A stretch of 64,000 nucleotides of DNA, taken from Aquirufa sp. (lineage in GTDB: Bacteria; Bacteroidota; Bacteroidia; Cytophagales; Spirosomataceae). Location of the stretch: contig NZ_JBILJM010000010.1 of assembly GCF_044377215.1 (NCBI RefSeq), positions 13,276 to 77,275 of the forward strand. The letters are read 5' to 3'. The stretch's first letter is position 1. The number at the start of each line of letters is the position of its first letter. A program made the translations under genes and the position numbers. This document shows, one piece after another, positions 1 through 64,000 of the stretch. The notes beneath the pieces were generated by a model that saw only the letters and a program-made list of their open reading frames with translations, was not told where the DNA came from and searched no databases.

Positions 1-56
1 ATGAATTAATCAAAGTAGATACAAGAACTTATTCATACGCGGAGCGCGTCAAATAA
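1..56 (+). CDS. efp: 3' end of elongation factor P (partial, runs in from before the window)
   Basis: Frame from base 3 reads ELIKVDTRTYSYAERVK*, matching the EF-P C-terminal (I/V)DTR..Y..R motif; efp-accB-accC order is typical of Bacteroidota. Confidence 0.75.
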   Translation, partial: ELIKVDTRTYSYAERVK

Positions 57-63
57 TTTTATA

Positions 64-71
64 TACATTTG
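64..71 (+). promoter_or_regulatory. Bacteroidota sigma70 -7 box TACATTTG upstream of accB
   Basis: Exact TAnnTTTG match 35 nt before the accB ATG. Confidence 0.55.
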
Positions 72-106
72 TCAAAGTAAAAACGGTCACCTATTAACAA
101 ACCGAA

Positions 107-559
107 ATGGATACGAAAGAAATACAACGATTGTTAGATTACATCGCAAAATCTCCCTTAGCGGAAGTGAGCATTGAAACCGAGGGTTTAAAAGTTTCAG
201 TGAAAAAAAATAGCGCGGTTGCACCTGTAGTAACAGTTGCTGCTGCTCCCGCTCCAATAGCTGCAGCACCGGCGGCGGCAGCACCAGTAGCTCCGGTGGC
301 AGCACCGGTTGCCGACAACCTTTTTACAGTCAAATCCCCAATGATCGGCACATTCTACCGCGCAGCTGGTCCAGATAAAGATAATTTTGTGGAAGTTGGC
401 ACAGAAATCGCACCCGGAAAAACCTTGTGCATGATTGAAGCGATGAAATTATTCAATGAAATTGATTCAGAGATTTCTGGAAAAATCGTTCAAATTTTAG
501 TGGAAAATGCAAGCCCAGTGGAGTTTGACCAACCATTATTCGTAGTAGAAAAAGCTTAA
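107..559 (+). CDS. accB: Acetyl-CoA carboxylase biotin carboxyl carrier protein
   Basis: EAMKLFNEI biotinylation motif, SPMIGTFYR motif, Ala/Pro-rich linker. Confidence 0.96.
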
Positions 560-618
560 TTATGAGCCTGCCGCATACCCCGTTTGGATTAAGTATGCAC
601 ACAGACAAATCAAATTAT

Positions 619-1962
619 ATGTTTAAAAAAATACTCATTGCAAATCGAGGAGAGATCGCGTTACGCATCATTCGTACCTGCAAAGAAATGGGCATCAAGA
701 CAGTTGCTGTTTTTTCAACTGCTGACCGGGAAAGTTTACATGTTCGTTTTGCCGACGAGGCCGTGTGTATCGGACCTCCGCCAAGTCGGGATTCGTACCT
801 CAGCATTCCAGCCTTAATTTCTGCGGCTGAAGTGACTGGCGCAGATGCCATTCACCCAGGCTATGGTTTCCTATCTGAAAATGCGGAGTTTTCGCGCATT
901 TGTTCCGAGCATAGCATCAAGTTTATCGGCGCATCCGCGGAAATGATCAACCAAATGGGCGACAAAGCCACGGCTAAGAATACGATGAAGAAAGCGGGTG
1001 TACCAGTCATTCCTGGTTCAGATGGCTTATTGGACACCGTTGAAGAAGCCATTGAATTAGCGAAAACAATTGTTTACCCAGTCATCATTAAGGCCACAGC
1101 CGGTGGTGGTGGTCGTGGAATGCGTATTATTCGCGAAGAATCAGAGTTTCGTAAATTATGGGACGATGCCAAAATGGAAGCAGCAGCGGCATTTGGTAAC
1201 GACGGCATGTACATGGAGAAATTCGTGGAAGAGCCACGCCACATCGAAATTCAGGTGGTAGGTGATAAATTTGGAAAAGTATGTCACCTTTCTGAGCGTG
1301 ATTGTTCGATCCAACGACGTCATCAAAAATTATGTGAAGAAACACCCTCTCCTGCACTTACAGATGAGTTGCGTACTAAAATGGGAAATGCGGCCATCGC
1401 AGGTGCAAGCGCAATCGGCTATGAAGGCGCAGGAACAATTGAATTTTTGGTAGATAAAAACGGTGATTTCTACTTCATGGAAATGAATACCCGTATCCAA
1501 GTGGAGCACCCAATTACGGAAGAAGTAACCGATTTCGATTTGATAAAGGAGCAAATTAAAGTAGCTGCTGGGATTCCGATTTCAGGACAAAATTACTTCC
1601 CGAAATTATATGCCTTAGAGTGCCGGATTAATGCGGAAGATCCAGCCAATGGATTCCGCCCTTCTCCAGGTAAAATCACGAATTTACATCTTCCTGGTGG
1701 TCATGGGGTACGTATAGACTCGCACGTATATTCAGGCTACACCATTCCACCCAACTACGACTCCATGATTGCGAAAGTGATCGTGAGTGGTCAAAGTCGG
1801 GAAGAAGTTTTGCTTCGTATGAAGCGTGCTTTACAAGAATTTGTAATCGAAGGTGTAAAAACAACAATTCCATTCCATATTAAGCTGATGGATGACCCTG
1901 GTTTTCAATCAGGTAAGTTCACGACGGCATTCATGGATACCTTCGATATGAGTGGTATCTAG
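619..1962 (+). CDS. accC: Acetyl-CoA carboxylase biotin carboxylase subunit (start refined to [14 protein letters not shown])
   Basis: [26 protein letters not shown] and [11 protein letters not shown] motifs. Confidence 0.96.
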
Positions 1963-1983
1963 TGTTTAAAAGCACTTTTGAAG

Positions 1984-2008
1984 AAGGAGGCCTCGGTCTC
2001 CTTTTTTT
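1984..2008 (+). terminator. Putative intrinsic terminator after accC
   Basis: AAGGAG/CTCCTT stem followed by a T-run. Confidence 0.6.
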
Positions 2009-2056
2009 ATTCACAAATAATTTAGAATCAGGCTTGGATATTAGTTCTTGAATTTC

Positions 2057-2064
2057 TAAATTTG
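2057..2064 (+). promoter_or_regulatory. -7 box TAAATTTG for rplM-rpsI-rpsB-tsf
   Basis: TAnnTTTG match ~115 nt upstream of the rplM start. Confidence 0.55.
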
Positions 2065-2180
2065 CACTCCCATTTTTCGATTGAATGCCCGTTTGAAAGA
2101 TAAAATAGGTCATAATCAAATCCTTAAGGCAAATTCCGTGGTCTTGGTGGAAATGATTCAACAGTTAAACATTAATACTA

Positions 2181-2624
2181 GTGGATACTTTAAGTTACAA
2201 AACGATCTCTGCCAATAAAGCTACGGTTCAAAAGGACTGGGTGGTAGTAGATGCAGAAAACCAAATTTTAGGTCGTCTTTGCTCAGAAATCGCGAAAATC
2301 ATTCGTGGTAAGCACAAGGCTTCGTATACGCCTCACGTAGATTGTGGTGATCAAGTAATTGTCATCAATGCGGAGAAAATTCGTTTGACAGGTAAGAAAA
2401 TGACTGACAAGGTTTACATCCGTCACACGGGGTATCCAGGTGGTCAGCGTTTTGCTACGCCACGCGAGGTTTTAGTTAAAAACCCACGAGGTGTTGTCGA
2501 AGCAGCCGTAAAAGGTATGTTACCTAAGAATCGTTTAGGACGTTCTTTGTTTAACAACTTATTTGTGTACGCAGGATCAGCGCATCCACATGCAGCACAG
2601 CAACCTAAAGAAATCAAGTTTTAA
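2181..2624 (+). CDS. rplM: 50S ribosomal protein L13 (GTG start)
   Basis: [27 protein letters not shown] and HTGYPGG motifs. Confidence 0.97.
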
Positions 2625-2636
2625 CGGACATTTAAA

Positions 2637-3026
2637 ATGGCAGAAATAACAAGTAAAATCGGTAGAAGAAAGACGGCAGTAGCGCGTATTTCGATGACAC
2701 CAGGTAAAGGCCAAATCAAAATTAATGGCCGGACATTAACGGATTACTTCCCTTCTGAGATTCTTCAGATTGTGGTAAACCAACCGTTCGCTTTAACGAA
2801 CACGGTCGGTTCTTTTGACATTACAGCCAAAATTGATGGCGGTGGTATCAAAGGTCAGGCTGAAGCGCTTCGTATGGCGATTTCACGTGCACTTCAAACG
2901 CAAGATGCTGAATTACGTTCTCCTTTGAAAAAAGAAGGATTCTTAACGCGTGACCCTCGTATGGTTGAGCGTAAGAAACCAGGACGTGCGAAAGCTCGTA
3001 AGAGATTCCAATTCTCTAAGCGTTAA
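2637..3026 (+). CDS. rpsI: 30S ribosomal protein S9
   Basis: GRRKTAVAR and LTRDPRMVERKKPG...QFSKR motifs. Confidence 0.97.
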   Translation: MAEITSKIGRRKTAVARISMTPGKGQIKINGRTLTDYFPSEILQIVVNQPFALTNTVGSFDITAKIDGGGIKGQAEALRMAISRALQTQDAELRSPLKKEGFLTRDPRMVERKKPGRAKARKRFQFSKR

Positions 3027-3104
3027 AAAGGGTTCGTGGGAAAGGCTTGTCTGTTGCCGATGCCTTTTCCACATTTTTATTTTTCACATTCTTAAACAAC
3101 CAAA

Positions 3105-3914
3105 ATGGCACAATTAAGCTACAACGACTTGCTTGACGCAGGCGTTCACTTCGGTCACTTGACACGTAAGTGGGATCCAAAAATGGCTCCATACATCTTT
3201 ATGGAGAAAAATGGTATCCACATCATTGATCTTAACAAAACTATTTCTAGCCTTGAAGAAGCATCTGCAGCAATGCGTGCTATCGTACGTTCTGGTCGTA
3301 AGATCATGTTCGTTGCGACGAAGAAACAAGCGCAAGAAATCGTAACAACAGAGGCAGATAAATTAAAGATGCCATACGTAACTGACCGTTGGTTAGGTGG
3401 TATGTTGACAAACTTCGCGACTGTACGTAAGTCAATCAAGAAAATGTCAAGCATCGACAAGATGTTAAAAGACGAAGTTATCGTGAAAACTCTTGCGAAA
3501 CGCGAGCGTTTAATGATGACGCGTGAAGAGGAAAAATTGAAGCGTGTGTTAGGTGGTATCACCGAATTGACACGTCTACCAGCGGCATTGTTCGTGATTG
3601 ACGTGAAGCGTGAGCACATCGCTGTATCGGAAGCAAAGAAATTGGGTATCCCAGTTTTCGCTATGTGTGATACAAACTCTAATCCTGAATTAGTAGACTA
3701 CCCTATCCCAGCGAATGATGATGCGTACAAATCGATCGCAGTGATCGTAAAATCCATCAGCCAAGCGATTGAAGAAGGTTTATCTGAGCGTAAGCAAGAT
3801 AAAGACGACGCACGCATCGCAGAAGAGGAAGAAGCAAAACGTTTATTAGACGCAGATGCACAAGAAGCAGCTAAGGTAGCTGCCAAATATGAAAAAGAAG
3901 CAGAACAAGAATAA
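3105..3914 (+). CDS. rpsB: 30S ribosomal protein S2
   Basis: AGVHFGH, RWLGGMLTNF and DTNSNP..VDYPIPANDD motifs. Confidence 0.97.
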   Translation: MAQLSYNDLLDAGVHFGHLTRKWDPKMAPYIFMEKNGIHIIDLNKTISSLEEASAAMRAIVRSGRKIMFVATKKQAQEIVTTEADKLKMPYVTDRWLGGMLTNFATVRKSIKKMSSIDKMLKDEVIVKTLAKRERLMMTREEEKLKRVLGGITELTRLPAALFVIDVKREHIAVSEAKKLGIPVFAMCDTNSNPELVDYPIPANDDAYKSIAVIVKSISQAIEEGLSERKQDKDDARIAEEEEAKRLLDADAQEAAKVAAKYEKEAEQE

Positions 3915-3928
3915 CTAATATTCCAATT

Positions 3929-4762
3929 ATGTCAATTACAGCCGCAGACGTTAATAAATTACGCCAAATGACTGGCGCCGGAATGATGGATTGCAAGAAA
4001 GCTTTGACAGAAGCCGATGGCGACTTTGAAGCAGCCGTAGACATCCTACGTAAAGCAGGTCAAAAAGTAGCAGCGAAACGTGCCGACAATCAAACGAATG
4101 AAGGTGTTGTTTTAATCGCGATGAACGTTGACCATTCAAACGGTAAATTAATCGCCCTTGCATGTGAAACTGAGCCAGTTTCTAAAGTAGATGCATTCAA
4201 CGATTTAGCTAAAAATATCTTAGATGCTGCTGTGAAATCTCACGCTCCATCTGCACATGATTTATTAGCTGAGCCTTTAGCTGATGGCCGTTCTGTAGAA
4301 GGACATATCATCGACCTAACTGGTAAAATTGGTGAAAAAATCACGTTAGCAGCTTACGAAAATATCTCAGCTGAGAAAGTAGTTTCTTACATTCACTCCA
4401 ACAACAAAATTGGTGTTCTAGTAGCATTCGAAAACGTTCAAGGTGCCGATGTTCAAGAAGTAGGTAAAGATATCGCGATGCAAATCACGGCTATGAAGCC
4501 AGTTGCTTTAGACAAAGACGGCGTTGATGCTGAAACAATCGAACGCGAAATCGAGATTGGAAAAGATCAAGCACGTCAAGAAGGAAAGCCAGAAGCTATG
4601 TTGGAGAAAATCGCTGTAGGTAAATTAGAGAAGTTCTACAAAGAACAAACTTTATTGAACCAACAGTTCGTGAAAGACTCATCTATTACGATCCGTCAAT
4701 ACGTAGAATCAACGCAAAAAGGTCTTACGATCGCGTCATTCAAACGTATCGCTTTGGTATAA
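3929..4762 (+). CDS. tsf: Elongation factor Ts
   Basis: LRQMTGAGMMDCKKAL N-terminus; follows rpsB. Confidence 0.96.
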   Translation: MSITAADVNKLRQMTGAGMMDCKKALTEADGDFEAAVDILRKAGQKVAAKRADNQTNEGVVLIAMNVDHSNGKLIALACETEPVSKVDAFNDLAKNILDAAVKSHAPSAHDLLAEPLADGRSVEGHIIDLTGKIGEKITLAAYENISAEKVVSYIHSNNKIGVLVAFENVQGADVQEVGKDIAMQITAMKPVALDKDGVDAETIEREIEIGKDQARQEGKPEAMLEKIAVGKLEKFYKEQTLLNQQFVKDSSITIRQYVESTQKGLTIASFKRIALV

Positions 4763-4781
4763 TTCAGCCAATGATAAAATC

Positions 4782-4813
4782 AAAAGACCAGCCTAAATGC
4801 TGGTCTTTTTTTT
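4782..4813 (+). terminator. Intrinsic terminator after tsf
   Basis: AAAAGACCAGC/GCTGGTCTTTT perfect stem plus T-run. Confidence 0.8.
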
Positions 4814-4910
4814 GTGTAAAAAATCAATCAGATGCCGCAAATCTCGTTTGAAAAAATGACATACATTTTCTAAATTGTAACCAAATTACGTTTAGTCAAA
4901 ATCAGCGCGC

Positions 4911-6245
4911 ATGAGCCATATAGTCATTTTGGGAGGAGGAGAAAGTGGCGTTGGCGCGGCATTACTAGCCCAATCAAAAGGCTTTAGCGTTTTTCTTTCC
5001 GACCAAGGAAAACTAAAAGAACATTACCAAGATCAATTACGCAGTCAAGCCATTCCTTTCGAATCTGAAAAGCATACCGTATCCGAAATTTTAAAAGCGG
5101 ACGAAATTATCATCAGCCCGGGAATACCCGAAAAAAGCGAACTCGTACAAACAATCAAGAAACAAGGAATACCCCTCGTTTCTGAAATTGAATTCGCCGC
5201 GCGTTACACAAAAGCAAAATTGATCGCCATCACCGGAAGCAATGGTAAAACTACGACTACTCTACTCACCTACCACCTGCTCAAAGAGGCCGGATTCAAC
5301 GTAGGATTAGCAGGTAATATCGGACAAAGCTTTGCTAAACAAGTCATGGAGGATATATTCGATTATTACGTGCTCGAAATATCCAGCTTTCAATTAGATC
5401 GCTGCTTTGATTTTAAACCGGATGTGGCCGTACTCATAAACATCACGCCCGATCACCTCGATCGCTACGACTATAAATTCGAAAATTACATTCACTCCAA
5501 ATTTAGAATCTTCCAAAATGCGAACTCGCAGACCGCGTGTATCTATTGGGGAGACGACGCAGTGATTCAACAACACAAGGAATTAATTCCTGCAGCAATA
5601 GCGCACCAGCGGGTCATTCATTTTGATAAATCGTCTGGCGCAGCAAATATCACGGATGATGCGATTCAGTTTGCGTTTGGCCAGATTGAACGAGCCACTG
5701 CCCCGATTCAAGGACCACATAATGCCATCAACATGGCCGCTGCCGTTTTAGCAGCTACCGAAGCTGGCGTAGCTTGGTCGGACATTCAAGCAAATCTAGG
5801 ATCGTTTCAAAATGCACCACATAGATTAGAACCTTGCGGGAACTGGCATGGAATTCAATTCATCAATGACTCGAAAGCCACCAATGTGGACGCTGTATTC
5901 TATGCACTAAACTCCTTTCAAAAGAATTTAATTCTGATCATTGGCGGTGTAGATAAAGGCAACGAATATGACGTCCTAAACGATTTAATCAAGTCAAAAG
6001 TAAAAGGCATGATTTGCCTTGGGACAGATAATGCTAAATTAATGGCCCATTTTGGCGACCGAGTACCTCAGATCATGTCGACAGATTCGTTGGAAACTGC
6101 CGTGTCAACGAGTATGCAATGGGGCGAATCAGGCGATATCGTACTCCTCTCTCCTGCCTGCGCTAGTTTTGATTTATTTAAAAATTACGAAGACCGCGGG
6201 GATCAATTTAAGGCGACCGTTAACCGATTAACTCATGGAAGCTAG
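4911..6245 (+). CDS. murD: UDP-N-acetylmuramoyl-L-alanine--D-glutamate ligase
   Basis: ITGSNGKTTTT P-loop, NDSKATN and LLSPACASFD motifs. Confidence 0.95.
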   Translation: MSHIVILGGGESGVGAALLAQSKGFSVFLSDQGKLKEHYQDQLRSQAIPFESEKHTVSEILKADEIIISPGIPEKSELVQTIKKQGIPLVSEIEFAARYTKAKLIAITGSNGKTTTTLLTYHLLKEAGFNVGLAGNIGQSFAKQVMEDIFDYYVLEISSFQLDRCFDFKPDVAVLINITPDHLDRYDYKFENYIHSKFRIFQNANSQTACIYWGDDAVIQQHKELIPAAIAHQRVIHFDKSSGAANITDDAIQFAFGQIERATAPIQGPHNAINMAAAVLAATEAGVAWSDIQANLGSFQNAPHRLEPCGNWHGIQFINDSKATNVDAVFYALNSFQKNLILIIGGVDKGNEYDVLNDLIKSKVKGMICLGTDNAKLMAHFGDRVPQIMSTDSLETAVSTSMQWGESGDIVLLSPACASFDLFKNYEDRGDQFKATVNRLTHGS

Positions 6246-7416
6246 AATAACCAATTTTATCAAAACCCGTTTAGCAGGCGACTACCAAATTTGGTTCATC
6301 GTTTTTTTGCTCAATATTTTTGGACTACTCATTCAATTTTCTGCCAAAGGAAAAATGTTCATGGGCGGCCCTATGGTCCCCATTTTAAACATTGGGAAAT
6401 CAATATTTTTATTAGCTGGTTCCTTTGCCCTAATGTCCTGGATATCGCGCCAAAACTATTTGAAAGTCGCTAAGTACAGTAATATCTTCCTGATTTTCTC
6501 TTGGATTCTTATCCTAATTGCCTTCTTTTTCGGCGAAAACAAAGGTGGCGCGAGCCGATGGATCGACCTCGGATTTATCAGTTTTATGCCCTCAGACATG
6601 GCTAAACTTTGCTTAACCATGAGTTTAGCTAAGATATTTTCAACCCGACAGGCTGATCAAAGTTCCTATAACATCGGCGTAATCACCGTTATTTTAATCC
6701 AAATAGGCATCACTTGCTTTTTGGTTATGCTATCCAATTTCTCTACGGCAATCCTGATTTTCTTAACCAGTATTGTTCTTATGATCTTTGGCCGCGTACC
6801 CTTTAAATCCATATTCCTTATCATGGGCATCGTCGGATTTATCGCAGGCTCCGTTGTTACACTCGGTATCGGACAGCGCGCTGCCACCGTAAAAGCACGT
6901 TTGGCAACGTACGCACAAAGAACATTATCTAACACAAATGGCCTTAAAAACCTAGAGGATAAAGATGAAAACTACCAACTAAAACGAAGCTGGTACGCCA
7001 TCGCAACGGGCGCGCTTATTCCTAAAGGCCCCGGAAATAGTCAATACAGATTCATCTTATCTCAAGCAGAATCGGATTTCGTTTACGCCATTATTTTAGA
7101 GGAATATGGGCTCATTATGGGCTTGGCCATTCCACTCCTATTCTTGTGGTTTATGTGGCGAGGCTCCTCCGTTATTCGCTATAGCGGTAAACCCCTAGGT
7201 GGTCTACTATCAGCTGGTTTGACATTTTCCATTGTGATTCAAGCCTTCATTAATATGCTTGTGGCCGTAGGTGCTGGACCGGTAACGGGCCAACCGATGC
7301 CCATGATTTCTGCGGGAGGCACGTCACTTTTATTTACTGCCATTAGTATTGGCTTAATTTTATCCATCAGCCGCGACAAGGAAATGGAAACAAAAGACCT
7401 TAAATCCGTTATTTAG
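6235..7416 (+). CDS. ftsW: SEDS family peptidoglycan polymerase FtsW
   Basis: GASRWI, PSDMAK, ESDFVYAII and PVTGQPMPMISAGGTS motifs; position between murD and murG. Confidence 0.9.
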   Translation: MEARITNFIKTRLAGDYQIWFIVFLLNIFGLLIQFSAKGKMFMGGPMVPILNIGKSIFLLAGSFALMSWISRQNYLKVAKYSNIFLIFSWILILIAFFFGENKGGASRWIDLGFISFMPSDMAKLCLTMSLAKIFSTRQADQSSYNIGVITVILIQIGITCFLVMLSNFSTAILIFLTSIVLMIFGRVPFKSIFLIMGIVGFIAGSVVTLGIGQRAATVKARLATYAQRTLSNTNGLKNLEDKDENYQLKRSWYAIATGALIPKGPGNSQYRFILSQAESDFVYAIILEEYGLIMGLAIPLLFLWFMWRGSSVIRYSGKPLGGLLSAGLTFSIVIQAFINMLVAVGAGPVTGQPMPMISAGGTSLLFTAISIGLILSISRDKEMETKDLKSVI

Positions 7417-8525
7417 TGGGAATCAAACGAATCATCATTTCTGGAGGCGGAACCGGTGGACATATATATCCTGCGATCGCCATCGCAACGGCACTTAAAG
7501 ACCAAGACCCCTCTCTCGAATTTCTATTCGTGGGTGCCGAAGGCAAAATGGAAATGGAAAAAGTTCCCAAAGCTGGATTCAATATTCAAGGATTGCCTAT
7601 CGTTGGAATCAACCGCCAGCACATGGCTAAAAACCTATTGTTTCCCTTTAAGCTGATTCAAAGCTTGCGTAAAGCCTTTCAAATTATTGCCGAATTCAAA
7701 CCAGATGTGGCCATCGGTGTAGGCGGTTATGCCTCTGGACCCATGTTAATTGCCGCTTGGATCAAAGGAATTCCCTTTTACATTCAAGAACAAAATTCGT
7801 TCGCTGGCATCACTAATAAAGCACTAAGCAGCAAAGCCAAACATATTTTTGTCGCCTACCCCGGTATGGAAAAATTCTTCGGAAAAGATAAAATGACACT
7901 ATCTGGAAATCCAGTCCGCAAAGACCTTATTGACCTGACTGGGAAAAAAGAAAAAGGAGCCTCGTTTTTTGGACTAGATCCGAACAAAAAAACGATCCTG
8001 GTCATCGGCGGAAGTCAAGGCGCACGAAGCATCAATCTGGCCATCCAGCAAGGATTAGCGGATGTAGCGGAAGCAGATGTCCAACTAATCTGGCAAACGG
8101 GGGTGTCGTTCGAAAATGAGGCAAAAAAGGCCTCAGTAGCAACTAAAGGACTCAAAAGCTATGTTTCGGCATTTATTTATGAGATGGCTTTAGCGTATGC
8201 GATGGCCGACTTAGTGGTTTCCCGGGCTGGGGCGCTTAGTGTTTCTGAAATTTGTTTGGCAGGGAAACCGAGTATTTTGGTTCCTTTCCCAAATGCTTCC
8301 GAAGATCATCAAACTGAAAATGCAAAAAGCCTGGTGAATAATGGGGCTGCCCGCTTAGTCATAGATAAAGACGCACAAACTGATTTGGTTCCTACCGCAT
8401 TAAAGACATTGAAAAATACAAAAGTATTAACGGAACTGGGGCTTCAAAGCTTAGCCATGGGTAAACCATACGCAGCCAAAGAAATCGCCCAAGCCATCTT
8501 AAACGAAATGAACGCATGCGCATAA
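7416..8525 (+). CDS. murG: Undecaprenyldiphospho-muramoylpentapeptide GlcNAc transferase (GTG start)
   Basis: GGGTGGHIYP, QEQN, GNPVR, GGSQGA and SRAGA motifs. Confidence 0.96.
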   Translation: MGIKRIIISGGGTGGHIYPAIAIATALKDQDPSLEFLFVGAEGKMEMEKVPKAGFNIQGLPIVGINRQHMAKNLLFPFKLIQSLRKAFQIIAEFKPDVAIGVGGYASGPMLIAAWIKGIPFYIQEQNSFAGITNKALSSKAKHIFVAYPGMEKFFGKDKMTLSGNPVRKDLIDLTGKKEKGASFFGLDPNKKTILVIGGSQGARSINLAIQQGLADVAEADVQLIWQTGVSFENEAKKASVATKGLKSYVSAFIYEMALAYAMADLVVSRAGALSVSEICLAGKPSILVPFPNASEDHQTENAKSLVNNGAARLVIDKDAQTDLVPTALKTLKNTKVLTELGLQSLAMGKPYAAKEIAQAILNEMNACA

Positions 8526-9895
8526 ACGTTTCCATGGCCGACTTAAAACAAGTCTACTTTCTAGGCATCGGAGGTATCGGGATGTCGGCCATCGCCCGCT
8601 GGTTCTTGCACAATGGCTATCCCGTTGCTGGCTATGATAAAACCGAAAGTCAACTGACACGCACGCTGGCAAGCGAAGGAATGATTATTCACTATGAAGA
8701 TTCTGTGGACCTTATCCCCGCAATCTGCCTAACTGAACCTGATTCATGTTTATTTATTTATACTCCGGCAATCCCAGCCAACCACATTGAAAAGAATTAT
8801 TTGTTGGCCGCCAACATCCCCTTATGGAAACGTTCCCAAATTTTGGGTTGGATCACGGAACAAATGCCAACGCTTGCTGTCGCTGGTACGCATGGAAAAA
8901 CCACTACCTCATCGTTATTGACCCACTTATTGGTTCATGCGAAGCAAAATGTAACGGCATTTCTAGGTGGAATTACCCAAAATTATGGAACAAACTTCAT
9001 TCCAAATCAAGGACGTGAAAACATGGTTTGCGTGGTAGAAGCGGACGAATATGATCGCTCATTTTTGACATTGCATCCTACGGCTGCGGTCGTAACATCG
9101 ACAGATGCAGATCATTTAGACATTTATGGTGCGGCTGAACAGGTACTAGAATCGTTCCAATTATTTGTCGACCAAATCAAACCTGGTGGATTCTTTATCC
9201 AAAAATCAGGTTTGACACTCGTTTCTGATGAAAAAGATTACACCTTTGGCATTAATCAAGGGGATTATCAAGCGACAAATATTCGTATTGAAAACCACCG
9301 CATGGTGTTTGACATGCTTTACCCAGGTGGTCAAATAACGGATATTCCAATGCGCATTCCTGGCTTTCACAACATAGAAAATACGTTGGCAGCAAGTGCC
9401 TTAGCCATGCATCACGGCGTGGGTCCTGCAGATATAAAAGCAGGAATTGCGTCGTTTAAAGGTGTGAAGCGCCGCTTTGAATACCATGTGGAAACGGAAG
9501 AGCATGTAATGATTGATGATTATGCGCATCATCCCACGGAAATTAGTGCTTGTCTAACTTCAGTCAAAGCCTTATATCCAGATGAAAAAATTGTTGCTGT
9601 TTTCCAGCCACATCTTTTTTCAAGGACACGTGATTTTTTAGAAGATTTTGGTACGAGCTTGGCGATTGCTGATGAAATATTTTTGTTGGATATCTATCCA
9701 GCACGCGAATTGCCAATTCCCGGAATTACATCTGAATTGCTTTTGAGTAAAATCCCAATGGAAAAAAAGTGTGTCATTGGCAAAGAAGACTTCATTCAGC
9801 GCATGCAATCAGAAAAACCGCGATTATTAATCACGATGGGAGCAGGAGATATCGACTTACTTTTGAATGATTGTAAATTGGCCTTAACTTCGTAG
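8516..9895 (+). CDS. murC: UDP-N-acetylmuramate--L-alanine ligase (alternative start 8534)
   Basis: GIGGIGMSAIA, GTHGKTTT, EADEYDRSF and DDYAHHPTEI motifs. Confidence 0.95.
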   Translation: MRINVSMADLKQVYFLGIGGIGMSAIARWFLHNGYPVAGYDKTESQLTRTLASEGMIIHYEDSVDLIPAICLTEPDSCLFIYTPAIPANHIEKNYLLAANIPLWKRSQILGWITEQMPTLAVAGTHGKTTTSSLLTHLLVHAKQNVTAFLGGITQNYGTNFIPNQGRENMVCVVEADEYDRSFLTLHPTAAVVTSTDADHLDIYGAAEQVLESFQLFVDQIKPGGFFIQKSGLTLVSDEKDYTFGINQGDYQATNIRIENHRMVFDMLYPGGQITDIPMRIPGFHNIENTLAASALAMHHGVGPADIKAGIASFKGVKRRFEYHVETEEHVMIDDYAHHPTEISACLTSVKALYPDEKIVAVFQPHLFSRTRDFLEDFGTSLAIADEIFLLDIYPARELPIPGITSELLLSKIPMEKKCVIGKEDFIQRMQSEKPRLLITMGAGDIDLLLNDCKLALTS

Positions 9896-9896
9896 C

Positions 9897-10688
9897 ATGA
9901 GTCCCTCCACAAATTTTAAAATACAGCGTTTAAAAAAGCTCCTGAGTATTGTCATACTCATGGGATTAGCGATAGCCGCTGTCATCTATGAGGAGGTTAG
10001 TTATAATGAAATTACCTGTACTGGAATTGTAGTCAAGCTAGACTCAGAAAACGAAAAACCCCTGTTAGGCAAGCAAGACATTAACTTGATGGTCACAAAT
10101 CAGGGAAGCGATTATTTCCTAAATAAGCCATTGAATGAGATATCGTTGCATCAAATAGAGCAACGCGTAAAGCGGATCCCGCTCGTAAAATCGTGTGAAG
10201 CGCATCATGATTTTAGTGGAAAAATAATTATTTCAGTAAAAGAATATAGCCCTATTGCCCGCATTTTGCGTTTTACAACGGGTGCTTCGAATTTGCGAGA
10301 TCAGTATGTGACGCAAGAAGGCCGACTAATCGCTACGAGTGATTTGTTCACTCCGCGAATTTTGGTTGTATCTGGCCCATTCTTTAAGGATAGTCGGCGC
10401 GACCTACGTGACGAACGCGGAAAAACACTTTTACCTTTTTTTGAATTCATACATCAAGATGAATTTTGGAAAGCTCAAATCGCACAAGTTATTGTTGCCG
10501 AAGATGGCGGTATTATCATGGTGCCGACCATGGGGAAAACATATATCGACTTCGGTTTGCCGATACACATCGAGACCAAATTCAAAAAGCTAGCTTTATT
10601 TTATAAGAAAATCATCCCAAATAAAGGTTGGGATACCTACTCATGGGTACATCTAAAATATAAGAATCAGGTAATTTGTGATTATTAG
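9897..10688 (+). CDS. ftsQ: Cell division protein FtsQ, Bacteroidota type
   Basis: N-terminal TM helix, POTRA-like segment, C-terminal GWDTYSWVHLKYKNQVIC; located between murC and ftsA. Confidence 0.8.
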   Translation: MSPSTNFKIQRLKKLLSIVILMGLAIAAVIYEEVSYNEITCTGIVVKLDSENEKPLLGKQDINLMVTNQGSDYFLNKPLNEISLHQIEQRVKRIPLVKSCEAHHDFSGKIIISVKEYSPIARILRFTTGASNLRDQYVTQEGRLIATSDLFTPRILVVSGPFFKDSRRDLRDERGKTLLPFFEFIHQDEFWKAQIAQVIVAEDGGIIMVPTMGKTYIDFGLPIHIETKFKKLALFYKKIIPNKGWDTYSWVHLKYKNQVICDY

Positions 10689-10758
10689 TCATTTTAGGTA
10701 ATTTCAAAGCTAAATCGCCATTTAGTGGGCGTGTTCATTCTACAATACATTATATTTT

Positions 10759-12072
10759 ATGCGGAACGATTTGATCATTGGACTCGATATTGGTAGTTCA
10801 TTTATAAAGGCTGTAGCAGGCAAGCAAAATGCACAAGGTTTATTAGAGATTGTTGCGACAGGAAAAGCTTCTACGACAGGCTTTATTTTACATGGTGAAA
10901 TCGTCAATATCAATAAAACTTCGGCCGCTATATCTGAGGCAATTAATCAAATCGCGGTAGCACTTCCCGGGAAGACTAAAGAGTATTATTTCTCATCCAA
11001 CTTGTCTGGCAGTCATATCAATGTAAGTCCTTATACGATTACGAAACAGCGTAAAAATACATCTGATCCGGTAACTGTAAAGGAGATTTTAGAGATTACG
11101 GAGGAGGCAAAAAAATCGATTTCGGAGAAGAATCCGTGTGTATTACACACGTTACCGATCGGTTTTGTCGTGGGTTCTTTGCCTGAAACTTTGGATCCTA
11201 TTGGCCAAGTGGGCGCACGACTGCAAGGTGATTTTATGGTGATTACCGCACGTCAAGATAAATTCGATTTATTCCGAAAAACCTTAGCATCTGCTGAGTC
11301 TGATCACATTAAAGGGGGTAATTTATATTTTAGTCCGTTGGCAAGTTCTAGTTCCGTTTTAAGTGCAGAGGAAAAGCAGCAAGGTGTTGTATTAGTGGAT
11401 ATCGGCAGTGGAACGACTGAAATAAGTATTTTTCAAAATAAGCGATTAAAGCACGCTACCGTTTTAAACTGGGGTGGAGATCGCATAACTGAAGATATCA
11501 AAGTGGCTCTTGATGTGACCTTAGAGCACGCAGAAGCTCTCAAGGTTAATTTCGGTTCAGCCTTACAAAAATTAATTGAGATCAATGAAGTTGTCATGAT
11601 TCCAGGCATGGCGGGACGGAAACCGACGCCTATATCCGTTCGGAATTTGGCGATAATTATTGAGGAGCGCATGAAGGAATTGGCAGCAATTATTGTTGCT
11701 GAAATTCAAAAAACAACGAATATAACTGCATTGCGTGGTGGTATCGTCCTTTGTGGCGGCGGTGCAACCTTACCCTATATTGATGAATTATTCCAAAAAG
11801 TGACGGAGCTTGAGACGCGCGTCGGCATACCTAATGCCACCGCCTCAGACGAAATCAAGGACCCATCTTACGCTACGTCGGTAGGTCTTGTACAAGTTTA
11901 TTTTGACCAACTAGAAAATTCAGATGATTCAGCGCCTGAGACAAGTTCTCAGACGGAGTATAGCACAGTTAATGGTAATTCGACGAAGCAAAAACCACCA
12001 TCAATTAAATCGATTTTTGGTCGATTAGTAGAATCGCTTGTTGGCAGTGATGAAGAAGGCGGAGAATATTAG
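10759..12072 (+). CDS. ftsA: Cell division protein FtsA (divergent)
   Basis: GLDIGSS, VDIGSGTT, GGDRITEDI, CGGGATL and YATSVGLV actin-like ATPase motifs; C-terminal amphipathic helix. Confidence 0.88.
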   Translation: MRNDLIIGLDIGSSFIKAVAGKQNAQGLLEIVATGKASTTGFILHGEIVNINKTSAAISEAINQIAVALPGKTKEYYFSSNLSGSHINVSPYTITKQRKNTSDPVTVKEILEITEEAKKSISEKNPCVLHTLPIGFVVGSLPETLDPIGQVGARLQGDFMVITARQDKFDLFRKTLASAESDHIKGGNLYFSPLASSSSVLSAEEKQQGVVLVDIGSGTTEISIFQNKRLKHATVLNWGGDRITEDIKVALDVTLEHAEALKVNFGSALQKLIEINEVVMIPGMAGRKPTPISVRNLAIIIEERMKELAAIIVAEIQKTTNITALRGGIVLCGGGATLPYIDELFQKVTELETRVGIPNATASDEIKDPSYATSVGLVQVYFDQLENSDDSAPETSSQTEYSTVNGNSTKQKPPSIKSIFGRLVESLVGSDEEGGEY

Positions 12073-13325
12073 TCCTTTTTTCGCCACGGTTTTTTCTTTC
12101 CTCCTTTGTTGAAACCTCCACCTGAAAAAGCAGGCTTTTTTGTCTCTGGGGAATAATCTGGAACAGGGCCAAATTCTTCTGGAACCGGTGATTTGGTTAC
12201 CTCTTTTTCCAATAAGCGTTCAATAGCGGCGAATTTCCGTTGCTCAGCTTCTGTAATTAATGTGTAGGCAGTACCTTTTGTCTGCGCGCGGGCTGTTCGA
12301 CCAATTCGGTGAATGTAATCTTCCCCGTCGTTTGGTACATCATAATTCACGACTAATTCTATTTCATCAATATCAATACCCCGGCTCAATATATCCGTTG
12401 CCACCAAAATCTTGGTCTTCTTATTCCTGAAATCTTGCAATACTTGCTCACGTACATCTTGCTCCAAATCCGAATGAATTTCCTCTACCGAGAACCGTGC
12501 ACGCTTTAGGTCGGCCGTCAACGATTTTACATTCTGTTTCCGTGAACAGAAAACAATCACGCGGGTATAATCTTGGCGCTTCAACAAATGTTTCACCAAA
12601 GGACTTTTTTGATTTTCATATACCACAAAGGCTTCTTGAACAATGGCCTCTGGGGGTTTCGAAACAGCGATATTTACTTCGACGGGATTTTGCATCAACT
12701 TACGTGCGAGGTCGCGCATTTTTGGCGGCATGGTCGCTGAAAACAAGAGATTTTGACGCACCTTGGGTAAATGTCCTGTAATTTTCATTAGGTCATCGTG
12801 AAAGCCCATGTCCAACATCCGGTCGGCCTCATCAAGTACCAAATACTTTACATGAGACAAATCGACATACCCCATATTTAAATGGGCAATCATGCGGCCC
12901 GGCGTACAAACCACGAGGTCCACTCCAGACGTCAACGCATTTTTTTCTGTCGTAAATGAGTTTCCATCGCCGCCGCCATAAACTGGCATGCAACTAACAT
13001 TCGTGAAGTAACCCAAACCTTCCATATTCCCAGCAATCTGCACGGCAAGTTCCCGAGTTGGTACAATAATCAATGCATTGATATGCGCATCTGAATGATC
13101 TTCAGTTAAGATTTTATGGATGATTGGCAATAAAAAAGCAGCTGTCTTTCCTGTACCTGTCTGAGCCGAAGCTAGGACATCTTGCCCAGCTAAAATTGGC
13201 TTCATCACCTGCTCCTGAACCGGCGTTGCCGTTTTGTAGCCCATAGAATCAATACCTTCTAATAATCGTTCGGCTAAGCCAAGTTCTTTAAATGTCAAAA
13301 TGTTTTTTTTAAGACTTTCAGTCAC
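12069..13325 (-). CDS. DEAD-box RNA helicase (RhlE-like)
   Basis: Q motif, AQTGTGKT, PTRELA, DEADRMLDMGF, SAT and HRIGRTARA motifs. Confidence 0.93.
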   Translation of the reverse strand: MTESLKKNILTFKELGLAERLLEGIDSMGYKTATPVQEQVMKPILAGQDVLASAQTGTGKTAAFLLPIIHKILTEDHSDAHINALIIVPTRELAVQIAGNMEGLGYFTNVSCMPVYGGGDGNSFTTEKNALTSGVDLVVCTPGRMIAHLNMGYVDLSHVKYLVLDEADRMLDMGFHDDLMKITGHLPKVRQNLLFSATMPPKMRDLARKLMQNPVEVNIAVSKPPEAIVQEAFVVYENQKSPLVKHLLKRQDYTRVIVFCSRKQNVKSLTADLKRARFSVEEIHSDLEQDVREQVLQDFRNKKTKILVATDILSRGIDIDEIELVVNYDVPNDGEDYIHRIGRTARAQTKGTAYTLITEAEQRKFAAIERLLEKEVTKSPVPEEFGPVPDYSPETKKPAFSGGGFNKGGKKKPWRKKD

Positions 13326-13389
13326 TAGTCGCTAGTCACCAGTCATGTTATGTATATTATTATCTCTAACCTCTTAACTCTCACCTCTA
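13320..13389. repeat. Two degenerate heptamer tandem arrays
   Basis: AGTCACT-AGTCGCT-AGTCACC-AGTCATG (13320-13347) and ATCTCTA-ACCTCTT-AACTCTC-ACCTCTA (13362-13389). Confidence 0.6.
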
Positions 13390-13965
13390 AAAACCCATTT
13401 CCTTTTCAATCAACTGAATCAGAATATGAATCACTTTAATATGAATTTCTTGAATACGATCCGCATAACCAAAGTGGTCCACGCGCACTTCGAAGACGTT
13501 TTCGCAGGAGGCCAACTGTCCGCCATCTTTTCCCGTTAGTAAAACGACAGCCATGCCTTTGGCTTGCGCAGCTTTTACAGCTTCAATGATGTTTGCAGAA
13601 TTACCGCTGGTTGATAGTCCAAACAACACATCACTTGCATTTCCCAAGCCCTCAATAAACCGAGAGAACACGTAATTATACCCGAAATCATTACTTACAC
13701 AGGAAATATGCGATGGGTCCGAAATCGCCATGGCAGCTAAAGCTGGTCGGTTTTCCCGGTAACGGCCCGACAACTCTTCCGCGAAATGCATGGCATCACA
13801 ATGGCTTCCACCATTTCCACAGGCAATGATTTTTTTGCCTTGTTGGAGTGCGCCAACTAAACATTTTGCTGCATTTTCGATGGATTGAATTTTAGCCGGA
13901 TTACTAAAAAACTGATCTAAAACTTGTTGGGCTTCCTGAAGATTGGCTTGAATAATATCTTTCAA
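13387..13965 (-). CDS. gmhA: D-sedoheptulose 7-phosphate isomerase (TTG start)
   Basis: [29 protein letters not shown] and RIQEIH motifs. Confidence 0.93.
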
Positions 13966-13982
13966 CTGCTTTTAATTTTGCA

Positions 13983-13990
13983 CAAAGATA
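13983..13990 (-). promoter_or_regulatory. -7 box TATCTTTG for gmhA
   Basis: CAAAGATA on + strand 17 nt upstream of the gmhA start. Confidence 0.5.
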
Positions 13991-13998
13991 GTCATTAT

Positions 13999-14745
13999 TT
14001 AAAAATCCCCACCGGCTCCGCCACCACCGAAATCTCCGCCTCCAAATCCGCCAAAATCAAATCCGCCGCCGCCCGAAGAACCTCCCCGATCAAAGCCCCC
14101 TCCTCCAAAGAAAACAGGAGGGAAAAACATTCCACCTCCATGTGAGCCAGGACCAGAACCACCATTGCGGTTACGATACGCCTTAATTAAAGAAAGAACT
14201 ACAAAAACAAGTACAATGATAACAACAACCGGAATTCCTTCTGGATCAGTAGTGCCCTCAGACTGAAATTGTCCAGAGGCGCGTTGCATCATCTCGGTCG
14301 TCGCCACATCCAGCCCACCGTAATAATCACCCCGTTTAAAATAGGGCTTCAAAATTCGATTAATGATTCGTTTACACGTTGCATCTGGCAAAACATCCTC
14401 AATTCCACGTCCCGTCACAATCCGAATCTTCCGATTGTCCATGGAGACCAAAATCACAACACCATTATTCTTTTCTTTTTGGCCAACTCCCCACGTTTTA
14501 CCAATCGCAATCGCGTAATCGTAGGGATCTGAATTGCCTATTGTGGGGACCAATACAATCGCAAATTGTGTGGAAGTAGTATCCGCATAACCACGTAGCT
14601 TTTGTTCTAATTGCTGAACCTCATCCGACTTCATTAAACCAGCCTGGTCTAATACGTAACCATTGGGTTTGGCAGGGATATCCTGTCCGAAAACCTGCAG
14701 GTTAATTAATATCAAGCCAATAAATAACCAAACTCTATTCCCCAT
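13999..14745 (-). CDS. TPM domain protein with TM helix and Gly-rich tail (YgcG family; start refined)
   Basis: V.DQAGLM, WGVGQKEKNNGV and GRGIEDVLPD motifs; FGGFGGGDFGGGGAGGDF tail. Confidence 0.88.
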   Translation of the reverse strand: MGNRVWLFIGLILINLQVFGQDIPAKPNGYVLDQAGLMKSDEVQQLEQKLRGYADTTSTQFAIVLVPTIGNSDPYDYAIAIGKTWGVGQKEKNNGVVILVSMDNRKIRIVTGRGIEDVLPDATCKRIINRILKPYFKRGDYYGGLDVATTEMMQRASGQFQSEGTTDPEGIPVVVIIVLVFVVLSLIKAYRNRNGGSGPGSHGGGMFFPPVFFGGGGFDRGGSSGGGGFDFGGFGGGDFGGGGAGGDF

Positions 14746-15160
14746 ACGAAAGCTCATCCGACAATTCATTCACATCTTCCCGTTGGTACGGAAAATAAAC
14801 AGCTAAAGCCTCTCCGATTCGGCGAACGCCTAAAGCAAGACCTGAACCATACTCGTTTTTAGCTAATAAAGGACGCATCTCATCCCGAATGGTTTCCCAA
14901 AATTCGACAGGAACGTTTGCATCAATTCCTTTATCTCCTATGATTGAGAACTTCCGATCTTTAACAGCTAAATACACCAAAACACCATTCTGCAAATCAG
15001 TCTGGTGCATGCCTAATTGAAAAAAGAGCACCTTCGATCGCTCGATCGGGTGCCCTTCGCAATGACTTTCCACATGCACACGAATCTCTCCAGAAGTCTT
15101 TTTTTCGGCCTCCTGAATCGCTTGAATAATTTCCGCTTCGTGTGCTGCGCTTAACTGCAT
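14735..15160 (-). CDS. TPM domain protein (start refined to MQLSAAHE)
   Basis: AEKKTSGEIRVH, NGVLVY, IIGDKGI and DVNELSD motifs. Confidence 0.85.
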   Translation of the reverse strand: MQLSAAHEAEIIQAIQEAEKKTSGEIRVHVESHCEGHPIERSKVLFFQLGMHQTDLQNGVLVYLAVKDRKFSIIGDKGIDANVPVEFWETIRDEMRPLLAKNEYGSGLALGVRRIGEALAVYFPYQREDVNELSDELSYGE

Positions 15161-15161
15161 C

Positions 15162-15755
15162 TTATTTCTTCTCGTCGAAATTAACCTCAGGTGCTTTTTC
15201 AGAACCTGCCTCCGCTTGGAAAAATCCCTTCTCAGCAAAACCAGAGAACGAAGCAATTAAATTGCTTGGGAAAGTTACTATGATGGAATTGTAGTTTTTC
15301 ACCGACGTATTAAAGCGATCACGCTCTTCTTTGATACGGTTTTCAGTACCCTCCAATTGTGCTTGCAATTCAGAGAAATTTTCTGTCGCACGCAATTGTG
15401 GATAATTTTCTGTCACAACCAAAAGTCGGGATAATGCTCCACTCAAACTACTTTGAGCCGCTTGGTATTTTTGTAAATTTTCTGGACTCAAATCTTTCGC
15501 ATCCAATTTCATTTGTGTAGCCGATGCACGCGCTTGAATAACCGCAGTCAATGTCGACTTTTCAAAATTAGCTACTCCCTGTACCGTTTTAACCAAATTA
15601 GGAATCAAATCCGAACGTCTTTGATACGCACTCTGTACATTCGCCCAAGAAGCCTTTACTTCCTGATCACTTGTGGCCATGCTATTTCTCGATCCAATCC
15701 CCCAAAAAATCACCAAAGCAATTACGCCTAAACCAATCCAAATTTTCTTATTCAT
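15162..15755 (-). CDS. lemA: LemA family protein
   Basis: WANVQSAYQRRSDLIPNLV, ENYPQLRA and QLEGTENRI motifs. Confidence 0.93.
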   Translation of the reverse strand: MNKKIWIGLGVIALVIFWGIGSRNSMATSDQEVKASWANVQSAYQRRSDLIPNLVKTVQGVANFEKSTLTAVIQARASATQMKLDAKDLSPENLQKYQAAQSSLSGALSRLLVVTENYPQLRATENFSELQAQLEGTENRIKEERDRFNTSVKNYNSIIVTFPSNLIASFSGFAEKGFFQAEAGSEKAPEVNFDEKK

Positions 15756-15786
15756 CGTTTTAAAAATTAAAGGTTTTTTGTACCCG

Positions 15787-15794
15787 CAAAGATA
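15787..15794 (-). promoter_or_regulatory. -7 box TATCTTTG for lemA-TPM-TPM
   Basis: CAAAGATA on + strand 31 nt upstream of lemA. Confidence 0.5.
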
Positions 15795-15892
15795 TGCATA
15801 TAAACAGTTTCCCTACGAATTTTTCCATCAAAATGCTTTTTCAAGGATAAACGTTCCTTTTCCCTCCATTATTTTATTTTTATCTTGTGCAC

Positions 15893-17953
15893 ATGTTAAA
15901 AAATATACCAAATCCTCCGCAAGCAACTGAAATTCCACACGCATTAACGATACATGGTGACTGCCGACAAGACCCCTATTTTTGGCTAAATAATCCTGAA
16001 AATCCCGCAGTCATCGACTACATGACACTAGAAAATGCGTATACTGAAAGCGTACTCAAGCCTACAGAAGCATTACAAAATGCGTTATTTGAGGAAATGA
16101 AAGGGCGCATGGTCGCCGACGAGCAATCTGTTCCTTATTTTAATGGCAAAGATTGGTTCTACCACCGCTACGAAACCGGTGGGGAATACCCACTTTATTG
16201 TCGAAAAAAAAGCAGCCTCGATGCGCCAGAGGAAATACTTTTGCATGGGAACCAACTCGGAAAAGACGAAGCGTACTTCGCCGTAGGCGGTTTGGCATTA
16301 TCCGATAATGACCAAATTCTGGCTTATGCCACCGATACGGTGAGTCGGCGCAATTACACGGTTTACTTTAAAAATATGCAGACGGGTGAATTACTCGCCG
16401 ACAAGATTGAAAATACCGAAGGGGGATCCTATGCGTGGTCGGCAGATTCACAGTACTTTTTCTACCTGCTCCGCGACCCACAAACTTTACTGGCCTCCAA
16501 GGTACTCCGCCATCAAATAGGGGCCGATTCCTCGCTAGATGTACTCGTTTATGAAGAAAAAAACGAGGAATGTTACATGGGGCTGAGCCGGAGCAAGTCG
16601 AAGGAATATATCTTTAGTGTGTCGAGCCAACAAGGCGTTTATTCGGAATACAGGATATTAAAGACAGATAACCCAACGGGGTCTTTCGAGGTATTTCAGC
16701 CAGGCGAACGTGGCTTGGAATACTTTATTGAACACCAAGCTGATCGTTTTTTGATACGAACAAATTTTCAAGAGGCGACCAATTTTCAATTAATGGCTTG
16801 CCCAGTAGATGGGCCCACCCACAAGTCGCATTGGCAAACCGTGGTTGCCCATCGCCCCGATGTTTTCCTAGAGGATTTTGATGCGACGACAGCGTGGATT
16901 GCCTTAGAAGTAAAAACGAATGGCCTCTCGCAAATTCAATTGATTCAAGGGGATTCCAATGAATTCATTCGGATGGATGAGGAAGTTTTTCAAGTCAATA
17001 TTGGAATAAATGCCCATTATCGGAGTCATACCCTTCGGTATAATTACACGTCACTTACTTGTCCAAATTCAGTTTTGGAATACGACACAAACTCTAATAA
17101 ATCAACTTTATTAAAGGAGGATCGGGTACTTGGGGAATTTGATAAGAACGCATATCAGTCGGAGCGCCTCTGGGCCACGGCGCGGGATGGTGCGAAAGTG
17201 CCTATTTCGTTGGTCTACAAAAAAGGTTATCAAAATGGCCCTTTATTACTCTACGCCTATGGTTCGTATGGCTACAGCATGGATCCTTATTTTTCTTCTA
17301 GTCGTTTGTCATTGTTGGATCGTGGATTTGCTTTTGCTATCGCGCACATTCGCGGCGGGCAGGAAATGGGACGGCACTGGTATGAAGACGGGAAAATGAT
17401 GCGTAAAATGAATACGTTCACTGATTTCATTGATTGTGGGAAACATTTAGTTTCCATCGGAAAGGTTGATGCGAATCGATTATTCGCTCAAGGTGGCTCA
17501 GCTGGAGGAATGCTGATGGGGGGAATTATCAACATGGCACCCGAATTATTTGCTGGTGTGATTGCGGCGGTACCATTTGTGGATGTGGTCACGACGATGT
17601 TGGATGAAACGATACCGTTGACGACTGGCGAATGGGAAGAGTGGGGGAATCCGAAAAACGAGGAACATTACCATTACATGAAATCGTATTCGCCCTATGA
17701 TAATGTGAAGGAGCAAGCGTATCCGCATTTATTTGTCACAACGGGATTACACGATTCGCAAGTACAGTATTGGGAACCTGCCAAATGGGTCGCGAAACTG
17801 CGTAAATTAAAAACCGATAACACGATCTTATTGCTCGACTGTGATATGTCGGCCGGTCACGGTGGCGCCTCTGGACGTTACAAACGCTTCAAAGATATTG
17901 CGAAAGATTTCGCGTTTTTGATTGGCATTAATGAGACGATTGCTGCGCAATAA
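15893..17953 (+). CDS. ptrB: Oligopeptidase B / protease II (S9A)
   Basis: GGSAGG nucleophile, GLHDSQVQYWEPAKW and AGHGGASGR catalytic motifs. Confidence 0.92.
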   Translation: MLKNIPNPPQATEIPHALTIHGDCRQDPYFWLNNPENPAVIDYMTLENAYTESVLKPTEALQNALFEEMKGRMVADEQSVPYFNGKDWFYHRYETGGEYPLYCRKKSSLDAPEEILLHGNQLGKDEAYFAVGGLALSDNDQILAYATDTVSRRNYTVYFKNMQTGELLADKIENTEGGSYAWSADSQYFFYLLRDPQTLLASKVLRHQIGADSSLDVLVYEEKNEECYMGLSRSKSKEYIFSVSSQQGVYSEYRILKTDNPTGSFEVFQPGERGLEYFIEHQADRFLIRTNFQEATNFQLMACPVDGPTHKSHWQTVVAHRPDVFLEDFDATTAWIALEVKTNGLSQIQLIQGDSNEFIRMDEEVFQVNIGINAHYRSHTLRYNYTSLTCPNSVLEYDTNSNKSTLLKEDRVLGEFDKNAYQSERLWATARDGAKVPISLVYKKGYQNGPLLLYAYGSYGYSMDPYFSSSRLSLLDRGFAFAIAHIRGGQEMGRHWYEDGKMMRKMNTFTDFIDCGKHLVSIGKVDANRLFAQGGSAGGMLMGGIINMAPELFAGVIAAVPFVDVVTTMLDETIPLTTGEWEEWGNPKNEEHYHYMKSYSPYDNVKEQAYPHLFVTTGLHDSQVQYWEPAKWVAKLRKLKTDNTILLLDCDMSAGHGGASGRYKRFKDIAKDFAFLIGINETIAAQ

Positions 17954-18776
17954 GCATGCGATCGTTGCCATTAAAATCTTGTACTACTTGAATATTTTCA
18001 AATCCTTGAGCTTCGGCTAAGGAAATATTTTGTGCGCCAAAAGCCCGGTTGATTTCAAAGCAAAGGTGTCCTCCAGGCGTTAAACGCGCCTGAGCCATTT
18101 CGCCAATAACCCGATAAAATCTCAATGGATCTTCATCTGGGACAAATAAAGCGAGGTGGGGTTCGTGATCCAACACATGTGCTTCCATATCAATTTTTTC
18201 ACTTTCCAATACATACGGTGGATTTGAAACGATGATATCCCACATTTGGCCTTCTTTTTCCCAGGCAAAAACATCCTGTTGCTTAAAAATTACATTCGCT
18301 CCTAATTCTTCCGCATTCTCTCGGCCTTTTTCAATCGCCTCGGATGCCACATCCCACGCTGTCACCTGCGCGTGCGGCGCCTCTAAAGCTAGGGTAATTG
18401 CGATGCAACCAGATCCGCTTCCTATATCAAGTATATGTTTTTCTTTATTGCCTATTAGCTTTAAAACCTGACCCACTAATTCCTCTGTTTCCGGCCGTGG
18501 AATCAGCGTAGCGGAATTCAAGGAAAATAGTCGGTCGAAAAAATAAGCCTTCTCTGTCACGTATTGTAGGGGTACCCCGGCGGATAAACGAGCTAAATCA
18601 GCCGTAAAATCAGCCGGCTCCTCCACCGCTTTATCCATCAGAATTTCCAAGGTATTCACACCACACTTCATGTTCAAATACGCATGTGCAATAGCCCTCG
18701 CCTCTGCAGCGGAATATTTAAAAACAATTGCTTGTTGGATTTGTTGAGATAATGCGTTTACTGATACAAGAAACAT
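17928..18776 (-). CDS. prmC: Release factor glutamine methyltransferase
   Basis: LIPRPETEEL, LDIGSGSGCIA, SNPPY and HEPHLALF motifs. Confidence 0.93.
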   Translation of the reverse strand: MFLVSVNALSQQIQQAIVFKYSAAEARAIAHAYLNMKCGVNTLEILMDKAVEEPADFTADLARLSAGVPLQYVTEKAYFFDRLFSLNSATLIPRPETEELVGQVLKLIGNKEKHILDIGSGSGCIAITLALEAPHAQVTAWDVASEAIEKGRENAEELGANVIFKQQDVFAWEKEGQMWDIIVSNPPYVLESEKIDMEAHVLDHEPHLALFVPDEDPLRFYRVIGEMAQARLTPGGHLCFEINRAFGAQNISLAEAQGFENIQVVQDFNGNDRMLIAQQSSH

Positions 18777-18805
18777 ACGCTTAATTTCGTTTGTCTGTGG
18801 GATGA

Positions 18806-18838
18806 AGCTTTGCCAAACCTTACAGGATTGGCAAAGCT
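18806..18838. repeat. 33 bp intergenic palindrome, copy 1 (REP-like)
   Basis: AGCTTTGCCAAACCTTACAGGATTGGCAAAGCT; 28/33 identical to the copy at 43001. Confidence 0.7.
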
Positions 18839-18877
18839 AAGGAACAATAAGTTATTTGGCAACGTGAAAAAATATCC

Positions 18878-18885
18878 TATATTTG
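18878..18885 (+). promoter_or_regulatory. -7 box TATATTTG for the GMC module
   Basis: TAnnTTTG match 21 nt before ATG 18907. Confidence 0.55.
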
Positions 18886-18906
18886 AAGCGTAAAATTTAA
18901 TTAACT

Positions 18907-19470
18907 ATGAACTTAAACAGACGGAAAGCCCTTGAACGGCTTAGCATCTTGATGGGTGGCATGATTTCTGCCCCCGCTTTGGCTGGTATTCAGGGACAAA
19001 AATCGCATCCCACCTTTGTGCAATTCAATGCTACACAAGAATCACTCGTAGCTGAAATCGCCGACATTATCATTCCTACAACCGATACACCAGGAGCTAA
19101 AGCGGCTGGCGTGGAAAAATTCATATTGCGTGTCGTGCAAGATTGTTACCCAGAAGCAAGCCAAAAAGTATTTGCAACTGGTTTGGCAAAATTAGATGCC
19201 GATTGTCAATCACGTTTCGGAAAGGGCTTTACTGAAGCAAGCATTACCCAGCGTAAAGACGCACTAACAACATGTATGTTAGAATCCGATGCCGCACGGA
19301 AAACGGCAAAGGGCCAACCGACCTTCTTCTTCATGATTAAGGAATTGACAACCACTGGTTATTTTACATCTGAAATCGGAGCAACCAAAGCATTGGATTA
19401 CCTTTCGATTCCAGGCAAATTTGACGGCTGCATGCCATTATCTCCAACTCAAAAAACGTGGGCACTATGA
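18907..19470 (+). CDS. Gluconate 2-dehydrogenase subunit 3 family (LacC-like chaperone/small subunit), Tat signal
   Basis: NRRKAL twin-arginine leader; IIPTTDTPGA and GYFTSEIG motifs. Confidence 0.85.
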   Translation: MNLNRRKALERLSILMGGMISAPALAGIQGQKSHPTFVQFNATQESLVAEIADIIIPTTDTPGAKAAGVEKFILRVVQDCYPEASQKVFATGLAKLDADCQSRFGKGFTEASITQRKDALTTCMLESDAARKTAKGQPTFFFMIKELTTTGYFTSEIGATKALDYLSIPGKFDGCMPLSPTQKTWAL

Positions 19471-21179
19471 ATCTGAATATTGACGCAATCAAAGCCATGA
19501 CCTATGACGCTATTGTGATAGGATCTGGTGTTTCTGGTGGTTATGCCGCTAAAGAATTAACCGAAAAAGGTATGCGAGTTCTTGTCCTGGAAAAAGGAAA
19601 GAAATTCGACCACGTTACTGCCTACGAGCCTAGCTATAAAGATCCATGGGATTTTAAATACAATGGTCTATTGACCAATGAGCAAAAAGCGTCTCACCCA
19701 AAACTTTCCCGCGACTATCCCTACAACGAGATGACCGAGAAATATTGGATGAACGACTCCGATGCCCTTTACAAAGAAGTTAAACGATTCGACTGGTTCC
19801 GTCCCGATATCGTAGGAGGAAAATCCATCATGTGGGGTCGCCAAACCTACCGCTTATCTGACATTGACTTTGAAGCTAATCTAAAGGACGGCATCGCGGT
19901 TGACTGGCCAATTCGCTACAAAGACATCGCACCTTGGTATTCATACGTAGAAAAACACGTAGGTATCTCAGGTGAAGCTTTGGGATTACCACAATTACCC
20001 GATTCTGAATTCTTGAAACCAATGGACATGTACTGCGTAGAAAAAGAAGTACGCCAGCGCATTGAAAAGAATTTCCCTGGTCGGAACATGACGATTGGTC
20101 GGGTGGCCAACTTATCTGAAGCCAAAGAAGCTCAATTAAAAATTGGCCGCTCAGCGTGCCAGTATCGTAATAAATGTAGACTAGGTTGTCCTTACGGCGC
20201 CTATTTCAGTTCGCAATCATGTACGTTACCTCCTGCAGCTAAAACAGGCTTGTTGACACTTCGCCCAGATTCTATCGTTTCTGAGATCTTGTTTGACAAC
20301 GCAAAACAAAAAGCGACAGGCGTTCGTGTAATCGATTCTGTAACCAAAGACGTACGTGAATATTTTGCAAAAATCATCTTTGTTTGCGGATCTACCGTAG
20401 CAACTACCGCTTTGTTACTAAACTCAAAATCATCCCGTTTCCAAAATGGATTAGGCAATGATTCAGGTGAGTTAGGGCACAATTTAATGGATCACCATTT
20501 CAAAATTGGCGCTTCCGGAACTTGGGAGGGTGGTGAAGATAAATACTACATAGGCCGACGGGCGAATGGAATTTACATTCCACGCTACCGGAATATCGGG
20601 AATGACAAGCGTGATTATTTACGTGGGTTTGGATACCAAGGTAGTGGATCAAGAGCTAGTTGGAATCGCGGTGCAAATGACATGAGTTTTGGCGCTGATT
20701 ACAAAGATGCGATGACGAAACCAGGCCCATGGGTGATGAACTTAGGCGGATTCGGAGAAACACTTCCGTATCACGATAACAAAATGTATTTGGATCCGAC
20801 AGATAAAGATAAGTGGGGAATTCCACTTGTCGTATTCGATGCTGAATTCAAAGAAAATGAGAAAAAGATGCGGAAGGATATGATGGAAGATGCCAAAGAA
20901 ATGTTGGAAAGCGCAGGCTTGAAAAACGTTCGCGCATTCGACAACGGTTCTTACCCAGGTATGGCTATCCACGAAATGGGAACAGCACGCATGGGCCGCG
21001 ATCCAAAAACTTCTGTGTTGAATGGAAATAACCAATTGCACGGCGTAAAGAATGTATTCGTAACGGATGGAGCTTGTATGACCTCAACGTCATGTGTCAA
21101 TCCGTCGCTGACCTATATGGCCTTAACCGCTCGGGCAGCTGATTTCGCAGTCAAAGAAATCAAAAAACGTAATCTTTAA
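19467..21179 (+). CDS. GMC family FAD oxidoreductase (glycoside 3-dehydrogenase/LacA-like)
   Basis: IGSGVSGG FAD motif, VGGKSIMWGRQ, GHNLMDH, HEMGTARMG and NPSLTYMAL; ATGA overlap with upstream gene. Confidence 0.88.
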   Translation: MNLNIDAIKAMTYDAIVIGSGVSGGYAAKELTEKGMRVLVLEKGKKFDHVTAYEPSYKDPWDFKYNGLLTNEQKASHPKLSRDYPYNEMTEKYWMNDSDALYKEVKRFDWFRPDIVGGKSIMWGRQTYRLSDIDFEANLKDGIAVDWPIRYKDIAPWYSYVEKHVGISGEALGLPQLPDSEFLKPMDMYCVEKEVRQRIEKNFPGRNMTIGRVANLSEAKEAQLKIGRSACQYRNKCRLGCPYGAYFSSQSCTLPPAAKTGLLTLRPDSIVSEILFDNAKQKATGVRVIDSVTKDVREYFAKIIFVCGSTVATTALLLNSKSSRFQNGLGNDSGELGHNLMDHHFKIGASGTWEGGEDKYYIGRRANGIYIPRYRNIGNDKRDYLRGFGYQGSGSRASWNRGANDMSFGADYKDAMTKPGPWVMNLGGFGETLPYHDNKMYLDPTDKDKWGIPLVVFDAEFKENEKKMRKDMMEDAKEMLESAGLKNVRAFDNGSYPGMAIHEMGTARMGRDPKTSVLNGNNQLHGVKNVFVTDGACMTSTSCVNPSLTYMALTARAADFAVKEIKKRNL

Positions 21180-21181
21180 TT

Positions 21182-21206
21182 AAATGGGCTTCGGCCCATT
21201 TTTTTT
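21182..21206 (+). terminator. Intrinsic terminator with UUCG loop
   Basis: AAATGGGC-TTCG-GCCCATTT followed by a T-run. Confidence 0.8.
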
Positions 21207-21211
21207 GTACC

Positions 21212-22201
21212 ATGAAAAAAATATTAGGAACCATAGGCCTCATGACATTAGGACTAAGCGCAATGGCACAATACCCAACAATAGGGAAAATCCACCGCTA
21301 TGACGCGGCACTGGATGCCTTAATAGACACAACAGCCAAAATAGAAATTGTGGCTAAAGGATTTACCTGGTCGGAAGGTCCCGTTTGGGTAAAAAAAGAA
21401 GGGTATTTGCTCTTCACAGATGTACCCGAAAATACCATTCACAAATGGACAGAAGCCAAAGGACTCGAGGTTTTCTTGAAACCTTCAGGTTATACAGGCA
21501 CAGGCGTTTACTCAGAAGAGCCCGGAGCAAATGGATTAATCATTAACTTGAAAGGCAATTTGGTCTCATGTGAACATGGGGATCGTCGGATTGCCGAAAT
21601 GCCCCTGAAGCGTCCCGATCAGAAAAAAACATTGGCGCATCTGTTTGAAGGCAAGCAGCTAAACAGCCCAAATGATCTCGTACAAAAGAAATCAGGCGAC
21701 TATTATTTTACGGATCCCCCATACGGATTACCTGGCCGAGGAAAACCAGAACCTGCCAAAGAACTTGATTATCAAGGCGTATATCGAATCAATACGAAAG
21801 GAGAAATCAGTTTACAGATCAAGAACTTAGGCCGACCGAACGGTCTGGCATTCAATCCTGATGAAAGCATTTTGTATGTGGGAACCTCTGAACGCCCGAC
21901 GCTCATTAATGCCTATCCAGTGGATAAAGCAGGAAATTTAGGCGAAGGTAACTTATTTTTCGATGCATCAGAATTGGCTAAGCAAGGTATACGAGGTGGC
22001 TACGATGGCATGAAGGTGGACGCAAAAGGAAATGTCTGGACTACGGGTCCAGGTGGCGTTTTGATTATTAATTCATCCGGAAAATTACTGGGCCGAATCG
22101 CAACAGGAAATGGAAATTCCAATGTGGCTTTTGGTGGAGCAGATGGAAAGTATTTATTCATCACCTCCGACATGAACTTACTTCGCGTAAAAATAAAATA
22201 G
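21212..22201 (+). CDS. SMP-30/gluconolactonase/LRE family protein, secreted
   Basis: WSEGPVW, GANGL, NSPNDL, FTDPPYGL and RPNGLAF motifs. Confidence 0.88.
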   Translation: MKKILGTIGLMTLGLSAMAQYPTIGKIHRYDAALDALIDTTAKIEIVAKGFTWSEGPVWVKKEGYLLFTDVPENTIHKWTEAKGLEVFLKPSGYTGTGVYSEEPGANGLIINLKGNLVSCEHGDRRIAEMPLKRPDQKKTLAHLFEGKQLNSPNDLVQKKSGDYYFTDPPYGLPGRGKPEPAKELDYQGVYRINTKGEISLQIKNLGRPNGLAFNPDESILYVGTSERPTLINAYPVDKAGNLGEGNLFFDASELAKQGIRGGYDGMKVDAKGNVWTTGPGGVLIINSSGKLLGRIATGNGNSNVAFGGADGKYLFITSDMNLLRVKIK

Positions 22202-22221
22202 GGGGCTTATGCCCCCTATTT
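22196..22221. terminator. Bidirectional terminator hairpin between convergent genes
   Basis: AAATAGGGGGC-TTAT-GCCCCCTATTT. Confidence 0.7.
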
Positions 22222-22223
22222 CT

Positions 22224-22931
22224 TTATAATTCTTTAATCTTAATATTTCGGTACCAAACTGGATTTCCGTGATCCTGCAAAGCAATACGTCCTTGCATAT
22301 TCACACCAAAACCCGGCATTGTTTTGAATTTGGAACCCGCAACCATCGCCTTCCAATTCGCATCATCCGTACGTGTTTCCACTACTTTTGATCCATTCAA
22401 ATATAATTGTAATAAACCGCGATTGTTCACAATGCGTGCCGTATTCCACTCACCTACAGGCTTAGTAACATTGACAGATGATTTGATTAAATCATACAAA
22501 TCACCCGAATTATGCTTGTTGATTTTCCCATCTGGATGACCAGCGTCGTCTAAAACCTGCATTTCAGGGCCTGTATTATAGGTACTACGGTATTTTATCG
22601 GATCTTCCGTTACATTGAAAATGATTCCACTATTGCCGTTTGGAGAAATTTTCCAATCCACCGAGAAATCATAATTTACATAAGCCGCATCCGTAATTAA
22701 ATCACCGCCGTCTTTTTTAGCTAAATCAAAGCCAATAACACCGTCCATAATTGTCCAAGAAGCACCTACTTTGCCGGGTTTGCCGTATGTATGCCAACCG
22801 TCAAATGTTTTTCCGTCAAACAATAATTTGAACCCAGCTTTCTTTTCTTGACGCGAAAGCGTGTTTACTGCTTGCCCGAATGCCATCAAACCCGATGCCA
22901 TACAAGCACAAATTAATATCATTTTTTTCAT
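22224..22931 (-). CDS. DUF1080 / 3-keto-disaccharide hydrolase family (start refined)
   Basis: LLFDGKTFDGW, GNSGI, GPEMQVLD, GEWN and IALQDHG..VWYRNIKIKEL motifs. Confidence 0.88.
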   Translation of the reverse strand: MKKMILICACMASGLMAFGQAVNTLSRQEKKAGFKLLFDGKTFDGWHTYGKPGKVGASWTIMDGVIGFDLAKKDGGDLITDAAYVNYDFSVDWKISPNGNSGIIFNVTEDPIKYRSTYNTGPEMQVLDDAGHPDGKINKHNSGDLYDLIKSSVNVTKPVGEWNTARIVNNRGLLQLYLNGSKVVETRTDDANWKAMVAGSKFKTMPGFGVNMQGRIALQDHGNPVWYRNIKIKEL

Positions 22932-23056
22932 GTGAATAAATAAGTTTTTGAATTGCAATACTAAAAAAAGAAATCAATACTTGTATCCCTCGACCCAATA
23001 ATTCCAGAGAAACCCTCCAAATTTATTTGTAAATTGCACGCTTATTCAATAAACGT

Positions 23057-24379
23057 ATGAAAACCAAAGTAAGTCCGAAGCCATCCATTAACATCGTAAC
23101 ACTCGGTTGTTCGAAGAATCTCGTTGATTCCGAAGTCTTATTTACGCAGTTAAAGGGCAACGGCATTGAAGTTACACATGAAGCCAAAAAAGATACCGCA
23201 AACATTGTTGTTGTCAATACATGTGGATTTATCGATACCGCCAAACAAGAATCAATTGATACCATTTTACGCTATGCAGATGCCAAAGAAGCAGGTAAAA
23301 TCGACAAATTGTATGTAACAGGCTGTTTATCACACCGGTATAAAGATGATTTAGAAAAAGAAATTCCAATGGTCGATTCGTTCTTTGGGACAAATGAATT
23401 ACCTCGTTTATTGAAAGCATTAAAAGCTGATTATAAGCATGAGCTGGTAGGTGAGCGTTTATTAACCACCCCAGCGCACTATGCCTATTTGAAAATTGCA
23501 GAAGGCTGCGATCGCCCATGTAGTTTTTGCGCCATCCCATTAATGCGCGGCGGACACGTGTCGCGTCCTATGGATGAATTAGTCAAAGAAGCGACATCAT
23601 TAGCTAAAAAAGGAACAAAAGAATTAATCCTTATTGCCCAAGATCTGACTTTTTACGGATTGGATTTGAAGGGTGAAGGAAAATCAGGCCGACAATTAAA
23701 AGAATTGTTGGAACGTTTATCCGACGTTCAAGGCATCGAATGGATTCGCCTACAATACGCATATCCAGCAGGTTTCCCGATGGAGATTTTAAAAACGATG
23801 GCTGAGCGTGAAAATATTTGCAACTACCTAGACATGCCACTTCAAAGTGGTTCCGATGCCATGCTGAAACACATGCGCCGCGGAATTACGCGTGAAAAGA
23901 CCGAACAACTCATCACGGACATTCGCGAAAAAGTGCCCGGAATTGCCTTGCGTACAACGCTAATCTCCGGTTATCCCGGCGAAACGGAAACTGATTTCGA
24001 AGAAACCTATTCATTCGTAGAACGGATGCGTTTTGACCGATTAGGGATCTTTAATTATTCACACGAAGAAAATACCCATGCTTATTTAGTTGAGGATAAT
24101 GTACCTGAAGAAGTCAAGCAAGAACGTTCGGATGAGATTATGGCGCTCCAACAAGGCATTTCGGAGGAATTAAATCAATTGAAAATCGGCCGAACTTTCA
24201 AAGTGATGGTGGACCGGAAAGAGAGTGGTTTCTTCGTAGGTCGAACGGAGCATGATTCCCCAGAGGTGGATAATGAAGTCTTAATTCCAGCCGCACAATA
24301 TGCCCGACAGGGAGATTTTGTTCAGGTGAAAATCAACAAAGCAGAGGAATTCGACTTATACGGCGATATCGTTTCTTAG
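23057..24379 (+). CDS. rimO: Ribosomal protein S12 methylthiotransferase
   Basis: TLGCSKNLVDSE, EGCDRPCSFC radical-SAM motif, C-terminal TRAM domain with DSPEVD. Confidence 0.94.
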   Translation: MKTKVSPKPSINIVTLGCSKNLVDSEVLFTQLKGNGIEVTHEAKKDTANIVVVNTCGFIDTAKQESIDTILRYADAKEAGKIDKLYVTGCLSHRYKDDLEKEIPMVDSFFGTNELPRLLKALKADYKHELVGERLLTTPAHYAYLKIAEGCDRPCSFCAIPLMRGGHVSRPMDELVKEATSLAKKGTKELILIAQDLTFYGLDLKGEGKSGRQLKELLERLSDVQGIEWIRLQYAYPAGFPMEILKTMAERENICNYLDMPLQSGSDAMLKHMRRGITREKTEQLITDIREKVPGIALRTTLISGYPGETETDFEETYSFVERMRFDRLGIFNYSHEENTHAYLVEDNVPEEVKQERSDEIMALQQGISEELNQLKIGRTFKVMVDRKESGFFVGRTEHDSPEVDNEVLIPAAQYARQGDFVQVKINKAEEFDLYGDIVS

Positions 24380-25449
24380 TATCGTGGAATGGATTTATCC
24401 ACTTCCCGCGCCCAAGCATCTATCCCACCAGCTACATTCAGCAGATTCGAGAAGCCTTGCGCTTGCAAATGTTTGAGCACATACATGGAGCGCATGCCAT
24501 GATGACATAAAACGACTCCTTTAGCTTCCCTTGGGATCAGGTCTATTTGTAAGGAATTCATCGGCATTTGAATCGAGCTAGGTAAACTCGCTAAATCCCA
24601 CTCAAACGGCTCCCGAACATCCAGTATAAATTGAATATCGCCCGTTTGTAAACGAGAAGCAGCTTCCGAAGTGGAAATTTCAATGACCTCTGCAACTTTG
24701 GTAGGAAAAATTTGTTCGACCGCATTTGCAGATCTTTCCATCCGAAACATCTGCATGCGCATGCTGCGTACGTCCCAACGAAGCAAATGATTTTGCGCGG
24801 GGGAATCCATGCCACTTAAATAAAATATCGCTTCTTTGGCTTGCATTAAACCCAACATCCCTGGCAAAAATCCGAGTACACCTGCCTCGTCGCAGTTTGG
24901 AATCTCGCCAGCACTAGGTTCTTCTGGAAATAAACAACGGTACGTAGGGCCCGTTCCGAACGCATTACAAACGGCCAATTGCCCTTCCCATGTATGAATC
25001 GCCGCATAAACAAATGCCTTGCCAAACTTCACGCAACTATCATTAATTAAATAACGTGTTTCAAAATTATCTGTGCAATCGATGACGAGATCGACATCGT
25101 TAACGAGCGTATGATTTGCCAACGAAAATTTCGCTGCAATTGCCTCAACTGACACATGTGGATTCAAGGACTCGACAAAAGCTTTGGCTAACAACGCCTT
25201 CGATTGCCCCACCTGATCCGTTCGGTAGATGGTTTGGCGGCCTAAATTACTCAACTCAACATCATCATGATCCACAATCGTTAGTTGGCCCACCCCAGCC
25301 GCAGCCAAGTAAGGAATGGCCGCCACACCCAAACCACCAGCCCCAATAACTAACACATGAGCATTTTTGAGGCGTACTTGCTTCGCTTCATCCCATTCGG
25401 GAATAGCGAGTTGTTTTTGGTATCGATTGGTTTCTTCGTGCGTCAACAT
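24376..25449 (-). CDS. MoeB/ThiF E1-like adenylyltransferase fused to a rhodanese domain
   Basis: IGAGGLG, SNLGRQ, DCTDNF..RY, YRCLFP, NCDEAGVLG; C-terminal DVREP..CHHGMRS rhodanese. Confidence 0.88.
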   Translation of the reverse strand: MLTHEETNRYQKQLAIPEWDEAKQVRLKNAHVLVIGAGGLGVAAIPYLAAAGVGQLTIVDHDDVELSNLGRQTIYRTDQVGQSKALLAKAFVESLNPHVSVEAIAAKFSLANHTLVNDVDLVIDCTDNFETRYLINDSCVKFGKAFVYAAIHTWEGQLAVCNAFGTGPTYRCLFPEEPSAGEIPNCDEAGVLGFLPGMLGLMQAKEAIFYLSGMDSPAQNHLLRWDVRSMRMQMFRMERSANAVEQIFPTKVAEVIEISTSEAASRLQTGDIQFILDVREPFEWDLASLPSSIQMPMNSLQIDLIPREAKGVVLCHHGMRSMYVLKHLQAQGFSNLLNVAGGIDAWAREVDKSIPRY

Positions 25450-25454
25450 GAGTA

Positions 25455-25487
25455 AATAAAAAAAGCCTCCTTGGTTTCAAGGAGGCT
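25455..25487 (-). terminator. Intrinsic terminator after rpmB
   Basis: AGCCTCCTTG/CAAGGAGGCT stem, with T-run on the minus strand. Confidence 0.75.
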
Positions 25488-25513
25488 AATTTCGGTAAAA
25501 ATCTTGATATATT

Positions 25514-25753
25514 TTAGATCGACAAAGTACCCTTACGAGCCGCAGCGATTAAAGTCTTCTCGAAACCGTTTTTGTTGATTGTACGAATTGCTTTTGCACA
25601 TACTTTCATACGTACCCAAACACCTTCAGACTCCAAGAAAAACTTTTTAGTATGCAAGTTTGGATAAAACTTACGCTTTGTCTTGTTATTCGCGTGAGAT
25701 ACGTGATTACCCACTTGAGTTTTCTTTCCAGTTAATTGACAAACCTTTGCCAT
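25514..25753 (-). CDS. rpmB: 50S ribosomal protein L28
   Basis: CQLTGK..GNHVSHANNKTKRKFYPNL. Confidence 0.95.
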   Translation of the reverse strand: MAKVCQLTGKKTQVGNHVSHANNKTKRKFYPNLHTKKFFLESEGVWVRMKVCAKAIRTINKNGFEKTLIAAARKGTLSI

Positions 25754-25811
25754 AATATGTTCTTTTTAAAATTGAATGCGCTGTAAAAACTATTTCCCCT
25801 AAAAGGGATTG

Positions 25812-25819
25812 CAAAAGTA
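25812..25819 (-). promoter_or_regulatory. -7 box TACTTTTG for rpmB
   Basis: CAAAAGTA on + strand upstream of rpmB. Confidence 0.5.
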
Positions 25820-25890
25820 GGAAATAAATTGAAAAATCCCAAAGGTCTTTACAAAATTTATAAAATGCATTTCAATGTGTATCTTTGGGC

Positions 25891-27003
25891 ATGGTAAAGC
25901 GCAAGCAAGAAGAACCAGTATTCACTAAAATCGTCTCCTCCATCATCTGGTTGGGGACTTTGCCTTTGTGCCTTTATACGCTCCTCACCTACTTATTGAG
26001 TTATTCTTTAGTCATCGATCACTGGCTAGCCGGTTTTATCATGATGACCTTGCCTTACGCGCAAATCCTATGTTTTATCTCGTTGGTATACTGGATTTTT
26101 CGTCGGGCCAAACGCGCTTTACTTCCCCTGCTCGTTTTAGCGCTCGGATACAGTTTTATTCAACGTAGTTTTTCGTGGAAGACACCCGTCAAATCTCCGA
26201 AATCAGCGATTCGCGTAATGAGTTACAATGTGTATGGGATGTATTCCAATAGCTTTGAGGCGAATAAAGAGAAGGTAAAAAACTTGAAAAAGTTTATGTT
26301 GGACCACGCGGCCGACGTAAAATGTTTCCAAGAATTTTATTCCCATGCGGATCGGAAAGCGTATCGGACGATCAACATGATGAAGGAAAATTATCCGCAT
26401 TACGCTTTTATCCCCTTAAAGGAAGAATTATTTGATACCAATGAAAAAATGGGGCTTGCCATCTTTTCAAAATACCCCATCATTCATCAAGAAGGAAAAC
26501 AATTCGGGAATTCGGCTAACGGTTATTTATATGCTGACATTGTTGCGGAAAAAGACACCTTTCGAATTATCAACGTGCAACTTTGGTCGATGGGAATTCG
26601 TGTCGGGAAGGTGACAGGAAAAATCAGAGATCAAGATTACGAAGATGCCAAACGTGAAGGACGGGGTATCGTCGCATCCTTGCGCAAGGGATTTATCCAC
26701 CACAAAGATGAAATGACTCAGATTAATCGGCTTATCCAACAAAGCTTATATCCGGTGATTTTAGTCGGGGACTTGAACGAGACGCCGTATGGCTGGGCGT
26801 ATGGAACTTTACGGGAACGTTTGAAAAATTCGTTTGAGGAAGCGGGACGCGGATTTGGTTTTACCTTAAATCGAAGTCCCTATTTAGTTCGGATTGACAA
26901 CCAATTCTGCTCGACGGAATGGCAAGTCACGCAGTTTAGAACGCTACGAAATGTTAGCTATACAGACCACTTTCCGGTTATCGCGGACTACACGTTAAAA
27001 TAG
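25891..27003 (+). CDS. Endonuclease/exonuclease/phosphatase family membrane protein (start refined)
   Basis: Three N-terminal TM segments; VMSYNV, CFQEF, GDLNETP, RIDNQF and TDHFPV motifs. Confidence 0.88.
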   Translation: MVKRKQEEPVFTKIVSSIIWLGTLPLCLYTLLTYLLSYSLVIDHWLAGFIMMTLPYAQILCFISLVYWIFRRAKRALLPLLVLALGYSFIQRSFSWKTPVKSPKSAIRVMSYNVYGMYSNSFEANKEKVKNLKKFMLDHAADVKCFQEFYSHADRKAYRTINMMKENYPHYAFIPLKEELFDTNEKMGLAIFSKYPIIHQEGKQFGNSANGYLYADIVAEKDTFRIINVQLWSMGIRVGKVTGKIRDQDYEDAKREGRGIVASLRKGFIHHKDEMTQINRLIQQSLYPVILVGDLNETPYGWAYGTLRERLKNSFEEAGRGFGFTLNRSPYLVRIDNQFCSTEWQVTQFRTLRNVSYTDHFPVIADYTLK

Positions 27004-27023
27004 TTTATTTTTGCTTCATACAA

Positions 27024-28343
27024 ATGAAGAAAAATTCAACAAACCAACTCTGGAAAGTATTAGGCACCAGCTTTAGCATCGCCGTTACGATAGGTGGCAC
27101 CGTGGGCACAGGCATATTGCGCAAACCAGGGCCCATTGCAGAGCAATTACACAATCCCTTTCTCATTATCGTTTTATGGATAGCTGTGGCCATCTATGCA
27201 CTTTTAGGTGTGAGTTGCGTTTTGGAATTAAGCTTATCCATTCCCAAAGCAGGTGCTTGGTATGGGTATGCAGAACGCGCCTTTGGTAGGTATGTCGGAT
27301 TTATTGTGGGCCTAAGTTCTTGGCTCGGAACCGTAAGTGCGCTAGGATTCGGCTCCTATACGTTTAGTGAATATTTAGGGCTTTTGATTCCCGCATTAGA
27401 ACCCTATGTTATCTATTGTGCGATAGGGATTTTGGTTGTGTTGTGGAGTTTTCACCAGTTAGGCGTCATCCTGGCTGGCCGGTCACAAGAATGGCTAAGT
27501 GGAATTAAAGCTGTCGCTTTACTACTTTTTATTGGTATCTGTTTTCGGTATGGTGAAGGGGGCGTTTGGGCCGAAAATGCACCAATTCCAAGTCAGAGTA
27601 CCCTCTGGTCGGGAATTCTAGCAGCCCTACTATCCATTTTCTATGCATTTGACGGTTGGCATACCGCTGCTTATTTTACGGAGGAAAATAAAGACCCCGT
27701 AAACACCATGCCCAAATCCATGTTTATTGGTGTCATCTTAGTAGCCATTATCTATGTTTTGATCAATGCAGGGATATTATACACGATGTCACTTGCTGAT
27801 TTAAGCCAAAGCAAATTAGCGGCTTCTGACGCGATTGGGCACTATTTTGGACCGGGAGCCGGTCGGTGGATTACCACTTTTTTAATGCTCAGTATCCTGG
27901 GAATTTTAAATACACAGGTCATGTTTGCTCCGCGGGTGATCTTCTCCATGAGCCGCGATGGCTTATTTTTTCCGCAAGCTTCACGTGTGAATGCGGCAGG
28001 TAGTCCAACCTTTGCCACGCACTTGACGGTGGGAACGGCCTGTTTATTTTTGTTTAGTAGCAAGGCTATTAGTGACCGACTTTCAGATATTGCAACCTTC
28101 TTTTTTGTAGCTAGTTATTTGGCAGGATTTGCTTCGTTGATTCGCTTGCGAAAAATTGAGCCTGAGCTTCACCGACCATATCGCGTATGGGCCTATCCAT
28201 TTTTACCCTGGTTATTGGTATTTATTTCAACTGCATTTCTAGTGGGGACTTTGGTGCAAAACTTGAGTAGCCTACCCTTCGTAGGACTATTCATGCTCGT
28301 CAGTTATGTAATTTATACATTCGTTTTAACGAAGCGCGTTTAA
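27024..28343 (+). CDS. APC family amino acid permease
   Basis: GGTVGTGI TM1 motif, FYAFDGW, RPYRVWAYP; about 12 TM segments. Confidence 0.88.
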   Translation: MKKNSTNQLWKVLGTSFSIAVTIGGTVGTGILRKPGPIAEQLHNPFLIIVLWIAVAIYALLGVSCVLELSLSIPKAGAWYGYAERAFGRYVGFIVGLSSWLGTVSALGFGSYTFSEYLGLLIPALEPYVIYCAIGILVVLWSFHQLGVILAGRSQEWLSGIKAVALLLFIGICFRYGEGGVWAENAPIPSQSTLWSGILAALLSIFYAFDGWHTAAYFTEENKDPVNTMPKSMFIGVILVAIIYVLINAGILYTMSLADLSQSKLAASDAIGHYFGPGAGRWITTFLMLSILGILNTQVMFAPRVIFSMSRDGLFFPQASRVNAAGSPTFATHLTVGTACLFLFSSKAISDRLSDIATFFFVASYLAGFASLIRLRKIEPELHRPYRVWAYPFLPWLLVFISTAFLVGTLVQNLSSLPFVGLFMLVSYVIYTFVLTKRV

Positions 28344-29567
28344 CAACGTAATCACATCCGCCTTACTCGCAGCAACCGACCGATTGGCCAAATTTGATAG
28401 GATACTAAAGCGGTACATCTTGCCTTTGGCATCCTGGTAAAAACCAGAAAGATCATACGTATTTCCAAATGAGCCCGACTTAGCCCAAGCCGTTCCGTGA
28501 TGGAGTTTAACATTGCGCATCGTACCTGATCGTCCTGATTGCGGCAATAACACTTTCAATTTTTCCATGGAAACCTCATTTTCCAATTCCCGTAGGATCT
28601 GAATCAAGTCTGTTGGCCGCACCAAATTATAGCGCGACAAACCCGAACCATCCACCCAGCGGAGGTCGGCAACCACCGAATTTTCCTTTTTTAATTGCTC
28701 AATGATTTTGGCAGTGGGCCCTGTCCAACCACGTTTCGCGGCGATTAAATACAACAATTGTTCCGCAATTTGATTGTCGCTCGTATACATCATGGGAACA
28801 ATTAGGCTGTCGACGAGTCCCGTATACTGGATTTTTGCGGCAGCAGGTATCGCGCGCGTTTGTGTCACGATTGATTTCTGCAAGGTATCCGCTAATAAAC
28901 GGGCCGTCAATTCCACCGAGGTCATAAATGGGATGGCTTGTTTAGGATAGGCCGTGGTATCGGGCAAATCTAGGTGGTTGGAGTCACGCGCACGCAACAC
29001 CTCTTTTTGCTTGGTGATGCGTATATCTTGGCTAAATCGTTTGGGTGAAATCTGCCAAACACCCTCCTTTTTTTGTACACTAATTTGATTGTTGTACAGC
29101 GGCAATTGCGAAATTTCCGCTGAATAATCATCATTATAATCATCCCAAGCCCAGCCATCACCTAAGGCTTTTACGTGACGTGCATCGTCTGCATAAACGA
29201 GTACTTTCGCGCTTGCTTGTAATTTTTTTAATAAGGCATCGCCCTTTAGTTTGGGATGAAATAAACTAGGATCACCCGTGCCCCAGAAAAACAGGCTATC
29301 GGCGGTTTCAAAGTATTTGAATGACGGAATGGAATCGAAAAGATTTCGTTTAGCGAGGAGCATGGTGGCCAACTTCATATTGGAAGCGGGCATAAAAAAC
29401 TGATCAGCCTGATAGGTGAATACGGTATTTCCCGTGGCAACTTCTTCAATGAGTACGCCACTGAATTGCTTGGGAAGTGAGGTTGAATGAAAGGCTTTTT
29501 TGACGCGAAGCGAGGTGCATGAACTTAAGAAGGCCAACAAAACTACGAGGTAGGTTAATTTAGTCAT
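28326..29567 (-). CDS. dacB: D-alanyl-D-alanine carboxypeptidase/endopeptidase (S13), lipoprotein
   Basis: PASNMKL (SxxK), SDN, DGSGLSRYN and AKSGS motifs; LSSC lipobox. Confidence 0.88.
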   Translation of the reverse strand: MTKLTYLVVLLAFLSSCTSLRVKKAFHSTSLPKQFSGVLIEEVATGNTVFTYQADQFFMPASNMKLATMLLAKRNLFDSIPSFKYFETADSLFFWGTGDPSLFHPKLKGDALLKKLQASAKVLVYADDARHVKALGDGWAWDDYNDDYSAEISQLPLYNNQISVQKKEGVWQISPKRFSQDIRITKQKEVLRARDSNHLDLPDTTAYPKQAIPFMTSVELTARLLADTLQKSIVTQTRAIPAAAKIQYTGLVDSLIVPMMYTSDNQIAEQLLYLIAAKRGWTGPTAKIIEQLKKENSVVADLRWVDGSGLSRYNLVRPTDLIQILRELENEVSMEKLKVLLPQSGRSGTMRNVKLHHGTAWAKSGSFGNTYDLSGFYQDAKGKMYRFSILSNLANRSVAASKADVITLLNALR

Positions 29568-29630
29568 GCGTCAAATTTGGTCTTTAAAGGTACCAAAAAT
29601 TCTGTATTTTCGCGTTTTCGCTCTGTGTAG

Positions 29631-31049
29631 ATGCTCATCGGATTTGTTGTTTTTTACCTTCTTTTGAACTTGGTCGTTGGCTGGTGGGCCAGTCGGAAAG
29701 TCCATACTGCTAGCGATTTTGTGCTTGCGGGTCGTTCCTTGCCGTATGCCTTGGCCACAATGGTCACGTTTGCAACCTGGTTTGGATCTGAAACATTGCT
29801 CGGCGCGCCGCGCGAATTTGTCCATGGCGGCGTTCTATCCATTATTGAAGAGCCTTTTGGCGCAGCACTTGGTTTACTAATTGTGGGCATGATCTATGCC
29901 AAAAAACTTTATCCCCTCCCCGTCCTTACTTTCAGTGATTATTTCCGCATTCGGTTTGGAGGGTTGTCAGAAAAGCTATCTGCCCTCGTGATGATTCCCT
30001 CGTATTTTGGTTGGATTTCTGCACAGTTAGTCGCCTTGGGATTGACCATGCATTTATTACTCCCAATTTCCACGGAATGGGGCATTGTGATCGGCGCTGT
30101 TTTGGTGATGACGTATACGTTGATGGGTGGGATGTGGTCGATTTCGATCACCGACTTCCTCCATAATTTAATCTTAATTGCTGGGCTTTTGTTACTAGCC
30201 TATTTGATGTGGGATAAAATTCCAGATTGGCAGGTATTTTTAGCCGAGCAACCCAACGGTTTTTTCCGCTTTACCCCAAAAGAAAATACGACGACCTCCT
30301 GGCTAACTTATCTGGCGGCATGGATTACGATCGGTTTTGGGAGCATTCCACAGCAGGATATTTTCCAACGGGTGATGTCGGCCGCCACCGGAAAAATCGC
30401 GGCTAAAGCCAGCATCACTGCCGGCATCATGTACATTTCAATCGCCTTATTACCCTTGATGATTGCCCTCGTGGGAGTGCGTTTATATCCGGAATTGTTG
30501 CAGGACGATATGCTGTTGATTCCGAATTTGGTGATGAAGTTTACGCCTTATGCGATGCAGATTCTATTTTTAGGCGCATTATTATCTGCCTTGTTAAGCA
30601 CGACAAGTGGTGCGATTTTAGCACCAGCGAGTGTTTTGGGGGAGAATCTTTGGAAGCCTTTATTGAAAAATCCATCCGATAAATCGGTCTTATTGGTCAT
30701 CCGAATATCGGTGGTTGTGGTGACGGGGGCTTGTATATTGATGGCAATCAGCCGACAAAATATTTTCGAGCTCGTGGGAGAAGCGTCAGCATTTAGTTTG
30801 GTTTCATTGTTTATTCCGCTGAATGCGGGTCTGTGGTGGAAACGTGCGAGTGCGATGGGTAGTCACCTAAGCATGTTGGGTGGTTTATTTGTCTGGGCCT
30901 ACTTTCATTTTATGGCACCCACGGAAATTCCGTCGATTTGGTATGGCTTATTGGCCAGTGGATTGGGGTTGCTTTTCGGAACTTACGTTTGGCCTAATCG
31001 ATCCAAGGCTGATCGATCGTCCCCACATATCTCCCCTGCGACTGAGTAA
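29631..31049 (+). CDS. Sodium:solute symporter family transporter
   Basis: SDFVLAGRSL, TFATWFGSET, YTLMGGMWSI.ITD and QDIFQRV motifs. Confidence 0.88.
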   Translation: MLIGFVVFYLLLNLVVGWWASRKVHTASDFVLAGRSLPYALATMVTFATWFGSETLLGAPREFVHGGVLSIIEEPFGAALGLLIVGMIYAKKLYPLPVLTFSDYFRIRFGGLSEKLSALVMIPSYFGWISAQLVALGLTMHLLLPISTEWGIVIGAVLVMTYTLMGGMWSISITDFLHNLILIAGLLLLAYLMWDKIPDWQVFLAEQPNGFFRFTPKENTTTSWLTYLAAWITIGFGSIPQQDIFQRVMSAATGKIAAKASITAGIMYISIALLPLMIALVGVRLYPELLQDDMLLIPNLVMKFTPYAMQILFLGALLSALLSTTSGAILAPASVLGENLWKPLLKNPSDKSVLLVIRISVVVVTGACILMAISRQNIFELVGEASAFSLVSLFIPLNAGLWWKRASAMGSHLSMLGGLFVWAYFHFMAPTEIPSIWYGLLASGLGLLFGTYVWPNRSKADRSSPHISPATE

Positions 31050-31434
31050 AGATTAAATCTTGCAGTTCCACACCTACGTTTGGATACATGTGCACGTCGC
31101 TGAGTTGGGAAACAGGCAACCAAAGCACCTCCATAGCCGTCGTTTCATTCGGTTGGAGCACCGGAATTCCGCCAAGAATCTCGCCAGAAAACAAGATATG
31201 AAGTGATGTGGGACGTTTATCTGTTGCTTGAATTTCACCCATGAGCATTAGTGGGCCCACTTCCACGTCAATACCTAACTCTTCCAAACATTCGCGCGCT
31301 ACGGTTTCTGGAAATGATTCCCCAGGATCTGTATTTCCACCGGGCAAATTGTAAATAAAATTAGTACCGTATTGGTACTTCATGACTAACACGTGATTAT
31401 TTTCGAGGATAACTAAGGCGGGTCTACAGCGCAT
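30994..31434 (-). CDS. NUDIX hydrolase (start refined)
   Basis: Complete Nudix box GGNTDPGESFPETVARECLEELG. Confidence 0.85.
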   Translation of the reverse strand: MRCRPALVILENNHVLVMKYQYGTNFIYNLPGGNTDPGESFPETVARECLEELGIDVEVGPLMLMGEIQATDKRPTSLHILFSGEILGGIPVLQPNETTAMEVLWLPVSQLSDVHMYPNVGVELQDLIFTQSQGRYVGTIDQPWID

Positions 31435-31480
31435 GTGGTAATTAAAACGTATCTCAATATACATTATTTTTTTAAATGTC

Positions 31481-31488
31481 TACCTTTG
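31481..31488 (+). promoter_or_regulatory. -7 box TACCTTTG for Nif3/Zn-ribbon genes
   Basis: TAnnTTTG match 20 nt before ATG 31509. Confidence 0.55.
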
Positions 31489-31508
31489 TGCGACCTAAAT
31501 CACTTGGT

Positions 31509-32603
31509 ATGCTGGTACACGATATATGTTCATCCATGGAAACATGGGCGCCACTCGCTTGGCAAGAATCCTATGATAATTCAGGTTTGTTGACAGGTAA
31601 CCGTTCGCAAAAAGTCACGGGGGTCTTGGTCAGTTTTGATTGTACGGAGGCTGTTGTCGAAGAGGCCATAGCCAAAGGATGCAATATGATTGTGGCGCAT
31701 CACCCCATTTTATTTAAGGGAATTAAGCAACTGACTGGGCGAGATTATGTGGAGCGGACGCTCATTTTAGCTATCAAAAATGATATTGCGCTTTATGCAT
31801 CGCATACGAATTTAGATCATGCGCCTAAGGGAGTCAGCTATCAGTTGGCCCAAAAACTGGAACTTCAAGCCGGTAAGGTCTTGCGTCCGATGCGTGATGC
31901 ATTGCGCCAACTCACCTATTTTGTTCCTGAGGCGGATGCGGAGAAAGTTCGCGCAGCATTGCATGCGGTGGGTGCGGGTAATATTGGCGAATATTCGGCG
32001 TGTAGTTTTTCAGGCGCGGGAACCGGTCGGTTTACTCCATCGGATACCGCCAATCCCACCATCGGCCAGGTCGGCAAATCAGAAGAGGTCGCAGAGTTAA
32101 AAGTGGATATGTTATTCCCAAAACACCTCGAATCAACCGTATTAGGCACACTTTTCACGTCACACCCCTATGAGGAGGTGGCATATTTTGTAACATCCTT
32201 GGGAAATTCGTGGCAAGATGTGGGCGCTGGCTTTGTTGGTGAATTACCTCAGGCCATGTCATCGAGCGAATTTACATCGTATGTAAAAGAAAAGCTTGGA
32301 TTGACCTATTTTAGGCATACGCCTTGGTTGGGTAAATCGATCAAACGAATTGCCTTGTGCGGGGGAGCGGGAAGTTTCTTATTGGCCGATGCCATTCATA
32401 CACAGGCAGATGTCTACATCAGTGGTGATTTTAAATATCATGAGTTCTTTGACGCAGAAAATCACTTGACGATCTGCGATATTGGGCATTATGAATCCGA
32501 AGTCATGATAAAGGATACCATCCATGAATATTTATCAAATAATTTTAGTACTTTTGCCGTTCTGAAAAGTATGACCCAGACCAATCCTGTGAGTCTTGCT
32601 TAG
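31509..32603 (+). CDS. Nif3-like dinuclear metal centre protein (GTP cyclohydrolase I type 2 homolog) with PII-like insert
   Basis: QESYDNSGL, AHHPILF, HTNLD, HPYEEVA, GDFKYH and GHYESE motifs. Confidence 0.92.
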   Translation: MLVHDICSSMETWAPLAWQESYDNSGLLTGNRSQKVTGVLVSFDCTEAVVEEAIAKGCNMIVAHHPILFKGIKQLTGRDYVERTLILAIKNDIALYASHTNLDHAPKGVSYQLAQKLELQAGKVLRPMRDALRQLTYFVPEADAEKVRAALHAVGAGNIGEYSACSFSGAGTGRFTPSDTANPTIGQVGKSEEVAELKVDMLFPKHLESTVLGTLFTSHPYEEVAYFVTSLGNSWQDVGAGFVGELPQAMSSSEFTSYVKEKLGLTYFRHTPWLGKSIKRIALCGGAGSFLLADAIHTQADVYISGDFKYHEFFDAENHLTICDIGHYESEVMIKDTIHEYLSNNFSTFAVLKSMTQTNPVSLA

Positions 32604-32643
32604 AGATTAGAGCGAATTAATATTTTCAAACGCAACAATAATA

Positions 32644-33474
32644 ATGGCTACAGTTACCGAAACTACAATTGCCCAAAAGTTAGAAGCATTATTAAAGCTT
32701 CAAACCATTGATTCAGCCTTAGACAATATCAAGAAAGTACGAGGTGATTTACCTGAAGAGGTTCGTGATTTAGAGGATGAGATCGCAGGTTTAGAAACAC
32801 GTTTAACCAAATTTCAAGCTGAAATAGCGTCATTCGAGGAGCAAATCGCGAATTACAAAGTTTCTAAAAAGGATTCTGAGAAGCTTATTGTCAAATACAA
32901 GGAGCAACAAATGAATGTGCGTAACAACCGTGAATTCGAAGCTATTTCGAAAGAGGTTGAGTTACAAGGTTTGGAAATGGAGATTGCCGACAAGCGTATC
33001 AAGGAAATCGATTTCAAAATTTTGAACAAAAATGATGAGATTGCTGGGGTAGAATCCAACTTATTTGAACGTAAAAAAGACCTTGAGATTAAGCAAAAAG
33101 AACTTGAGGTAATCATTAGCGAAAGCGAAGAAGACGAGCAAAAAGGATTGAAAGATCGTGAAAAAGCGTTGAAGAGCGTGGATGCACGCCTATTGAAATC
33201 TTACGAAAAATTGCGTGGAAACGCCATTAATGGCTTAGCAGTTGTTTTAGTAAAGCGTGGCGCTTGTGGTGGATGTTTCAGTTCTGTTCCTCCGCAACGT
33301 CAAACAGATATCAAAGACAAGAAAAAAATAATCGTTTGCGAACATTGCGGACGTATCTTGGGTGGAGTTGAAGATCCAATTCCAGCACCGGAAAAAGAGA
33401 AAAAACCGCGTGGAAAAGCTGCAATTGCAGCTGCCGCTGCAGCTACTGCAGCAGCAGCAACAGTCGCAGAATAA
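32644..33474 (+). CDS. Coiled-coil C4-type zinc-ribbon protein (CT398/DUF164-like)
   Basis: Long coiled coil, CGGC...CEHCGRIL; canonical partner downstream of Nif3. Confidence 0.88.
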   Translation: MATVTETTIAQKLEALLKLQTIDSALDNIKKVRGDLPEEVRDLEDEIAGLETRLTKFQAEIASFEEQIANYKVSKKDSEKLIVKYKEQQMNVRNNREFEAISKEVELQGLEMEIADKRIKEIDFKILNKNDEIAGVESNLFERKKDLEIKQKELEVIISESEEDEQKGLKDREKALKSVDARLLKSYEKLRGNAINGLAVVLVKRGACGGCFSSVPPQRQTDIKDKKKIIVCEHCGRILGGVEDPIPAPEKEKKPRGKAAIAAAAAATAAAATVAE

Positions 33475-33489
33475 TTCGCGTTAGAACAC

Positions 33490-33526
33490 AAAAAAACCTG
33501 ATGATTAATTTCATCAGGTTTTTTTT
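33490..33526. terminator. Bidirectional intrinsic terminator
   Basis: A7-CCTGATGA-TTAATT-TCATCAGG-T8 between convergent genes. Confidence 0.85.
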
Positions 33527-33544
33527 ATGGCTTTTGATTAAAGC

Positions 33545-34390
33545 TTACTTCTTGAGCATGGCCAGCAAAGCTCCTAGTTTGTCCTTCATCTCCTTACGGT
33601 CTACGATGAAATCCAAAAATCCGTGATCCAAAACAAAGTCGGCACTTTGAAAACCTTTCGGCAAATCCTTCCCAATCGTCTCTTTAATGACACGTGGTCC
33701 AGCAAAACCAATCAATGCACCAGGTTCCGCAATATTAAAATCACCTAGCATCGCGAATGAAGCGGTTACTCCACCGGTAGTGGGATCTGTTAACAATGAG
33801 ATGTAAGGTAGTTTAGCTTCTGCTAATAAGGCTAAGCGAGCCGATGTTTTCGCCATTTGCATTAAGGAGAAACCTGCCTCCATCATGCGCGCTCCACCTG
33901 AACGCGAAATCATCAAAAAAGGTGTTTTTGTTTTTATCGAGTAATCAATTGCGCGTGAAATTTTCTCTCCTACGACAGATCCCATCGAACCACCGATAAA
34001 ACTAAAATCCATGGCCGCAATCGTAATTGGTAAGCCATTCATTTCACCATAGGCCGCACGCACGGCATCTTTTAAGCCTGTTTTATCCTCTGTGGCTTTT
34101 ACTCGGTCCGTGTATTTCTTCGTATCCGTAAAATTCAATGGGTCACCAGAACTCATCATTGGGTCGATTTCTGTGTACCTAGACTGATCGAACAACAACT
34201 CAAAATATTCTTGTGAACCTATTTTTTCGTGGTAATTACAGCTTGAACAAGTAAAGGCGAATAAGCGGTGCTCACGTGTGTGAAGCGCTTTTTTACACGA
34301 TGGACATTGGTACCAAAGGCCATCTGGAGAATCACGTTTAAACTCTGTAGGGGTTTGAATCCCTTTATCCTTTCGCGTAAACCAAGACAT
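33545..34390 (-). CDS. accD: Acetyl-CoA carboxylase carboxyltransferase beta subunit (start refined)
   Basis: CPSC..CSSC zinc finger, [19 protein letters not shown] and [10 protein letters not shown] motifs. Confidence 0.95.
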
Positions 34391-34430
34391 AATCAATTAA
34401 TTAAATGATACCGATTACTCGGATGAACTG

Positions 34431-34438
34431 CAAAGGTA
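34431..34438 (-). promoter_or_regulatory. -7 box TACCTTTG for accD
   Basis: CAAAGGTA on + strand 40 nt upstream of accD. Confidence 0.55.
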
Positions 34439-34471
34439 ATTAAAAAGCTTCGCAAGGAAAAAACCACCTAG

Positions 34472-37396
34472 CTATTTCACTAAAATCACACGCCGATTAA
34501 TCACCCGTTTTTCCGTTCTAAGCTCAATGAAATACGAACCAACTGCTTGTTCGCTTAGGTCCAACATATAATCTAGTTGGCCTTGAACAGGTATCGTTTC
34601 CGGACGTAACATAACTTTCCCCTGCATATCCAACACACGCAGCATCACACTTCGTTCATCGCTCGCTAAGCTAGCCTGTACACGCAGCCGACCGGTAGTT
34701 GGATTTGGACTAAGCGTAACGCCCGCCCCTAACGCACTCGGCTCATTACTTAGAATAATAATCGTAATCGCATTCGACTCACCCGTCGCACAAACGGCAT
34801 TCACCTGCGCTTTTACCGTGTACACTCCCGGCTCAGTGGTGGTCAAGGTAGATGAACTTTGGCCTGGAATCACGTTTCCATTTCGAAGCCAAATGAAGGT
34901 TACCCCCGGATATTCAGAAGTAACGGCAAGAACTTGCTCCGACTGCTTAAATAAAAATGGCACATTAAAGGCACATTTTTGAACTTCAGAACAACCATTG
35001 GCATCTACTTTAGCCCCCGCAGCTGTGCCAAGACATTTATCTATGGAATCATCTACGCCGTCTTTATCTAAATCAACAGGTATAATTGGTTCTTGAATTT
35101 TCAAATTATCGACAGACCATCCCCAGCCATGCGCACCCACGTCCGCATGCAAACGGAACCGAATAAGCACTTGATCACCCGATTTAAACTTGCCAGAGGA
35201 TAGTAAGTTGATTTCACGATTTCGTATCAGTGCGGCTGTTGGCGTTGCTGTTGAATTACCCTCATTATCTACCGCACTATTCCAGGCATTTAACCAAATA
35301 GAATTAGCATTCGAATCCCATCCATTGGTAAAATTAGACCACGTCAATCCGCCATCATTTGACCCTTGAACGATCACATAATCGAAGAAGCTACGGTTAA
35401 TTGTTCCATCGGAATTCAAAAACGCTTCACCAGCTTCACCGGGTTCCACTAACACGATTTCATCAAAACTCATAATGGATTTAACCGCATTCAGCTTAAT
35501 CGGTTTCAATAAAACGGCATCTGAATTCGTGAATCTATCTGTTCCATTTCCTCCATCATACGATTCTTCCGACCCATCGGCATATGGATGAGCGGTTTGC
35601 AAAGCAGAAGTAGTAAACCCTGCTGCCTTCCCAATAGCCATTCCCTTCAAATAAAATTCGGGCAAATTGGTATCAAAAGTTTGCAAGTACGTGGTCTCAA
35701 CGGGCAAAATACCCAATACTTTGACATCATAAAACCCGCTGCTCGGACTTGTAACCGTATTTAAAGCCTTGGCCGCATCTTGAACAACAACCCGATATTT
35801 TAAAACATCGCCGGGTTTAATTTCGCCACTGGTAAAATTAAAGGAATTTGAAAAGGTAGTTGACGTACCAGCAACCAATTGAAAATCTTTACGCTTCAGC
35901 GGCCCATTATTGATCGCATATTCCATATAAACCGCACTCAAGCCGATATTATCGGATGCCAAAAGCGTAGTCAGTGGAATCGTAGTCTGTGAAGAAAAAA
36001 TGTAGTTCAGTCGGTTTGCATATACCATTCTAGGTTTCACCGTATCTACACCAATATTAAACTCGAAAAAACTGCCAATTTTTGTGTTTGCAATGACCGG
36101 GGCCTCAGCAGGCGCTGTGATCTTTTTCCCCGACGGCTCATTAGCCATCCAATAATACCGCACATTCCGATCTCCAGAAGCCGGAGGCAATTTATAGGTA
36201 TAGGTATTTCCAGTTCGCGTCAATGGCATCGATGTGGCCGATAAAATACTTTTGTTTACGGAGAGCATTAATTTGACAGAATTTTCGGCCAATAAAGTGT
36301 CCGAATAAACAGTGGCAGAAATGGAGATATCTGAAGTTGTATTTTCCGAATCAGGTAAATCTGTGGCGATGATATTGGTCGAATACCAACCAAAATCAGC
36401 GAAAGCGGATGTTACAATGGGTCCTACTTGATGCGTAATCTCACCGCGTGCAATTTGAGGTGTCATAAGTGAGTTTGGATCACCTACCTGGTACGTGGCT
36501 TGATCAACGTGGTACACACTTGAACCTGGCGAATACGTTCGTGGAGAATATAAATTCGCAACGATACCCCCGTTATTTTGAAGAATTTTATGGGATGATA
36601 GTTGGAGATTTGTGGACGTAATCGCCGTCTTCAATTCAAGGGATGGATTGGATATTTTGGTGGTATCCGTAACGGAAATACCTGTTTCTGTCTTAATATA
36701 CTGATCAAAAATTCCCGGAAGACCATAACTTCCCTCACTCTGATCATCACTCAATCCGAGCTGTCCGATAAATCCGAGACCATGCCCAAACTCATGCAAA
36801 ACCACCGAAAAAAGGTCAATTTGATTAATAGCAGGTACCCCTTCTGTATTAATATACCAATCTGAAAAATCAGAATTAAACGTCGCGAAAACATCTGGAT
36901 CTGTTCCATTTAAGTTACGATGTGACATCTTCTCAGCTAATGCGATGGGATACCATGTATTTAGCCGATTACTACCAGCAAAATTTCGTACCACGGTGGA
37001 AGCACCAGCGCTGCCTAAAACACCAGTAGCAAGTGGGCGCCAACGGACAAAAATTTGAATAGGCACGTCCGAGATAAGCGTGTTCGCCCATACGCCTGCC
37101 GCTTTTTCAAAAACTGCCTTTACATTAGCTGGCGGTGGCGTTTCATAAGACACAATTACCTGTGTCGAACTTTGAGAGCCTTGTGTAGAAAACGTAGCCA
37201 TTCCAGACCGATTCTTTGACTCTTCCAAAATTCGCTTGGAATAACCATCTGGTAATTCACGATGAATTCCCGACTTTTCAGGCGTATATTCCTCGACTTG
37301 TTGGCCCGGCTTAAACTCAATAGATAAGCTCTTTTGACCCATAACAGATCCAGCCAAACAACAAAACCCAATCAAAAAGCAGTAAAATCTGTTCAT
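34472..37396 (-). CDS. T9SS-secreted multidomain protein with zinc metalloprotease-like domain
   Basis: Signal peptide; LHEFGHGLGF (HExxH); DLDKDGVDDSIDKC Ca-binding repeat; C-terminal PNPTTG...GSYFIEL sorting domain. Confidence 0.82.
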   Translation of the reverse strand: MNRFYCFLIGFCCLAGSVMGQKSLSIEFKPGQQVEEYTPEKSGIHRELPDGYSKRILEESKNRSGMATFSTQGSQSSTQVIVSYETPPPANVKAVFEKAAGVWANTLISDVPIQIFVRWRPLATGVLGSAGASTVVRNFAGSNRLNTWYPIALAEKMSHRNLNGTDPDVFATFNSDFSDWYINTEGVPAINQIDLFSVVLHEFGHGLGFIGQLGLSDDQSEGSYGLPGIFDQYIKTETGISVTDTTKISNPSLELKTAITSTNLQLSSHKILQNNGGIVANLYSPRTYSPGSSVYHVDQATYQVGDPNSLMTPQIARGEITHQVGPIVTSAFADFGWYSTNIIATDLPDSENTTSDISISATVYSDTLLAENSVKLMLSVNKSILSATSMPLTRTGNTYTYKLPPASGDRNVRYYWMANEPSGKKITAPAEAPVIANTKIGSFFEFNIGVDTVKPRMVYANRLNYIFSSQTTIPLTTLLASDNIGLSAVYMEYAINNGPLKRKDFQLVAGTSTTFSNSFNFTSGEIKPGDVLKYRVVVQDAAKALNTVTSPSSGFYDVKVLGILPVETTYLQTFDTNLPEFYLKGMAIGKAAGFTTSALQTAHPYADGSEESYDGGNGTDRFTNSDAVLLKPIKLNAVKSIMSFDEIVLVEPGEAGEAFLNSDGTINRSFFDYVIVQGSNDGGLTWSNFTNGWDSNANSIWLNAWNSAVDNEGNSTATPTAALIRNREINLLSSGKFKSGDQVLIRFRLHADVGAHGWGWSVDNLKIQEPIIPVDLDKDGVDDSIDKCLGTAAGAKVDANGCSEVQKCAFNVPFLFKQSEQVLAVTSEYPGVTFIWLRNGNVIPGQSSSTLTTTEPGVYTVKAQVNAVCATGESNAITIIILSNEPSALGAGVTLSPNPTTGRLRVQASLASDERSVMLRVLDMQGKVMLRPETIPVQGQLDYMLDLSEQAVGSYFIELRTEKRVINRRVILVK

Positions 37397-37416
37397 TATA
37401 TAAAGTTAAGCAAGTC

Positions 37417-38067
37417 CTAATTACAATTTAATAATGTATCAAACAAGTTGGCAAAATCTGGCCGTACCACATCCGTATGTGCTAATTCCGCTGGTGTATG
37501 CGAAGTACTAATTCCTACGACCCGCATGCCGGCCGACTGCCCCGCTGCGATGCCTTGTAAGGAATCTTCAATTACCCAGCATTGTGCGGGTTCAACCCCT
37601 ACAAGGCTAGCCGCCTTCACGTATATTTCAGGATCTGGTTTCCCTTTGCGCACTTCTGCACCGCCGATAATCGCATCGAATTGATCTCTAATTCCAAGGC
37701 CATCCAAAATAAAATCAATATTTCCCGGGCCAGCAGATGTAGCTAATGCCGTTTTAATTCCATGAGCGCGTAATGTTTGGAGAAACACCAACAACCCTGG
37801 TGCAGGATTAATGTGATCTCGGTAAAAATCACGGTAAATGAGCTCTTTTTCATCCTCCAGTACCTCGATTTCAGCTCGTGACATCTCCCGCTTATAAAAC
37901 CATTCAAAAGTATCTTTGGAATTCATCCCGTTTAACTCCTGATAAAAAATCTCTCGGGTCAACTGTATATTTTTACGTTCGCAAAAAAGCAACCAAGCAT
38001 CTACGTGATAGGGCAAGTTATCCACCACCACACCATCCATATCAAAAAGTACTGCTTGGAAATTCAT
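37417..38067 (-). CDS. HAD family phosphatase (beta-phosphoglucomutase-like)
   Basis: FDMDGVVVD, ATS, GKPDPEIY and VIEDS motifs. Confidence 0.9.
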   Translation of the reverse strand: MNFQAVLFDMDGVVVDNLPYHVDAWLLFCERKNIQLTREIFYQELNGMNSKDTFEWFYKREMSRAEIEVLEDEKELIYRDFYRDHINPAPGLLVFLQTLRAHGIKTALATSAGPGNIDFILDGLGIRDQFDAIIGGAEVRKGKPDPEIYVKAASLVGVEPAQCWVIEDSLQGIAAGQSAGMRVVGISTSHTPAELAHTDVVRPDFANLFDTLLNCN

Positions 38068-38070
38068 AGC

Positions 38071-38841
38071 TTATACCTCTAAAGTTAATCCGTCAAAGGC
38101 CAAGTGTACATGGGGAGGCAACTCTTTTTCAACCTCGGCATGCAAACCCATCATGTGACTGATGTGCGTTATATACGCCTTTTTAGGCTTTATTTTTTCA
38201 ATAACCTCAAGCGCTTCTTCCAACGTAAAGTGTGAAATATGCGTCGTTTTTCGAAGTGCATTTATGACAAGAACTTGGGACCCTTTTACCTTCTCAAGTT
38301 CCTCATCGGAAATAAAATTAGCATCCGTGATGTATGTAAAATCTCCGAAACGAAAGCCGAGCACATCTAAATAATAATGCTTAACTAAAATGGGAATGAT
38401 TGAGACGCCGGCAATGGTAAATGGCCGATTTTCAATTTCGTGCACTTCGATTTCGGGTACACCTGGATATTTGTCCTCAGCAAAAGCATAGGCAAATTCC
38501 CGCTTCAATTGCTCGATAACGGGTGCTTGCGCGTACAGCGGAATACTTGACTTTTGGGCATAATTAAATCCACGAATGTCATCCATACCTGCGGTATGAT
38601 CCTTATGTTCGTGGGTATATAAAACAGCATCTACGCGCTGAATACCCGCCCGTAAGATTTGTTGGCGAAAATCTGGTCCCGTATCAATAATAAAACTTTT
38701 TCCTTCGGTTTCAATATGCATGGAAACGCGAAGACGCTGATCGCATGGATCTGTGGAGCGACATACTTCACAGGAACAAGCAATCATCGGAATCCCTTGA
38801 GAGGTCCCTGTACCCAGAAACCTTACGTGGACCTGGGACAT
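38071..38841 (-). CDS. MBL-fold metallo-hydrolase (PhnP/YycJ-like)
   Basis: LGTGTSQGIP, IDTGPD, THEHKDHTAGMDD and HISH motifs. Confidence 0.9.
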   Translation of the reverse strand: MSQVHVRFLGTGTSQGIPMIACSCEVCRSTDPCDQRLRVSMHIETEGKSFIIDTGPDFRQQILRAGIQRVDAVLYTHEHKDHTAGMDDIRGFNYAQKSSIPLYAQAPVIEQLKREFAYAFAEDKYPGVPEIEVHEIENRPFTIAGVSIIPILVKHYYLDVLGFRFGDFTYITDANFISDEELEKVKGSQVLVINALRKTTHISHFTLEEALEVIEKIKPKKAYITHISHMMGLHAEVEKELPPHVHLAFDGLTLEV

Positions 38842-38845
38842 CGAA

Positions 38846-39214
38846 TTATTCAGTTAATGACTTAACTGTCGAAACAAGTGCGTCAAAATTAAGTGGCTTG
38901 GCCAAGAAATCATCGAAACCAGCAGCCTTGAAATCTTCCATGGAATAATTACGGGCATTACCTGTAATGGCAATCATCGGAATTTTTGATTTCTGGGAAT
39001 CAGCGAGTGCGCGAACGGCTTTGGCGCAATCCATTCCGTCCATCACAGGCATATTGATATCCAATAAAAGCACATCAAAATCAGCTTTAGCTAATTCGTC
39101 TAACACTTGCTGGCCATTCTTAACTGCATGAATCTCAAAATTTTGAAACTCTAAAATTTTACGCGCTAAATTTTGGATGACAGAACTATCTTCGGCGATC
39201 AATACTTTTTTCAT
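38846..39214 (-). CDS. Stand-alone response regulator receiver domain
   Basis: AEDS, LLDINMPVMDG, ITG and AKP receiver motifs; no output domain. Confidence 0.9.
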   Translation of the reverse strand: MKKVLIAEDSSVIQNLARKILEFQNFEIHAVKNGQQVLDELAKADFDVLLLDINMPVMDGMDCAKAVRALADSQKSKIPMIAITGNARNYSMEDFKAAGFDDFLAKPLNFDALVSTVKSLTE

Positions 39215-39287
39215 AGGAGTACGTTATACATGATGGAGGAAAACCTCACAATTGGGTAAAAATAGGGAAACAAAAGAAATTAAGCAA

Positions 39288-39318
39288 TAAAAAAAGCGAC
39301 CCTTTTGAGGTCGCTTTT
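39288..39318 (-). terminator. Intrinsic terminator after the DUF2911 gene
   Basis: AAAAGCGACC/GGTCGCTTTT stem, with T-run on the minus strand. Confidence 0.75.
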
Positions 39319-39336
39319 AAAAAGAATTTGAATCAC

Positions 39337-39846
39337 TTATTTCACATAGATAGAAACAGATGATTTATCCCAATCTAGGCTAATTTGTCCTTGTGGAGAT
39401 ACACTGATGTTGAATTGCTCGGTCATCGCGTGCTCGCTAACTTTTCCAGTAACACGTAACACATCTTTTTCAGCTTTGTAGGTATAAGCTCCCCATTGCT
39501 TTGCATCGCTATTAAAAATAACCGTCCATTCCGTCGTTCCTGGGATAGAAAATAAAGAGTAAACTCCTTTTGCCAACGGCTTTCCTTGGATTGTCACATC
39601 ATTCGAAAATTCGATGGTTGTCGCATCATTCGCTCCAGTTCTCCAAACTTCTCCGTAAGGGACTAACGCTTTTTGTTCTTTCGTACCGAATACCAAACGT
39701 CCTTTTACAGAAGGCTTGGCGTATTTAACCATAACTTCTGTATTGCCCACTTTTTGAATAACAACTGCTGGTGGCGATGCAGGAGCTTTTTGTGCAAAAG
39801 CACCAAAACTCAACACACTCATTAAAATCACTAAGTACTTTTTCAT
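39337..39846 (-). CDS. DUF2911 domain protein, secreted
   Basis: PASP, YAKPSVKGR.VFG, VPYGEVWRTGAN and WGAYTY motifs. Confidence 0.88.
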   Translation of the reverse strand: MKKYLVILMSVLSFGAFAQKAPASPPAVVIQKVGNTEVMVKYAKPSVKGRLVFGTKEQKALVPYGEVWRTGANDATTIEFSNDVTIQGKPLAKGVYSLFSIPGTTEWTVIFNSDAKQWGAYTYKAEKDVLRVTGKVSEHAMTEQFNISVSPQGQISLDWDKSSVSIYVK

Positions 39847-39868
39847 AATTCGATTTCGTTTAAATTTT

Positions 39869-42103
39869 TTACAAATTAAGCCAATAATTCAATTTCAACA
39901 CCAAAGATCTGTTCCGAATTTGAAAGGTCTCCGGAAAATAATTATCCGTATACACTAAAAACAAATCCGAAGCTGGTTTATAACGCCATTGAAGTCGCGC
40001 ATTCAAATTGATATTTTTGGTTTGTTGGTTCAATTGAAAAAACGTCGCAAAGAACAATTTGTTTGAAAATGTAATATCTATTTTCGGGCGAACAATCCAA
40101 AACTGCGAGGAAACCTTTTTGGCAGCCATCTTTTCAGTACCCGGAATTTCCACATCCTGGATGTCATTATAATCAACCGCCACCGAAACGGAGCCAAAAG
40201 GCTGGAATCGATAACCAATATCACCCGTGATCCCTGTGCGCCAGCCATTTCCAAAATATCCACCAAAACGCGAGGTCAATAAATAGGTAAATGCTTTGAT
40301 AGGTGATGAACCATAACGTATATTCAACGCATACCAATCATGCTCTGAACCGCGCAAAAGCGCCGTATTGCCCATTCGCGTAGCGTCGAAATTATACTGT
40401 AACTTCACAAAATCATACGAATAAAAAACGCCAAAGGTCGAACGATCTTTCATCGTACCACTGTAGGATACATACGTTGTGTTATCTGTATATGCCCCTT
40501 GGTTGTTCCAAAAAGACACGGACATCACCTTCAATGTCGTGTAAAATAAATTGGTGTTTTTATTTTTTGGATAGAATATTTTGGCCGCTTCGGGTTGAAT
40601 TTCGAGGTAGTTGACACGAGGGACGTAGCCAACTTCCGGGTTATAATTCTCACCGACCCACTGTTCTTTAATCGAGAAAGCCCAATCGTTATCCGCGTAA
40701 GCCAATGAAGCCGCTTGAGAAAAGTCGCGCGCTTTGTTTAACGGACTTATTGTATTCGCATAGAAAAGCGAGCCAGTCCAAAAATTATCTTTGGACGCTA
40801 AATTATACTCAAATCCTACGTCCCGGTTATAGGACTGAAATCCATTTGTTTTTTGCAACTCGGTATCAATAAATGACTGTTTATTAACCATATAAACACC
40901 AAAGTTTGACCGAGCAAATAGCTTCCGTTGGAGTGCCACCATCGAGTAATTTTGCGTTGGGATACCTTTGGCGTCGATGCGCTCCGACTGAACATTCAAT
41001 GCCCCAATGCGCCAATCTTGATTTAATTTACCACTCAAGCGCGCACCGTAAGTAATAGGTGTTTGTTCATAAATTCCGGTTTTGGGATTAAGAGCTATCC
41101 CAATCCGTCGAGAGAAAAATGGACGAATACTCTCCGTTCCAAAGCCATCAAACAAGTCCGAATTTTCAATAAAAAATTGGCGCCTCTCGGGATAAAATAA
41201 CTCAAACCGATCCAAGTTGGTTTGTTGGCGATCCACATCCACCTGCGAAAAATCCGGATTCAAGGTCAAGTCCAAATTCAATCCCGAATTAATTGAGACT
41301 TTTATATCTCCTCCGATTTGATTCCGAAAGGTCGTTGGATCCTTCGATTCATAGTTGGCCGTCGCACCCGATAACACATAGGGAATAAACGAAATATTCT
41401 TTTTGGGAGCCGGTGGAGGTGTATCCCAAACAAGCACTCCCGCGTAAGCTAACGAGGCTGTTGGAAATTGACGTGGAACAGGTGCCCAGGCAGATTTTTC
41501 TTTTGCCTTTAAATCATAACGAGAGAAGTTGATGCCCCAGCGTTTCACATTATCCTTATAACGGATCGACTTAAACGGAATGGCTGCTTCAAAAATCCAT
41601 GAATCGGTCTTGTAGGTCGTAGCGGATTCCCATTTATTATCCCAATTCAGATTCACTTTGGCGCCCTCCGACATCTGGCCATCCCATTGGGCTCCAGCGG
41701 CGTTAGCGCCAAATGCAAAACCGGTTGTTTTATCTTCGAATGTGTCGATAAATACCAAGAAATTATCATTTACTCCAAAACCAAAATCACGTTTCATGGA
41801 TTCAACTACATAAGCCCCAGGTTCTTTCAAAAAACATTCCGCTGATATGTATATGTATTTGTCATCGTAGGCAATTTTTACATCTGTACGAACCTGAGCA
41901 CACAAAGAATCGTAAGGATTACACATGACGAAATCGCTAACTGCGGCAGATTCTAGCCAAGCGTTTTCGTTTAACACCCCATCAATTTTTATGGGCCCTG
42001 TACTTTTTTTGATATTTACTTGGAATCGTTCGTTGATTTTTTGCGCATTGGCAATGCCAACAAACATTAATAGGCAGCAAACGAGAAGTATTGATCGATT
42101 CAT
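39869..42103 (-). CDS. CBM9-like N-domain plus DUF5916 outer-membrane beta-barrel protein (start refined)
   Basis: IKIDGVLNE..W, NPDFSQVDVD, PERRQFF and LVLKLNYW motifs. Confidence 0.8.
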   Translation of the reverse strand: MNRSILLVCCLLMFVGIANAQKINERFQVNIKKSTGPIKIDGVLNENAWLESAAVSDFVMCNPYDSLCAQVRTDVKIAYDDKYIYISAECFLKEPGAYVVESMKRDFGFGVNDNFLVFIDTFEDKTTGFAFGANAAGAQWDGQMSEGAKVNLNWDNKWESATTYKTDSWIFEAAIPFKSIRYKDNVKRWGINFSRYDLKAKEKSAWAPVPRQFPTASLAYAGVLVWDTPPPAPKKNISFIPYVLSGATANYESKDPTTFRNQIGGDIKVSINSGLNLDLTLNPDFSQVDVDRQQTNLDRFELFYPERRQFFIENSDLFDGFGTESIRPFFSRRIGIALNPKTGIYEQTPITYGARLSGKLNQDWRIGALNVQSERIDAKGIPTQNYSMVALQRKLFARSNFGVYMVNKQSFIDTELQKTNGFQSYNRDVGFEYNLASKDNFWTGSLFYANTISPLNKARDFSQAASLAYADNDWAFSIKEQWVGENYNPEVGYVPRVNYLEIQPEAAKIFYPKNKNTNLFYTTLKVMSVSFWNNQGAYTDNTTYVSYSGTMKDRSTFGVFYSYDFVKLQYNFDATRMGNTALLRGSEHDWYALNIRYGSSPIKAFTYLLTSRFGGYFGNGWRTGITGDIGYRFQPFGSVSVAVDYNDIQDVEIPGTEKMAAKKVSSQFWIVRPKIDITFSNKLFFATFFQLNQQTKNINLNARLQWRYKPASDLFLVYTDNYFPETFQIRNRSLVLKLNYWLNL

Positions 42104-42130
42104 GCGTTTCAAATAGGTCTAACAGAAAAA

Positions 42131-42188
42131 CAAAGGTAAGTTATTTTCACATGAGACTTGTGGGTCTTATGGGGCTTGATTATTTTTG
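42131..42188. promoter_or_regulatory. Divergent -7 boxes (TACCTTTG on minus at 42131-42138; TATTTTTG on plus at 42181-42188)
   Basis: Both match TAnnTTTG in the 109 bp divergent gap. Confidence 0.5.
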
Positions 42189-42212
42189 CACCATATTTAA
42201 CCGAGACTACCC

Positions 42213-42929
42213 ATGGGAAGAGCCTTCGAATTCCGAAAAGCGAGAAAGTTTAAACGTTGGGGCCAAATGGCCAAAACCTTCACTAAAATAGGTAAGGACA
42301 TCGTGATTGCCGTGAAAGCAGGTGGCGGAGATCCTGCATCGAATTCACGTTTACGTGCCATTATTCAAAATGCGAAGGCCGTTAATATGCCGAAGGAAAA
42401 CGTAGAGCGCGCGATCAAACGTGCGACTTCGAAGGACCAAGAGGATTACAAAGAGATTGTGTACGAAGGATATGCGATGCATGGCATCGCCATTTTAGTA
42501 GAAACAACCACAGATAACATTAACCGTACCGTAGCAAATATCCGTTCCTCGTTTACAAAATGTGGCGGATCTTTAGGAACTACGGGGATGTTGGACTTCA
42601 TCTTCGCCCGCAAATCAGTCTTTAAAATTGCCGCCAAACCGGAAATCGATTTGGAAGAATTGGAATTTGAGTTGATTGACTTAGGTGGCGACGAAGTATT
42701 TTTAGATGAGGAGACGAATCAAATCAACATTTATGGTGAATTCACGGCATTCGGTGGGATACAGAAATTTTTGGAAGAGCGTGGATATGAATTAATGGGT
42801 GCGGATTTCGAGCGTATTCCAGATGAAACGAAAGAATTGACAGATGCGCAAGTGGCTGATGTTGAAAAACTCATCGAGCGACTAGAGGAGGATGACGATG
42901 TGCAAAACGTCTACCATAATATGGGATAA
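42213..42929 (+). CDS. yebC: YebC/PmpR family protein
   Basis: NSRLR, NMPKENVERAIKR, YEGY, TDNINRT and DDVQNVYHN motifs. Confidence 0.93.
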   Translation: MGRAFEFRKARKFKRWGQMAKTFTKIGKDIVIAVKAGGGDPASNSRLRAIIQNAKAVNMPKENVERAIKRATSKDQEDYKEIVYEGYAMHGIAILVETTTDNINRTVANIRSSFTKCGGSLGTTGMLDFIFARKSVFKIAAKPEIDLEELEFELIDLGGDEVFLDEETNQINIYGEFTAFGGIQKFLEERGYELMGADFERIPDETKELTDAQVADVEKLIERLEEDDDVQNVYHNMG

Positions 42930-42932
42930 AGC

Positions 42933-42958
42933 AAAAGGCCAGGAAACTGGCCTTTTTG
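42933..42958 (+). terminator. Intrinsic terminator after yebC
   Basis: AAAAGGCCAG-GAAA-CTGGCCTTTTT. Confidence 0.8.
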
Positions 42959-43000
42959 TTGTATTCTATTTTTGAATAGGAAAAAGCTCCTCCCTCCCTT

Positions 43001-43033
43001 AGCTTTGGCAAACCTCAAAGGTTTGCCAAAGCT
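43001..43033. repeat. 33 bp intergenic palindrome, copy 2 (REP-like)
   Basis: AGCTTTGGCAAACC-TCAAA-GGTTTGCCAAAGCT, a perfect 14 bp stem. Confidence 0.7.
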
Positions 43034-43053
43034 CAAAACCATGAATCCGAGTC

Positions 43054-43767
43054 CTACGGTTTCAGACGATATAAATACGGAGCTTTGTGAGCGCCTCCGG
43101 TGAATTTCTTTTCAATCCGCAGGAGAATATCTAAACTTAACATCTTACGCTGAAAATTAGTCCGCACAATTTTTTTGTCCAAAATCGTCTCATACACCGC
43201 TTGAATTTCCGACATTGTAAAGGTATCCCCCAATAATTCGAAAGCAATTAATTTTTCATCCAAGGACTGCCTCATTGCTTCTAAAGCCTTATTCACAATC
43301 TTATTATGATCTAAAAATAGATGAGGTAGGGCTGCAATATCAACCCAATCTGCGGCATCTGAAATATCACCAGGGTTAACCACCACCTTGGAATAATCAA
43401 CCAAGGCATAATAACCAATGGTTATGTAACGCTTTGACATCCAAGATAAATCATCATCGGGGGATCCCATCGCCGTAGTAACGCTGCGATGCTCCTCCGC
43501 AGCCCGATCATTCCGCTCTAAATCGCCAAAGGTGTAAAATTGCTCTAAGTATATATCTGTCAATCCTGTACGTTCATACAATACCCGCTCAGCCGCCTGA
43601 TCAACATTTTCTTCTACACCCACAAATCCACCAGCCAAAGACCAGACATGCGTATTGTGAAATTTCAGCAACAATACTTTCAACTGATTTTCATGGAAAC
43701 CAAAAATCACACAGTCAACGGAAATTCCTGGCAACCAAAGTTCTGTTTGTTTAAATCTACTTAACAT
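43054..43767 (-). CDS. NrtR-family regulator (degenerate NUDIX sensor plus winged helix; Bacteroides AraR/XylR-like)
   Basis: SVDCVIFGF, LAGGFV..EE...AAERVLYERTGL, LEQFYTFG and RTNFQRKML...GGAHKAPYLY. Confidence 0.88.
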   Translation of the reverse strand: MLSRFKQTELWLPGISVDCVIFGFHENQLKVLLLKFHNTHVWSLAGGFVGVEENVDQAAERVLYERTGLTDIYLEQFYTFGDLERNDRAAEEHRSVTTAMGSPDDDLSWMSKRYITIGYYALVDYSKVVVNPGDISDAADWVDIAALPHLFLDHNKIVNKALEAMRQSLDEKLIAFELLGDTFTMSEIQAVYETILDKKIVRTNFQRKMLSLDILLRIEKKFTGGAHKAPYLYRLKP

Positions 43768-44018
43768 AAGTTTGAATTAATGAGCAAATTTAATTCGCAA
43801 AAATAACATATCTATCTCAATCAAATTAAACCTGTCCTTACAAAAAATCGGACCTCAATGACCCCTCTGGCAAGAAAAATGGTGAATGCAAATCAATATA
43901 AAATGCACCATTCGCCTGCAACAGGGCATTCATTGCTCTTTGTTTATCAATCAAAGCCGTTCGAGCTGAACTAGGCCTTAGAGCAGCAATAACTAATTTT
44001 GCGCCCGGCACTTGCTTC
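43730..44018. repeat. Left copy of a ~290 bp degenerate direct repeat (GDSL 3' end plus NrtR 5' end)
   Basis: Manual alignment to 63459-63750: about 242 matches in 292 columns with 3 single-base gaps. Confidence 0.92.
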
Positions 44019-44167
44019 CTCAAATAATTAAAAACTTCATACCTATAATCGCCATGGCCACTAACTAAATCCGCTGTTGTATCGAAGGCTAAGGCACCAA
44101 TAGGTTTATTCAATAATGTTCCACTCATTACTAGCGATGCATCTTGGATAAAAGCACTTCTGTTCAT
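43838..44167 (-). pseudogene. Chimeric junction ORF: N-terminus of an exported beta-propeller-like protein fused in frame to a frameshifted GDSL C-terminal remnant
   Basis: Second half KQVPGAKLV...HSPFFLPEGSL aligns with the 63486 protein; first half MNRSAFI...GHGDYRY is unrelated to it. Confidence 0.75.
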
Positions 44168-45531
44168 AACACATTATTTTTTACTAAGTTGTAGTTACCA
44201 CCATTATCGATTTTCACTTTAGGATATTTTCTTTTACAGTTTTCCACCCCAATAGACGTTACCTTACTACTCCAACAATAAATATTTTTCATTGAACCCA
44301 TTTCGCACAATTGCATTAAACCTGCATCATCAATGTTAGTTCCAATGATGTTTAGGTAGTGTAATTTGCTCATTTTTTTAAGGTCATTAACTGCACTATT
44401 AGAGGCACGAGTATTAGCGAGATTAAGTTTTAAAACGTTTTTACATTGAACTATAAACTTAAAAGCCTGATCATTAATTTGAGTATTTGCTAAATTTAAC
44501 CAAGCAATGTTATCTTCAATATCTTGTAAAATAGTGAGCTGCTGATTTGAAAGACCGGGTAATCCTACAGCATTTACATCCAAATAAGGACTTCCTTTTG
44601 AGATCGTGTTTACTTCCCAAAGCTTTTCCTTTAGTTTTATAATAACCAAAGAATCTGCTTTTTTTATCGATTTTAAACCTAAACTTGGTTCGGCGCTCTC
44701 AGTTGATCCAGCCAGAAATGCACGAACAGTGTCATTTTTAAATACCTCACTAATGCTTGTTTTTTCTGATGCACCCGTATTAATCCACCAATTTAAAAGT
44801 GCTATTTCATTGCTCGTGAGCTGCTTCTTTCCTTTAGGGGGCATTCGTTTTTTATCATCCAAATCAAGTAAAGTTCTCTTTACCAATTCACTATGTAAAG
44901 CGTCACCAGGTAATATTGCTGGACCAGTTTTCCCCCCTTTAAGTAAACTAGCAAAAGTTTGCATTTTAAGGTTCCCTTTTGTTTTATTTGGATTGTGGCA
45001 ACTGTAGCATTTTTCACTTAAAATGGGTGTAATGAGTTTTTCGTAAACAGTACCATTTGTGGTACTAGTTACAGGAACAAATGCAACCTGGCTAGTATTT
45101 TTGTCAGTACCCTTTGAGTTATCTATCGATATAAAATCAACCCCGTGTGTAAGGCTACCGCCATAATGACCAGCCAATGCTAAAAACAATAGCATAGAAC
45201 AATAAAGCAAATTTGATATTAGCTTAAATTTTGAAAAGCCCGAGCCTTTAGATTTCCAAGCCCACAAGGTAAGCGCTAAAAAACTAAGAATAATACCTGT
45301 CCACTTATGCTTATTTAGCAAATCTATATCGTACTCGGAAGACAGTGAAAGAAACCAACCTAAAATGGCCGCCGCAACTGACGAGACAGCTCCAATTAAT
45401 AATACTAATTGTATTTGTACTGGCGAGGTTCTTTTGGGAAATAGATATTCTAGTATAGCAGCCAATGCGAGAATACCAATTGGAAGATGAACCATCAAAG
45501 GATGAAAACGCCCAAAAAAATCTAAACTCAT
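44164..45531 (-). CDS. DUF2231-like membrane domain plus planctomycete-type cytochrome c (CYSCH) plus leucine-rich repeats
   Basis: GRFHPLMVHLPIG, four TM helices ending GHYGGSLTHG, CYSCH, RMPP and LxxLNLANT repeats. Confidence 0.8.
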   Translation of the reverse strand: MSLDFFGRFHPLMVHLPIGILALAAILEYLFPKRTSPVQIQLVLLIGAVSSVAAAILGWFLSLSSEYDIDLLNKHKWTGIILSFLALTLWAWKSKGSGFSKFKLISNLLYCSMLLFLALAGHYGGSLTHGVDFISIDNSKGTDKNTSQVAFVPVTSTTNGTVYEKLITPILSEKCYSCHNPNKTKGNLKMQTFASLLKGGKTGPAILPGDALHSELVKRTLLDLDDKKRMPPKGKKQLTSNEIALLNWWINTGASEKTSISEVFKNDTVRAFLAGSTESAEPSLGLKSIKKADSLVIIKLKEKLWEVNTISKGSPYLDVNAVGLPGLSNQQLTILQDIEDNIAWLNLANTQINDQAFKFIVQCKNVLKLNLANTRASNSAVNDLKKMSKLHYLNIIGTNIDDAGLMQLCEMGSMKNIYCWSSKVTSIGVENCKRKYPKVKIDNGGNYNLVKNNVL

Positions 45532-47003
45532 GCTAATATATCTTTAATTACCTGACCATGAACATCTGTCAAACGATACCTCCGACCCTGACTTTTATAT
45601 ACAAATTTTTCGTGGTCAATTCCTAGCATGTGCAGTAATGTAGCCTGAAAATCATGAACGTGTACTTTATCTCGGATCACGTTGTGCGCAAAATCGTCAG
45701 TTTGACCATACACTAGACCCGGTTTTACGCCACCGCCAGCCATCCAAGTTGTATAAGCTCCAGGGTGATGGTCACGACCAAAACCTTCTGGCGTTAGTTT
45801 TCCCTGTGAAAAGCTTGTCCGACCAAATTCTCCTCCCCATATCACCAAGGTGTCATCTAATAATCCCCTTTGCTTTAAATCTTTTACCAAAGCCGCCGAG
45901 GCTTGGTCAGTTTGTTTGGTAGCCTTTCGAATACCTGAAGATATTTTACCGTGATGATCCCAGCCCAAATGATAAAGTTGCACAAATCGTACATCCTTTT
46001 CTATAAGTCTTCTTGCTGTAATGCAATTGTGTGCAAATGTGCCCGGCTTGGTCACGTCGGGGCCATACATGTCTAATATATGCTTGGGCTCTTTTGAAAG
46101 ATCAAGGATATCTGGTACGGCCATTTGCATTTTATAGGCCATTTCAGCTTGGGTAATTTGACTTTCAATTTCAGGATCTTGCCATTTTTCATTTTGGACA
46201 ATATTGAATTGCTTTATAAAATCCAAAGCCCTTCTCCTATCTATTCGTTCTACCCCATCGGGTGTTTTTAAAAAAAGCACAGGGTCTTTAACGGATAAAA
46301 ATTGAACTCCCTGGTGGTAAGACGGCAAAAAACCACTACTCCAAGCTGCATTACTTATAGGCTGGTCGCCACCGCCTTTTGATAACATTACAATAAAGGC
46401 AGGTAAATTTTGATTCATACTACCCAAGCCATAACTTAACCAAGAGCCTATGCAAGGTCTACCGCTCAATTGGTTACCCGTTTGTGTAAAAATCATGGCA
46501 GGTTCATGATTTATTTGATCGGTAACCATACTTTTAATAATACATAATTCATCAACTATTGAAGCTGTGTGAGGAATTAGTTCACTAAGATATGTACTGT
46601 TAGAACCATGCTGTGAAAAATTACAAGCTGGCCTGGCTAGCGGAAATGAATACTGGTTACTTGTCATACCCGATACCCTATTGGAACCCATTACCGAAGG
46701 GGGTATTTCTTTACCATGCATCTTGTAGAGCATGGGTTTATAGTCAAAAAGTTCCATTTGAGATGGACCTCCACTTTGAAACAAATAAATAACTCTTTTG
46801 GCAGTAGGCATAAAATGAGGACTTCCAAGTGGCTGGTTTTCTCGCTCTATTAGTTCAGAAATTTCATTGTTTTTTTGAACAACTTCGGACTTTGAATTGC
46901 ATCCAATTAAACCTTGCAATGCAATTCCACCTAGGCCTATTGCAGAGCCTAATAAAAAATCTCTCCTTTTGGCATTATATTGAATTTTATATAAATCGTC
47001 CAT
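45528..47003 (-). CDS. DUF1501 domain protein, Tat lipoprotein
   Basis: KRRDFL twin-Arg, LIGC lipobox; AKRVIYLFQSGGPSQ, GWDHH, GEFGRT, RDHH and VHDFQATLLH motifs. Confidence 0.9.
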   Translation of the reverse strand: MDDLYKIQYNAKRRDFLLGSAIGLGGIALQGLIGCNSKSEVVQKNNEISELIERENQPLGSPHFMPTAKRVIYLFQSGGPSQMELFDYKPMLYKMHGKEIPPSVMGSNRVSGMTSNQYSFPLARPACNFSQHGSNSTYLSELIPHTASIVDELCIIKSMVTDQINHEPAMIFTQTGNQLSGRPCIGSWLSYGLGSMNQNLPAFIVMLSKGGGDQPISNAAWSSGFLPSYHQGVQFLSVKDPVLFLKTPDGVERIDRRRALDFIKQFNIVQNEKWQDPEIESQITQAEMAYKMQMAVPDILDLSKEPKHILDMYGPDVTKPGTFAHNCITARRLIEKDVRFVQLYHLGWDHHGKISSGIRKATKQTDQASAALVKDLKQRGLLDDTLVIWGGEFGRTSFSQGKLTPEGFGRDHHPGAYTTWMAGGGVKPGLVYGQTDDFAHNVIRDKVHVHDFQATLLHMLGIDHEKFVYKSQGRRYRLTDVHGQVIKDILA

Positions 47004-47012
47004 ATTTTTCGC

Positions 47013-50000
47013 CTATTTTCTTGTAAAAAACTCATCAGTATTCATGAGCGTGGCAGCTACACTTGCAAAAGAAGCAAGAGCTACTTTATCTGATGTTGGC
47101 TTTTTATCATTACCAATAGAAAGATACCTAGCCGCTTTGGTGGGTTGCTTTCCAAAATTCTCCTTTTCTGCTTTATATAATTTATTCAGCAGTATAATTT
47201 CTTTAGTTTGAGGTTTTCGTCCTGTAACCAGCCTAAAACAATAATTCAATTGATTTTCTATAGAATTGCCACCGTTGCGAATCGAATGCCAAGCCAAATT
47301 ACGTGCTGCCTCAATAATTTGTGGATCATTAAGCATTGCAAGCGATTGCATCGGAGAACTAGATACTTGGCGTTTTACAATACAAGTTGATCTGTCTGGC
47401 GCATCAAATATCTGTAGAAACGGCACAACGCTTGTTCTTTTTCTTATCGTATAAATACTTTTACGGTATGTATCATCGCCGGTAGAGGTATTGTAAACAT
47501 ATTTCCAAGACTTATCAGTTAGTTCATCCCATAAGCCAGTAGGTTGGTATGGATATACGCTAGGACCACCAATTTTAGATGTAAGTAATTCACTAATTTT
47601 AAGCGCGTTGTCTCGAATCATTTCAGCAGGATATCTATATCTTGGACTACGTGTTAGTAATACATTAGTAGGATCCATTTTAATTGAATTGCTACTTGCT
47701 TCCGCTGACTGCTGATAGGTAGAACTCATGTAAATATATTTAAAGAGTTCTTTTGTATTCCACTTGTGTTCTCTGTACCAAACCGCTAGATGATCTAAAA
47801 GTTCTGGATGAGAGGGTATATCTCCTTGACTACCAAAATTATCTGAACTTGTAACAATTCCTGTTCCAAACAGCAATTGCCATATTCTATTTACGGCCAC
47901 TCTAGCGGTAAGGGGGTTTTGGTCTAAAAATAGCCAATCAGCTAAGCCCAGTCTATTTTTGGGTAAGTCTTTAGGAAACGGTAATATGGCAGCTGGAGTA
48001 GATGGGTAAACCCGTTCTCCAAAACTATCATATATACCTCGTTTTAAAACATACGTAGGCCTAGGTTTAGGCAAATCACCCATTACCATTACTTCCTTGG
48101 TAGAATCTAGCAGCATACTTAGGTTTTTGCGGGCAAGTAATAAGGGGGGGGCTGGATATTTTTTTAGCTTTTTAACAATAGGAAACGGTAATCTTTTAAA
48201 TAAAAAACTAGCTTCGGCGTGAGACAATTGATCATTAAAAAGTTGAAATTCATCCACTTCGCCGCCTGGCATTGATCGGTCAAGAATACGTACCCCGAAA
48301 GTTATTCCGTTATACAAAGATGTTTTATGAATATTGGGATATGACCTTATATGCTTTACCAAATGATCATATTCTACAATTGGGTCTAATTTTTTGCCGT
48401 CTAAATATAGCGAAACACCTTTAGCTTTACTGCTGCCATCATACGTACCTACCAAATGGTACCATTTATTTGTTTGTAGTTTTTCTTTACTCATTACACT
48501 TATAGCGTCATGAGGAAAAGCATGAGAAATTCTAAAATTTAATTGATTATTTTTTAAAATCAGGTCATAACCTTGATAACCGTACCTTTCCACATCGGTA
48601 TTATGAAAAACTGTAGCTAATGGATAATTATTGGGGACTTTAAGCCAAATAGAAAAGGAAAAAGGTTCGTAACGCTCAAAATAACCTACTTTATACGGAG
48701 GTAATGATACTTGAGTTTCATCATTATACTTCAAAGAAAGCCCACTTACACCTGTAGATGTTTCCACTTTTTTAGCTAAAGCACTTAAAGAGTTATCTAG
48801 CTCGTTAATGTAAATTGTTTTTTTAGGCCCTTTAGTTATTAGCTTATCAAAATTTAACTTCGCTACCAATTTATTACTTAAACCTAAAGCCAATTCTTTT
48901 TGGTTTGGGGACTTTACTTCAAGTTTATTATTATTTTGTTTTTTCTCTAAATTCGCTATATATGATTTAAGCTGGCTTATTTTTTGCTCATTCACTTTTG
49001 TTGGCAACAAGAGCGTAGGGCCGGCAACCATATCCTCATTTCCATAATTTGGACTTCCGTTTTCGAACGTACTATTAAAGAAAGCGTACAAGGAGTAAAA
49101 GTCTTTTTGACTTATTGGATCAAATTTATGATCGTGGCATTTGGCACAGCCTACACTCATAGCCATTAGGCCAGTGCCTAAGGTGCTGGTTCTATCTACC
49201 ACATTTTCAACCCGAAACTCTTCCTCAATAATCCCTGCTTCGGTATTTTGTTTATGATTTCGATTAAATCCAGTAGCAAGTATTTTTTCTTTAGAGGTAT
49301 TTGGCAGCAAATCTCCAGCTAGTTGCCATGTAATAAAATCCTTGAAACTTAGGTTTTTATTATAAGCTTCAATTACCCAGTCACGCCACGGACTCATATC
49401 ATAATGCTTATCATCGAGATACCCAAAGCTATCTGCAAATCTTGCTAAGTCTAACCAATAAATGGCCATTCGCTCGCCATAATCAGGGGAGGCCAAAAAA
49501 CGGTCAACCAGTTTTTCATAAGCGTTTGCGCTTGGGTCTTTCAAAAAAGCATCTACTTCTGCAATACTAGGAGCAAAACCTCTGATGTCAAAACTGAGCC
49601 TTCGAATCAGTGTTTCTTTGTCGGCTCGTGGGCTTGGATTTAATTGGGCGGCTTCAATTTTGGATAAAATAAACTTATCGATGTCGTTTTTTACCCAACT
49701 TGTATTTTTAGTCTTGGGAGCTGTAGTTTTTTTAGGCGCAACATAAGCCCAATGTGGTTTGTATTTCGCACCTTGTTTTATCCATTTAACTAATACTGCT
49801 TTTTCATAAGTCGATAATGTTAAATGCGAGGACGGTTCTGGCATTAGATAATCTGGATCCTCACTTAGAATTCGGTGTACAAAATCACTGCTGGAGATAT
49901 CTCCTGGCACGATTGCCATCATACCAGATTCTGTTTTTTTTGAATATGCTGCTTCAGCTATATCAAGTCTTAAATCTGCTTTTTGCTTTTTAGCATCATT

Positions 50001-50165
50001 CCCATGACAACTAAAACACTTATCAGAAAGGATTTTTTTTACATGGATATTATAATCAACTTCCTCATTAATCCTGTCCATAGCTAAGTTTACCTCCTCA
50101 GGAACTTCAACTTCTTTGCACCCTAAGACAAAAAGCAACAAAGACAAGAATAAAACCTTTTTCAT
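47013..50165 (-). CDS. PSD1/planctomycete cytochrome c protein: PSCyt1 + DUF1549 + LamG-like + DUF1553; lipoprotein
   Basis: VLGC lipobox, CFSCH, CAKCHDHKFDPI, WYHLVGTYDG LamG motif, NPLTARVAVNRIW and PSHPELLD.LA. Confidence 0.9.
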   Translation of the reverse strand: MKKVLFLSLLLFVLGCKEVEVPEEVNLAMDRINEEVDYNIHVKKILSDKCFSCHGNDAKKQKADLRLDIAEAAYSKKTESGMMAIVPGDISSSDFVHRILSEDPDYLMPEPSSHLTLSTYEKAVLVKWIKQGAKYKPHWAYVAPKKTTAPKTKNTSWVKNDIDKFILSKIEAAQLNPSPRADKETLIRRLSFDIRGFAPSIAEVDAFLKDPSANAYEKLVDRFLASPDYGERMAIYWLDLARFADSFGYLDDKHYDMSPWRDWVIEAYNKNLSFKDFITWQLAGDLLPNTSKEKILATGFNRNHKQNTEAGIIEEEFRVENVVDRTSTLGTGLMAMSVGCAKCHDHKFDPISQKDFYSLYAFFNSTFENGSPNYGNEDMVAGPTLLLPTKVNEQKISQLKSYIANLEKKQNNNKLEVKSPNQKELALGLSNKLVAKLNFDKLITKGPKKTIYINELDNSLSALAKKVETSTGVSGLSLKYNDETQVSLPPYKVGYFERYEPFSFSIWLKVPNNYPLATVFHNTDVERYGYQGYDLILKNNQLNFRISHAFPHDAISVMSKEKLQTNKWYHLVGTYDGSSKAKGVSLYLDGKKLDPIVEYDHLVKHIRSYPNIHKTSLYNGITFGVRILDRSMPGGEVDEFQLFNDQLSHAEASFLFKRLPFPIVKKLKKYPAPPLLLARKNLSMLLDSTKEVMVMGDLPKPRPTYVLKRGIYDSFGERVYPSTPAAILPFPKDLPKNRLGLADWLFLDQNPLTARVAVNRIWQLLFGTGIVTSSDNFGSQGDIPSHPELLDHLAVWYREHKWNTKELFKYIYMSSTYQQSAEASSNSIKMDPTNVLLTRSPRYRYPAEMIRDNALKISELLTSKIGGPSVYPYQPTGLWDELTDKSWKYVYNTSTGDDTYRKSIYTIRKRTSVVPFLQIFDAPDRSTCIVKRQVSSSPMQSLAMLNDPQIIEAARNLAWHSIRNGGNSIENQLNYCFRLVTGRKPQTKEIILLNKLYKAEKENFGKQPTKAARYLSIGNDKKPTSDKVALASFASVAATLMNTDEFFTRK

Positions 50166-50335
50166 GTACTAAATATAAGACACATTAATATTTTAATTTG
50201 TTGATTTTAATGTTTTTTTAAATTAATTAATTTTCTAGTCAATACATTCTTTCGCAAAATGTACAAATCGTAAAATTTCATTGAATCTTTAAACGCTAGC
50301 TATTTTTTATACTTAATTTTTGAAAATAATCTTAA

Positions 50336-50370
50336 AGAAAAAATAGCCCCATCCATAAGACGGGGCTATT
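50336..50370 (-). terminator. Intrinsic terminator after susD
   Basis: AATAGCCCC/GGGGCTATT stem, with T-run on the minus strand. Confidence 0.7.
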
Positions 50371-50392
50371 AGTTAACCCTAAACTAATTTAA

Positions 50393-52228
50393 TTATTCTA
50401 CTATTTTATCTAATGCAGGCTTATTTGATTCACTACCTGCGTATCCTAAATTTTGATTGATCTGTCCCAAGCTATTTGCCAAAATTGCAGCTCTAGGAAT
50501 CGGCCATAAAACATGGTAAGGACTCATCGTATATGCATCATTACGAATATTTCTAACCTTATTATAGAAATTATTTTTCTCAATTACTCTATCATAAAAG
50601 AAATTAGCGGTTGAAAAATTTTGTAATGAATACGTTTTGCCCCTATAACTTCTACCTGACTTCGCCATTTGATAGGCAATACGAGTTAATTCAGTTTTAC
50701 GTGGCTCTTCATAATACAATTCTCTTCCTCTCTCATCTAAAATGGTGCCAATATCAATTACTTTATTTGCAGGATATGGCTTACAGTTTGCCCTAGTTCT
50801 AACCGCATTAAGATCAGCAATAGCCAAAGCATTATTGCCCTTAAACCAATGAGCTTCCGCTCTTAAAAGGTACGTTTCTGCTAAGCGAAAAACATACCAG
50901 TCTGAGTTTCCACCTTGAAATGGAATTCGGATTTGGTCTTCAACATAAAGTTTGTAATGTGGCCAATTAAACCAATTTCTGATGGTATCGCCATTGCTTA
51001 TCAATAATTTGCCAGCGGCGTCTCTTAGTTGAAGAGGCTTTCCATAAAAAGGCGATATCCCTTTTATAGCTGTATTATTATACACCAAATCTTCCATTCT
51101 CATCCAGTTTCCAGATTTTGTATCATGGCGATGATCATTTTCGTCATCCCAAACGTCATATTGTGTATAATTCGTTGCACGGCATCGACCAATTCCACGA
51201 CCATATTTTGTGCTTAAATCAAATTCCACTTGTCCAGGTACCAAACCAGACCTGCCATCAGGAGTCAAAATAGCACTGTTTGAGAAAAATGGTACAGCTT
51301 GACGCATACTTGTAGTTCCAGAGGCAGAAGCACTCGCTAATCCAAAACGATCTGTTACCGAAAACAAAACTTCGGTATTTGCAGCAGCAAATTTATTTGC
51401 TGGACGATGTAGGTCCCAAGTAACATTTTTTGTGCTATTACCTGCATCTATTCCAAATCTCCCCGTTACTAATCTATAAGTACCACTGTTAATTACTTGG
51501 TCAGCACTAGCTATAGCTTCATCATAAAGACCTAAAGCCAAGTTGACCTTTGTAAGCAAATGGCCAATTGAAGCTTTATTAACATCTCCTTTGTCACCAA
51601 TAAATGGTACATTTTTAAATGCAAAATCGAGATCGGCTTTAATTTTAGTTAAAATAGCCTCTCTTTTTACAGTTTGAAAATCAAGTTTAGGACTTGAAAT
51701 TTCTTTAAAAGAAGTAGGCACATCCCCAAATTGATTAACCAATCGATAATAATGATAAGCACGGTAAAAATAGGCCTTTCCAAGAAGCTGGTTTTTAACG
51801 TCGTCTTTTATCGAAGTAACGGTAGGAATTTTATCAATTATTGTATTCGCCAATCGAATACCTAACCAATGTCTTTCCCAATACCAACCAATTCGATTAA
51901 AATCAGCACTGTTAAGGTTTGCGTCTGGTGTAATCAATACATTCAAATCTACAGCTGGACCAAATTTATCGGTGGTACCCTCAACTGCCATTTCTGAAAA
52001 CAGCAACTCTGTAATGATAGGGTGACCATCACCATACCATTCATCTTTTAGATTTGCTGAACAGGAAGCCAACGCTGATTTAAAACCAGCTTCACTTGTA
52101 AAAGTATTTTCTGGAGTAAATAAGGATAGAGGCTGCGGAGTAAGCCAATTGTCCGTACAACTTGTAAACACTGCCAGCACGATAGCAGCGACTACGGTTA
52201 TTTTTCTAATTTTAAATATATTTTTCAT
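50393..52228 (-). CDS. RagB/SusD family outer-membrane glycan-binding lipoprotein
   Basis: FTSC lipobox, GKAYFYRAYHYY..V..FGDVP, FRLAETYLLRAEA, ILDERGRELYYE and WPIP...QNLGY. Confidence 0.93.
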   Translation of the reverse strand: MKNIFKIRKITVVAAIVLAVFTSCTDNWLTPQPLSLFTPENTFTSEAGFKSALASCSANLKDEWYGDGHPIITELLFSEMAVEGTTDKFGPAVDLNVLITPDANLNSADFNRIGWYWERHWLGIRLANTIIDKIPTVTSIKDDVKNQLLGKAYFYRAYHYYRLVNQFGDVPTSFKEISSPKLDFQTVKREAILTKIKADLDFAFKNVPFIGDKGDVNKASIGHLLTKVNLALGLYDEAIASADQVINSGTYRLVTGRFGIDAGNSTKNVTWDLHRPANKFAAANTEVLFSVTDRFGLASASASGTTSMRQAVPFFSNSAILTPDGRSGLVPGQVEFDLSTKYGRGIGRCRATNYTQYDVWDDENDHRHDTKSGNWMRMEDLVYNNTAIKGISPFYGKPLQLRDAAGKLLISNGDTIRNWFNWPHYKLYVEDQIRIPFQGGNSDWYVFRLAETYLLRAEAHWFKGNNALAIADLNAVRTRANCKPYPANKVIDIGTILDERGRELYYEEPRKTELTRIAYQMAKSGRSYRGKTYSLQNFSTANFFYDRVIEKNNFYNKVRNIRNDAYTMSPYHVLWPIPRAAILANSLGQINQNLGYAGSESNKPALDKIVE

Positions 52229-52239
52229 AAAAAATCAAT

Positions 52240-55200
52240 TTAGAATGTAATGTTTAGACCAAGTGTTGAAGTTTGTGGCATTAAATTTTGATAAAATGCA
52301 TTATTAGTTTCAGTATTTGCTCTTGATTCAGGGTCAAAATAAGACCATGGTGTAAATACTGCTAAGTTGGATACATTCACATAAAATTTCATGCTTTCAA
52401 ATTTGACCTTATTTGTCACTGTTTTTGGAAGGGTATATGCCAAACTAATGTTATTTAATCTAACAAAAGAAGATTTACGCCAAACCGTATAGGCTACTGC
52501 CCCACCTGCTGCTGACATCATCTTTGCATAGTCATTAATTGGGTTTTCAGGTGTCCAATATGGTCTTTTGTAAAACTGCGAACGATCATAAAACAAATCC
52601 ACATTCTTAGCTTCGTTAAAGGCTGTGTATTGTCCAATTCGGCCATATAAAGAGAATGAAACGTCAAAATTTTTGTACAGATTAAACTCATTTCTTAGGT
52701 TAAATGAAAACAGAGGATTTTGATGACCTAAAAATTGTCTATCTTCTATCGTATACTTACCATCATTGTTTAAATCCTCAAGTTTAAAATCACCAGGAGT
52801 AAACCCATACTTTTTGGCTAAATCTCTCTCAGCTTCCTGCCATACGCCTAATACTTTGTAATCCCATATTTGATTGATAGGCTTACCAATAAACCATCCG
52901 TTTGCTCTATCATCTTGATCCACCATGGTTACGTTTCCACTTGCATCTTTAACAGGTACCTCACCATACAGTTTCAAGATTTTGTTATCATTGGTCCAGA
53001 AACTGACATTTGAACGCCAAACAAAGTTGTCGTTTTTATAGTTTTCAGAATTAATCGCTACTTCAAGTCCATTGTTACCAACAGAGCCTAAATTTGAAAT
53101 AACACTAGCGAATCCGGTAACATTAGGAAGGGAACGGAATAACAACAAATCATTTGTTTCTCTGATGTAGTAATCCACCGAGCCATTTATCTTACTATTA
53201 AATAATCCGAAATCTAAACCAAAATTGTATGAGCTATTTTTCTCCCATTTCAACGAGGGGTTAGGCATATTAGTGGTCCTAACAGTACCCGTATTAAATG
53301 TCGCTCCCCCAGGAGAAGTGTAGCTATAAACACCAGTTGAAAGAGCAGATAGAGATGCAAATCTATTGGCAGATCCGTCGGCATTTAATATCTCACGGTT
53401 TCCATTGACACCATAAGAAACTCTAAGTTTTCCGTAATCTAAATATTTCTGAATCCCACTAAAGAATTTCTCATCCGTAAATTGCCATCCTAAGGCTAAA
53501 GATGGAAACATTGCCCTTTGATTGGCAGCACCAAAGCCAGAGTATCCATCTCTACGCATGGTCGCTGTCAGGAAATATCTTGAATTAAAATTATAATTAA
53601 TTCTTCCCATTAAAGCATCCCCCGTAAAATAGGTATCGTTGCTTGTTATGGATGGAAACAATGTTGCAGCACCCACATTATGGTAAAGCAAGTTATCCCC
53701 TGGTGAATAGTTTTCCGCATTGATTACATTCTGCCAAATTTGAGCTTTTTCAGCATTCACCAAAAATGTTGCATCAAAATTGTGCTTTCCAAATGATTTA
53801 TTCCATCTTAAAATATTATCAATCTGCCATTGAAATGAATTACTATTTTCTCTTCTTGATATTCCTCGGCGATTACTTATTCCGGGCTTATTTGCCGAAA
53901 TATGATCTAAATAATTTACAAACTCGAATCTTGGAGTGTAATTAACCTGGTAAGAAAAACCATAACCTAAATCTCCTTTTATGAAAATAGAGCTAAATAA
54001 GTTATTGACTCTTCTATCTCTAGAATTAAAAACTTGGTCAAGGAATGGATTCGTGTTATTACCTACGTCATCATTAGTACTTTGACGTAATGTAACACCA
54101 TCATCTTGATATAATTGACCAAACGGAGTTGTACGAATAGCATTTCCTAAATCAATTGGAATACTACTTTCATCACGATTTGCAAATTGTAGGTTTAAGC
54201 CTACAGTAAGAAATTTGGCAATTTTATTTTCTAGGTTTACTCTTGCTCTTACAGTTTTAAAAACATCCCCCACCGAGAGTCCTTCATTAGACAAATAACC
54301 CAAAGACATGTAGTAGTTGGTAGTAGGCGTACTACCAGAAATACCAACTGTATGATCTTGTTGAACAGCATTGTCATTTACAAGAATGTCTTCCCAGTTA
54401 GTTGTTCTACCAGCTTTATAATTTGCTATTTCGACAGGGAAAAGCTTTATTCTATTGAGCCATACATCCACTGGATCTCCTTTGTCACTTCCTAACCATT
54501 GCGTTATACTTACATCTGATGGTAAATTGCGAGGGTCATAAAAAGTATGTTTTTTAGCAGGATCGTGTCCATTCATGCTCCAAAGGACATCACCACGCCA
54601 TTTCAAAAACTCTTCTGGATTTAAAATATGGTTGAATTTTCCAACCTTATTCATGGCAAAATTGGAATTAAGTGTGATTTGGGGTTTACCAGATTTACCT
54701 CTTTTCGTGGTTACCAAAATTACCCCATTTGCAGATCTTGCACCAAACACTGAGGCTGAACTTGCATCTTTCAAAACGTCTACCGTTTCGATATCATTGG
54801 GATTGATGTCGTTTAAAGAACCCGGATAGATAACTCCATCTACCACGATCAATGGGGAAGTAGCGGCAGTTAATGACGCACGACCCCTAATAAGAAAACT
54901 ACCACCACCTCTTGGAGAGGCGTTATTAGACACGTCTAAGCCTGGTGTATTACCACGTAACATATCTTGTACTGTCCTTGGGTTTTCGTTTTCCATTTTA
55001 GCGGCTTTTATTTGACCCACAGCACCAGTTAAATCACTTTTTTTCATGGTACCATAGCCTACAACTACCACTTCATCGAGATTCTGACTGTCCTCAGCGA
55101 GGCTAATGTTGATTTGGGTTCTGGTTCCAATTACTTCCTCCCTCCTTAAATATCCGATCGAGGAGAATACAAGTACCCCATTTTTTGAATTTACATTTAG

Positions 55201-55380
55201 GGAATAATTACCGTTCCCATCAGTAAATGTACCTTGCGTAGTTCCTTTTAATGATACGCTAACACCTGGTAAGCCGCCTCCTAAGGGGTCTGACACTTTA
55301 CCTGTCAATTGCCCAGTTTGAGCAACTACTATCTGCAAAGACAAAAACAATGCAGACAACAAAAGATAAATTTTCTTCAT
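52240..55380 (-). CDS. SusC/RagA family TonB-dependent transporter
   Basis: LDEVVVVGYG, PLIVVDG, DIETVDVLKDAS..SVFGARSANGVILVTTKRG; C-terminal GLNITF. Confidence 0.95.
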   Translation of the reverse strand: MKKIYLLLSALFLSLQIVVAQTGQLTGKVSDPLGGGLPGVSVSLKGTTQGTFTDGNGNYSLNVNSKNGVLVFSSIGYLRREEVIGTRTQINISLAEDSQNLDEVVVVGYGTMKKSDLTGAVGQIKAAKMENENPRTVQDMLRGNTPGLDVSNNASPRGGGSFLIRGRASLTAATSPLIVVDGVIYPGSLNDINPNDIETVDVLKDASSASVFGARSANGVILVTTKRGKSGKPQITLNSNFAMNKVGKFNHILNPEEFLKWRGDVLWSMNGHDPAKKHTFYDPRNLPSDVSITQWLGSDKGDPVDVWLNRIKLFPVEIANYKAGRTTNWEDILVNDNAVQQDHTVGISGSTPTTNYYMSLGYLSNEGLSVGDVFKTVRARVNLENKIAKFLTVGLNLQFANRDESSIPIDLGNAIRTTPFGQLYQDDGVTLRQSTNDDVGNNTNPFLDQVFNSRDRRVNNLFSSIFIKGDLGYGFSYQVNYTPRFEFVNYLDHISANKPGISNRRGISRRENSNSFQWQIDNILRWNKSFGKHNFDATFLVNAEKAQIWQNVINAENYSPGDNLLYHNVGAATLFPSITSNDTYFTGDALMGRINYNFNSRYFLTATMRRDGYSGFGAANQRAMFPSLALGWQFTDEKFFSGIQKYLDYGKLRVSYGVNGNREILNADGSANRFASLSALSTGVYSYTSPGGATFNTGTVRTTNMPNPSLKWEKNSSYNFGLDFGLFNSKINGSVDYYIRETNDLLLFRSLPNVTGFASVISNLGSVGNNGLEVAINSENYKNDNFVWRSNVSFWTNDNKILKLYGEVPVKDASGNVTMVDQDDRANGWFIGKPINQIWDYKVLGVWQEAERDLAKKYGFTPGDFKLEDLNNDGKYTIEDRQFLGHQNPLFSFNLRNEFNLYKNFDVSFSLYGRIGQYTAFNEAKNVDLFYDRSQFYKRPYWTPENPINDYAKMMSAAGGAVAYTVWRKSSFVRLNNISLAYTLPKTVTNKVKFESMKFYVNVSNLAVFTPWSYFDPESRANTETNNAFYQNLMPQTSTLGLNITF

Positions 55381-55545
55381 AGTTTAATAATTGTTTAAGT
55401 GATTGAGTATGTATAGTTACACACTCATAATTGTTAAGAAATTGATAAAAATTGAATTACATACATGATTAGAAATTGTTAAAAAGCTAAAAAATGAGTT
55501 ATACTATTATTTAATCTGAATTTTCCTTGTTTCAACGTACAATGA

Positions 55546-56925
55546 CTATTTATTTTTGAATTGATTCGTACCATATGGCACTCTTTGAGATCTTCCCAAC
55601 ATAGTATTTGCTGTTTCGTTATTAGTAAATCTTTCAGTCTTGGGATCCCATAATAATTTACCGGGTAGTTTCATTGCAATATGACTAATCAAGCAAATTG
55701 AGCAAACACGGTGTGCAACTTCTACTGGAGATAATACAGGAGTCTTATTTAGAATTCCTTCTAGCCAGTTTAAATGGTGTTCCTCACTTACCTGAAGTTT
55801 TACTTCGCTATCTTTTATTTGAGAAGTCAATATTTTGGGGTTACTAGCATCTAAAGCTTTAGCACTTTTAGCTGCTGCAATAGGATCAGATGCGGATGCG
55901 ACATAACTACCTCTAGAAACAAAAATCCAACCCTCCGAGCCTTCAAAACGAATTCCATTAGGATAGCCTCCACTTGTATACATCGATATACCGTTTGCAT
56001 AATCAGATTTTACCATAAAATCACCATGAACATTCCATAAGCCAGATTTTGGAAACTCAGCTATTGCTTCTACAGATATTGGACCAGTGTGTTCGGTATC
56101 CATGCCCCATGCTGCAATATCATAGTGATGTTGTCCCCAACCGGTAATCATACCAGACCCAAATTGCTCAAGTCTTAACCATCCCGGTCGACCATAACCT
56201 ACTTGAGGATGAACCCCTATTTCAGTGTAGGGCACAAAAGGCGTAGAGCCTAACCATGCATCATAATTCAAATTTTTGGGAATGGGCATTTCGGGTGCAG
56301 ATGGACCTGATGGATCACCTGGCAGTCCTATTTTTATGGTGTGTAGCTTTCCAATTCTACCATTTCGGACTAACTCTGCAGCTATCCTAAATTGCGATGT
56401 AGAACGCTGTTGGGTTCCTACCTGAAAAACCACCCCTTTTTTGTTTACTATTTGACAAAGCTGTCTGCCTTCCGATATGGTCAAAGAAGTAGGTTTTTGA
56501 AGATATATGTGCTTACCTGCTAATGCGGCTTCCATGGCAGGCTGAGCATGCCAATGGTCTGGCGTACTAATCATGACCGCATCAATATCTTTGTTTAGGA
56601 GCATTTCACGGTAATCGTCGTACATCTTAGTATCCATGTATTTATTATTGCCTGTCTTTTGCCCATAATATCCATCAATGAGGCTTTTGGCATCCTCTAC
56701 TCTATTTCTATCAATATCACAAGCTGCTATGATTCTCGCTGAATCATGTTTAAATGTTTCCGCTAAGTCATGTTCACGTGCTATTCTACCACAGCCGATT
56801 TGACCAATATTTATTTTATTCGAAGGCGCGTTTTTCCCAAATACGGAAGAGGGTACAATAGTTGGTAAACCAATTGTCGCTACTGCTCCAGTGAGAGTTT
56901 GTTCAATAAATTTCCTACGTTTCAT
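55546..56925 (-). CDS. Gfo/Idh/MocA NAD-dependent oxidoreductase, Tat-exported
   Basis: MKRRKF leader, IGQIGCG, ISTPDHWH, YLQKP, QVGTQQRS and GWGQHHYD. Confidence 0.9.
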   Translation of the reverse strand: MKRRKFIEQTLTGAVATIGLPTIVPSSVFGKNAPSNKINIGQIGCGRIAREHDLAETFKHDSARIIAACDIDRNRVEDAKSLIDGYYGQKTGNNKYMDTKMYDDYREMLLNKDIDAVMISTPDHWHAQPAMEAALAGKHIYLQKPTSLTISEGRQLCQIVNKKGVVFQVGTQQRSTSQFRIAAELVRNGRIGKLHTIKIGLPGDPSGPSAPEMPIPKNLNYDAWLGSTPFVPYTEIGVHPQVGYGRPGWLRLEQFGSGMITGWGQHHYDIAAWGMDTEHTGPISVEAIAEFPKSGLWNVHGDFMVKSDYANGISMYTSGGYPNGIRFEGSEGWIFVSRGSYVASASDPIAAAKSAKALDASNPKILTSQIKDSEVKLQVSEEHHLNWLEGILNKTPVLSPVEVAHRVCSICLISHIAMKLPGKLLWDPKTERFTNNETANTMLGRSQRVPYGTNQFKNK

Positions 56926-59546
56926 ATTTTGTTTTGTTTAACAATGAATGTTTTACTAGCCCTACCAAACTTATTGAAAGCTCTAACTTTTATTGGACCA
57001 TTAACTTTTACAGGGTAGGTATATTCTTTAGAATTTACGTCTGGCTCCGAACCATCTTCCGTATAGCGGATAGTAAAACCAGGAAAAGCTACATTTGCTT
57101 TCAGTAAACCATCCTCTATAACGGCTCCGGGTTGAGCTATTCGGTAATTATAGCCATTAAATAAAAAATCTAAACGGGGAAATTCGCGCTGTCCAATTTG
57201 ATTTGAAATATCTGCCCAACCTGCCCATATCGAATTAACACGTTTAGATATTGTACTTTCACTCTCCCAAGCAGGCGCATTAGACCATGATTTCTCAGCA
57301 AAAGCAAACAATTTAGGTGCAAGATAATATTCCAGCATTTTCGAGCCTTTAATTGTTTCAGACCACAATTGGGCCTGCATACCCACAATATTTTTTTCAG
57401 CTTCCCTCTTTAAATACTGACGTGCCATATTAGCATCAATTTTTTGAGATTTACGTCCAAAAATCTCCTCTTTTTCTGTCAGCCTGCTGTATTTATCAAA
57501 ATTTATAGATTTAAAAACATCAAACGGCGTCATTACATACGGGTCTATAGCATCCTGATATCCTGCCCAAACCAGTCCTGGTTCAGTAGGATCAGAATTG
57601 TAGGAAAGATCAAAATACAGATTGGTTGCATTACACAGCACCACCTTGTAACCAGCATTTGCAATTCGATAACCTAGGTCAATATTTTTTCCTGTATTAT
57701 CCCAAACTAATGGCAGTACCTTTTTGTCCTTAAATTTGGGGTTAACTTGAATGTTGTTTTGACTATCCTTATTCAATACGATTTCTTCCCAGCCAGCCAC
57801 TTCCAAATTGTATTTTTCAAAAATTGCTACCGCTTTTTCAAGAAAATATCCTTGCAACTGGCGGGCATCTTTTATTTCAGGTAACGTTTTCATCAACTCC
57901 TTACAAAGGGGTGATTTCGCCCAAGCTCCGTTGGGCACTTCGTCTCCTCCCGTATTGAAAGTGGTCAATTTTAAGCCTGCTTCTTGATACATGGCTACTA
58001 TATCTTTCACTACTGTTTCGTAGAAGTGATACACAGAGGGCAGTGCTACACAAACAATATTGTCCTTGTACATCTGTGCTGACAAGTAAACCGATTTATC
58101 ATTTGGATCAATCAATCGAAATTCCTTTGCTTTTTCAGTCTCCCCTTTTGCCATAAAATAATCGTATCGAGCTTCCATGGCTTTAATCGCAGCACGGGCA
58201 TGGCCAGGCATTGAAATTTCAGGAATAACTTGGATATGCCTTTGGTCAGCATATTTAATGATCTCTTTAAATTCCTCTCTTGTGTAAAACCCTTTTCCAT
58301 AATTGTTTTCAGAATCGGGATGAGGGCCAGAGCCATATGATGGAGTAAGCCAGTTTTTAGAATCAACGGTATGCCCACGTTTACTACCTATCTGTGTCAA
58401 TTCCGGAAGACCCTTTATCTCTAAACGCCAACCTTCGTCTTCAGAAAGGTGGAGATTGAGTTTGTTAATCTTATACATTGCCAAAAGGTCAATAAGCCTT
58501 AAAACATCCTCTTTTTTGGCAAAATTTCGTGATACATCAAGCAAAAAACTTCGAAAACTAAATCTAGGAGCATCCGAAATTTCTACACTTTCAACTTTGA
58601 TTTGAGCACGATTTAATGCTGGTATAAGAGCTGAAAGACTTTGAATACCATAAAAAACACCCGCCGCATCATTTCCCGTTATTGCTACTCCTTTCCCTTC
58701 ACCTACGGTCAGAGAATAGGCTTCTGCCGAAACGCCATTGATCTTTAATGGGGCTGTTTTGATAGTAATAGAATTTGCTTCCGCTCCATTTCCTTCTTTT
58801 ATCTTTAATTTTTTACCCAAATATTTTTCCATCAACGACGCCAAATATTCAGCCTCTTTTTTAAGCGTTTTACTGTAATATATCGTAGAGTTTTTATCCA
58901 AAGTAACACCGCCTTTTCCTGATTTTATCGAATAAGGACTCGGTATGATTTTGCCAATCTTGTCAGTTGGCAGTAAAGGAATATTTTGGTTTATAACGTA
59001 TTGATTAGCCGCAGTAGGTATAGTAGCAACAAATTCAGAATCTGGGAAGATATTAGTATAATCTGTAATTGGGGAAATATTTAAATCTTTGGCAATGATT
59101 CTTGAATCATCATAAACGATATAAGCACCTTGTGGAGCATATTTTTCATTAAATAGAATACCATCGGCTTCGTATTCAAAAGAAATCGAATCACCTTGAC
59201 GCAGTGTAAAACTACTATCAGGTACATAGCGGTATAAATCGCCATTCAGATGTTCAATTTTCCCATTAGCTAAGTCTGCAGGCTGCTTGGGTTTCAAGAA
59301 ACTTTGGTTGAAATACAAAGACCATTTTCCTGTTTTAATTGTTTCCGGCCCATTATTAATAAAAATGAAGGCTGCTTTGTTAGCTCCCGATTCATTCGCT
59401 GGATTTTTGATTAATCTCCATTTTAAAGTAAGTTTTTTAAACTTATCTGAATTATCCACCTTTGCCCCAAGAGAACCAAAATTTAGGCAAATGAGATAAA
59501 TAAGCGATACAATCAAAGCTAAATAGTTGCAATTCTTCCTTAACAT
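56922..59546 (-). CDS. GH20 beta-N-acetylhexosaminidase (chitobiase-like architecture)
   Basis: DAPRFSFRSFLLDVSRNF, HLSEDEGWR, GHARAA, GGDEVP, QAQLWSET and IRYTEDGSEP. Confidence 0.92.
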   Translation of the reverse strand: MLRKNCNYLALIVSLIYLICLNFGSLGAKVDNSDKFKKLTLKWRLIKNPANESGANKAAFIFINNGPETIKTGKWSLYFNQSFLKPKQPADLANGKIEHLNGDLYRYVPDSSFTLRQGDSISFEYEADGILFNEKYAPQGAYIVYDDSRIIAKDLNISPITDYTNIFPDSEFVATIPTAANQYVINQNIPLLPTDKIGKIIPSPYSIKSGKGGVTLDKNSTIYYSKTLKKEAEYLASLMEKYLGKKLKIKEGNGAEANSITIKTAPLKINGVSAEAYSLTVGEGKGVAITGNDAAGVFYGIQSLSALIPALNRAQIKVESVEISDAPRFSFRSFLLDVSRNFAKKEDVLRLIDLLAMYKINKLNLHLSEDEGWRLEIKGLPELTQIGSKRGHTVDSKNWLTPSYGSGPHPDSENNYGKGFYTREEFKEIIKYADQRHIQVIPEISMPGHARAAIKAMEARYDYFMAKGETEKAKEFRLIDPNDKSVYLSAQMYKDNIVCVALPSVYHFYETVVKDIVAMYQEAGLKLTTFNTGGDEVPNGAWAKSPLCKELMKTLPEIKDARQLQGYFLEKAVAIFEKYNLEVAGWEEIVLNKDSQNNIQVNPKFKDKKVLPLVWDNTGKNIDLGYRIANAGYKVVLCNATNLYFDLSYNSDPTEPGLVWAGYQDAIDPYVMTPFDVFKSINFDKYSRLTEKEEIFGRKSQKIDANMARQYLKREAEKNIVGMQAQLWSETIKGSKMLEYYLAPKLFAFAEKSWSNAPAWESESTISKRVNSIWAGWADISNQIGQREFPRLDFLFNGYNYRIAQPGAVIEDGLLKANVAFPGFTIRYTEDGSEPDVNSKEYTYPVKVNGPIKVRAFNKFGRASKTFIVKQNKI

Positions 59547-59580
59547 ATTATTTTTTCAAAAATTTTAACTTGGTCCTGTT

Positions 59581-60471
59581 TTACTTTGATTTATAAAGTT
59601 CAAATTGTTCGGCAATTTTAGCCGACGCCACATCCCCAGCATGCACTAATACACGGTATTTTAACTGAATCGTTTGCCCTTTTTTTAAGGTTGTTTCTTT
59701 ATCGTTTGCTGGCCAATACATAGGTGTTGGTGAAAAGAAACCATAATCACGGGTGAACCATGGTGAAGGATACCATTCGTTAGAAGGGTGCTGCATGATA
59801 GCCATGCCTTCAATTTTATCGCCCCGTTTGCCATAAAAATCTATCCAAGGTGATCTTTTACCAAATGTTCCTTTTTCTCCTTTATCGCCATTGGCATTAA
59901 CCATAGTGCCACCATTTGTTACAGCAAGGTCAGCATCCATACGACCGCTAAACAGAGAATGGTTCGTTTTATCTATTGTTACATCCATGAGCATTTCCAT
60001 AGTAATATCGAAATCAATTTGAAAAAGATCATTGGAAGGTGCCGTAATCGTAATCTTACGAAAATCTTTTATGGGTGAGTTGGCATTTGGTCTACGCCAA
60101 ATATTTTCAGTTTCAATGACAACTTTATCATTTCCTGATTCAATAATATCTGCTCTCAAAGAAATTATTTGTCCTCTTTCGAGTCCTTCTTGCCAGTAGT
60201 TGCCACCATTTACCTTATCACACCCAAAAAACAAGGAACTGTGATGTGGATAATTTCCATTTCTCATGGATGTAACACTGCTATTGGAAGGCCCATTTAC
60301 TGGAAAAAAGAATGGGTATTTTTCGTCTTCAGAAAAAATATAACTCGTAAAAAGGTTTTTGTTGATAAGAACATCAATTTTAGAGTGATATTTTTCAGCC
60401 ACTATTTTTGTCTGTCCGAAAGAGGATATACATGTTCCCCAAAATAATAGGACAATAAATTTCGTTTTCAT
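59581..60471 (-). CDS. DUF6807 ('PmoA-family') secreted protein
   Basis: YPFFFPV, YPHHSSLFF...VNGGNYW, HPSN...W.TRDYG and LKYRVLVHAG. Confidence 0.78.
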   Translation of the reverse strand: MKTKFIVLLFWGTCISSFGQTKIVAEKYHSKIDVLINKNLFTSYIFSEDEKYPFFFPVNGPSNSSVTSMRNGNYPHHSSLFFGCDKVNGGNYWQEGLERGQIISLRADIIESGNDKVVIETENIWRRPNANSPIKDFRKITITAPSNDLFQIDFDITMEMLMDVTIDKTNHSLFSGRMDADLAVTNGGTMVNANGDKGEKGTFGKRSPWIDFYGKRGDKIEGMAIMQHPSNEWYPSPWFTRDYGFFSPTPMYWPANDKETTLKKGQTIQLKYRVLVHAGDVASAKIAEQFELYKSK

Positions 60472-60473
60472 GA

Positions 60474-61826
60474 TTAATAACTAGTTTTAGCCAATTCTAA
60501 GGCTTTTGTGGTGATAAAATATTTCAAAAGCATATTAGGAACTTCCCATTCTGGCAATTGATTTTTTGCTTGAAATTGCAAGAAACGGTCCATTACTTCA
60601 CCAAAGTGTGCTTCATGTCCAGTGCGATAAATAGATGGAATTTCAACTAGCCATTCCGTATTTTTTTTGATAAGCTCAATTCCCGGGTATTTACGTTTTA
60701 GATTCTCAAAACCTTGAATCAATTCTTTTTCAGAAATGTTTACTGGTTGTACATATACTTGAGGGATGAATTTTTCAGCCTTCCCTTGTCTTATTTCTAC
60801 ATTTGCTTTGGTTCCTCTCATAACAGAATAATGAGTATCACCCCCTTCTGATGTACTATAATTCCATATTGCACGGAGTTTAGTATGGGTTCCTCTCAAA
60901 CTATAATTGATTTCACCATTGGCAAAAACATTGATTGTTGTATCATTTTTTAGATCTTTTTTCAAGAAATCAGGAAATTGTTTCTTACCTGTAATAAGTG
61001 AAAATTGACTCAAAGCAATTGGTGTTGGCCATCTTTTGGCAGTAATATTTTTGATGTCTTTACTACCTAAAGAAACATTCGAAAAACCCGACCATTGAGC
61101 CAAATCAACAAGGTGAACCATTACATCGGCAATACCTTCGCCTTGTTGTGAAACGTCCATAAACCATGTTGGACGAATAAGCGGACTTCCAGAAACATAT
61201 TTATAAAAATAATGGACACTCTCTATCGAAATGGCTGGATTTTCGGCTGTCCCCTTTTCTAATTTTCCAAAAATGGCTGGTATTTCGGATAGTTCTTTTT
61301 GTAAGACTGTGGTAATTTCTGAGCGCTCAGTCATTATATCATAAAGAAGAACATTGTTTTTTTTGGCTTCGACAAATGCTTTTTTTAAAAGTTCATACCC
61401 TTTCGAATCAATACACATAGGTTTGTCTGCCAATATATTCAAGCCCGACTCAGCCGCTTTTAAAATATACTCCGTTTTCTTTAAATTGTTTCCCGCGAGA
61501 ATTAGCACACTATTTTTGGCAGTTGCTCCCTTATTTTCGACAAGCATTTTTTTAAAAAAATCATTTCCTTCATAGACTTTCTCCTGCCATTGAGTAGGAT
61601 TTTTTGCGCGAATATTATAGCTATTGATACGTTTTAAATGGTCCTGTAAATCTTGTCCCATTGGTGCATATACATTTACTTTTGAATTAACATTTTCATA
61701 CATTTTATTTTGAACCAAAGCTGCATGAAAGTGACCGGGGTCAAGGGTTATAAATTTTATTGGCTTTTGAGCAAAAACAACAGAATTTGCCATTACAGTT
61801 AAAATATATATTGATTTATTAAGCAT
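60474..61826 (-). CDS. Gfo/Idh/MocA-related protein with 'putative oxidoreductase C-terminal domain'
   Basis: LDPGHFHAALVQ, LADKPM, LLYDIMTER, QQGEG..DV..HLVD and GHEAHF. Confidence 0.8.
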   Translation of the reverse strand: MLNKSIYILTVMANSVVFAQKPIKFITLDPGHFHAALVQNKMYENVNSKVNVYAPMGQDLQDHLKRINSYNIRAKNPTQWQEKVYEGNDFFKKMLVENKGATAKNSVLILAGNNLKKTEYILKAAESGLNILADKPMCIDSKGYELLKKAFVEAKKNNVLLYDIMTERSEITTVLQKELSEIPAIFGKLEKGTAENPAISIESVHYFYKYVSGSPLIRPTWFMDVSQQGEGIADVMVHLVDLAQWSGFSNVSLGSKDIKNITAKRWPTPIALSQFSLITGKKQFPDFLKKDLKNDTTINVFANGEINYSLRGTHTKLRAIWNYSTSEGGDTHYSVMRGTKANVEIRQGKAEKFIPQVYVQPVNISEKELIQGFENLKRKYPGIELIKKNTEWLVEIPSIYRTGHEAHFGEVMDRFLQFQAKNQLPEWEVPNMLLKYFITTKALELAKTSY

Positions 61827-62020
61827 TGTTTATTTCTTGATACATCTAAATAACTCTTAAATAAAATCACGGAAAAGTTCAATAAATTTCTTAAAAAAGA
61901 AATTTAAAGAGATTCGCAATTCCTTGTGATAAATTTAAAAATTCAGTTTGTAATCGAACATAACACACATTTATAAAACTCTAATAAGAATTCCCATAAT
62001 TTTTTTTAGAAATTTTTAAT

Positions 62021-62062
62021 AAAACTACCGGAAACGTTTTCGAAAACCTTTCCGGTAGTTTT
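62021..62062. promoter_or_regulatory. 42 bp near-perfect palindrome; putative double LacI-family operator
   Basis: AAAACTACCGGAAA-C-GTTTTCGAAAAC-C-TTTCCGGTAGTTTT in the divergent gap before the LacI gene. Confidence 0.7.
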
Positions 62063-62165
62063 CACTTAATATTATTTTATAAAATATAATTTTAACTTAC
62101 TTTTATACATAAATATCAAATCAAAACTGTGGGAAATTCTCATTATTAGAATAATTCAATACTAG

Positions 62166-63320
62166 ATGATTGCTTGTATCAAATGCAATAAGGAAGAGGA
62201 CATCGTTCGATCAGGATTTGTAAGGGGCCGACAAAGACTATATTGCAAAACTTGTGCAATATATTTTTCTATAACACCCTCGAACCAATTAGTTAATAAA
62301 AAGCCACATCAAACAACCATTGTTGATGTGGCAAAAGTATTGGGAGTTTCACCTTCGACTGTTTCCAGGGCATTAAATAATAGCTCAGAAATCAATGAAT
62401 ATACTCGGCAAGAAATTATTAAAGTTGCCAACGAACTAGACTATCGTCCAAATTTGCTAGCACAAAGTCTAAATCGAGGTGAATCACATACCATAGGTGT
62501 AATTATTCCTGATATTCAAAGACCCTTTTTTGCTGGAGTAGTGGCAGGAATTCAGAAAATTGCAACGGCAGCTGGTTACAGAGTAATGATATGTCAATCC
62601 AATGAATCCCATCATACCGAAACACTAAATGTGCAAGCATTAGTTGCAAGTAGGGTAGATGGACTTTTAATAAGTCATACAAAAGAAACAAAGAGTTTCG
62701 AACATGTAAAATTACAACTCAAAAATGGCTTACCAATTGTTCATTTTGATAGGGTATGCGGTGAACTTGATACGGCAAAAGTAATTCAAGAAGATTTTTT
62801 AGGTAGTTTTGCTTTAGTTGAACATTTGATTCAGCAAGGTTGCACCAGAATTGCCGCATGCGCCGGACCTAAAGATTTATTGATTAGCGAAAACCGATTA
62901 AATGGCTATAAAGCAGCATTAGCAAAATATGGGATTCCCATCGATGAGGAACTTATTTTTCATAGTAATTTCAGAGAAGCAGATTCATTGATTGCACTTT
63001 CTAAATGGTTAGATTTATCTCAAAAACCCGATGGAATTTTTACATTACATTATGGAAATGCCATCGAAATGATGGTAGAATTAAAACAAAAAGGCATTAA
63101 AATGCCTAATGAAATTGCGTTGGTGGCATTTGGAGATGACTTGTTGGCTTCATTAATAGAACCATCACTTACCGTTTATAATCAATCTGCATATACAATT
63201 GGACAGGAAGCAGCAAGTATTTTAATTGATAACATAATCAATAAGGACACATTTATACCATATACTAAAACTATCAAAGGCAAATTAATAATCAGACAAT
63301 CCTCACAAAAAACAGGCTAA
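62166..63320 (+). CDS. LacI family regulator with N-terminal C4 zinc ribbon
   Basis: CIKC-x19-CKTC; TIVDVAKVLGVSPSTVSRAL HTH; YRPNLLA hinge; periplasmic-binding-protein-like core. Confidence 0.92.
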   Translation: MIACIKCNKEEDIVRSGFVRGRQRLYCKTCAIYFSITPSNQLVNKKPHQTTIVDVAKVLGVSPSTVSRALNNSSEINEYTRQEIIKVANELDYRPNLLAQSLNRGESHTIGVIIPDIQRPFFAGVVAGIQKIATAAGYRVMICQSNESHHTETLNVQALVASRVDGLLISHTKETKSFEHVKLQLKNGLPIVHFDRVCGELDTAKVIQEDFLGSFALVEHLIQQGCTRIAACAGPKDLLISENRLNGYKAALAKYGIPIDEELIFHSNFREADSLIALSKWLDLSQKPDGIFTLHYGNAIEMMVELKQKGIKMPNEIALVAFGDDLLASLIEPSLTVYNQSAYTIGQEAASILIDNIINKDTFIPYTKTIKGKLIIRQSSQKTG

Positions 63321-63457
63321 GTTTACAGAACATTGGAAGATTTACCCTAGAATGCGCCTTTGAGCACAACGAATACCATTAACTAAGTTGAATAGAGAAT
63401 CTTATGAGAGTCAAAATAATTCCCATTTTGGTAGATCTTTACCAAGTGCAATTAACA

Positions 63458-63496
63458 AGGCAACCTAAGTTATGTTTGTTTAAATCTACTTAACAT
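63458..63496 (-). pseudogene. 13-codon stub of the NrtR gene with a nonsense codon
   Basis: ATGTTAAGTAGATTTAAACAAACATAACTTAGGTTGCCT = MLSRFKQT*LRLP versus intact MLSRFKQTELWLP at 43767. Confidence 0.85.
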
Positions 63497-63750
63497 ATTT
63501 TAGAACAAATGCGCGAATTTGATTCGCAAAAATTACATATCCTTTCTCATTTAAATGAAGCCTATCCGCCACAAAAATATCGGTCATCAATGACCCATCA
63601 GGCAAGAAAAATGGCGAATGCATATCAATATAATATGAACCTTTTGACTGAATCAAGGCATTCAATGCTCTTTGTTTGTCACCCAAAGCCGTTCGAGCTA
63701 AACTCGGCCTTGCCGCTACAAAAACTAATTTTGCGCCTGGCACTTGTTTC
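63459..63750. repeat. Right copy of the ~290 bp degenerate direct repeat
   Basis: Aligns to 43730-44018 at about 83% identity. Confidence 0.92.
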
Positions 63751-64000
63751 GCCAACCGCGCCTTAAATTCATCGTACTCAGCCGCAATTAACTCAGGTGT
63801 TTTCCCCTTCGCCAAATCGTTATCTCCCTCATACATAATCACCCACTTCGGTTGATATTTCACCACCATGCGATCAAAATAATACAAGGCATCCGCTAAC
63901 GTAGAACCACCAAATCCCCGATTAAATGCAGGTGGTAATCCCTGCATATCCGTGGCAAAAGTCTTCCACAGACGAAAACTAGAAGAACCAATAAAAAGAA
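63486..64000 (-). CDS. SGNH/GDSL hydrolase (5' end beyond the window)
   Basis: Frame is open to the window edge: FIGSSS (block I), NRGFGGS (II), YEGDND (III), DRLHLN (V). Confidence 0.9.
   Translation of the reverse strand, partial: LFIGSSSFRLWKTFATDMQGLPPAFNRGFGGSTLADALYYFDRMVVKYQPKWVIMYEGDNDLAKGKTPELIAAEYDEFKARLAKQVPGAKLVFVAARPSLARTALGDKQRALNALIQSKGSYYIDMHSPFFLPDGSLMTDIFVADRLHLNEKGYVIFANQIRAFVLKYVK

Follow-up and report, generated by a model that had tools for sequence, protein, structure and literature searches.

In the freshwater Aquirufa lineage represented by the 64,000-nt stretch of DNA analysed here (the window; its lineage is termed W), a 19.4-kb fragment of a polysaccharide-utilization locus (PUL) was very probably inserted in a single event that also duplicated 294 bp of the lineage's own gene junction, without a site-specific recombinase, an IS or a tRNA target. 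The footprint is a pair of direct repeats at 43730-44018 and 63459-63750, for which local alignment gives 242 identical positions out of 292 (82.9%) and three single-base gaps; a first-pass annotation had arrived at the same coordinates, identity and gap count. Gap-free extension reaches 44023 and 63755 (245/297 in a global alignment) and delimits a left copy at 43730-44023 and a right copy at 63459-63755 (294-297 bp), the latter holding the 3' end of a GDSL gene and the first 38 nt of nrtR. A BLAST comparison within the window assigns the pair an E-value of 3.6e-81, with the next-best match at E>=2.8, and no other direct repeat and no inverted repeat of at least 40 nt was found in the 64 kb. 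The longest identical run now common to both copies is 25 nt, and since no run exceeds this length, loss of the insert through recombination between the repeats would now be unlikely.

Each copy contains the end of one functional gene and the residue of another, an arrangement that had been read correctly at first pass (right GDSL intact, left nrtR intact). The native nrtR (43054-43767, minus strand) encodes a Nudix domain followed by a C-terminal NrtR/AraR-type winged-helix DNA-binding domain, the composition of its family (Pfam; PF21906, 68.8 bits; PF00293, 36.4 bits; PF19368, 32.7 bits), and is 99% identical to its counterpart in the empty-site sister lineage L003. The native GDSL/SGNH hydrolase gene (63486-64000, minus strand; Pfam PF13472/PF00657) continues for ~127 bp past the window end; it is called whole, with 213 aa, on identical contigs (L083-L092), and its catalytic block 'FIGSSS' is present in frame upstream. 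The redundant halves are a GDSL' pseudogene remnant (43757-44023, minus strand; by alignment the 3' 267 nt), which contains three frame-breaking indels and a premature stop, and an nrtR' stub (63459-63496, minus strand; 38 nt), whose eight codons, 'MLSRFKQT', end at a stop that arose by a G>T change and in which two positions are unlike the native nrtR 5' end. The remnant is in frame with a truncated cargo gene, forming a chimeric ORF (43838-44167) for which no Pfam match was found. The spare halves are thus broken as had been claimed under the term 'reciprocal decay', but mostly by the truncation that accompanied the event.

The ancestral state of the site is documented by relatives. In 46 of the 46 Aquirufa-clade genomes retrieved, deep branches included, GDSL directly adjoins nrtR without cargo genes nearby, both flanks are syntenic with those of the window, and the ancestral GDSL and nrtR genes overlap by 11 nt. 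These empty sites bear out the earlier proposal of an ancestral contiguous, overlapping GDSL-nrtR junction and place the insertion as derived in the W lineage. The junctions themselves are real: the left one is identical in another sample, and the right one was assembled independently in at least ten contigs, its sequence recurring in at least 20 runs of lake metagenomes that date from 2016 to 2024. The recurrence of the junctions in so many independent assemblies and runs excludes an assembly artefact, in agreement with the first-pass view.

The interval between the repeats (44024-63458; 19,435 bp) has a GC content of 0.362, as against 0.428 in the left and 0.427 in the right flank, and by gene content it is a SusC/SusD polysaccharide-utilization locus. 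Adjacent genes encode a SusC/RagA TonB-dependent transporter (52240-55380, minus strand; TIGR04056, 739 bits, cut-off 368) and a SusD-family lipoprotein (50393-52228, minus strand; SusD_RagB, SusD-like_3). They are linked to a carbohydrate-active enzyme, a GH20 beta-N-acetylhexosaminidase with carbohydrate-binding and C-terminal domains (56922-59546, minus strand; Pfam), and to a divergent regulator of their own, a LacI-family protein with an N-terminal Zn-ribbon (62166-63320, plus strand; domain search). The operon further includes an Oxidoreduct_C-domain oxidoreductase (60474-61826), a DUF6807 protein (59581-60471) and a GFO/IDH/MocA oxidoreductase that is glycoside-3-dehydrogenase-like, below the family cut-off (55546-56925; Pfam, NCBIfam), all on the minus strand. 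Distal to these, also on the minus strand, lie a PSCyt1/PSCyt2(DUF1549)/Laminin_G_3/PSD1(DUF1553) protein (47013-50165), a DUF1501 protein (45528-47003) and a protein with a DUF2231 membrane domain and a PSCyt1 cytochrome domain (44164-45531). Unless noted otherwise, these assignments are from Pfam. The fourth gene of this distal module is represented by its 5' end (44034-44167, minus strand), ~44 codons with a TAT-like signal that are homologous to the N-terminal part of 350-aa proteins from loci L093, L096, L097 and L104.

The same locus occurs in other genomes, and the limits of its homology define the joints. One such locus, L099, matches the cargo with 90.9% DNA identity across 11.2 kb and stops ~50 bp past the LacI gene (~63370), the ~50 bp 3' of that gene (63321-63370) being common to both. 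A second one, L104, matches with 82.3% DNA identity across 11.4 kb and stops at 44034, inside the fourth gene. Since the gene product reaches 350 aa, or no fewer than 146 aa, in all other loci, interruption of the gene after ~44 codons identifies this end as an illegitimate joint. Both cargo ends, 44034 and ~63370-63458, sit in non-homologous sequence, and where cargo-type loci occur in other genomes, the sequences on either side of them are unrelated and include no GDSL or nrtR. The 88 bp that separate the last recognisable cargo sequence from the nrtR' stub (63371-63458) gave no match in the fetched sequences or in the window itself and are probably donor flank or filler. At the opposite end, the 10 nt between the cargo breakpoint and GDSL' (44024-44033; TTTTAATTAT on the gene strand) matched neither partner; they are possibly filler, or decayed GDSL following a candidate microhomology, 'ATGAA', that is common to the cargo gene and GDSL. 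L099 and L104, which lie at other chromosomal sites, have a GC content of 0.35-0.36, their own flanks included. The low GC relative to the flanks and the presence of the same locus in low-GC relatives confirm the foreign nature of the interval that had been postulated before, and the donor would have been a low-GC, Spirosomataceae-like bacterium; among the sequences retrieved, none is the direct donor.

Machinery for mobility was searched for in all island ORFs of at least 100 aa using Pfam, with the ten cargo proteins also scanned using NCBIfam. No tyrosine or serine recombinase was detected in the island ORFs or elsewhere in the 64 kb, the whole window yielded no integrase, transposase or IS and no tRNA or Rfam match, and the island contains no vector backbone, replication or mobilisation genes, each cargo ORF being a gene of the locus. 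These domain, tRNA and repeat scans uphold the earlier statement that integrase, IS and tRNA target are missing. An integrase-type island or integrative conjugative element (ICE) is rejected on the lack of a recombinase and on the repeat itself, a 294-bp target copy across two coding regions and not a short att core; an IS or composite transposon is rejected because there is neither a transposase nor an inverted repeat of at least 40 nt.

The left copy is, as far as its substitution pattern can tell, the host lineage's own allele after neutral decay. Out of the 50 differences between the copies, 36 fall on the left-copy branch, spread over codon positions as 15/12/9, as opposed to 7/6/24 and 6/8/26 in comparisons of functional orthologues, where third positions dominate. 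Six functional genes agree at 181 columns, of which 26 are altered in the GDSL' remnant, and the divergence of the copies is uniform (18.5% in species-variable versus 18.9% in species-conserved parts). In addition, rare states of the right copy recur in the left remnant (13/26), and the closest match of the left copy is the right copy (83%), all 46 species being at most 77% identical. It is the combination of flat codon-position changes, hits on invariant columns, uniform divergence and shared derived states of the right copy that points to an own-lineage origin and neutral decay. Three uncorrected divergences bear on timing: 13.5% on the left-copy branch (267 nt), 25.2% at four-fold sites between cargo and L099, which is about twice that value, and 14.8-24.7% at four-fold sites between W and L003. 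Remnant decay, cargo divergence and W-L003 divergence thus agree on one date, and the event would be about contemporary with the split of W from L003.

In the mechanism that we propose, the cargo would have entered as a linear PUL fragment with arbitrary ends, one inside its last gene and the other ~50-140 bp past LacI, and both ends would have been joined to the recipient by illegitimate, at most microhomology-guided, recombination. If the joining points lay 294 bp apart in overlapping order, whether on the sister chromatids of a chromosome undergoing replication or at a staggered break with subsequent fill-in, target duplication would be automatic and no homology in the cargo would be needed. 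The duplicated GDSL-3'/nrtR-5' segment left an intact GDSL on one side and an intact nrtR on the other, and the spare sequence, 267 nt of GDSL' and 38 nt of nrtR', has decayed neutrally since then. Selection would have retained this outcome because a simple insertion into the overlapping pair would destroy one gene. The account as a whole, with inserted cargo, duplicated junction and illegitimate joining of a linear fragment, is put forward tentatively and falls a little short of being probable. Against it stand the duplication step, which left nothing in the sequence to tell overlapping illegitimate joints from a Campbell-type crossover, the reported great rarity of double illegitimate recombination (work cited in PMC8116780), and the experimental finding that 109-950-bp flanking duplications came from single-crossover circles, homology-facilitated illegitimate recombination (HFIR) usually resulting in deletions (PMC3240628).

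HFIR and double illegitimate recombination in transformation or conjugation (de Vries and Wackernagel, 2002; Prudhomme et al., 2002; Hulter and Wackernagel, 2008; as cited in PMC3240628, PMC5361080 and PMC8116780) resemble the island in their arbitrary-ended foreign DNA, the lack of a mobile-element enzyme, the non-homologous joints, which may involve a few bp of microhomology ('ATGAA' being a candidate here), and a truncated gene, but the experimental inserts measure ~1 kb and the island ~19 kb. HFIR is marked by illegitimate joints with 3-10 bp of microhomology. In HFIR, the incoming DNA must be anchored by homology, and the recipient usually suffers a deletion of insert-like size (PMC3240628). 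Here, no anchor is visible at the cargo ends or in the flanks of the other loci, and recipient DNA is duplicated instead of deleted. A precedent for the duplication may be found in the transformation-induced merodiploids of Streptococcus pneumoniae, in which one fragment joined to two sister chromatids duplicates the DNA between the joints (PMC3784515); those joints are homologous (repeat and flank) and the duplications span 100-900 kb, whereas here the joints are non-homologous and 294 bp are duplicated, and the sister-chromatid analogy is an inference.

A less likely but serious alternative is a Campbell-type integration, in which a non-replicating circle carrying the cargo and an own-lineage copy of the 294-bp junction entered through one RecA-type crossover; it is the mechanism of the first-pass annotation, except that the copy is of the own lineage. 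It predicts exactly the footprint observed, an insert between direct copies, a few hundred bp long, of chromosomal DNA that is single-copy and contiguous in relatives, it is the best-documented route to such a footprint (PMC3240628), and an own-lineage left copy is compatible with it. In E. coli conjugation, single crossovers with 109-950-bp duplications accounted for 56 of 60 integrants and far outnumbered HFIR (PMC3240628), a size range that includes the 294 bp seen here, and no site-specific recombinase is needed. Three events would be required, however: two illegitimate joints to build a circle from locus DNA and a 294-bp host piece, followed by the crossover. The cargo is joined non-homologously at either end, in one case with a cargo gene cut, and the island encodes no replication, mobilisation or vector functions, so that the homology-driven acquisition suggested at first pass is no more than a possibility. 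Four metagenome runs contained neither a circle nor an excision junction, the one apparent joint being an artefact of where the stretch had been cut, and the two repeat copies, both of one lineage, offer no chimerism signal for a crossover.

Quite unlikely is a two-step history, in which a simple insertion broke GDSL at the equivalent of 63755/44023 and a later HFIR patch restored the gene under selection. The patch, donated by a relative with an empty site and an allele of the same class, would consist of the GDSL 3' end and 38 nt of nrtR, anchored in the GDSL 5' part and closed by an illegitimate joint at 63458. Each step is of a documented type (HFIR: PMC3240628, PMC5361080), allele exchange in GDSL occurs in the Aquirufa clade, and the scheme accounts both for the end of the right copy after only 38 nt of nrtR and for the adjoining 88 bp without a match. 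Allele class and identity profile are unchanged at 63755, however, the remnant decay and cargo divergence fit a single date, and an intermediate without functional GDSL would have to persist, which makes this history less parsimonious.

In its full form, the first-pass reading has a circle that brought in the junction of another, related species, with most of the 17% divergence being interspecies. The repeat copies are only 83% identical and the cargo itself is foreign, as this reading would have it, but it is contradicted by the 15/12/9 codon pattern without third-position excess and by the derived states shared with the right copy, which is nearer than any of the 46 species; the mutated invariant columns and the lack of extra divergence in the variable half argue likewise, and we regard it as very improbable. 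Least credible of all, to the point of being negligible, are an ancestral locus lost from all relatives, for which deletion between the 294-bp repeats would indeed leave a clean empty site, and an assembly chimera: all 46 species are empty down to the deep branches, the island lies 6.5 GC points under its flanks, like the donor-like genomes, its cargo ends inside a gene, and the junctions were assembled independently across many samples and years.

PULs of Bacteroidota are also carried on ICEs. Native PUL exchange is noted in PMC13188876. The island shares with PUL-bearing ICEs the horizontal gain of a SusC/SusD locus complete with regulator and enzymes, but differs from them in having no integrase, relaxase, conjugation genes, att site or tRNA target and in being a fragment with a cut gene. 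In the T6SS effector-immunity arrays of Vibrio cholerae and in Rhs loci (PMC5361080), a decaying 3' remnant beside a new cassette likewise records an insertion; there, the remnant belongs to a displaced gene and the incoming module is anchored by a conserved 5' region, whereas here no gene was displaced and the remnant duplicates one that is still intact on the opposite side. That free-living Bacteroidota generally gain whole PULs independently of recombinases and homology, through linear DNA and two overlapping joints (on sister chromatids, for instance) whose duplication of hundreds of bp 'self-heals' the site, is a speculative extension that we consider unlikely. If true, even compact overlapping operons could receive insertions without loss of function, and genomes could be searched for further events of this type by their decayed gene-junction duplications.

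Two features of the regulatory region and one of the distal module can be added. The N-terminal Zn-ribbon of the LacI-family protein was considered as a sign of a transposase and rejected, since its score of 21.5 bits falls short of the cut-off of 27 and such a ribbon is a LacI-family feature. The divergent intergenic region between the LacI gene and the operon holds a palindrome of 21+21 nt (62021-62062; 95% complementary, no spacer), which is a candidate LacI operator. Finally, fragmentary lake metatranscriptome contigs cover both the DUF1501 and the DUF2231/PSCyt1 genes.

The direct repeat reported in the first-pass annotation was recovered exactly where it had been placed. Positions 43730-44018 and 63459-63750 agree at 242 of 292 columns (82.9%, three one-base gaps) in a local alignment, and gap-free extension carries the two copies to 44023 and 63755, with 245 of 297 identical positions in the global alignment. 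Within the window the pair gives a BLAST E value of 3.6e-81, the next best match being no better than E=2.8; it is the sole direct repeat of at least 40 nt in the 64 kb, and no inverted repeats were found in the same window. All genes of this region lie on the minus strand except that of a LacI-family regulator. The right copy (63459-63755) contains the 3' end of an intact GDSL/SGNH hydrolase gene, which extends beyond the end of the window, retains an in-frame FIGSSS catalytic block and encodes 213 aa at full length; 3' of it follows an nrtR stub of 38 nt (MLSRFKQT and a stop). In the left copy (43730-44023), a frameshifted GDSL remnant of 267 nt precedes nrtR, which is intact and encodes Nudix and NrtR winged-helix domains.

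A scan for NrtR among species-representative genomes assigned the window to an Aquirufa-like freshwater member of the Spirosomataceae. The GDSL gene lies directly upstream of nrtR in 46 of the 46 clade loci retrieved, overlapping it in the five closest relatives and separated from it by about 20-60 nt in the others. Downstream, YebC and a DUF5916 protein are encoded as in the window, and none of the 46 loci carries cargo genes within 10 kb of GDSL-nrtR. Both flanks of the island are colinear with the clade genomes; the closest sister lineage, the empty-site MAG MiE-22jul19-14 (L003), matches the right flank at 94.9% identity (9.9 kb) and the left flank at 92.3% (11 kb). The contiguous loci and colinear flanks show that the GDSL-nrtR junction is ancestral, as had been supposed, and that the 19.4 kb are a derived insertion; the refuting condition set in the first-pass annotation, a lack of relatives in which GDSL directly overlaps nrtR, does not hold. 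An exact 56-mer scan of metagenome contigs for an empty allele of the window's own type returned a single contig, of the L003 type. One contig from RNA run X25, corresponding to positions 43616-43768, leads from the 5' end of nrtR into a functional-type GDSL 3' end and can therefore be attributed to an empty-site relative, in which the two genes are co-transcribed.

The interval of 19,435 bp that separates the copies has a GC content of 36.2%, compared with 42.8% and 42.7% in the flanks, and encodes a SusC/SusD-type polysaccharide utilization locus (PUL). The LacI gene diverges from the remaining cargo genes, which comprise an Oxidoreduct_C protein, a DUF6807 protein, a GH20 beta-N-acetylhexosaminidase, a glycoside-3-dehydrogenase-like GFO/IDH/MocA enzyme, SusC and SusD, and a distal module of PSCyt1/DUF1549/DUF1553, DUF1501 and DUF2231-cytochrome proteins. 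Between LacI and the Oxidoreduct_C operon, an intergenic palindrome at 62021-62062 (21+21 nt, 95% complementary, no spacer) represents a candidate LacI operator. Lake metatranscriptome contigs cover parts of the DUF1501 and cytochrome genes, so the distal module is probably transcribed; positions 43836-44147, where any read-through from the cargo into nrtR would show, lie outside their coverage. Integrase, transposase and relaxase genes are absent from the whole window, tRNA and Rfam scans of its full length gave no match, and the remainder encodes core housekeeping functions, e.g. accBC, ribosomal proteins, tsf and a mur/fts cluster. The GC contrast, these scans and the presence of donor-like loci elsewhere bear out the earlier view of a foreign cargo that lacks mobility genes.

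Cargo-type loci with identical gene sizes occur at other chromosomal sites in other organisms. LacI is 93% identical in the P0122 locus, where ABM, hydrolase and HipBA genes follow, and 89% identical in the L099/L100 locus, where small ORFs and an OEP gene come next; in Emticicia species identity falls to about 79%. From LacI to SusC, the window and L099 share 90.9% DNA identity over 11.2 kb, and the homology ends about 50 bp beyond the LacI stop codon, at approximately 63370. The other end is delimited by L104, where SusC, SusD, PSD, DUF1501 and cytochrome genes are arranged as in the window and DNA identity is 82.3% across 11.4 kb, from SusC to a fourth gene behind the cytochrome gene; here, homology stops at window coordinate 44034. 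L099, its own flank included, and L104 have a GC content of 0.35-0.36, which matches the island. The fourth gene follows the cytochrome gene in every other locus and encodes 350 aa where complete (L093, L096 and L097) and at least 146 aa on L104, whose contig ends there. Only its first 44 codons or so are retained in the window, fused to the GDSL remnant as ORF 43838-44167, which marks the left cargo end as an illegitimate joint inside a gene. The 10 nt at this joint (44024-44033) and the 88 bp at the right joint (63371-63458) match nothing in the fetched loci or the window, and the five bases ATGAA common to the cargo gene and GDSL are a possible microhomology. The direct donor was not found among the retrieved loci, the best DNA matches being 91% (L099) and 82% (L104).

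What the locus records is the insertion, without a recombinase, of a donor fragment whose ends are arbitrary; with it, 294 bp of the recipient's own junction were duplicated. In the favoured route, two illegitimate joints located 294 bp apart and in overlapping order, made for instance across sister chromatids, or at a staggered, later filled-in break, would have duplicated the junction. This route is preferred because only the two observed joints are needed and because it agrees with a linear donor fragment in which one gene has been cut, without any vector. Interchromatid integration is an experimentally supported route to duplication by incoming DNA, although the joints in that system are homologous (PMC3784515). 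The main rival is a Campbell-type event, in which a single crossover would have integrated a circle carrying a junction copy of the same lineage. Such crossovers are the best-documented source of this footprint: in E. coli conjugation, 56 of 60 integrants carried 109-950-bp duplications from single crossovers, whereas homology-facilitated illegitimate recombination (HFIR) typically yields deletions with 3-10-bp microhomology (PMC3240628). However, a circle of nothing but locus DNA and a 294-bp host fragment would first have to arise, through the same two illegitimate joints. The homologous crossover proposed in the first-pass annotation is unproven. Contigs from four runs contain no genuine excision or circle joint. 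One apparent joint from 63689 to 43987 proved to be an artefact of where the query stretch was cut. A two-step history is also conceivable, with a simple insertion into GDSL followed by HFIR that patched and restored the gene; however, there is no allele switch at 63755. Since GDSL and nrtR overlap, only a junction-duplicating insertion leaves both intact, and selection explains the retained outcome in all versions of the mechanism. The longest identical run common to the present copies is 25 bases, so recombinational loss of the island is now probably rare.

An origin of the incoming junction copy in a related species, as initially suggested, is rejected. The best match of the left copy anywhere is the right copy (83%); against the homologous segment of the relatives it reaches 67-77% where detectable, most of the 46 loci giving no match. 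When the 50 substitutions between the copies were polarised with five outgroups, 36 fell on the left branch and 7 on the right, with 7 ambiguous. The left-branch changes are distributed as 15/12/9 over codon positions 1/2/3, compared with 7/6/24 and 6/8/26 between functional orthologues, and of 181 columns without variation in six functional genes, 26 carry a mutation in the left copy. Had this copy come from another species, extra, third-position-biased divergence would be expected in the species-variable half of the segment, but the copies differ by 18.5% there and by 18.9% in the species-conserved half; moreover, of the right copy's 26 rare derived states, the left copy carries 13. These patterns identify the left copy as derived by duplication from the recipient lineage's own allele, with subsequent evolution as a pseudogene. 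Beginning with the start codon of nrtR, it shows no difference from L003, as this stretch belongs to the functional gene. Finally, an assembly artefact is ruled out by an independent 4.5-kb contig from another sample that is 100% identical across the left junction, at least 10 JGI/ENA contigs sharing the right junction and right flank, and at least 20 lake or freshwater metagenome runs from 2016-2024 that contain the right-junction sequence (100% of sampled words); the index of the assembly collection lists the exact LacI protein in 87 blocks.

Integrases, transposases or homologous-flank exchange account for most horizontally acquired islands. The present island is a well-documented natural case that requires none of these routes: the site at which the 19-kb metabolic locus became fixed is arbitrary, and both interrupted genes were preserved by the 294-bp target duplication. 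For Bacteroidota, it offers a clean natural example of an insertion that was illegitimate (or Campbell-like) and duplicated a long stretch of its target. PUL gain by horizontal transfer is in itself ordinary biology. The decayed duplicate provides a built-in clock, as its neutral decay of 13.5% (36/267) on its own branch agrees with the divergence of the cargo and donor lineages, which at four-fold sites amounts to 25.2% between the window's cargo and the L099 locus, near twice the remnant decay. Compared with L003, the right-hand flanking genes have diverged by 14.8% at four-fold sites and the left-hand ones by 24.7%. With uncorrected distances and a short remnant, the agreement is one of order of magnitude, and a single event at about the time the window's lineage and L003 separated accounts for transfer and duplication as well as for the empty L003 site. 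A decayed gene-junction duplication around low-GC cargo is a searchable signature, usable to estimate how often 'illegitimate' acquisitions shape the carbohydrate niches of Bacteroidota.

Several observations concern the native genes and the variability of the remnant. Most of the native GDSL gene is a patch of about 500 bp, from 63605 to 64000 and on to about 64100 on L083, a contig identical with the window's right flank; the patch is only 77-81% identical to L003, within surroundings of 93-100% identity. Two GDSL allele classes exist in the clade (the window, L005 and L006 versus L003, L004 and L016), which suggests allele exchange by homologous recombination, independent of the island. Lake metagenome run X1 contains a variant of the left remnant with another pair of one-base indels (43841 and 43861), which fits continuing neutral variation, as well as a divergent strain with 25 differences in 1035 nt of the cytochrome gene. 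The DNA-level invariance of the GDSL 3' end in the five closest relatives raised the idea of an embedded nrtR promoter or operator, which was dropped since third-position entropy there is unexceptional clade-wide; sigma-70 and terminator scans likewise gave no excess over shuffles, Bacteroidota promoters being outside the tool's coverage.

The cargo locus itself is modular and variable. Directly upstream of SusC, L104 (104-309) has only a 214-bp Oxidoreduct_C fragment, and it lacks DUF6807, GH20 and GFO; GH20 is truncated or split in the P0122 locus and in L091 (4887-5333). The four-gene module (window 44164-50165; L093-L098 and L104) comprises PSCyt1/DUF1549/DUF1553, DUF1501, the DUF2231-cytochrome and the 350-aa protein, the last of which has a TAT-like signal and matches NHL only faintly. 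Many Bacteroidota contexts contain the module, whether or not SusC/SusD is present, and its identity to the window differs from gene to gene between loci, indicating a mosaic history. The N-terminus of LacI (62166-62310) forms a 48-aa CxxC...CxxC Zn-ribbon, whose score of 21.5 bits against IS1/IS1595/IS256 transposase Zn-binding domains is sub-threshold (cut-off 27); it is kept in Emticicia homologues of about equal length and therefore looks like a feature of this LacI subfamily. Elsewhere in the window, native genes at 18907-22958 encode a gluconate-2-dehydrogenase subunit-3-like protein with a GMC oxidoreductase, an SMP-30/gluconolactonase and a 3-keto-disaccharide hydrolase, an oxidative sugar metabolism that could work with the acquired oxidoreductases.

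Follow-up and report, generated by a model that had tools for sequence, protein, structure and literature searches.

The analysed window, a 64,000-nucleotide stretch of an Aquirufa sp. genome, carries three genes and the remnant of a fourth in close succession:

47013-50165, minus strand: G1, 1050 aa, lipoprotein with PSCyt1-PSCyt2-LamG-PSD1 domains
45528-47003, minus strand: G2, 491 aa, Tat-exported DUF1501 lipoprotein
44164-45531, minus strand: G3, 455 aa, membrane protein with DUF2231-PSCyt1-LRR domains
43838-44167, minus strand: truncated G4 ORF, 109 aa, overlapping G3 by ATGA (tblastn)

G1 and G2 are separated by 9 bp, and G2 and G3 are joined by an ATGA overlap. The minus-strand ORFs, their spacing, and their domains supported the original prediction of three tightly coupled exported genes. 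Of the ATGA overlaps included in that prediction, the one between G2 and G3 was correct, whereas the second runs into the 109-aa ORF, a remnant of a fourth module gene. No NCBIfam model covered G1, G2, or G3.

The N-terminus of G1 contains a Sec signal with a lipobox (MKKVLFLSLLLFVLGC), followed by PSCyt1 (aa 50-109; E = 3e-14), PSCyt2/DUF1549 (aa 162-366; E = 7e-81), a LamG jelly-roll (Laminin_G_3, aa ~433-656; E = 2e-12), and PSD1/DUF1553 (aa 737-996; E = 2e-88), as assigned by Pfam. Two CxxCH motifs are present:

50004-50018, minus strand: first heme-c motif CFSCH, aa 50-54, invariant in 43 orthologues
49134-49148, minus strand: second motif CAKCH, aa 340-344, invariant in 43 orthologues

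The alignment of these 43 orthologues (55-86% identity) showed that a candidate distal ligand, M108-P109, was invariant together with CFSCH, and that the second motif extended to an equally invariant CAKCHDHKxDP. G1 certainly contains one heme-c-type domain and has a second CxxCH site at CAKCH, which may bind either heme or a metal; the AlphaFold2 model had a pLDDT of 77.8 overall and only ~60 around this motif. A Foldseek search of the PDB with the model returned solely jelly-rolls of the ConA/LamG type, among them the Hc-N domains of clostridial toxins. The Hc-N match reflects the common jelly-roll fold, and a relationship to toxins was rejected. Sequence and profile searches of the PDB likewise gave only LamG-type jelly-roll matches, and neither these searches nor Foldseek found solved relatives of PSCyt2 and PSD1. 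Pfam, the 43-sequence alignment, and the Foldseek jelly-roll thus agreed with the predicted Sec lipoprotein bearing two CxxCH motifs and a lectin-like domain.

G2 matched DUF1501 (PF07394) with E = 5.7e-149, a family comprising 24,509 clusters at 50% identity. Its export signals are as follows:

46953-46970, minus strand: twin-arginine motif KRRDFL, aa 12-17, with R13/R14 invariant in 53 diverse members
46899-46901, minus strand: Cys35 of the lipobox LIGC, read from the sequence

The Pfam match, the Tat motif, and the lipobox, together with the lack of a CxPxR motif in G2, were as originally described. Comparison of the G2 family with sulfatases by hhalign, using a sulfatase profile built from only 5 sequences, gave a probability of 90% and E = 1.5e-6 over ~280 columns. 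The invariant H166-E-P-A-M of G2 aligned to C-x-P-S-R, such that His166 sits at the position of the formylglycine Cys, and Glu392 aligned to the metal-binding Asp of sulfatases. The Lys and His of the sulfatase GKxH motif bind sulfate. These two residues and the Arg of CxPSR were not kept in G2, in which the GKxH positions are A220 and S222 within xxWxSG. Weak Pfam matches to Sulfatase (24), Phosphodiest (24), and DUF229 (12) were found among 53 DUF1501 members, and PDB searches with G2 gave only sub-threshold pieces of sulfatases and LtaS. These alignments indicate that DUF1501 proteins, including G2, have a predicted sulfatase/alkaline-phosphatase-superfamily fold in which an invariant His takes the place of formylglycine. 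AlphaFold2 prediction of G2, based on an alignment of 24 sequences with 76-95% identity, had a pLDDT of 37 and was unusable. Because hhalign in global mode misaligned the G2 N-terminus by placing it onto signal peptides, the proposal that the 'GG' of VIYLFQSGG replaces the 'DD' ligands of sulfatases is a manual guess.

G2 shares with formylglycine sulfatases (S1) the signature TG and an acidic metal ligand after the central strand, but differs from them in being a Tat-exported lipoprotein that is always accompanied by a heme-motif partner, and in having an invariant His in place of the Cys/Ser converted to formylglycine. A canonical formylglycine sulfatase was rejected, since the defining residues (CxPxR and the Lys/His of GKxH) are missing. 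An LPMO was also rejected, as mature G2 begins with the lipidated Cys35 and no histidine brace is possible; none of the module proteins matched an LPMO family in Pfam.

G3 comprises three parts, all encoded on the minus strand:

aa 9-128, minus strand: DUF2231 domain with invariant H10, H15, H75, H122, and H129 (alignment)
aa 175-179 (CYSCH) and M230-P-P, both invariant, minus strand: PSCyt1 heme-c domain (Pfam, alignment)
aa ~287-453, minus strand: LRR domain (profile comparison with the PDB, E = 1e-15)

Hydropathy analysis showed three clear hydrophobic segments (aa 9-32, 36-64, and 102-122) and a weaker fourth (~aa 76-93). The DUF2231 segments, CYSCH, and the LRR profile match bore out the predicted membrane-anchored CYSCH protein with LRRs. 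Cytochrome_CBB3 was matched weakly by 35 of 40 G3 homologues. A feature of class I cytochromes c was found in both G1 and G3, namely CxxCH with an invariant Met as candidate distal ligand. Weak matches to Cytochrome_CBB3, Cytochrom_C, and PccH were also obtained.

A hydrolytic function is possible, albeit unlikely in our view. G2 would then be a non-formylglycine phospho- or sulfo-esterase or a transferase, G1 would serve as a scaffold that binds the substrate, and the hemes would have a structural or regulatory role outside catalysis, such as redox or O2 sensing. To our knowledge, all characterised members of the alkaline-phosphatase superfamily are hydrolases, transferases, or mutases, which favours such a function, as do the weak Sulfatase and Phosphodiest matches of DUF1501 members. 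Sulfatases directly adjoin G1-G2 pairs in loci L081 and L082 and neighbour PSCyt genes in Verrucomicrobia (PMC5615132). Evidence to the contrary is the invariant His at the nucleophile position, accompanied by loss of the sulfate-binding Arg, Lys, and His. Moreover, keeping two separate heme-c domains, both invariant, together with a membrane partner rich in His would be costly if they stood outside catalysis, and the use of Tat suggests that a cofactor is assembled before the protein leaves the cytoplasm.

The fourth module gene, frequent in Bacteroidota loci, encodes a 350-aa Tat PAL-like NHL propeller (G4), whose family matched the PAL structure 3fvz with E = 5.7e-5. G4 is intact in L001, L002, L010, and L012. 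In the window, only aa 1-45 (44033-44167) match the Tat-signal end of the propeller, with RR changed to RS, and the remainder of the chimeric ORF corresponds to the 3' portion of a GDSL-hydrolase gene. A pair of direct repeats was found:

43730-44018: left copy, ~290 bp, 83% identical to 63459-63750 (blastn)
63459-63750: right copy, inside an intact GDSL-hydrolase gene

According to the GC profile, these repeats bracket a low-GC segment holding both the module and a polysaccharide-utilisation locus (PUL), with housekeeping genes to its left. The truncation and foreign fusion of G4, together with a shortened G4 in L009, might be taken to mean that the whole module is decaying in this genome. 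We consider this hardly credible, since G1-G3 are full length and keep every invariant residue, no frameshift or loss of constraint was seen in them, RNA contigs cover all three genes, and an entire clade of Sediminibacterium-type loci naturally lacks G4. Furthermore, G1-G3 are under purifying selection, with dN/dS values of 0.05 for G2, 0.10 for G1, and 0.19-0.23 for G3. Identity across bacterial classes was 74-78% for G2, ~57-64% for G1, and ~39-43% for G3. Given this selection and its conservation across dozens of species, the arrangement of the module is far beyond chance.

The system had been put forward as undescribed, which proved incorrect. Kamneva et al. (2012; PMC3542564) reported a conserved module of DUF1501 with PSCyt1/PSCyt2/(Laminin_G_3)/PSD1 and Tat signals in Planctomycetes, Verrucomicrobia, Lentisphaerae, and 'a few Bacteroidetes', and proposed electron transport to sugars. 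The module was taken up again by He et al. (2017; PMC5615132), who linked PSCyt genes to carbohydrate use and found them enriched in oxic-layer genomes. According to these two papers, the domains were first named by Studholme et al. (2004). The three genes of the window are the Bacteroidota form of this module, sharing with the form in Planctomycetes, Verrucomicrobia and related (PVC) bacteria the two core proteins, the domain order including Laminin_G_3, the Tat-exported DUF1501 protein, and strict adjacency. In the four-gene PVC form, a second PSCyt1 protein carries a repeat domain (PSCyt1/WD40), whereas its counterpart here has a DUF2231 membrane anchor and LRRs in place of WD40. Additional differences are that the frequent fourth gene encodes a PAL-like NHL propeller rather than a PPC-domain protein, that both exported partners (G1 and G2) are lipoproteins, and that the orthologue set is effectively single-locus and within SusCD PULs, compared with about 41 copies of each module domain in Rhodopirellula baltica. 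The statement that these domain families have no established function was upheld: a literature search on DUF1501, DUF1549, DUF1553, PSCyt, and DUF2231 found no functional study.

The carriers are soil and freshwater Bacteroidota that have a single, highly conserved set of orthologues (G1-G2-G3, G4 being optional), and include the cultured Pedobacter roseus, Terrimonas ginsenosidimutans, Paraflavitalea pollutisoli, Gynurincola endophyticus, and Tellurirhabdus rosea; the best 80 loci contained no members of Bacteroidales or Flavobacteriales. G1 lies directly upstream of G2 in all 57 close and all 15 distant loci. G3 follows G2 in 46 of 49 close loci and occurs near only one of 12 distant orthologue pairs. 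Because of this rarity, and because G3 persists in L004/L005, where G1 and G2 have decayed, G3 may be a general hub instead of a dedicated module subunit.

Upstream of the module on the same segment are the PUL and its boundary with G1:

50166-50333, minus strand: AT-rich spacer upstream of G1, with a conserved block at 50272-50325 (five relatives aligned)
50334-50370, minus strand: intrinsic-terminator-like hairpin with a 13-bp stem, 6 G-C pairs, and a T-run, directly after the SusD stop codon
50393-52228, minus strand: SusD (Pfam)
52240-55380, minus strand: SusC (Pfam)
55546-56925, minus strand: Gfo/Idh/MocA protein with a Tat signal (Pfam, N-terminus)
56922-59546, minus strand: GH20 (Pfam)
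59581-60471, minus strand: DUF6807 protein with a Sec signal (Pfam, N-terminus)
60474-61826, minus strand: Oxidoreduct_C protein with a Sec signal (Pfam, N-terminus)
62166-63320, plus strand: LacI-family regulator, divergent from the PUL (Pfam)

The module had been placed directly downstream of SusC/D. It is on the same strand, but a 227-bp spacer with the hairpin lies between the SusD end and the G1 start. This hairpin is the strongest terminator-like hairpin in the region, and a hairpin with a T-run occurs at the equivalent site in L001, L009, L010, and L012 with differing stem sequences. We interpret it as a conserved, predicted intrinsic terminator that parts SusD from the module in this clade. 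The spacer at 50166-50333 may serve as the promoter or operator of the module; a generic sigma-70 promoter scan showed no enrichment relative to shuffled sequence, and an Rfam scan of 43-64 kb gave one chance match, on the hairpin. Lake metatranscriptome contigs cover G1-G3, a contig-level presence for which DNA carry-over is possible. One RNA contig spans 50075-50306, which neither proves a start at 50306 nor rules out read-through, and none of the metatranscriptome contigs crosses the SusD/G1 hairpin.

Across the close loci, the module was embedded repeatedly in glycan-utilisation loci of at least three unrelated PUL types, in keeping with the original prediction of a module linked to glycan utilisation. 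These are the SusCD/GH20 PUL of the window; loci with a GH95-like protein, a beta-helix protein, and rhamnose/fucose catabolism (~13 loci), in most of which G3 overlaps the next gene; and loci with HTCS, SusCD, heparinase II/III, and GH88 (~11 loci). The PULs holding the module have regulators of the LacI, HTCS, and AraC types. SusC was found within 10 kb in 17 of 31 close loci, in three arrangements, a raw rate without a background for these PUL-rich genomes. The specific tie to the GH20/oxidoreductase PUL did not hold beyond the nearest relatives: within 10 kb, GH20 and Oxidoreduct_C were found in none of the 31 close loci with full flanks and none of the 9 distant loci, DUF6807 in 0/31 and 1/9, and Gfo/Idh/MocA in 2/31 and 2/9, respectively. 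Synonymous divergence (dS) also differs between the module and SusCD. A module that is the dedicated partner of the GH20/Gfo PUL was rejected, as the two are not co-inherited.

These distributions also bear on a role of the module as an electron sink, in which the Gfo/Idh/MocA and Oxidoreduct_C enzymes encoded upstream would be re-oxidised by the hemes of G1 and G3, with the respiratory chain receiving the electrons. This role takes up the central thought of the original prediction, electron transfer through the hemes to the membrane. Electron donation from periplasmic sugar dehydrogenases to cytochrome c is well known, and the adjoining PUL resembles such chains in encoding Tat-exported glycoside oxidoreductases. 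The Tat signal of the Gfo/Idh/MocA protein and the Sec signals of the Oxidoreduct_C and DUF6807 proteins fit this role, as do the Gfo/Idh/MocA genes next to the module in L009, L012, and L088 and those in its vicinity in L004 and L006. We nevertheless regard it as very doubtful. The rarity of these genes near the module shows that it is not co-inherited with such enzymes, including those of the glycoside 3-dehydrogenase (BT_2158) route; the window Gfo/Idh/MocA protein scored 144.8 bits against the NCBIfam BT_2158 model, below its cut-off of 750. In addition, no role would be left for G2, the most conserved gene, and the putative terminator parts the PUL from the module here.

A task unrelated to glycans, such as scavenging of organic P or S, detoxification, or stress response, with PUL adjacency arising because PULs fill these genomes, appears quite unlikely. 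In its favour, SusC was not detected within 10 kb of the module in 14 of the 31 close loci, and G2 is nearly unchanged between different PUL types and its substrate is therefore not PUL-specific; a PSCyt2/PSD1 gene of Rhodopirellula baltica is linked to a stress-induced ECF sigma factor. However, G1 always has a carbohydrate-binding-type domain, LamG here and CBM6 in Pedobacter roseus, and PSCyt-type counterparts in PVC bacteria have other CBMs (PMC5615132). The operon-like arrangements with sugar genes also argue against it: G3 overlaps an aldo-keto reductase gene followed by rhaM in sugar-catabolism loci, runs into SusC without an intervening terminator in five of five loci tested, and is part of a module preceded directly by HTCS in ~11 loci.

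Our preferred reading, for which we see an even balance of chances, is that the module forms a periplasmic complex that acts enzymatically on glycans and is connected to the membrane through hemes. G2, exported folded by Tat, would be the catalytic subunit, a sulfatase-fold metalloprotein with His in place of the formylglycine nucleophile. G1 would be its membrane-tethered periplasmic partner, holding an oligosaccharide via LamG and relaying electrons, and G3, located in the inner membrane with five invariant His at the periplasmic face, a heme-c domain, and LRRs for docking, would couple the complex to the respiratory chain. Where intact, the PAL-like propeller G4 would be a lyase, and it may process the product. 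The module would target something that many glycans share, for instance a substituent or end group, rather than GlcNAc glycans specifically, and in this lineage the module would be its own transcription unit behind the SusCD operon.

As for the direction of electron flow, we lean towards delivery of electrons to the enzyme, which would carry out an oxidative removal or cleavage that depends on O2. Electrons taken up by G3 at the membrane surface would travel through the c-hemes of G3 and G1 to a new metal centre in G2, with His in place of formylglycine. Using O2, this centre would hydroxylate a sugar substituent, such as a methyl or lactyl ether or an amide-linked group, at a carbon adjacent to O or N, and the PAL-like G4 or spontaneous collapse would then free the group. 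Peptide amidation employs cytochrome b561, PHM, and PAL. The resemblance of G4 to the PAL propeller would match this system, as would a His-rich membrane electron donor combined with an O2-using metalloenzyme and a lyase; G2, however, is unrelated to PHM, G4 is optional and broken in the window, and the b561 likeness of DUF2231 consists of weak matches in 4 of 40 G3 homologues. A second parallel is provided by the Cbp2D and Cbp2E proteins of Cellvibrio japonicus, which combine a c-type cytochrome with a CBM and reduce LPMOs (Branch et al., 2021; PMC8981238). As in the fungal CDH-LPMO pair, a heme domain fused to a carbohydrate-binding module feeds electrons to a glycan-attacking, non-hydrolytic metalloenzyme, but Cbp2D/Cbp2E have no sequence relationship to the module, which is probably periplasmic rather than extracellular, and the likeness is an analogy only. 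A catalytic redox role of G2 has a low prior because we know of no member of the alkaline-phosphatase superfamily that is a redox enzyme. The idea that a sulfatase scaffold has become a non-hydrolytic enzyme of glycan processing, wired to the respiratory chain and with an O2-using metal centre in G2, is a tentative proposal that we think has only a minor chance of being right.

The module itself was already known; new here are its conservation in Bacteroidota, the predicted fold of G2 with its His, the varied PUL contexts, and the putative terminator. DUF1501, with PSCyt and PSD1, is among the largest functionally uncharacterised exported families in aerobic polysaccharide degraders of the Planctomycetes, Verrucomicrobia, and Bacteroidota, and genetics in Planctomycetes is hard because of dozens of module paralogues per genome. 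The single conserved set inside recognisable PULs of cultured Bacteroidota offers a practical entry to the function of the family, and the His-for-formylglycine substitution in G2 provides a specific hypothesis testable by mutation. If the chemistry is oxidative, the alkaline-phosphatase superfamily would gain its first redox enzyme in G2, and the glycan turnover of oxic waters and soils a new enzyme class, one that would complement glycoside hydrolases and sulfatases by oxidation and be generic across PULs.

The original prediction proposed the three linked minus-strand genes analyzed here as a candidate undescribed redox system attached to a polysaccharide utilisation locus (PUL). Its description of three coupled exported genes was accurate:

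47013-50165, minus strand: G1, PSCyt/PSD1 lipoprotein, 1050 aa
45528-47003, minus strand: G2, DUF1501 protein, 491 aa
44164-45531, minus strand: G3, DUF2231-PSCyt1-LRR protein, 455 aa

G1 and G2 are separated by 9 bp, and G2 and G3 share an ATGA overlap. Upstream of this module, the same strand encodes SusD, SusC, a Tat-signal Gfo/Idh/MocA protein, GH20, DUF6807, and Oxidoreduct_C, with a LacI regulator divergent from the PUL.

The term "undescribed" was not borne out, as the module was described by Kamneva et al. (2012; PMC3542564). They reported Tat-signal DUF1501 proteins adjoining PSCyt1/PSCyt2/PSD1 proteins, sometimes with Laminin_G_3, a four-gene form including a PSCyt1/WD40 protein, and occurrence in 'a few Bacteroidetes'. 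As its role they suggested a membrane-targeted transfer of electrons to sugars or proteins. PSCyt genes have also been found to carry CBMs, to adjoin sulfatases and two unknown families, and to be enriched in oxic-layer genomes (He et al., 2017; PMC5615132). A full-text literature search turned up no study characterising the function of DUF1501, DUF1549, DUF1553, PSCyt, or DUF2231. The module is of a kind already described whose function is uncharacterised; the form seen here is a Bacteroidota variant, distinguished by its new membrane partner, its frequent fourth gene, and its PUL embedding.

At 55546-61826 (minus strand), the PUL encodes GH20 alongside three exported proteins of putative redox function (Tat Gfo/Idh/MocA, DUF6807, and Oxidoreduct_C), and this combination may provide an oxidative route of its own for GlcNAc-type glycosides; the Gfo/Idh/MocA protein was weakly similar to glycoside 3-dehydrogenase (145 bits against a cut-off of 750 bits). 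The LacI-family ORF (62166-63320, plus strand) carries an N-terminal extension of ~50 aa with CxxC…CxxC ahead of the LacI HTH, which reflects either an added zinc ribbon or a start called too far upstream. A 974-aa protein encoded at 34472-37396 (minus strand) has a T9SS C-terminal sorting domain as its sole recognisable feature.

In relatives, the module is accompanied by G4, a 350-aa Tat-signal NHL propeller resembling the core of peptidyl-alpha-hydroxyglycine lyase (PAL; 3fvz, E = 5.7e-5). In the window, we found the following features:

43838-44167, minus strand: chimeric ORF of 109 aa, overlapping the G3 stop codon
43730-44018 and 63459-63750: direct repeat of ~290 bp, 83% identity

Residues 1-45 of the chimeric ORF correspond to the G4 N-terminus with RR changed to RS, whereas residues 46-109 come from the 3' portion of a GDSL/SGNH hydrolase gene and share 73% identity with 63579-63755. 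The repeat resembles a scar left by recombination or insertion and brackets a ~19.4-kb low-GC (33-39%) segment with the PUL and the module, to the left of which lie higher-GC housekeeping genes (YebC, AccD, and NIF3). The repeat and GC profile thus indicate that the PUL and module share one bracketed, compositionally distinct segment in this lineage.

Scanning one genome per species, we identified 515 stretches encoding the DUF1501 subfamily of G2. The best 80 of these belonged to Spirosomataceae/Cytophagaceae, Chitinophagaceae, Sphingobacteriales, Cyclobacteriaceae, Catalimonadaceae, and Rhodothermales, and the window proteins were mapped onto these 80 loci.

Table. Neighbours of G2 in close (≥70% identity) and distant (58-63%) loci among the best 80.
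G1 directly upstream of G2: close 57/57; distant 15/15
G3 ≤1.7 kb downstream: close 46/49; distant 1/12
G4 ≤1.8 kb downstream: close 18/49; distant 4/12
SusC within 10 kb: close 17/31; distant 2/9
Gfo/Idh/MocA within 10 kb: close 2/31; distant 2/9
GH20 or Oxidoreduct_C within 10 kb: close 0/31; distant 0/9
DUF6807 within 10 kb: close 0/31; distant 1/9

Annotation of recurrent neighbours placed the same orthologues in three contexts. In the window type, the module follows Gfo–SusC–SusD. The rhamnose/fucose type (~13 loci) has GH95-like and beta-helix genes upstream of the module; downstream, most of its loci have an aldo-keto reductase gene that G3 overlaps and, after it, rhaM and genes for an MR/MLE dehydratase, a transporter, PhyH, AraC, and SusCD. 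The uronate type (~11 loci) consists of an HTCS regulator and G1-G2-G4-G3, with varying downstream combinations of SusC-SusD, a heparinase II/III-like lyase, GH88, and an MFS transporter. Recurrent PUL embedding thus supports one part of the original interpretation, but its specific partners did not recur: within 10 kb of the close loci, GH20 and Oxidoreduct_C were never found and Gfo/Idh/MocA only twice. These counts weaken the narrower idea that the module serves as an electron sink for the PUL dehydrogenases, which would also leave G2 without a role.

Distant Cyclobacteriaceae and Catalimonadaceae showed tandem G1-G2 arrays without G3, and sulfatases adjoined in two loci. Three successive G1-G2 pairs with no G3 nearby were found in Catalinimonas (L079, 1988-17398) and a Cyclobacteriaceae MAG (L084, 1-13225), similar to the paralogue expansion of Planctomycetes. 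Canonical CxPSR sulfatase genes adjoined G1-G2 pairs in loci of Cyclobacteriaceae and Lunatimonas (L081, 3322-11276; L082, 14663-19252), echoing the sulfatase-PSCyt neighbourhood reported for Verrucomicrobia. The Pedobacter roseus locus (L007, 4652-11395) encodes a G1 with CBM6 in place of LamG, a DUF1501 protein divided into two ORFs, a weak xylose-isomerase-like TIM-barrel protein between the module and G3, and an AraC regulator upstream.

Across contexts, identity was 74-78% for G2, ~57-64% for G1, and ~39-43% for G3. The constancy of G2 suggests that it would act on the same target in every PUL type.

The strongest terminator-like hairpin in the 19.5-kb region directly follows the stop codon of SusD. 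A hairpin and T-run occupy the same position in four window-clade relatives with differing stems, that of locus L009 being wholly different. A spacer block just behind this terminator (50272-50325, minus strand; TTTCAAAAAT…AAAATAG..AG.GTT…ATGAAAT.TT) was conserved in five relatives and is a possible module promoter or operator. With the same detector, the interval from G3 to SusC in five uronate-type loci and that from SusD to G1 in locus L088 yielded no terminator. Lake metatranscriptome contigs covered the PUL and G1-G3 at presence level; among these, one spanned 50075-50306, ending exactly at 50306, and none crossed 50307-50392. The dN/dS ratios against two close relatives were 0.10 for G1, 0.05 for G2, and 0.19-0.23 for G3. 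Synonymous divergence from loci L009 and L012 was lower for G1-G3 (44164-50165; 0.42-0.61) than for SusC/SusD (50393-55380; 0.79-2.0), which points to partly separate histories within the clade; the module and SusCD appear to have different recombination histories.

G1 begins with a lipoprotein signal (…VLGC) followed by PSCyt1, PSCyt2/DUF1549, Laminin_G_3, and PSD1/DUF1553 domains (Pfam). Alignment of 43 orthologues (55-86% identical) showed that both CxxCH motifs, C50-F-x-C53-H54 and C340-A-K-C343-H344-D-H-K-x-D-P, were invariant, and M108-P109 is the likely distal ligand of the first. The predicted structure was usable (pLDDT 77.8, pTM 0.73). Because it was of low confidence around the second CxxCH, we regard this motif as a candidate site for heme or another metal. 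Foldseek comparison of the model with the PDB recovered the LamG/ConA-type jelly-roll alone, in agreement with profile searches, and neither approach found solved relatives of PSCyt2 or PSD1.

G2 matched DUF1501 (5.7e-149) and carries a KRRDFL twin-arginine motif and an LIGC lipobox. Among 53 diverse members (33-52% identical), R13, R14, G78, K89, P90, H166, W348, D349, H351, E392, G394, R395, G409, R410, and H412 were invariant. Sequence search detected no related solved structure, and the AlphaFold model had a pLDDT of 37. Profile search gave local sulfatase and LtaS matches around the metal-binding strand, all sub-threshold. Profile-profile comparison with five sulfatases from related loci gave a probability of 90% (E = 1.5e-6, ~280 columns), aligning H166-E-P-A-M…T-G with C-x-P-S-R…[ST]-G and E392-F393 with the Asp-Asn/His metal ligands; in this alignment, counterparts of the Arg of CxPSR and the Lys/His of GKxH were absent. 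Weak matches to Sulfatase (24/53), Phosphodiest (24/53), and DUF229 (12/53) occurred across the family. These profile-profile and family-level matches place G2 in the alkaline-phosphatase superfamily. Assignment as a formylglycine sulfatase failed its defining test, the nucleophile position being occupied by an invariant His. To our knowledge, every characterised relative uses Ser, Thr, or formylglycine there, in contrast to G2. The main rival explanation takes the module for a plain esterase with hemes that have no part in catalysis.

G3 starts with a DUF2231 membrane domain, continues with PSCyt1, and ends in an LRR domain. Across 40 homologues of 33-83% identity, C175-x-x-C178-H179, M230-P-P, and five membrane-domain histidines (H10, H15, H75, H122, and H129) were invariant. 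Provided that the heme domain faces the periplasm, we infer that these histidines sit where helices 1, 3, and 4 end on the periplasmic side, taking a weakly hydrophobic stretch at about residues 76-93 as the fourth helix. Weak cytochrome b561-type matches in 4/40 homologues offer a lead only. In loci L004 and L005 (8928-11368), a 231-aa fragment of G1 and two G2 fragments of ~70 aa remain beside an intact G3, with GH127, LacI, Gfo/Idh/MocA, and 3-keto-disaccharide hydrolase as neighbours, which suggests that G3 can outlast the adjacent G1-G2 pair or serve other partners.

Taken as parts of one system, G1-G3 would form a periplasmic complex tethered to the membrane. G2 would be a Tat-delivered metalloenzyme and G1 its obligatory partner, with a domain for binding sugar and one or more c-type hemes. 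G3, a membrane protein whose His-rich site would face the periplasm, would supply another c-type heme and a docking domain, and the optional PAL-like propeller would suit a step splitting a hydroxylated intermediate. We consider the chances of redox coupling about even. Electron flow to the enzyme for an O2-dependent reaction is a tentative proposal, toward which we lean because of the aerobe/oxic-layer distribution, the loss of the nucleophile used in hydrolysis, and the presence of a lyase-like partner. Cbp2D, in which a CBM-fused heme domain feeds oxidative glycan enzymes (LPMOs; PMC8981238), is a precedent by analogy, not by membership. For a very large protein family whose function is unknown (24,509 clusters at 50% identity), the module is a tractable entry point.
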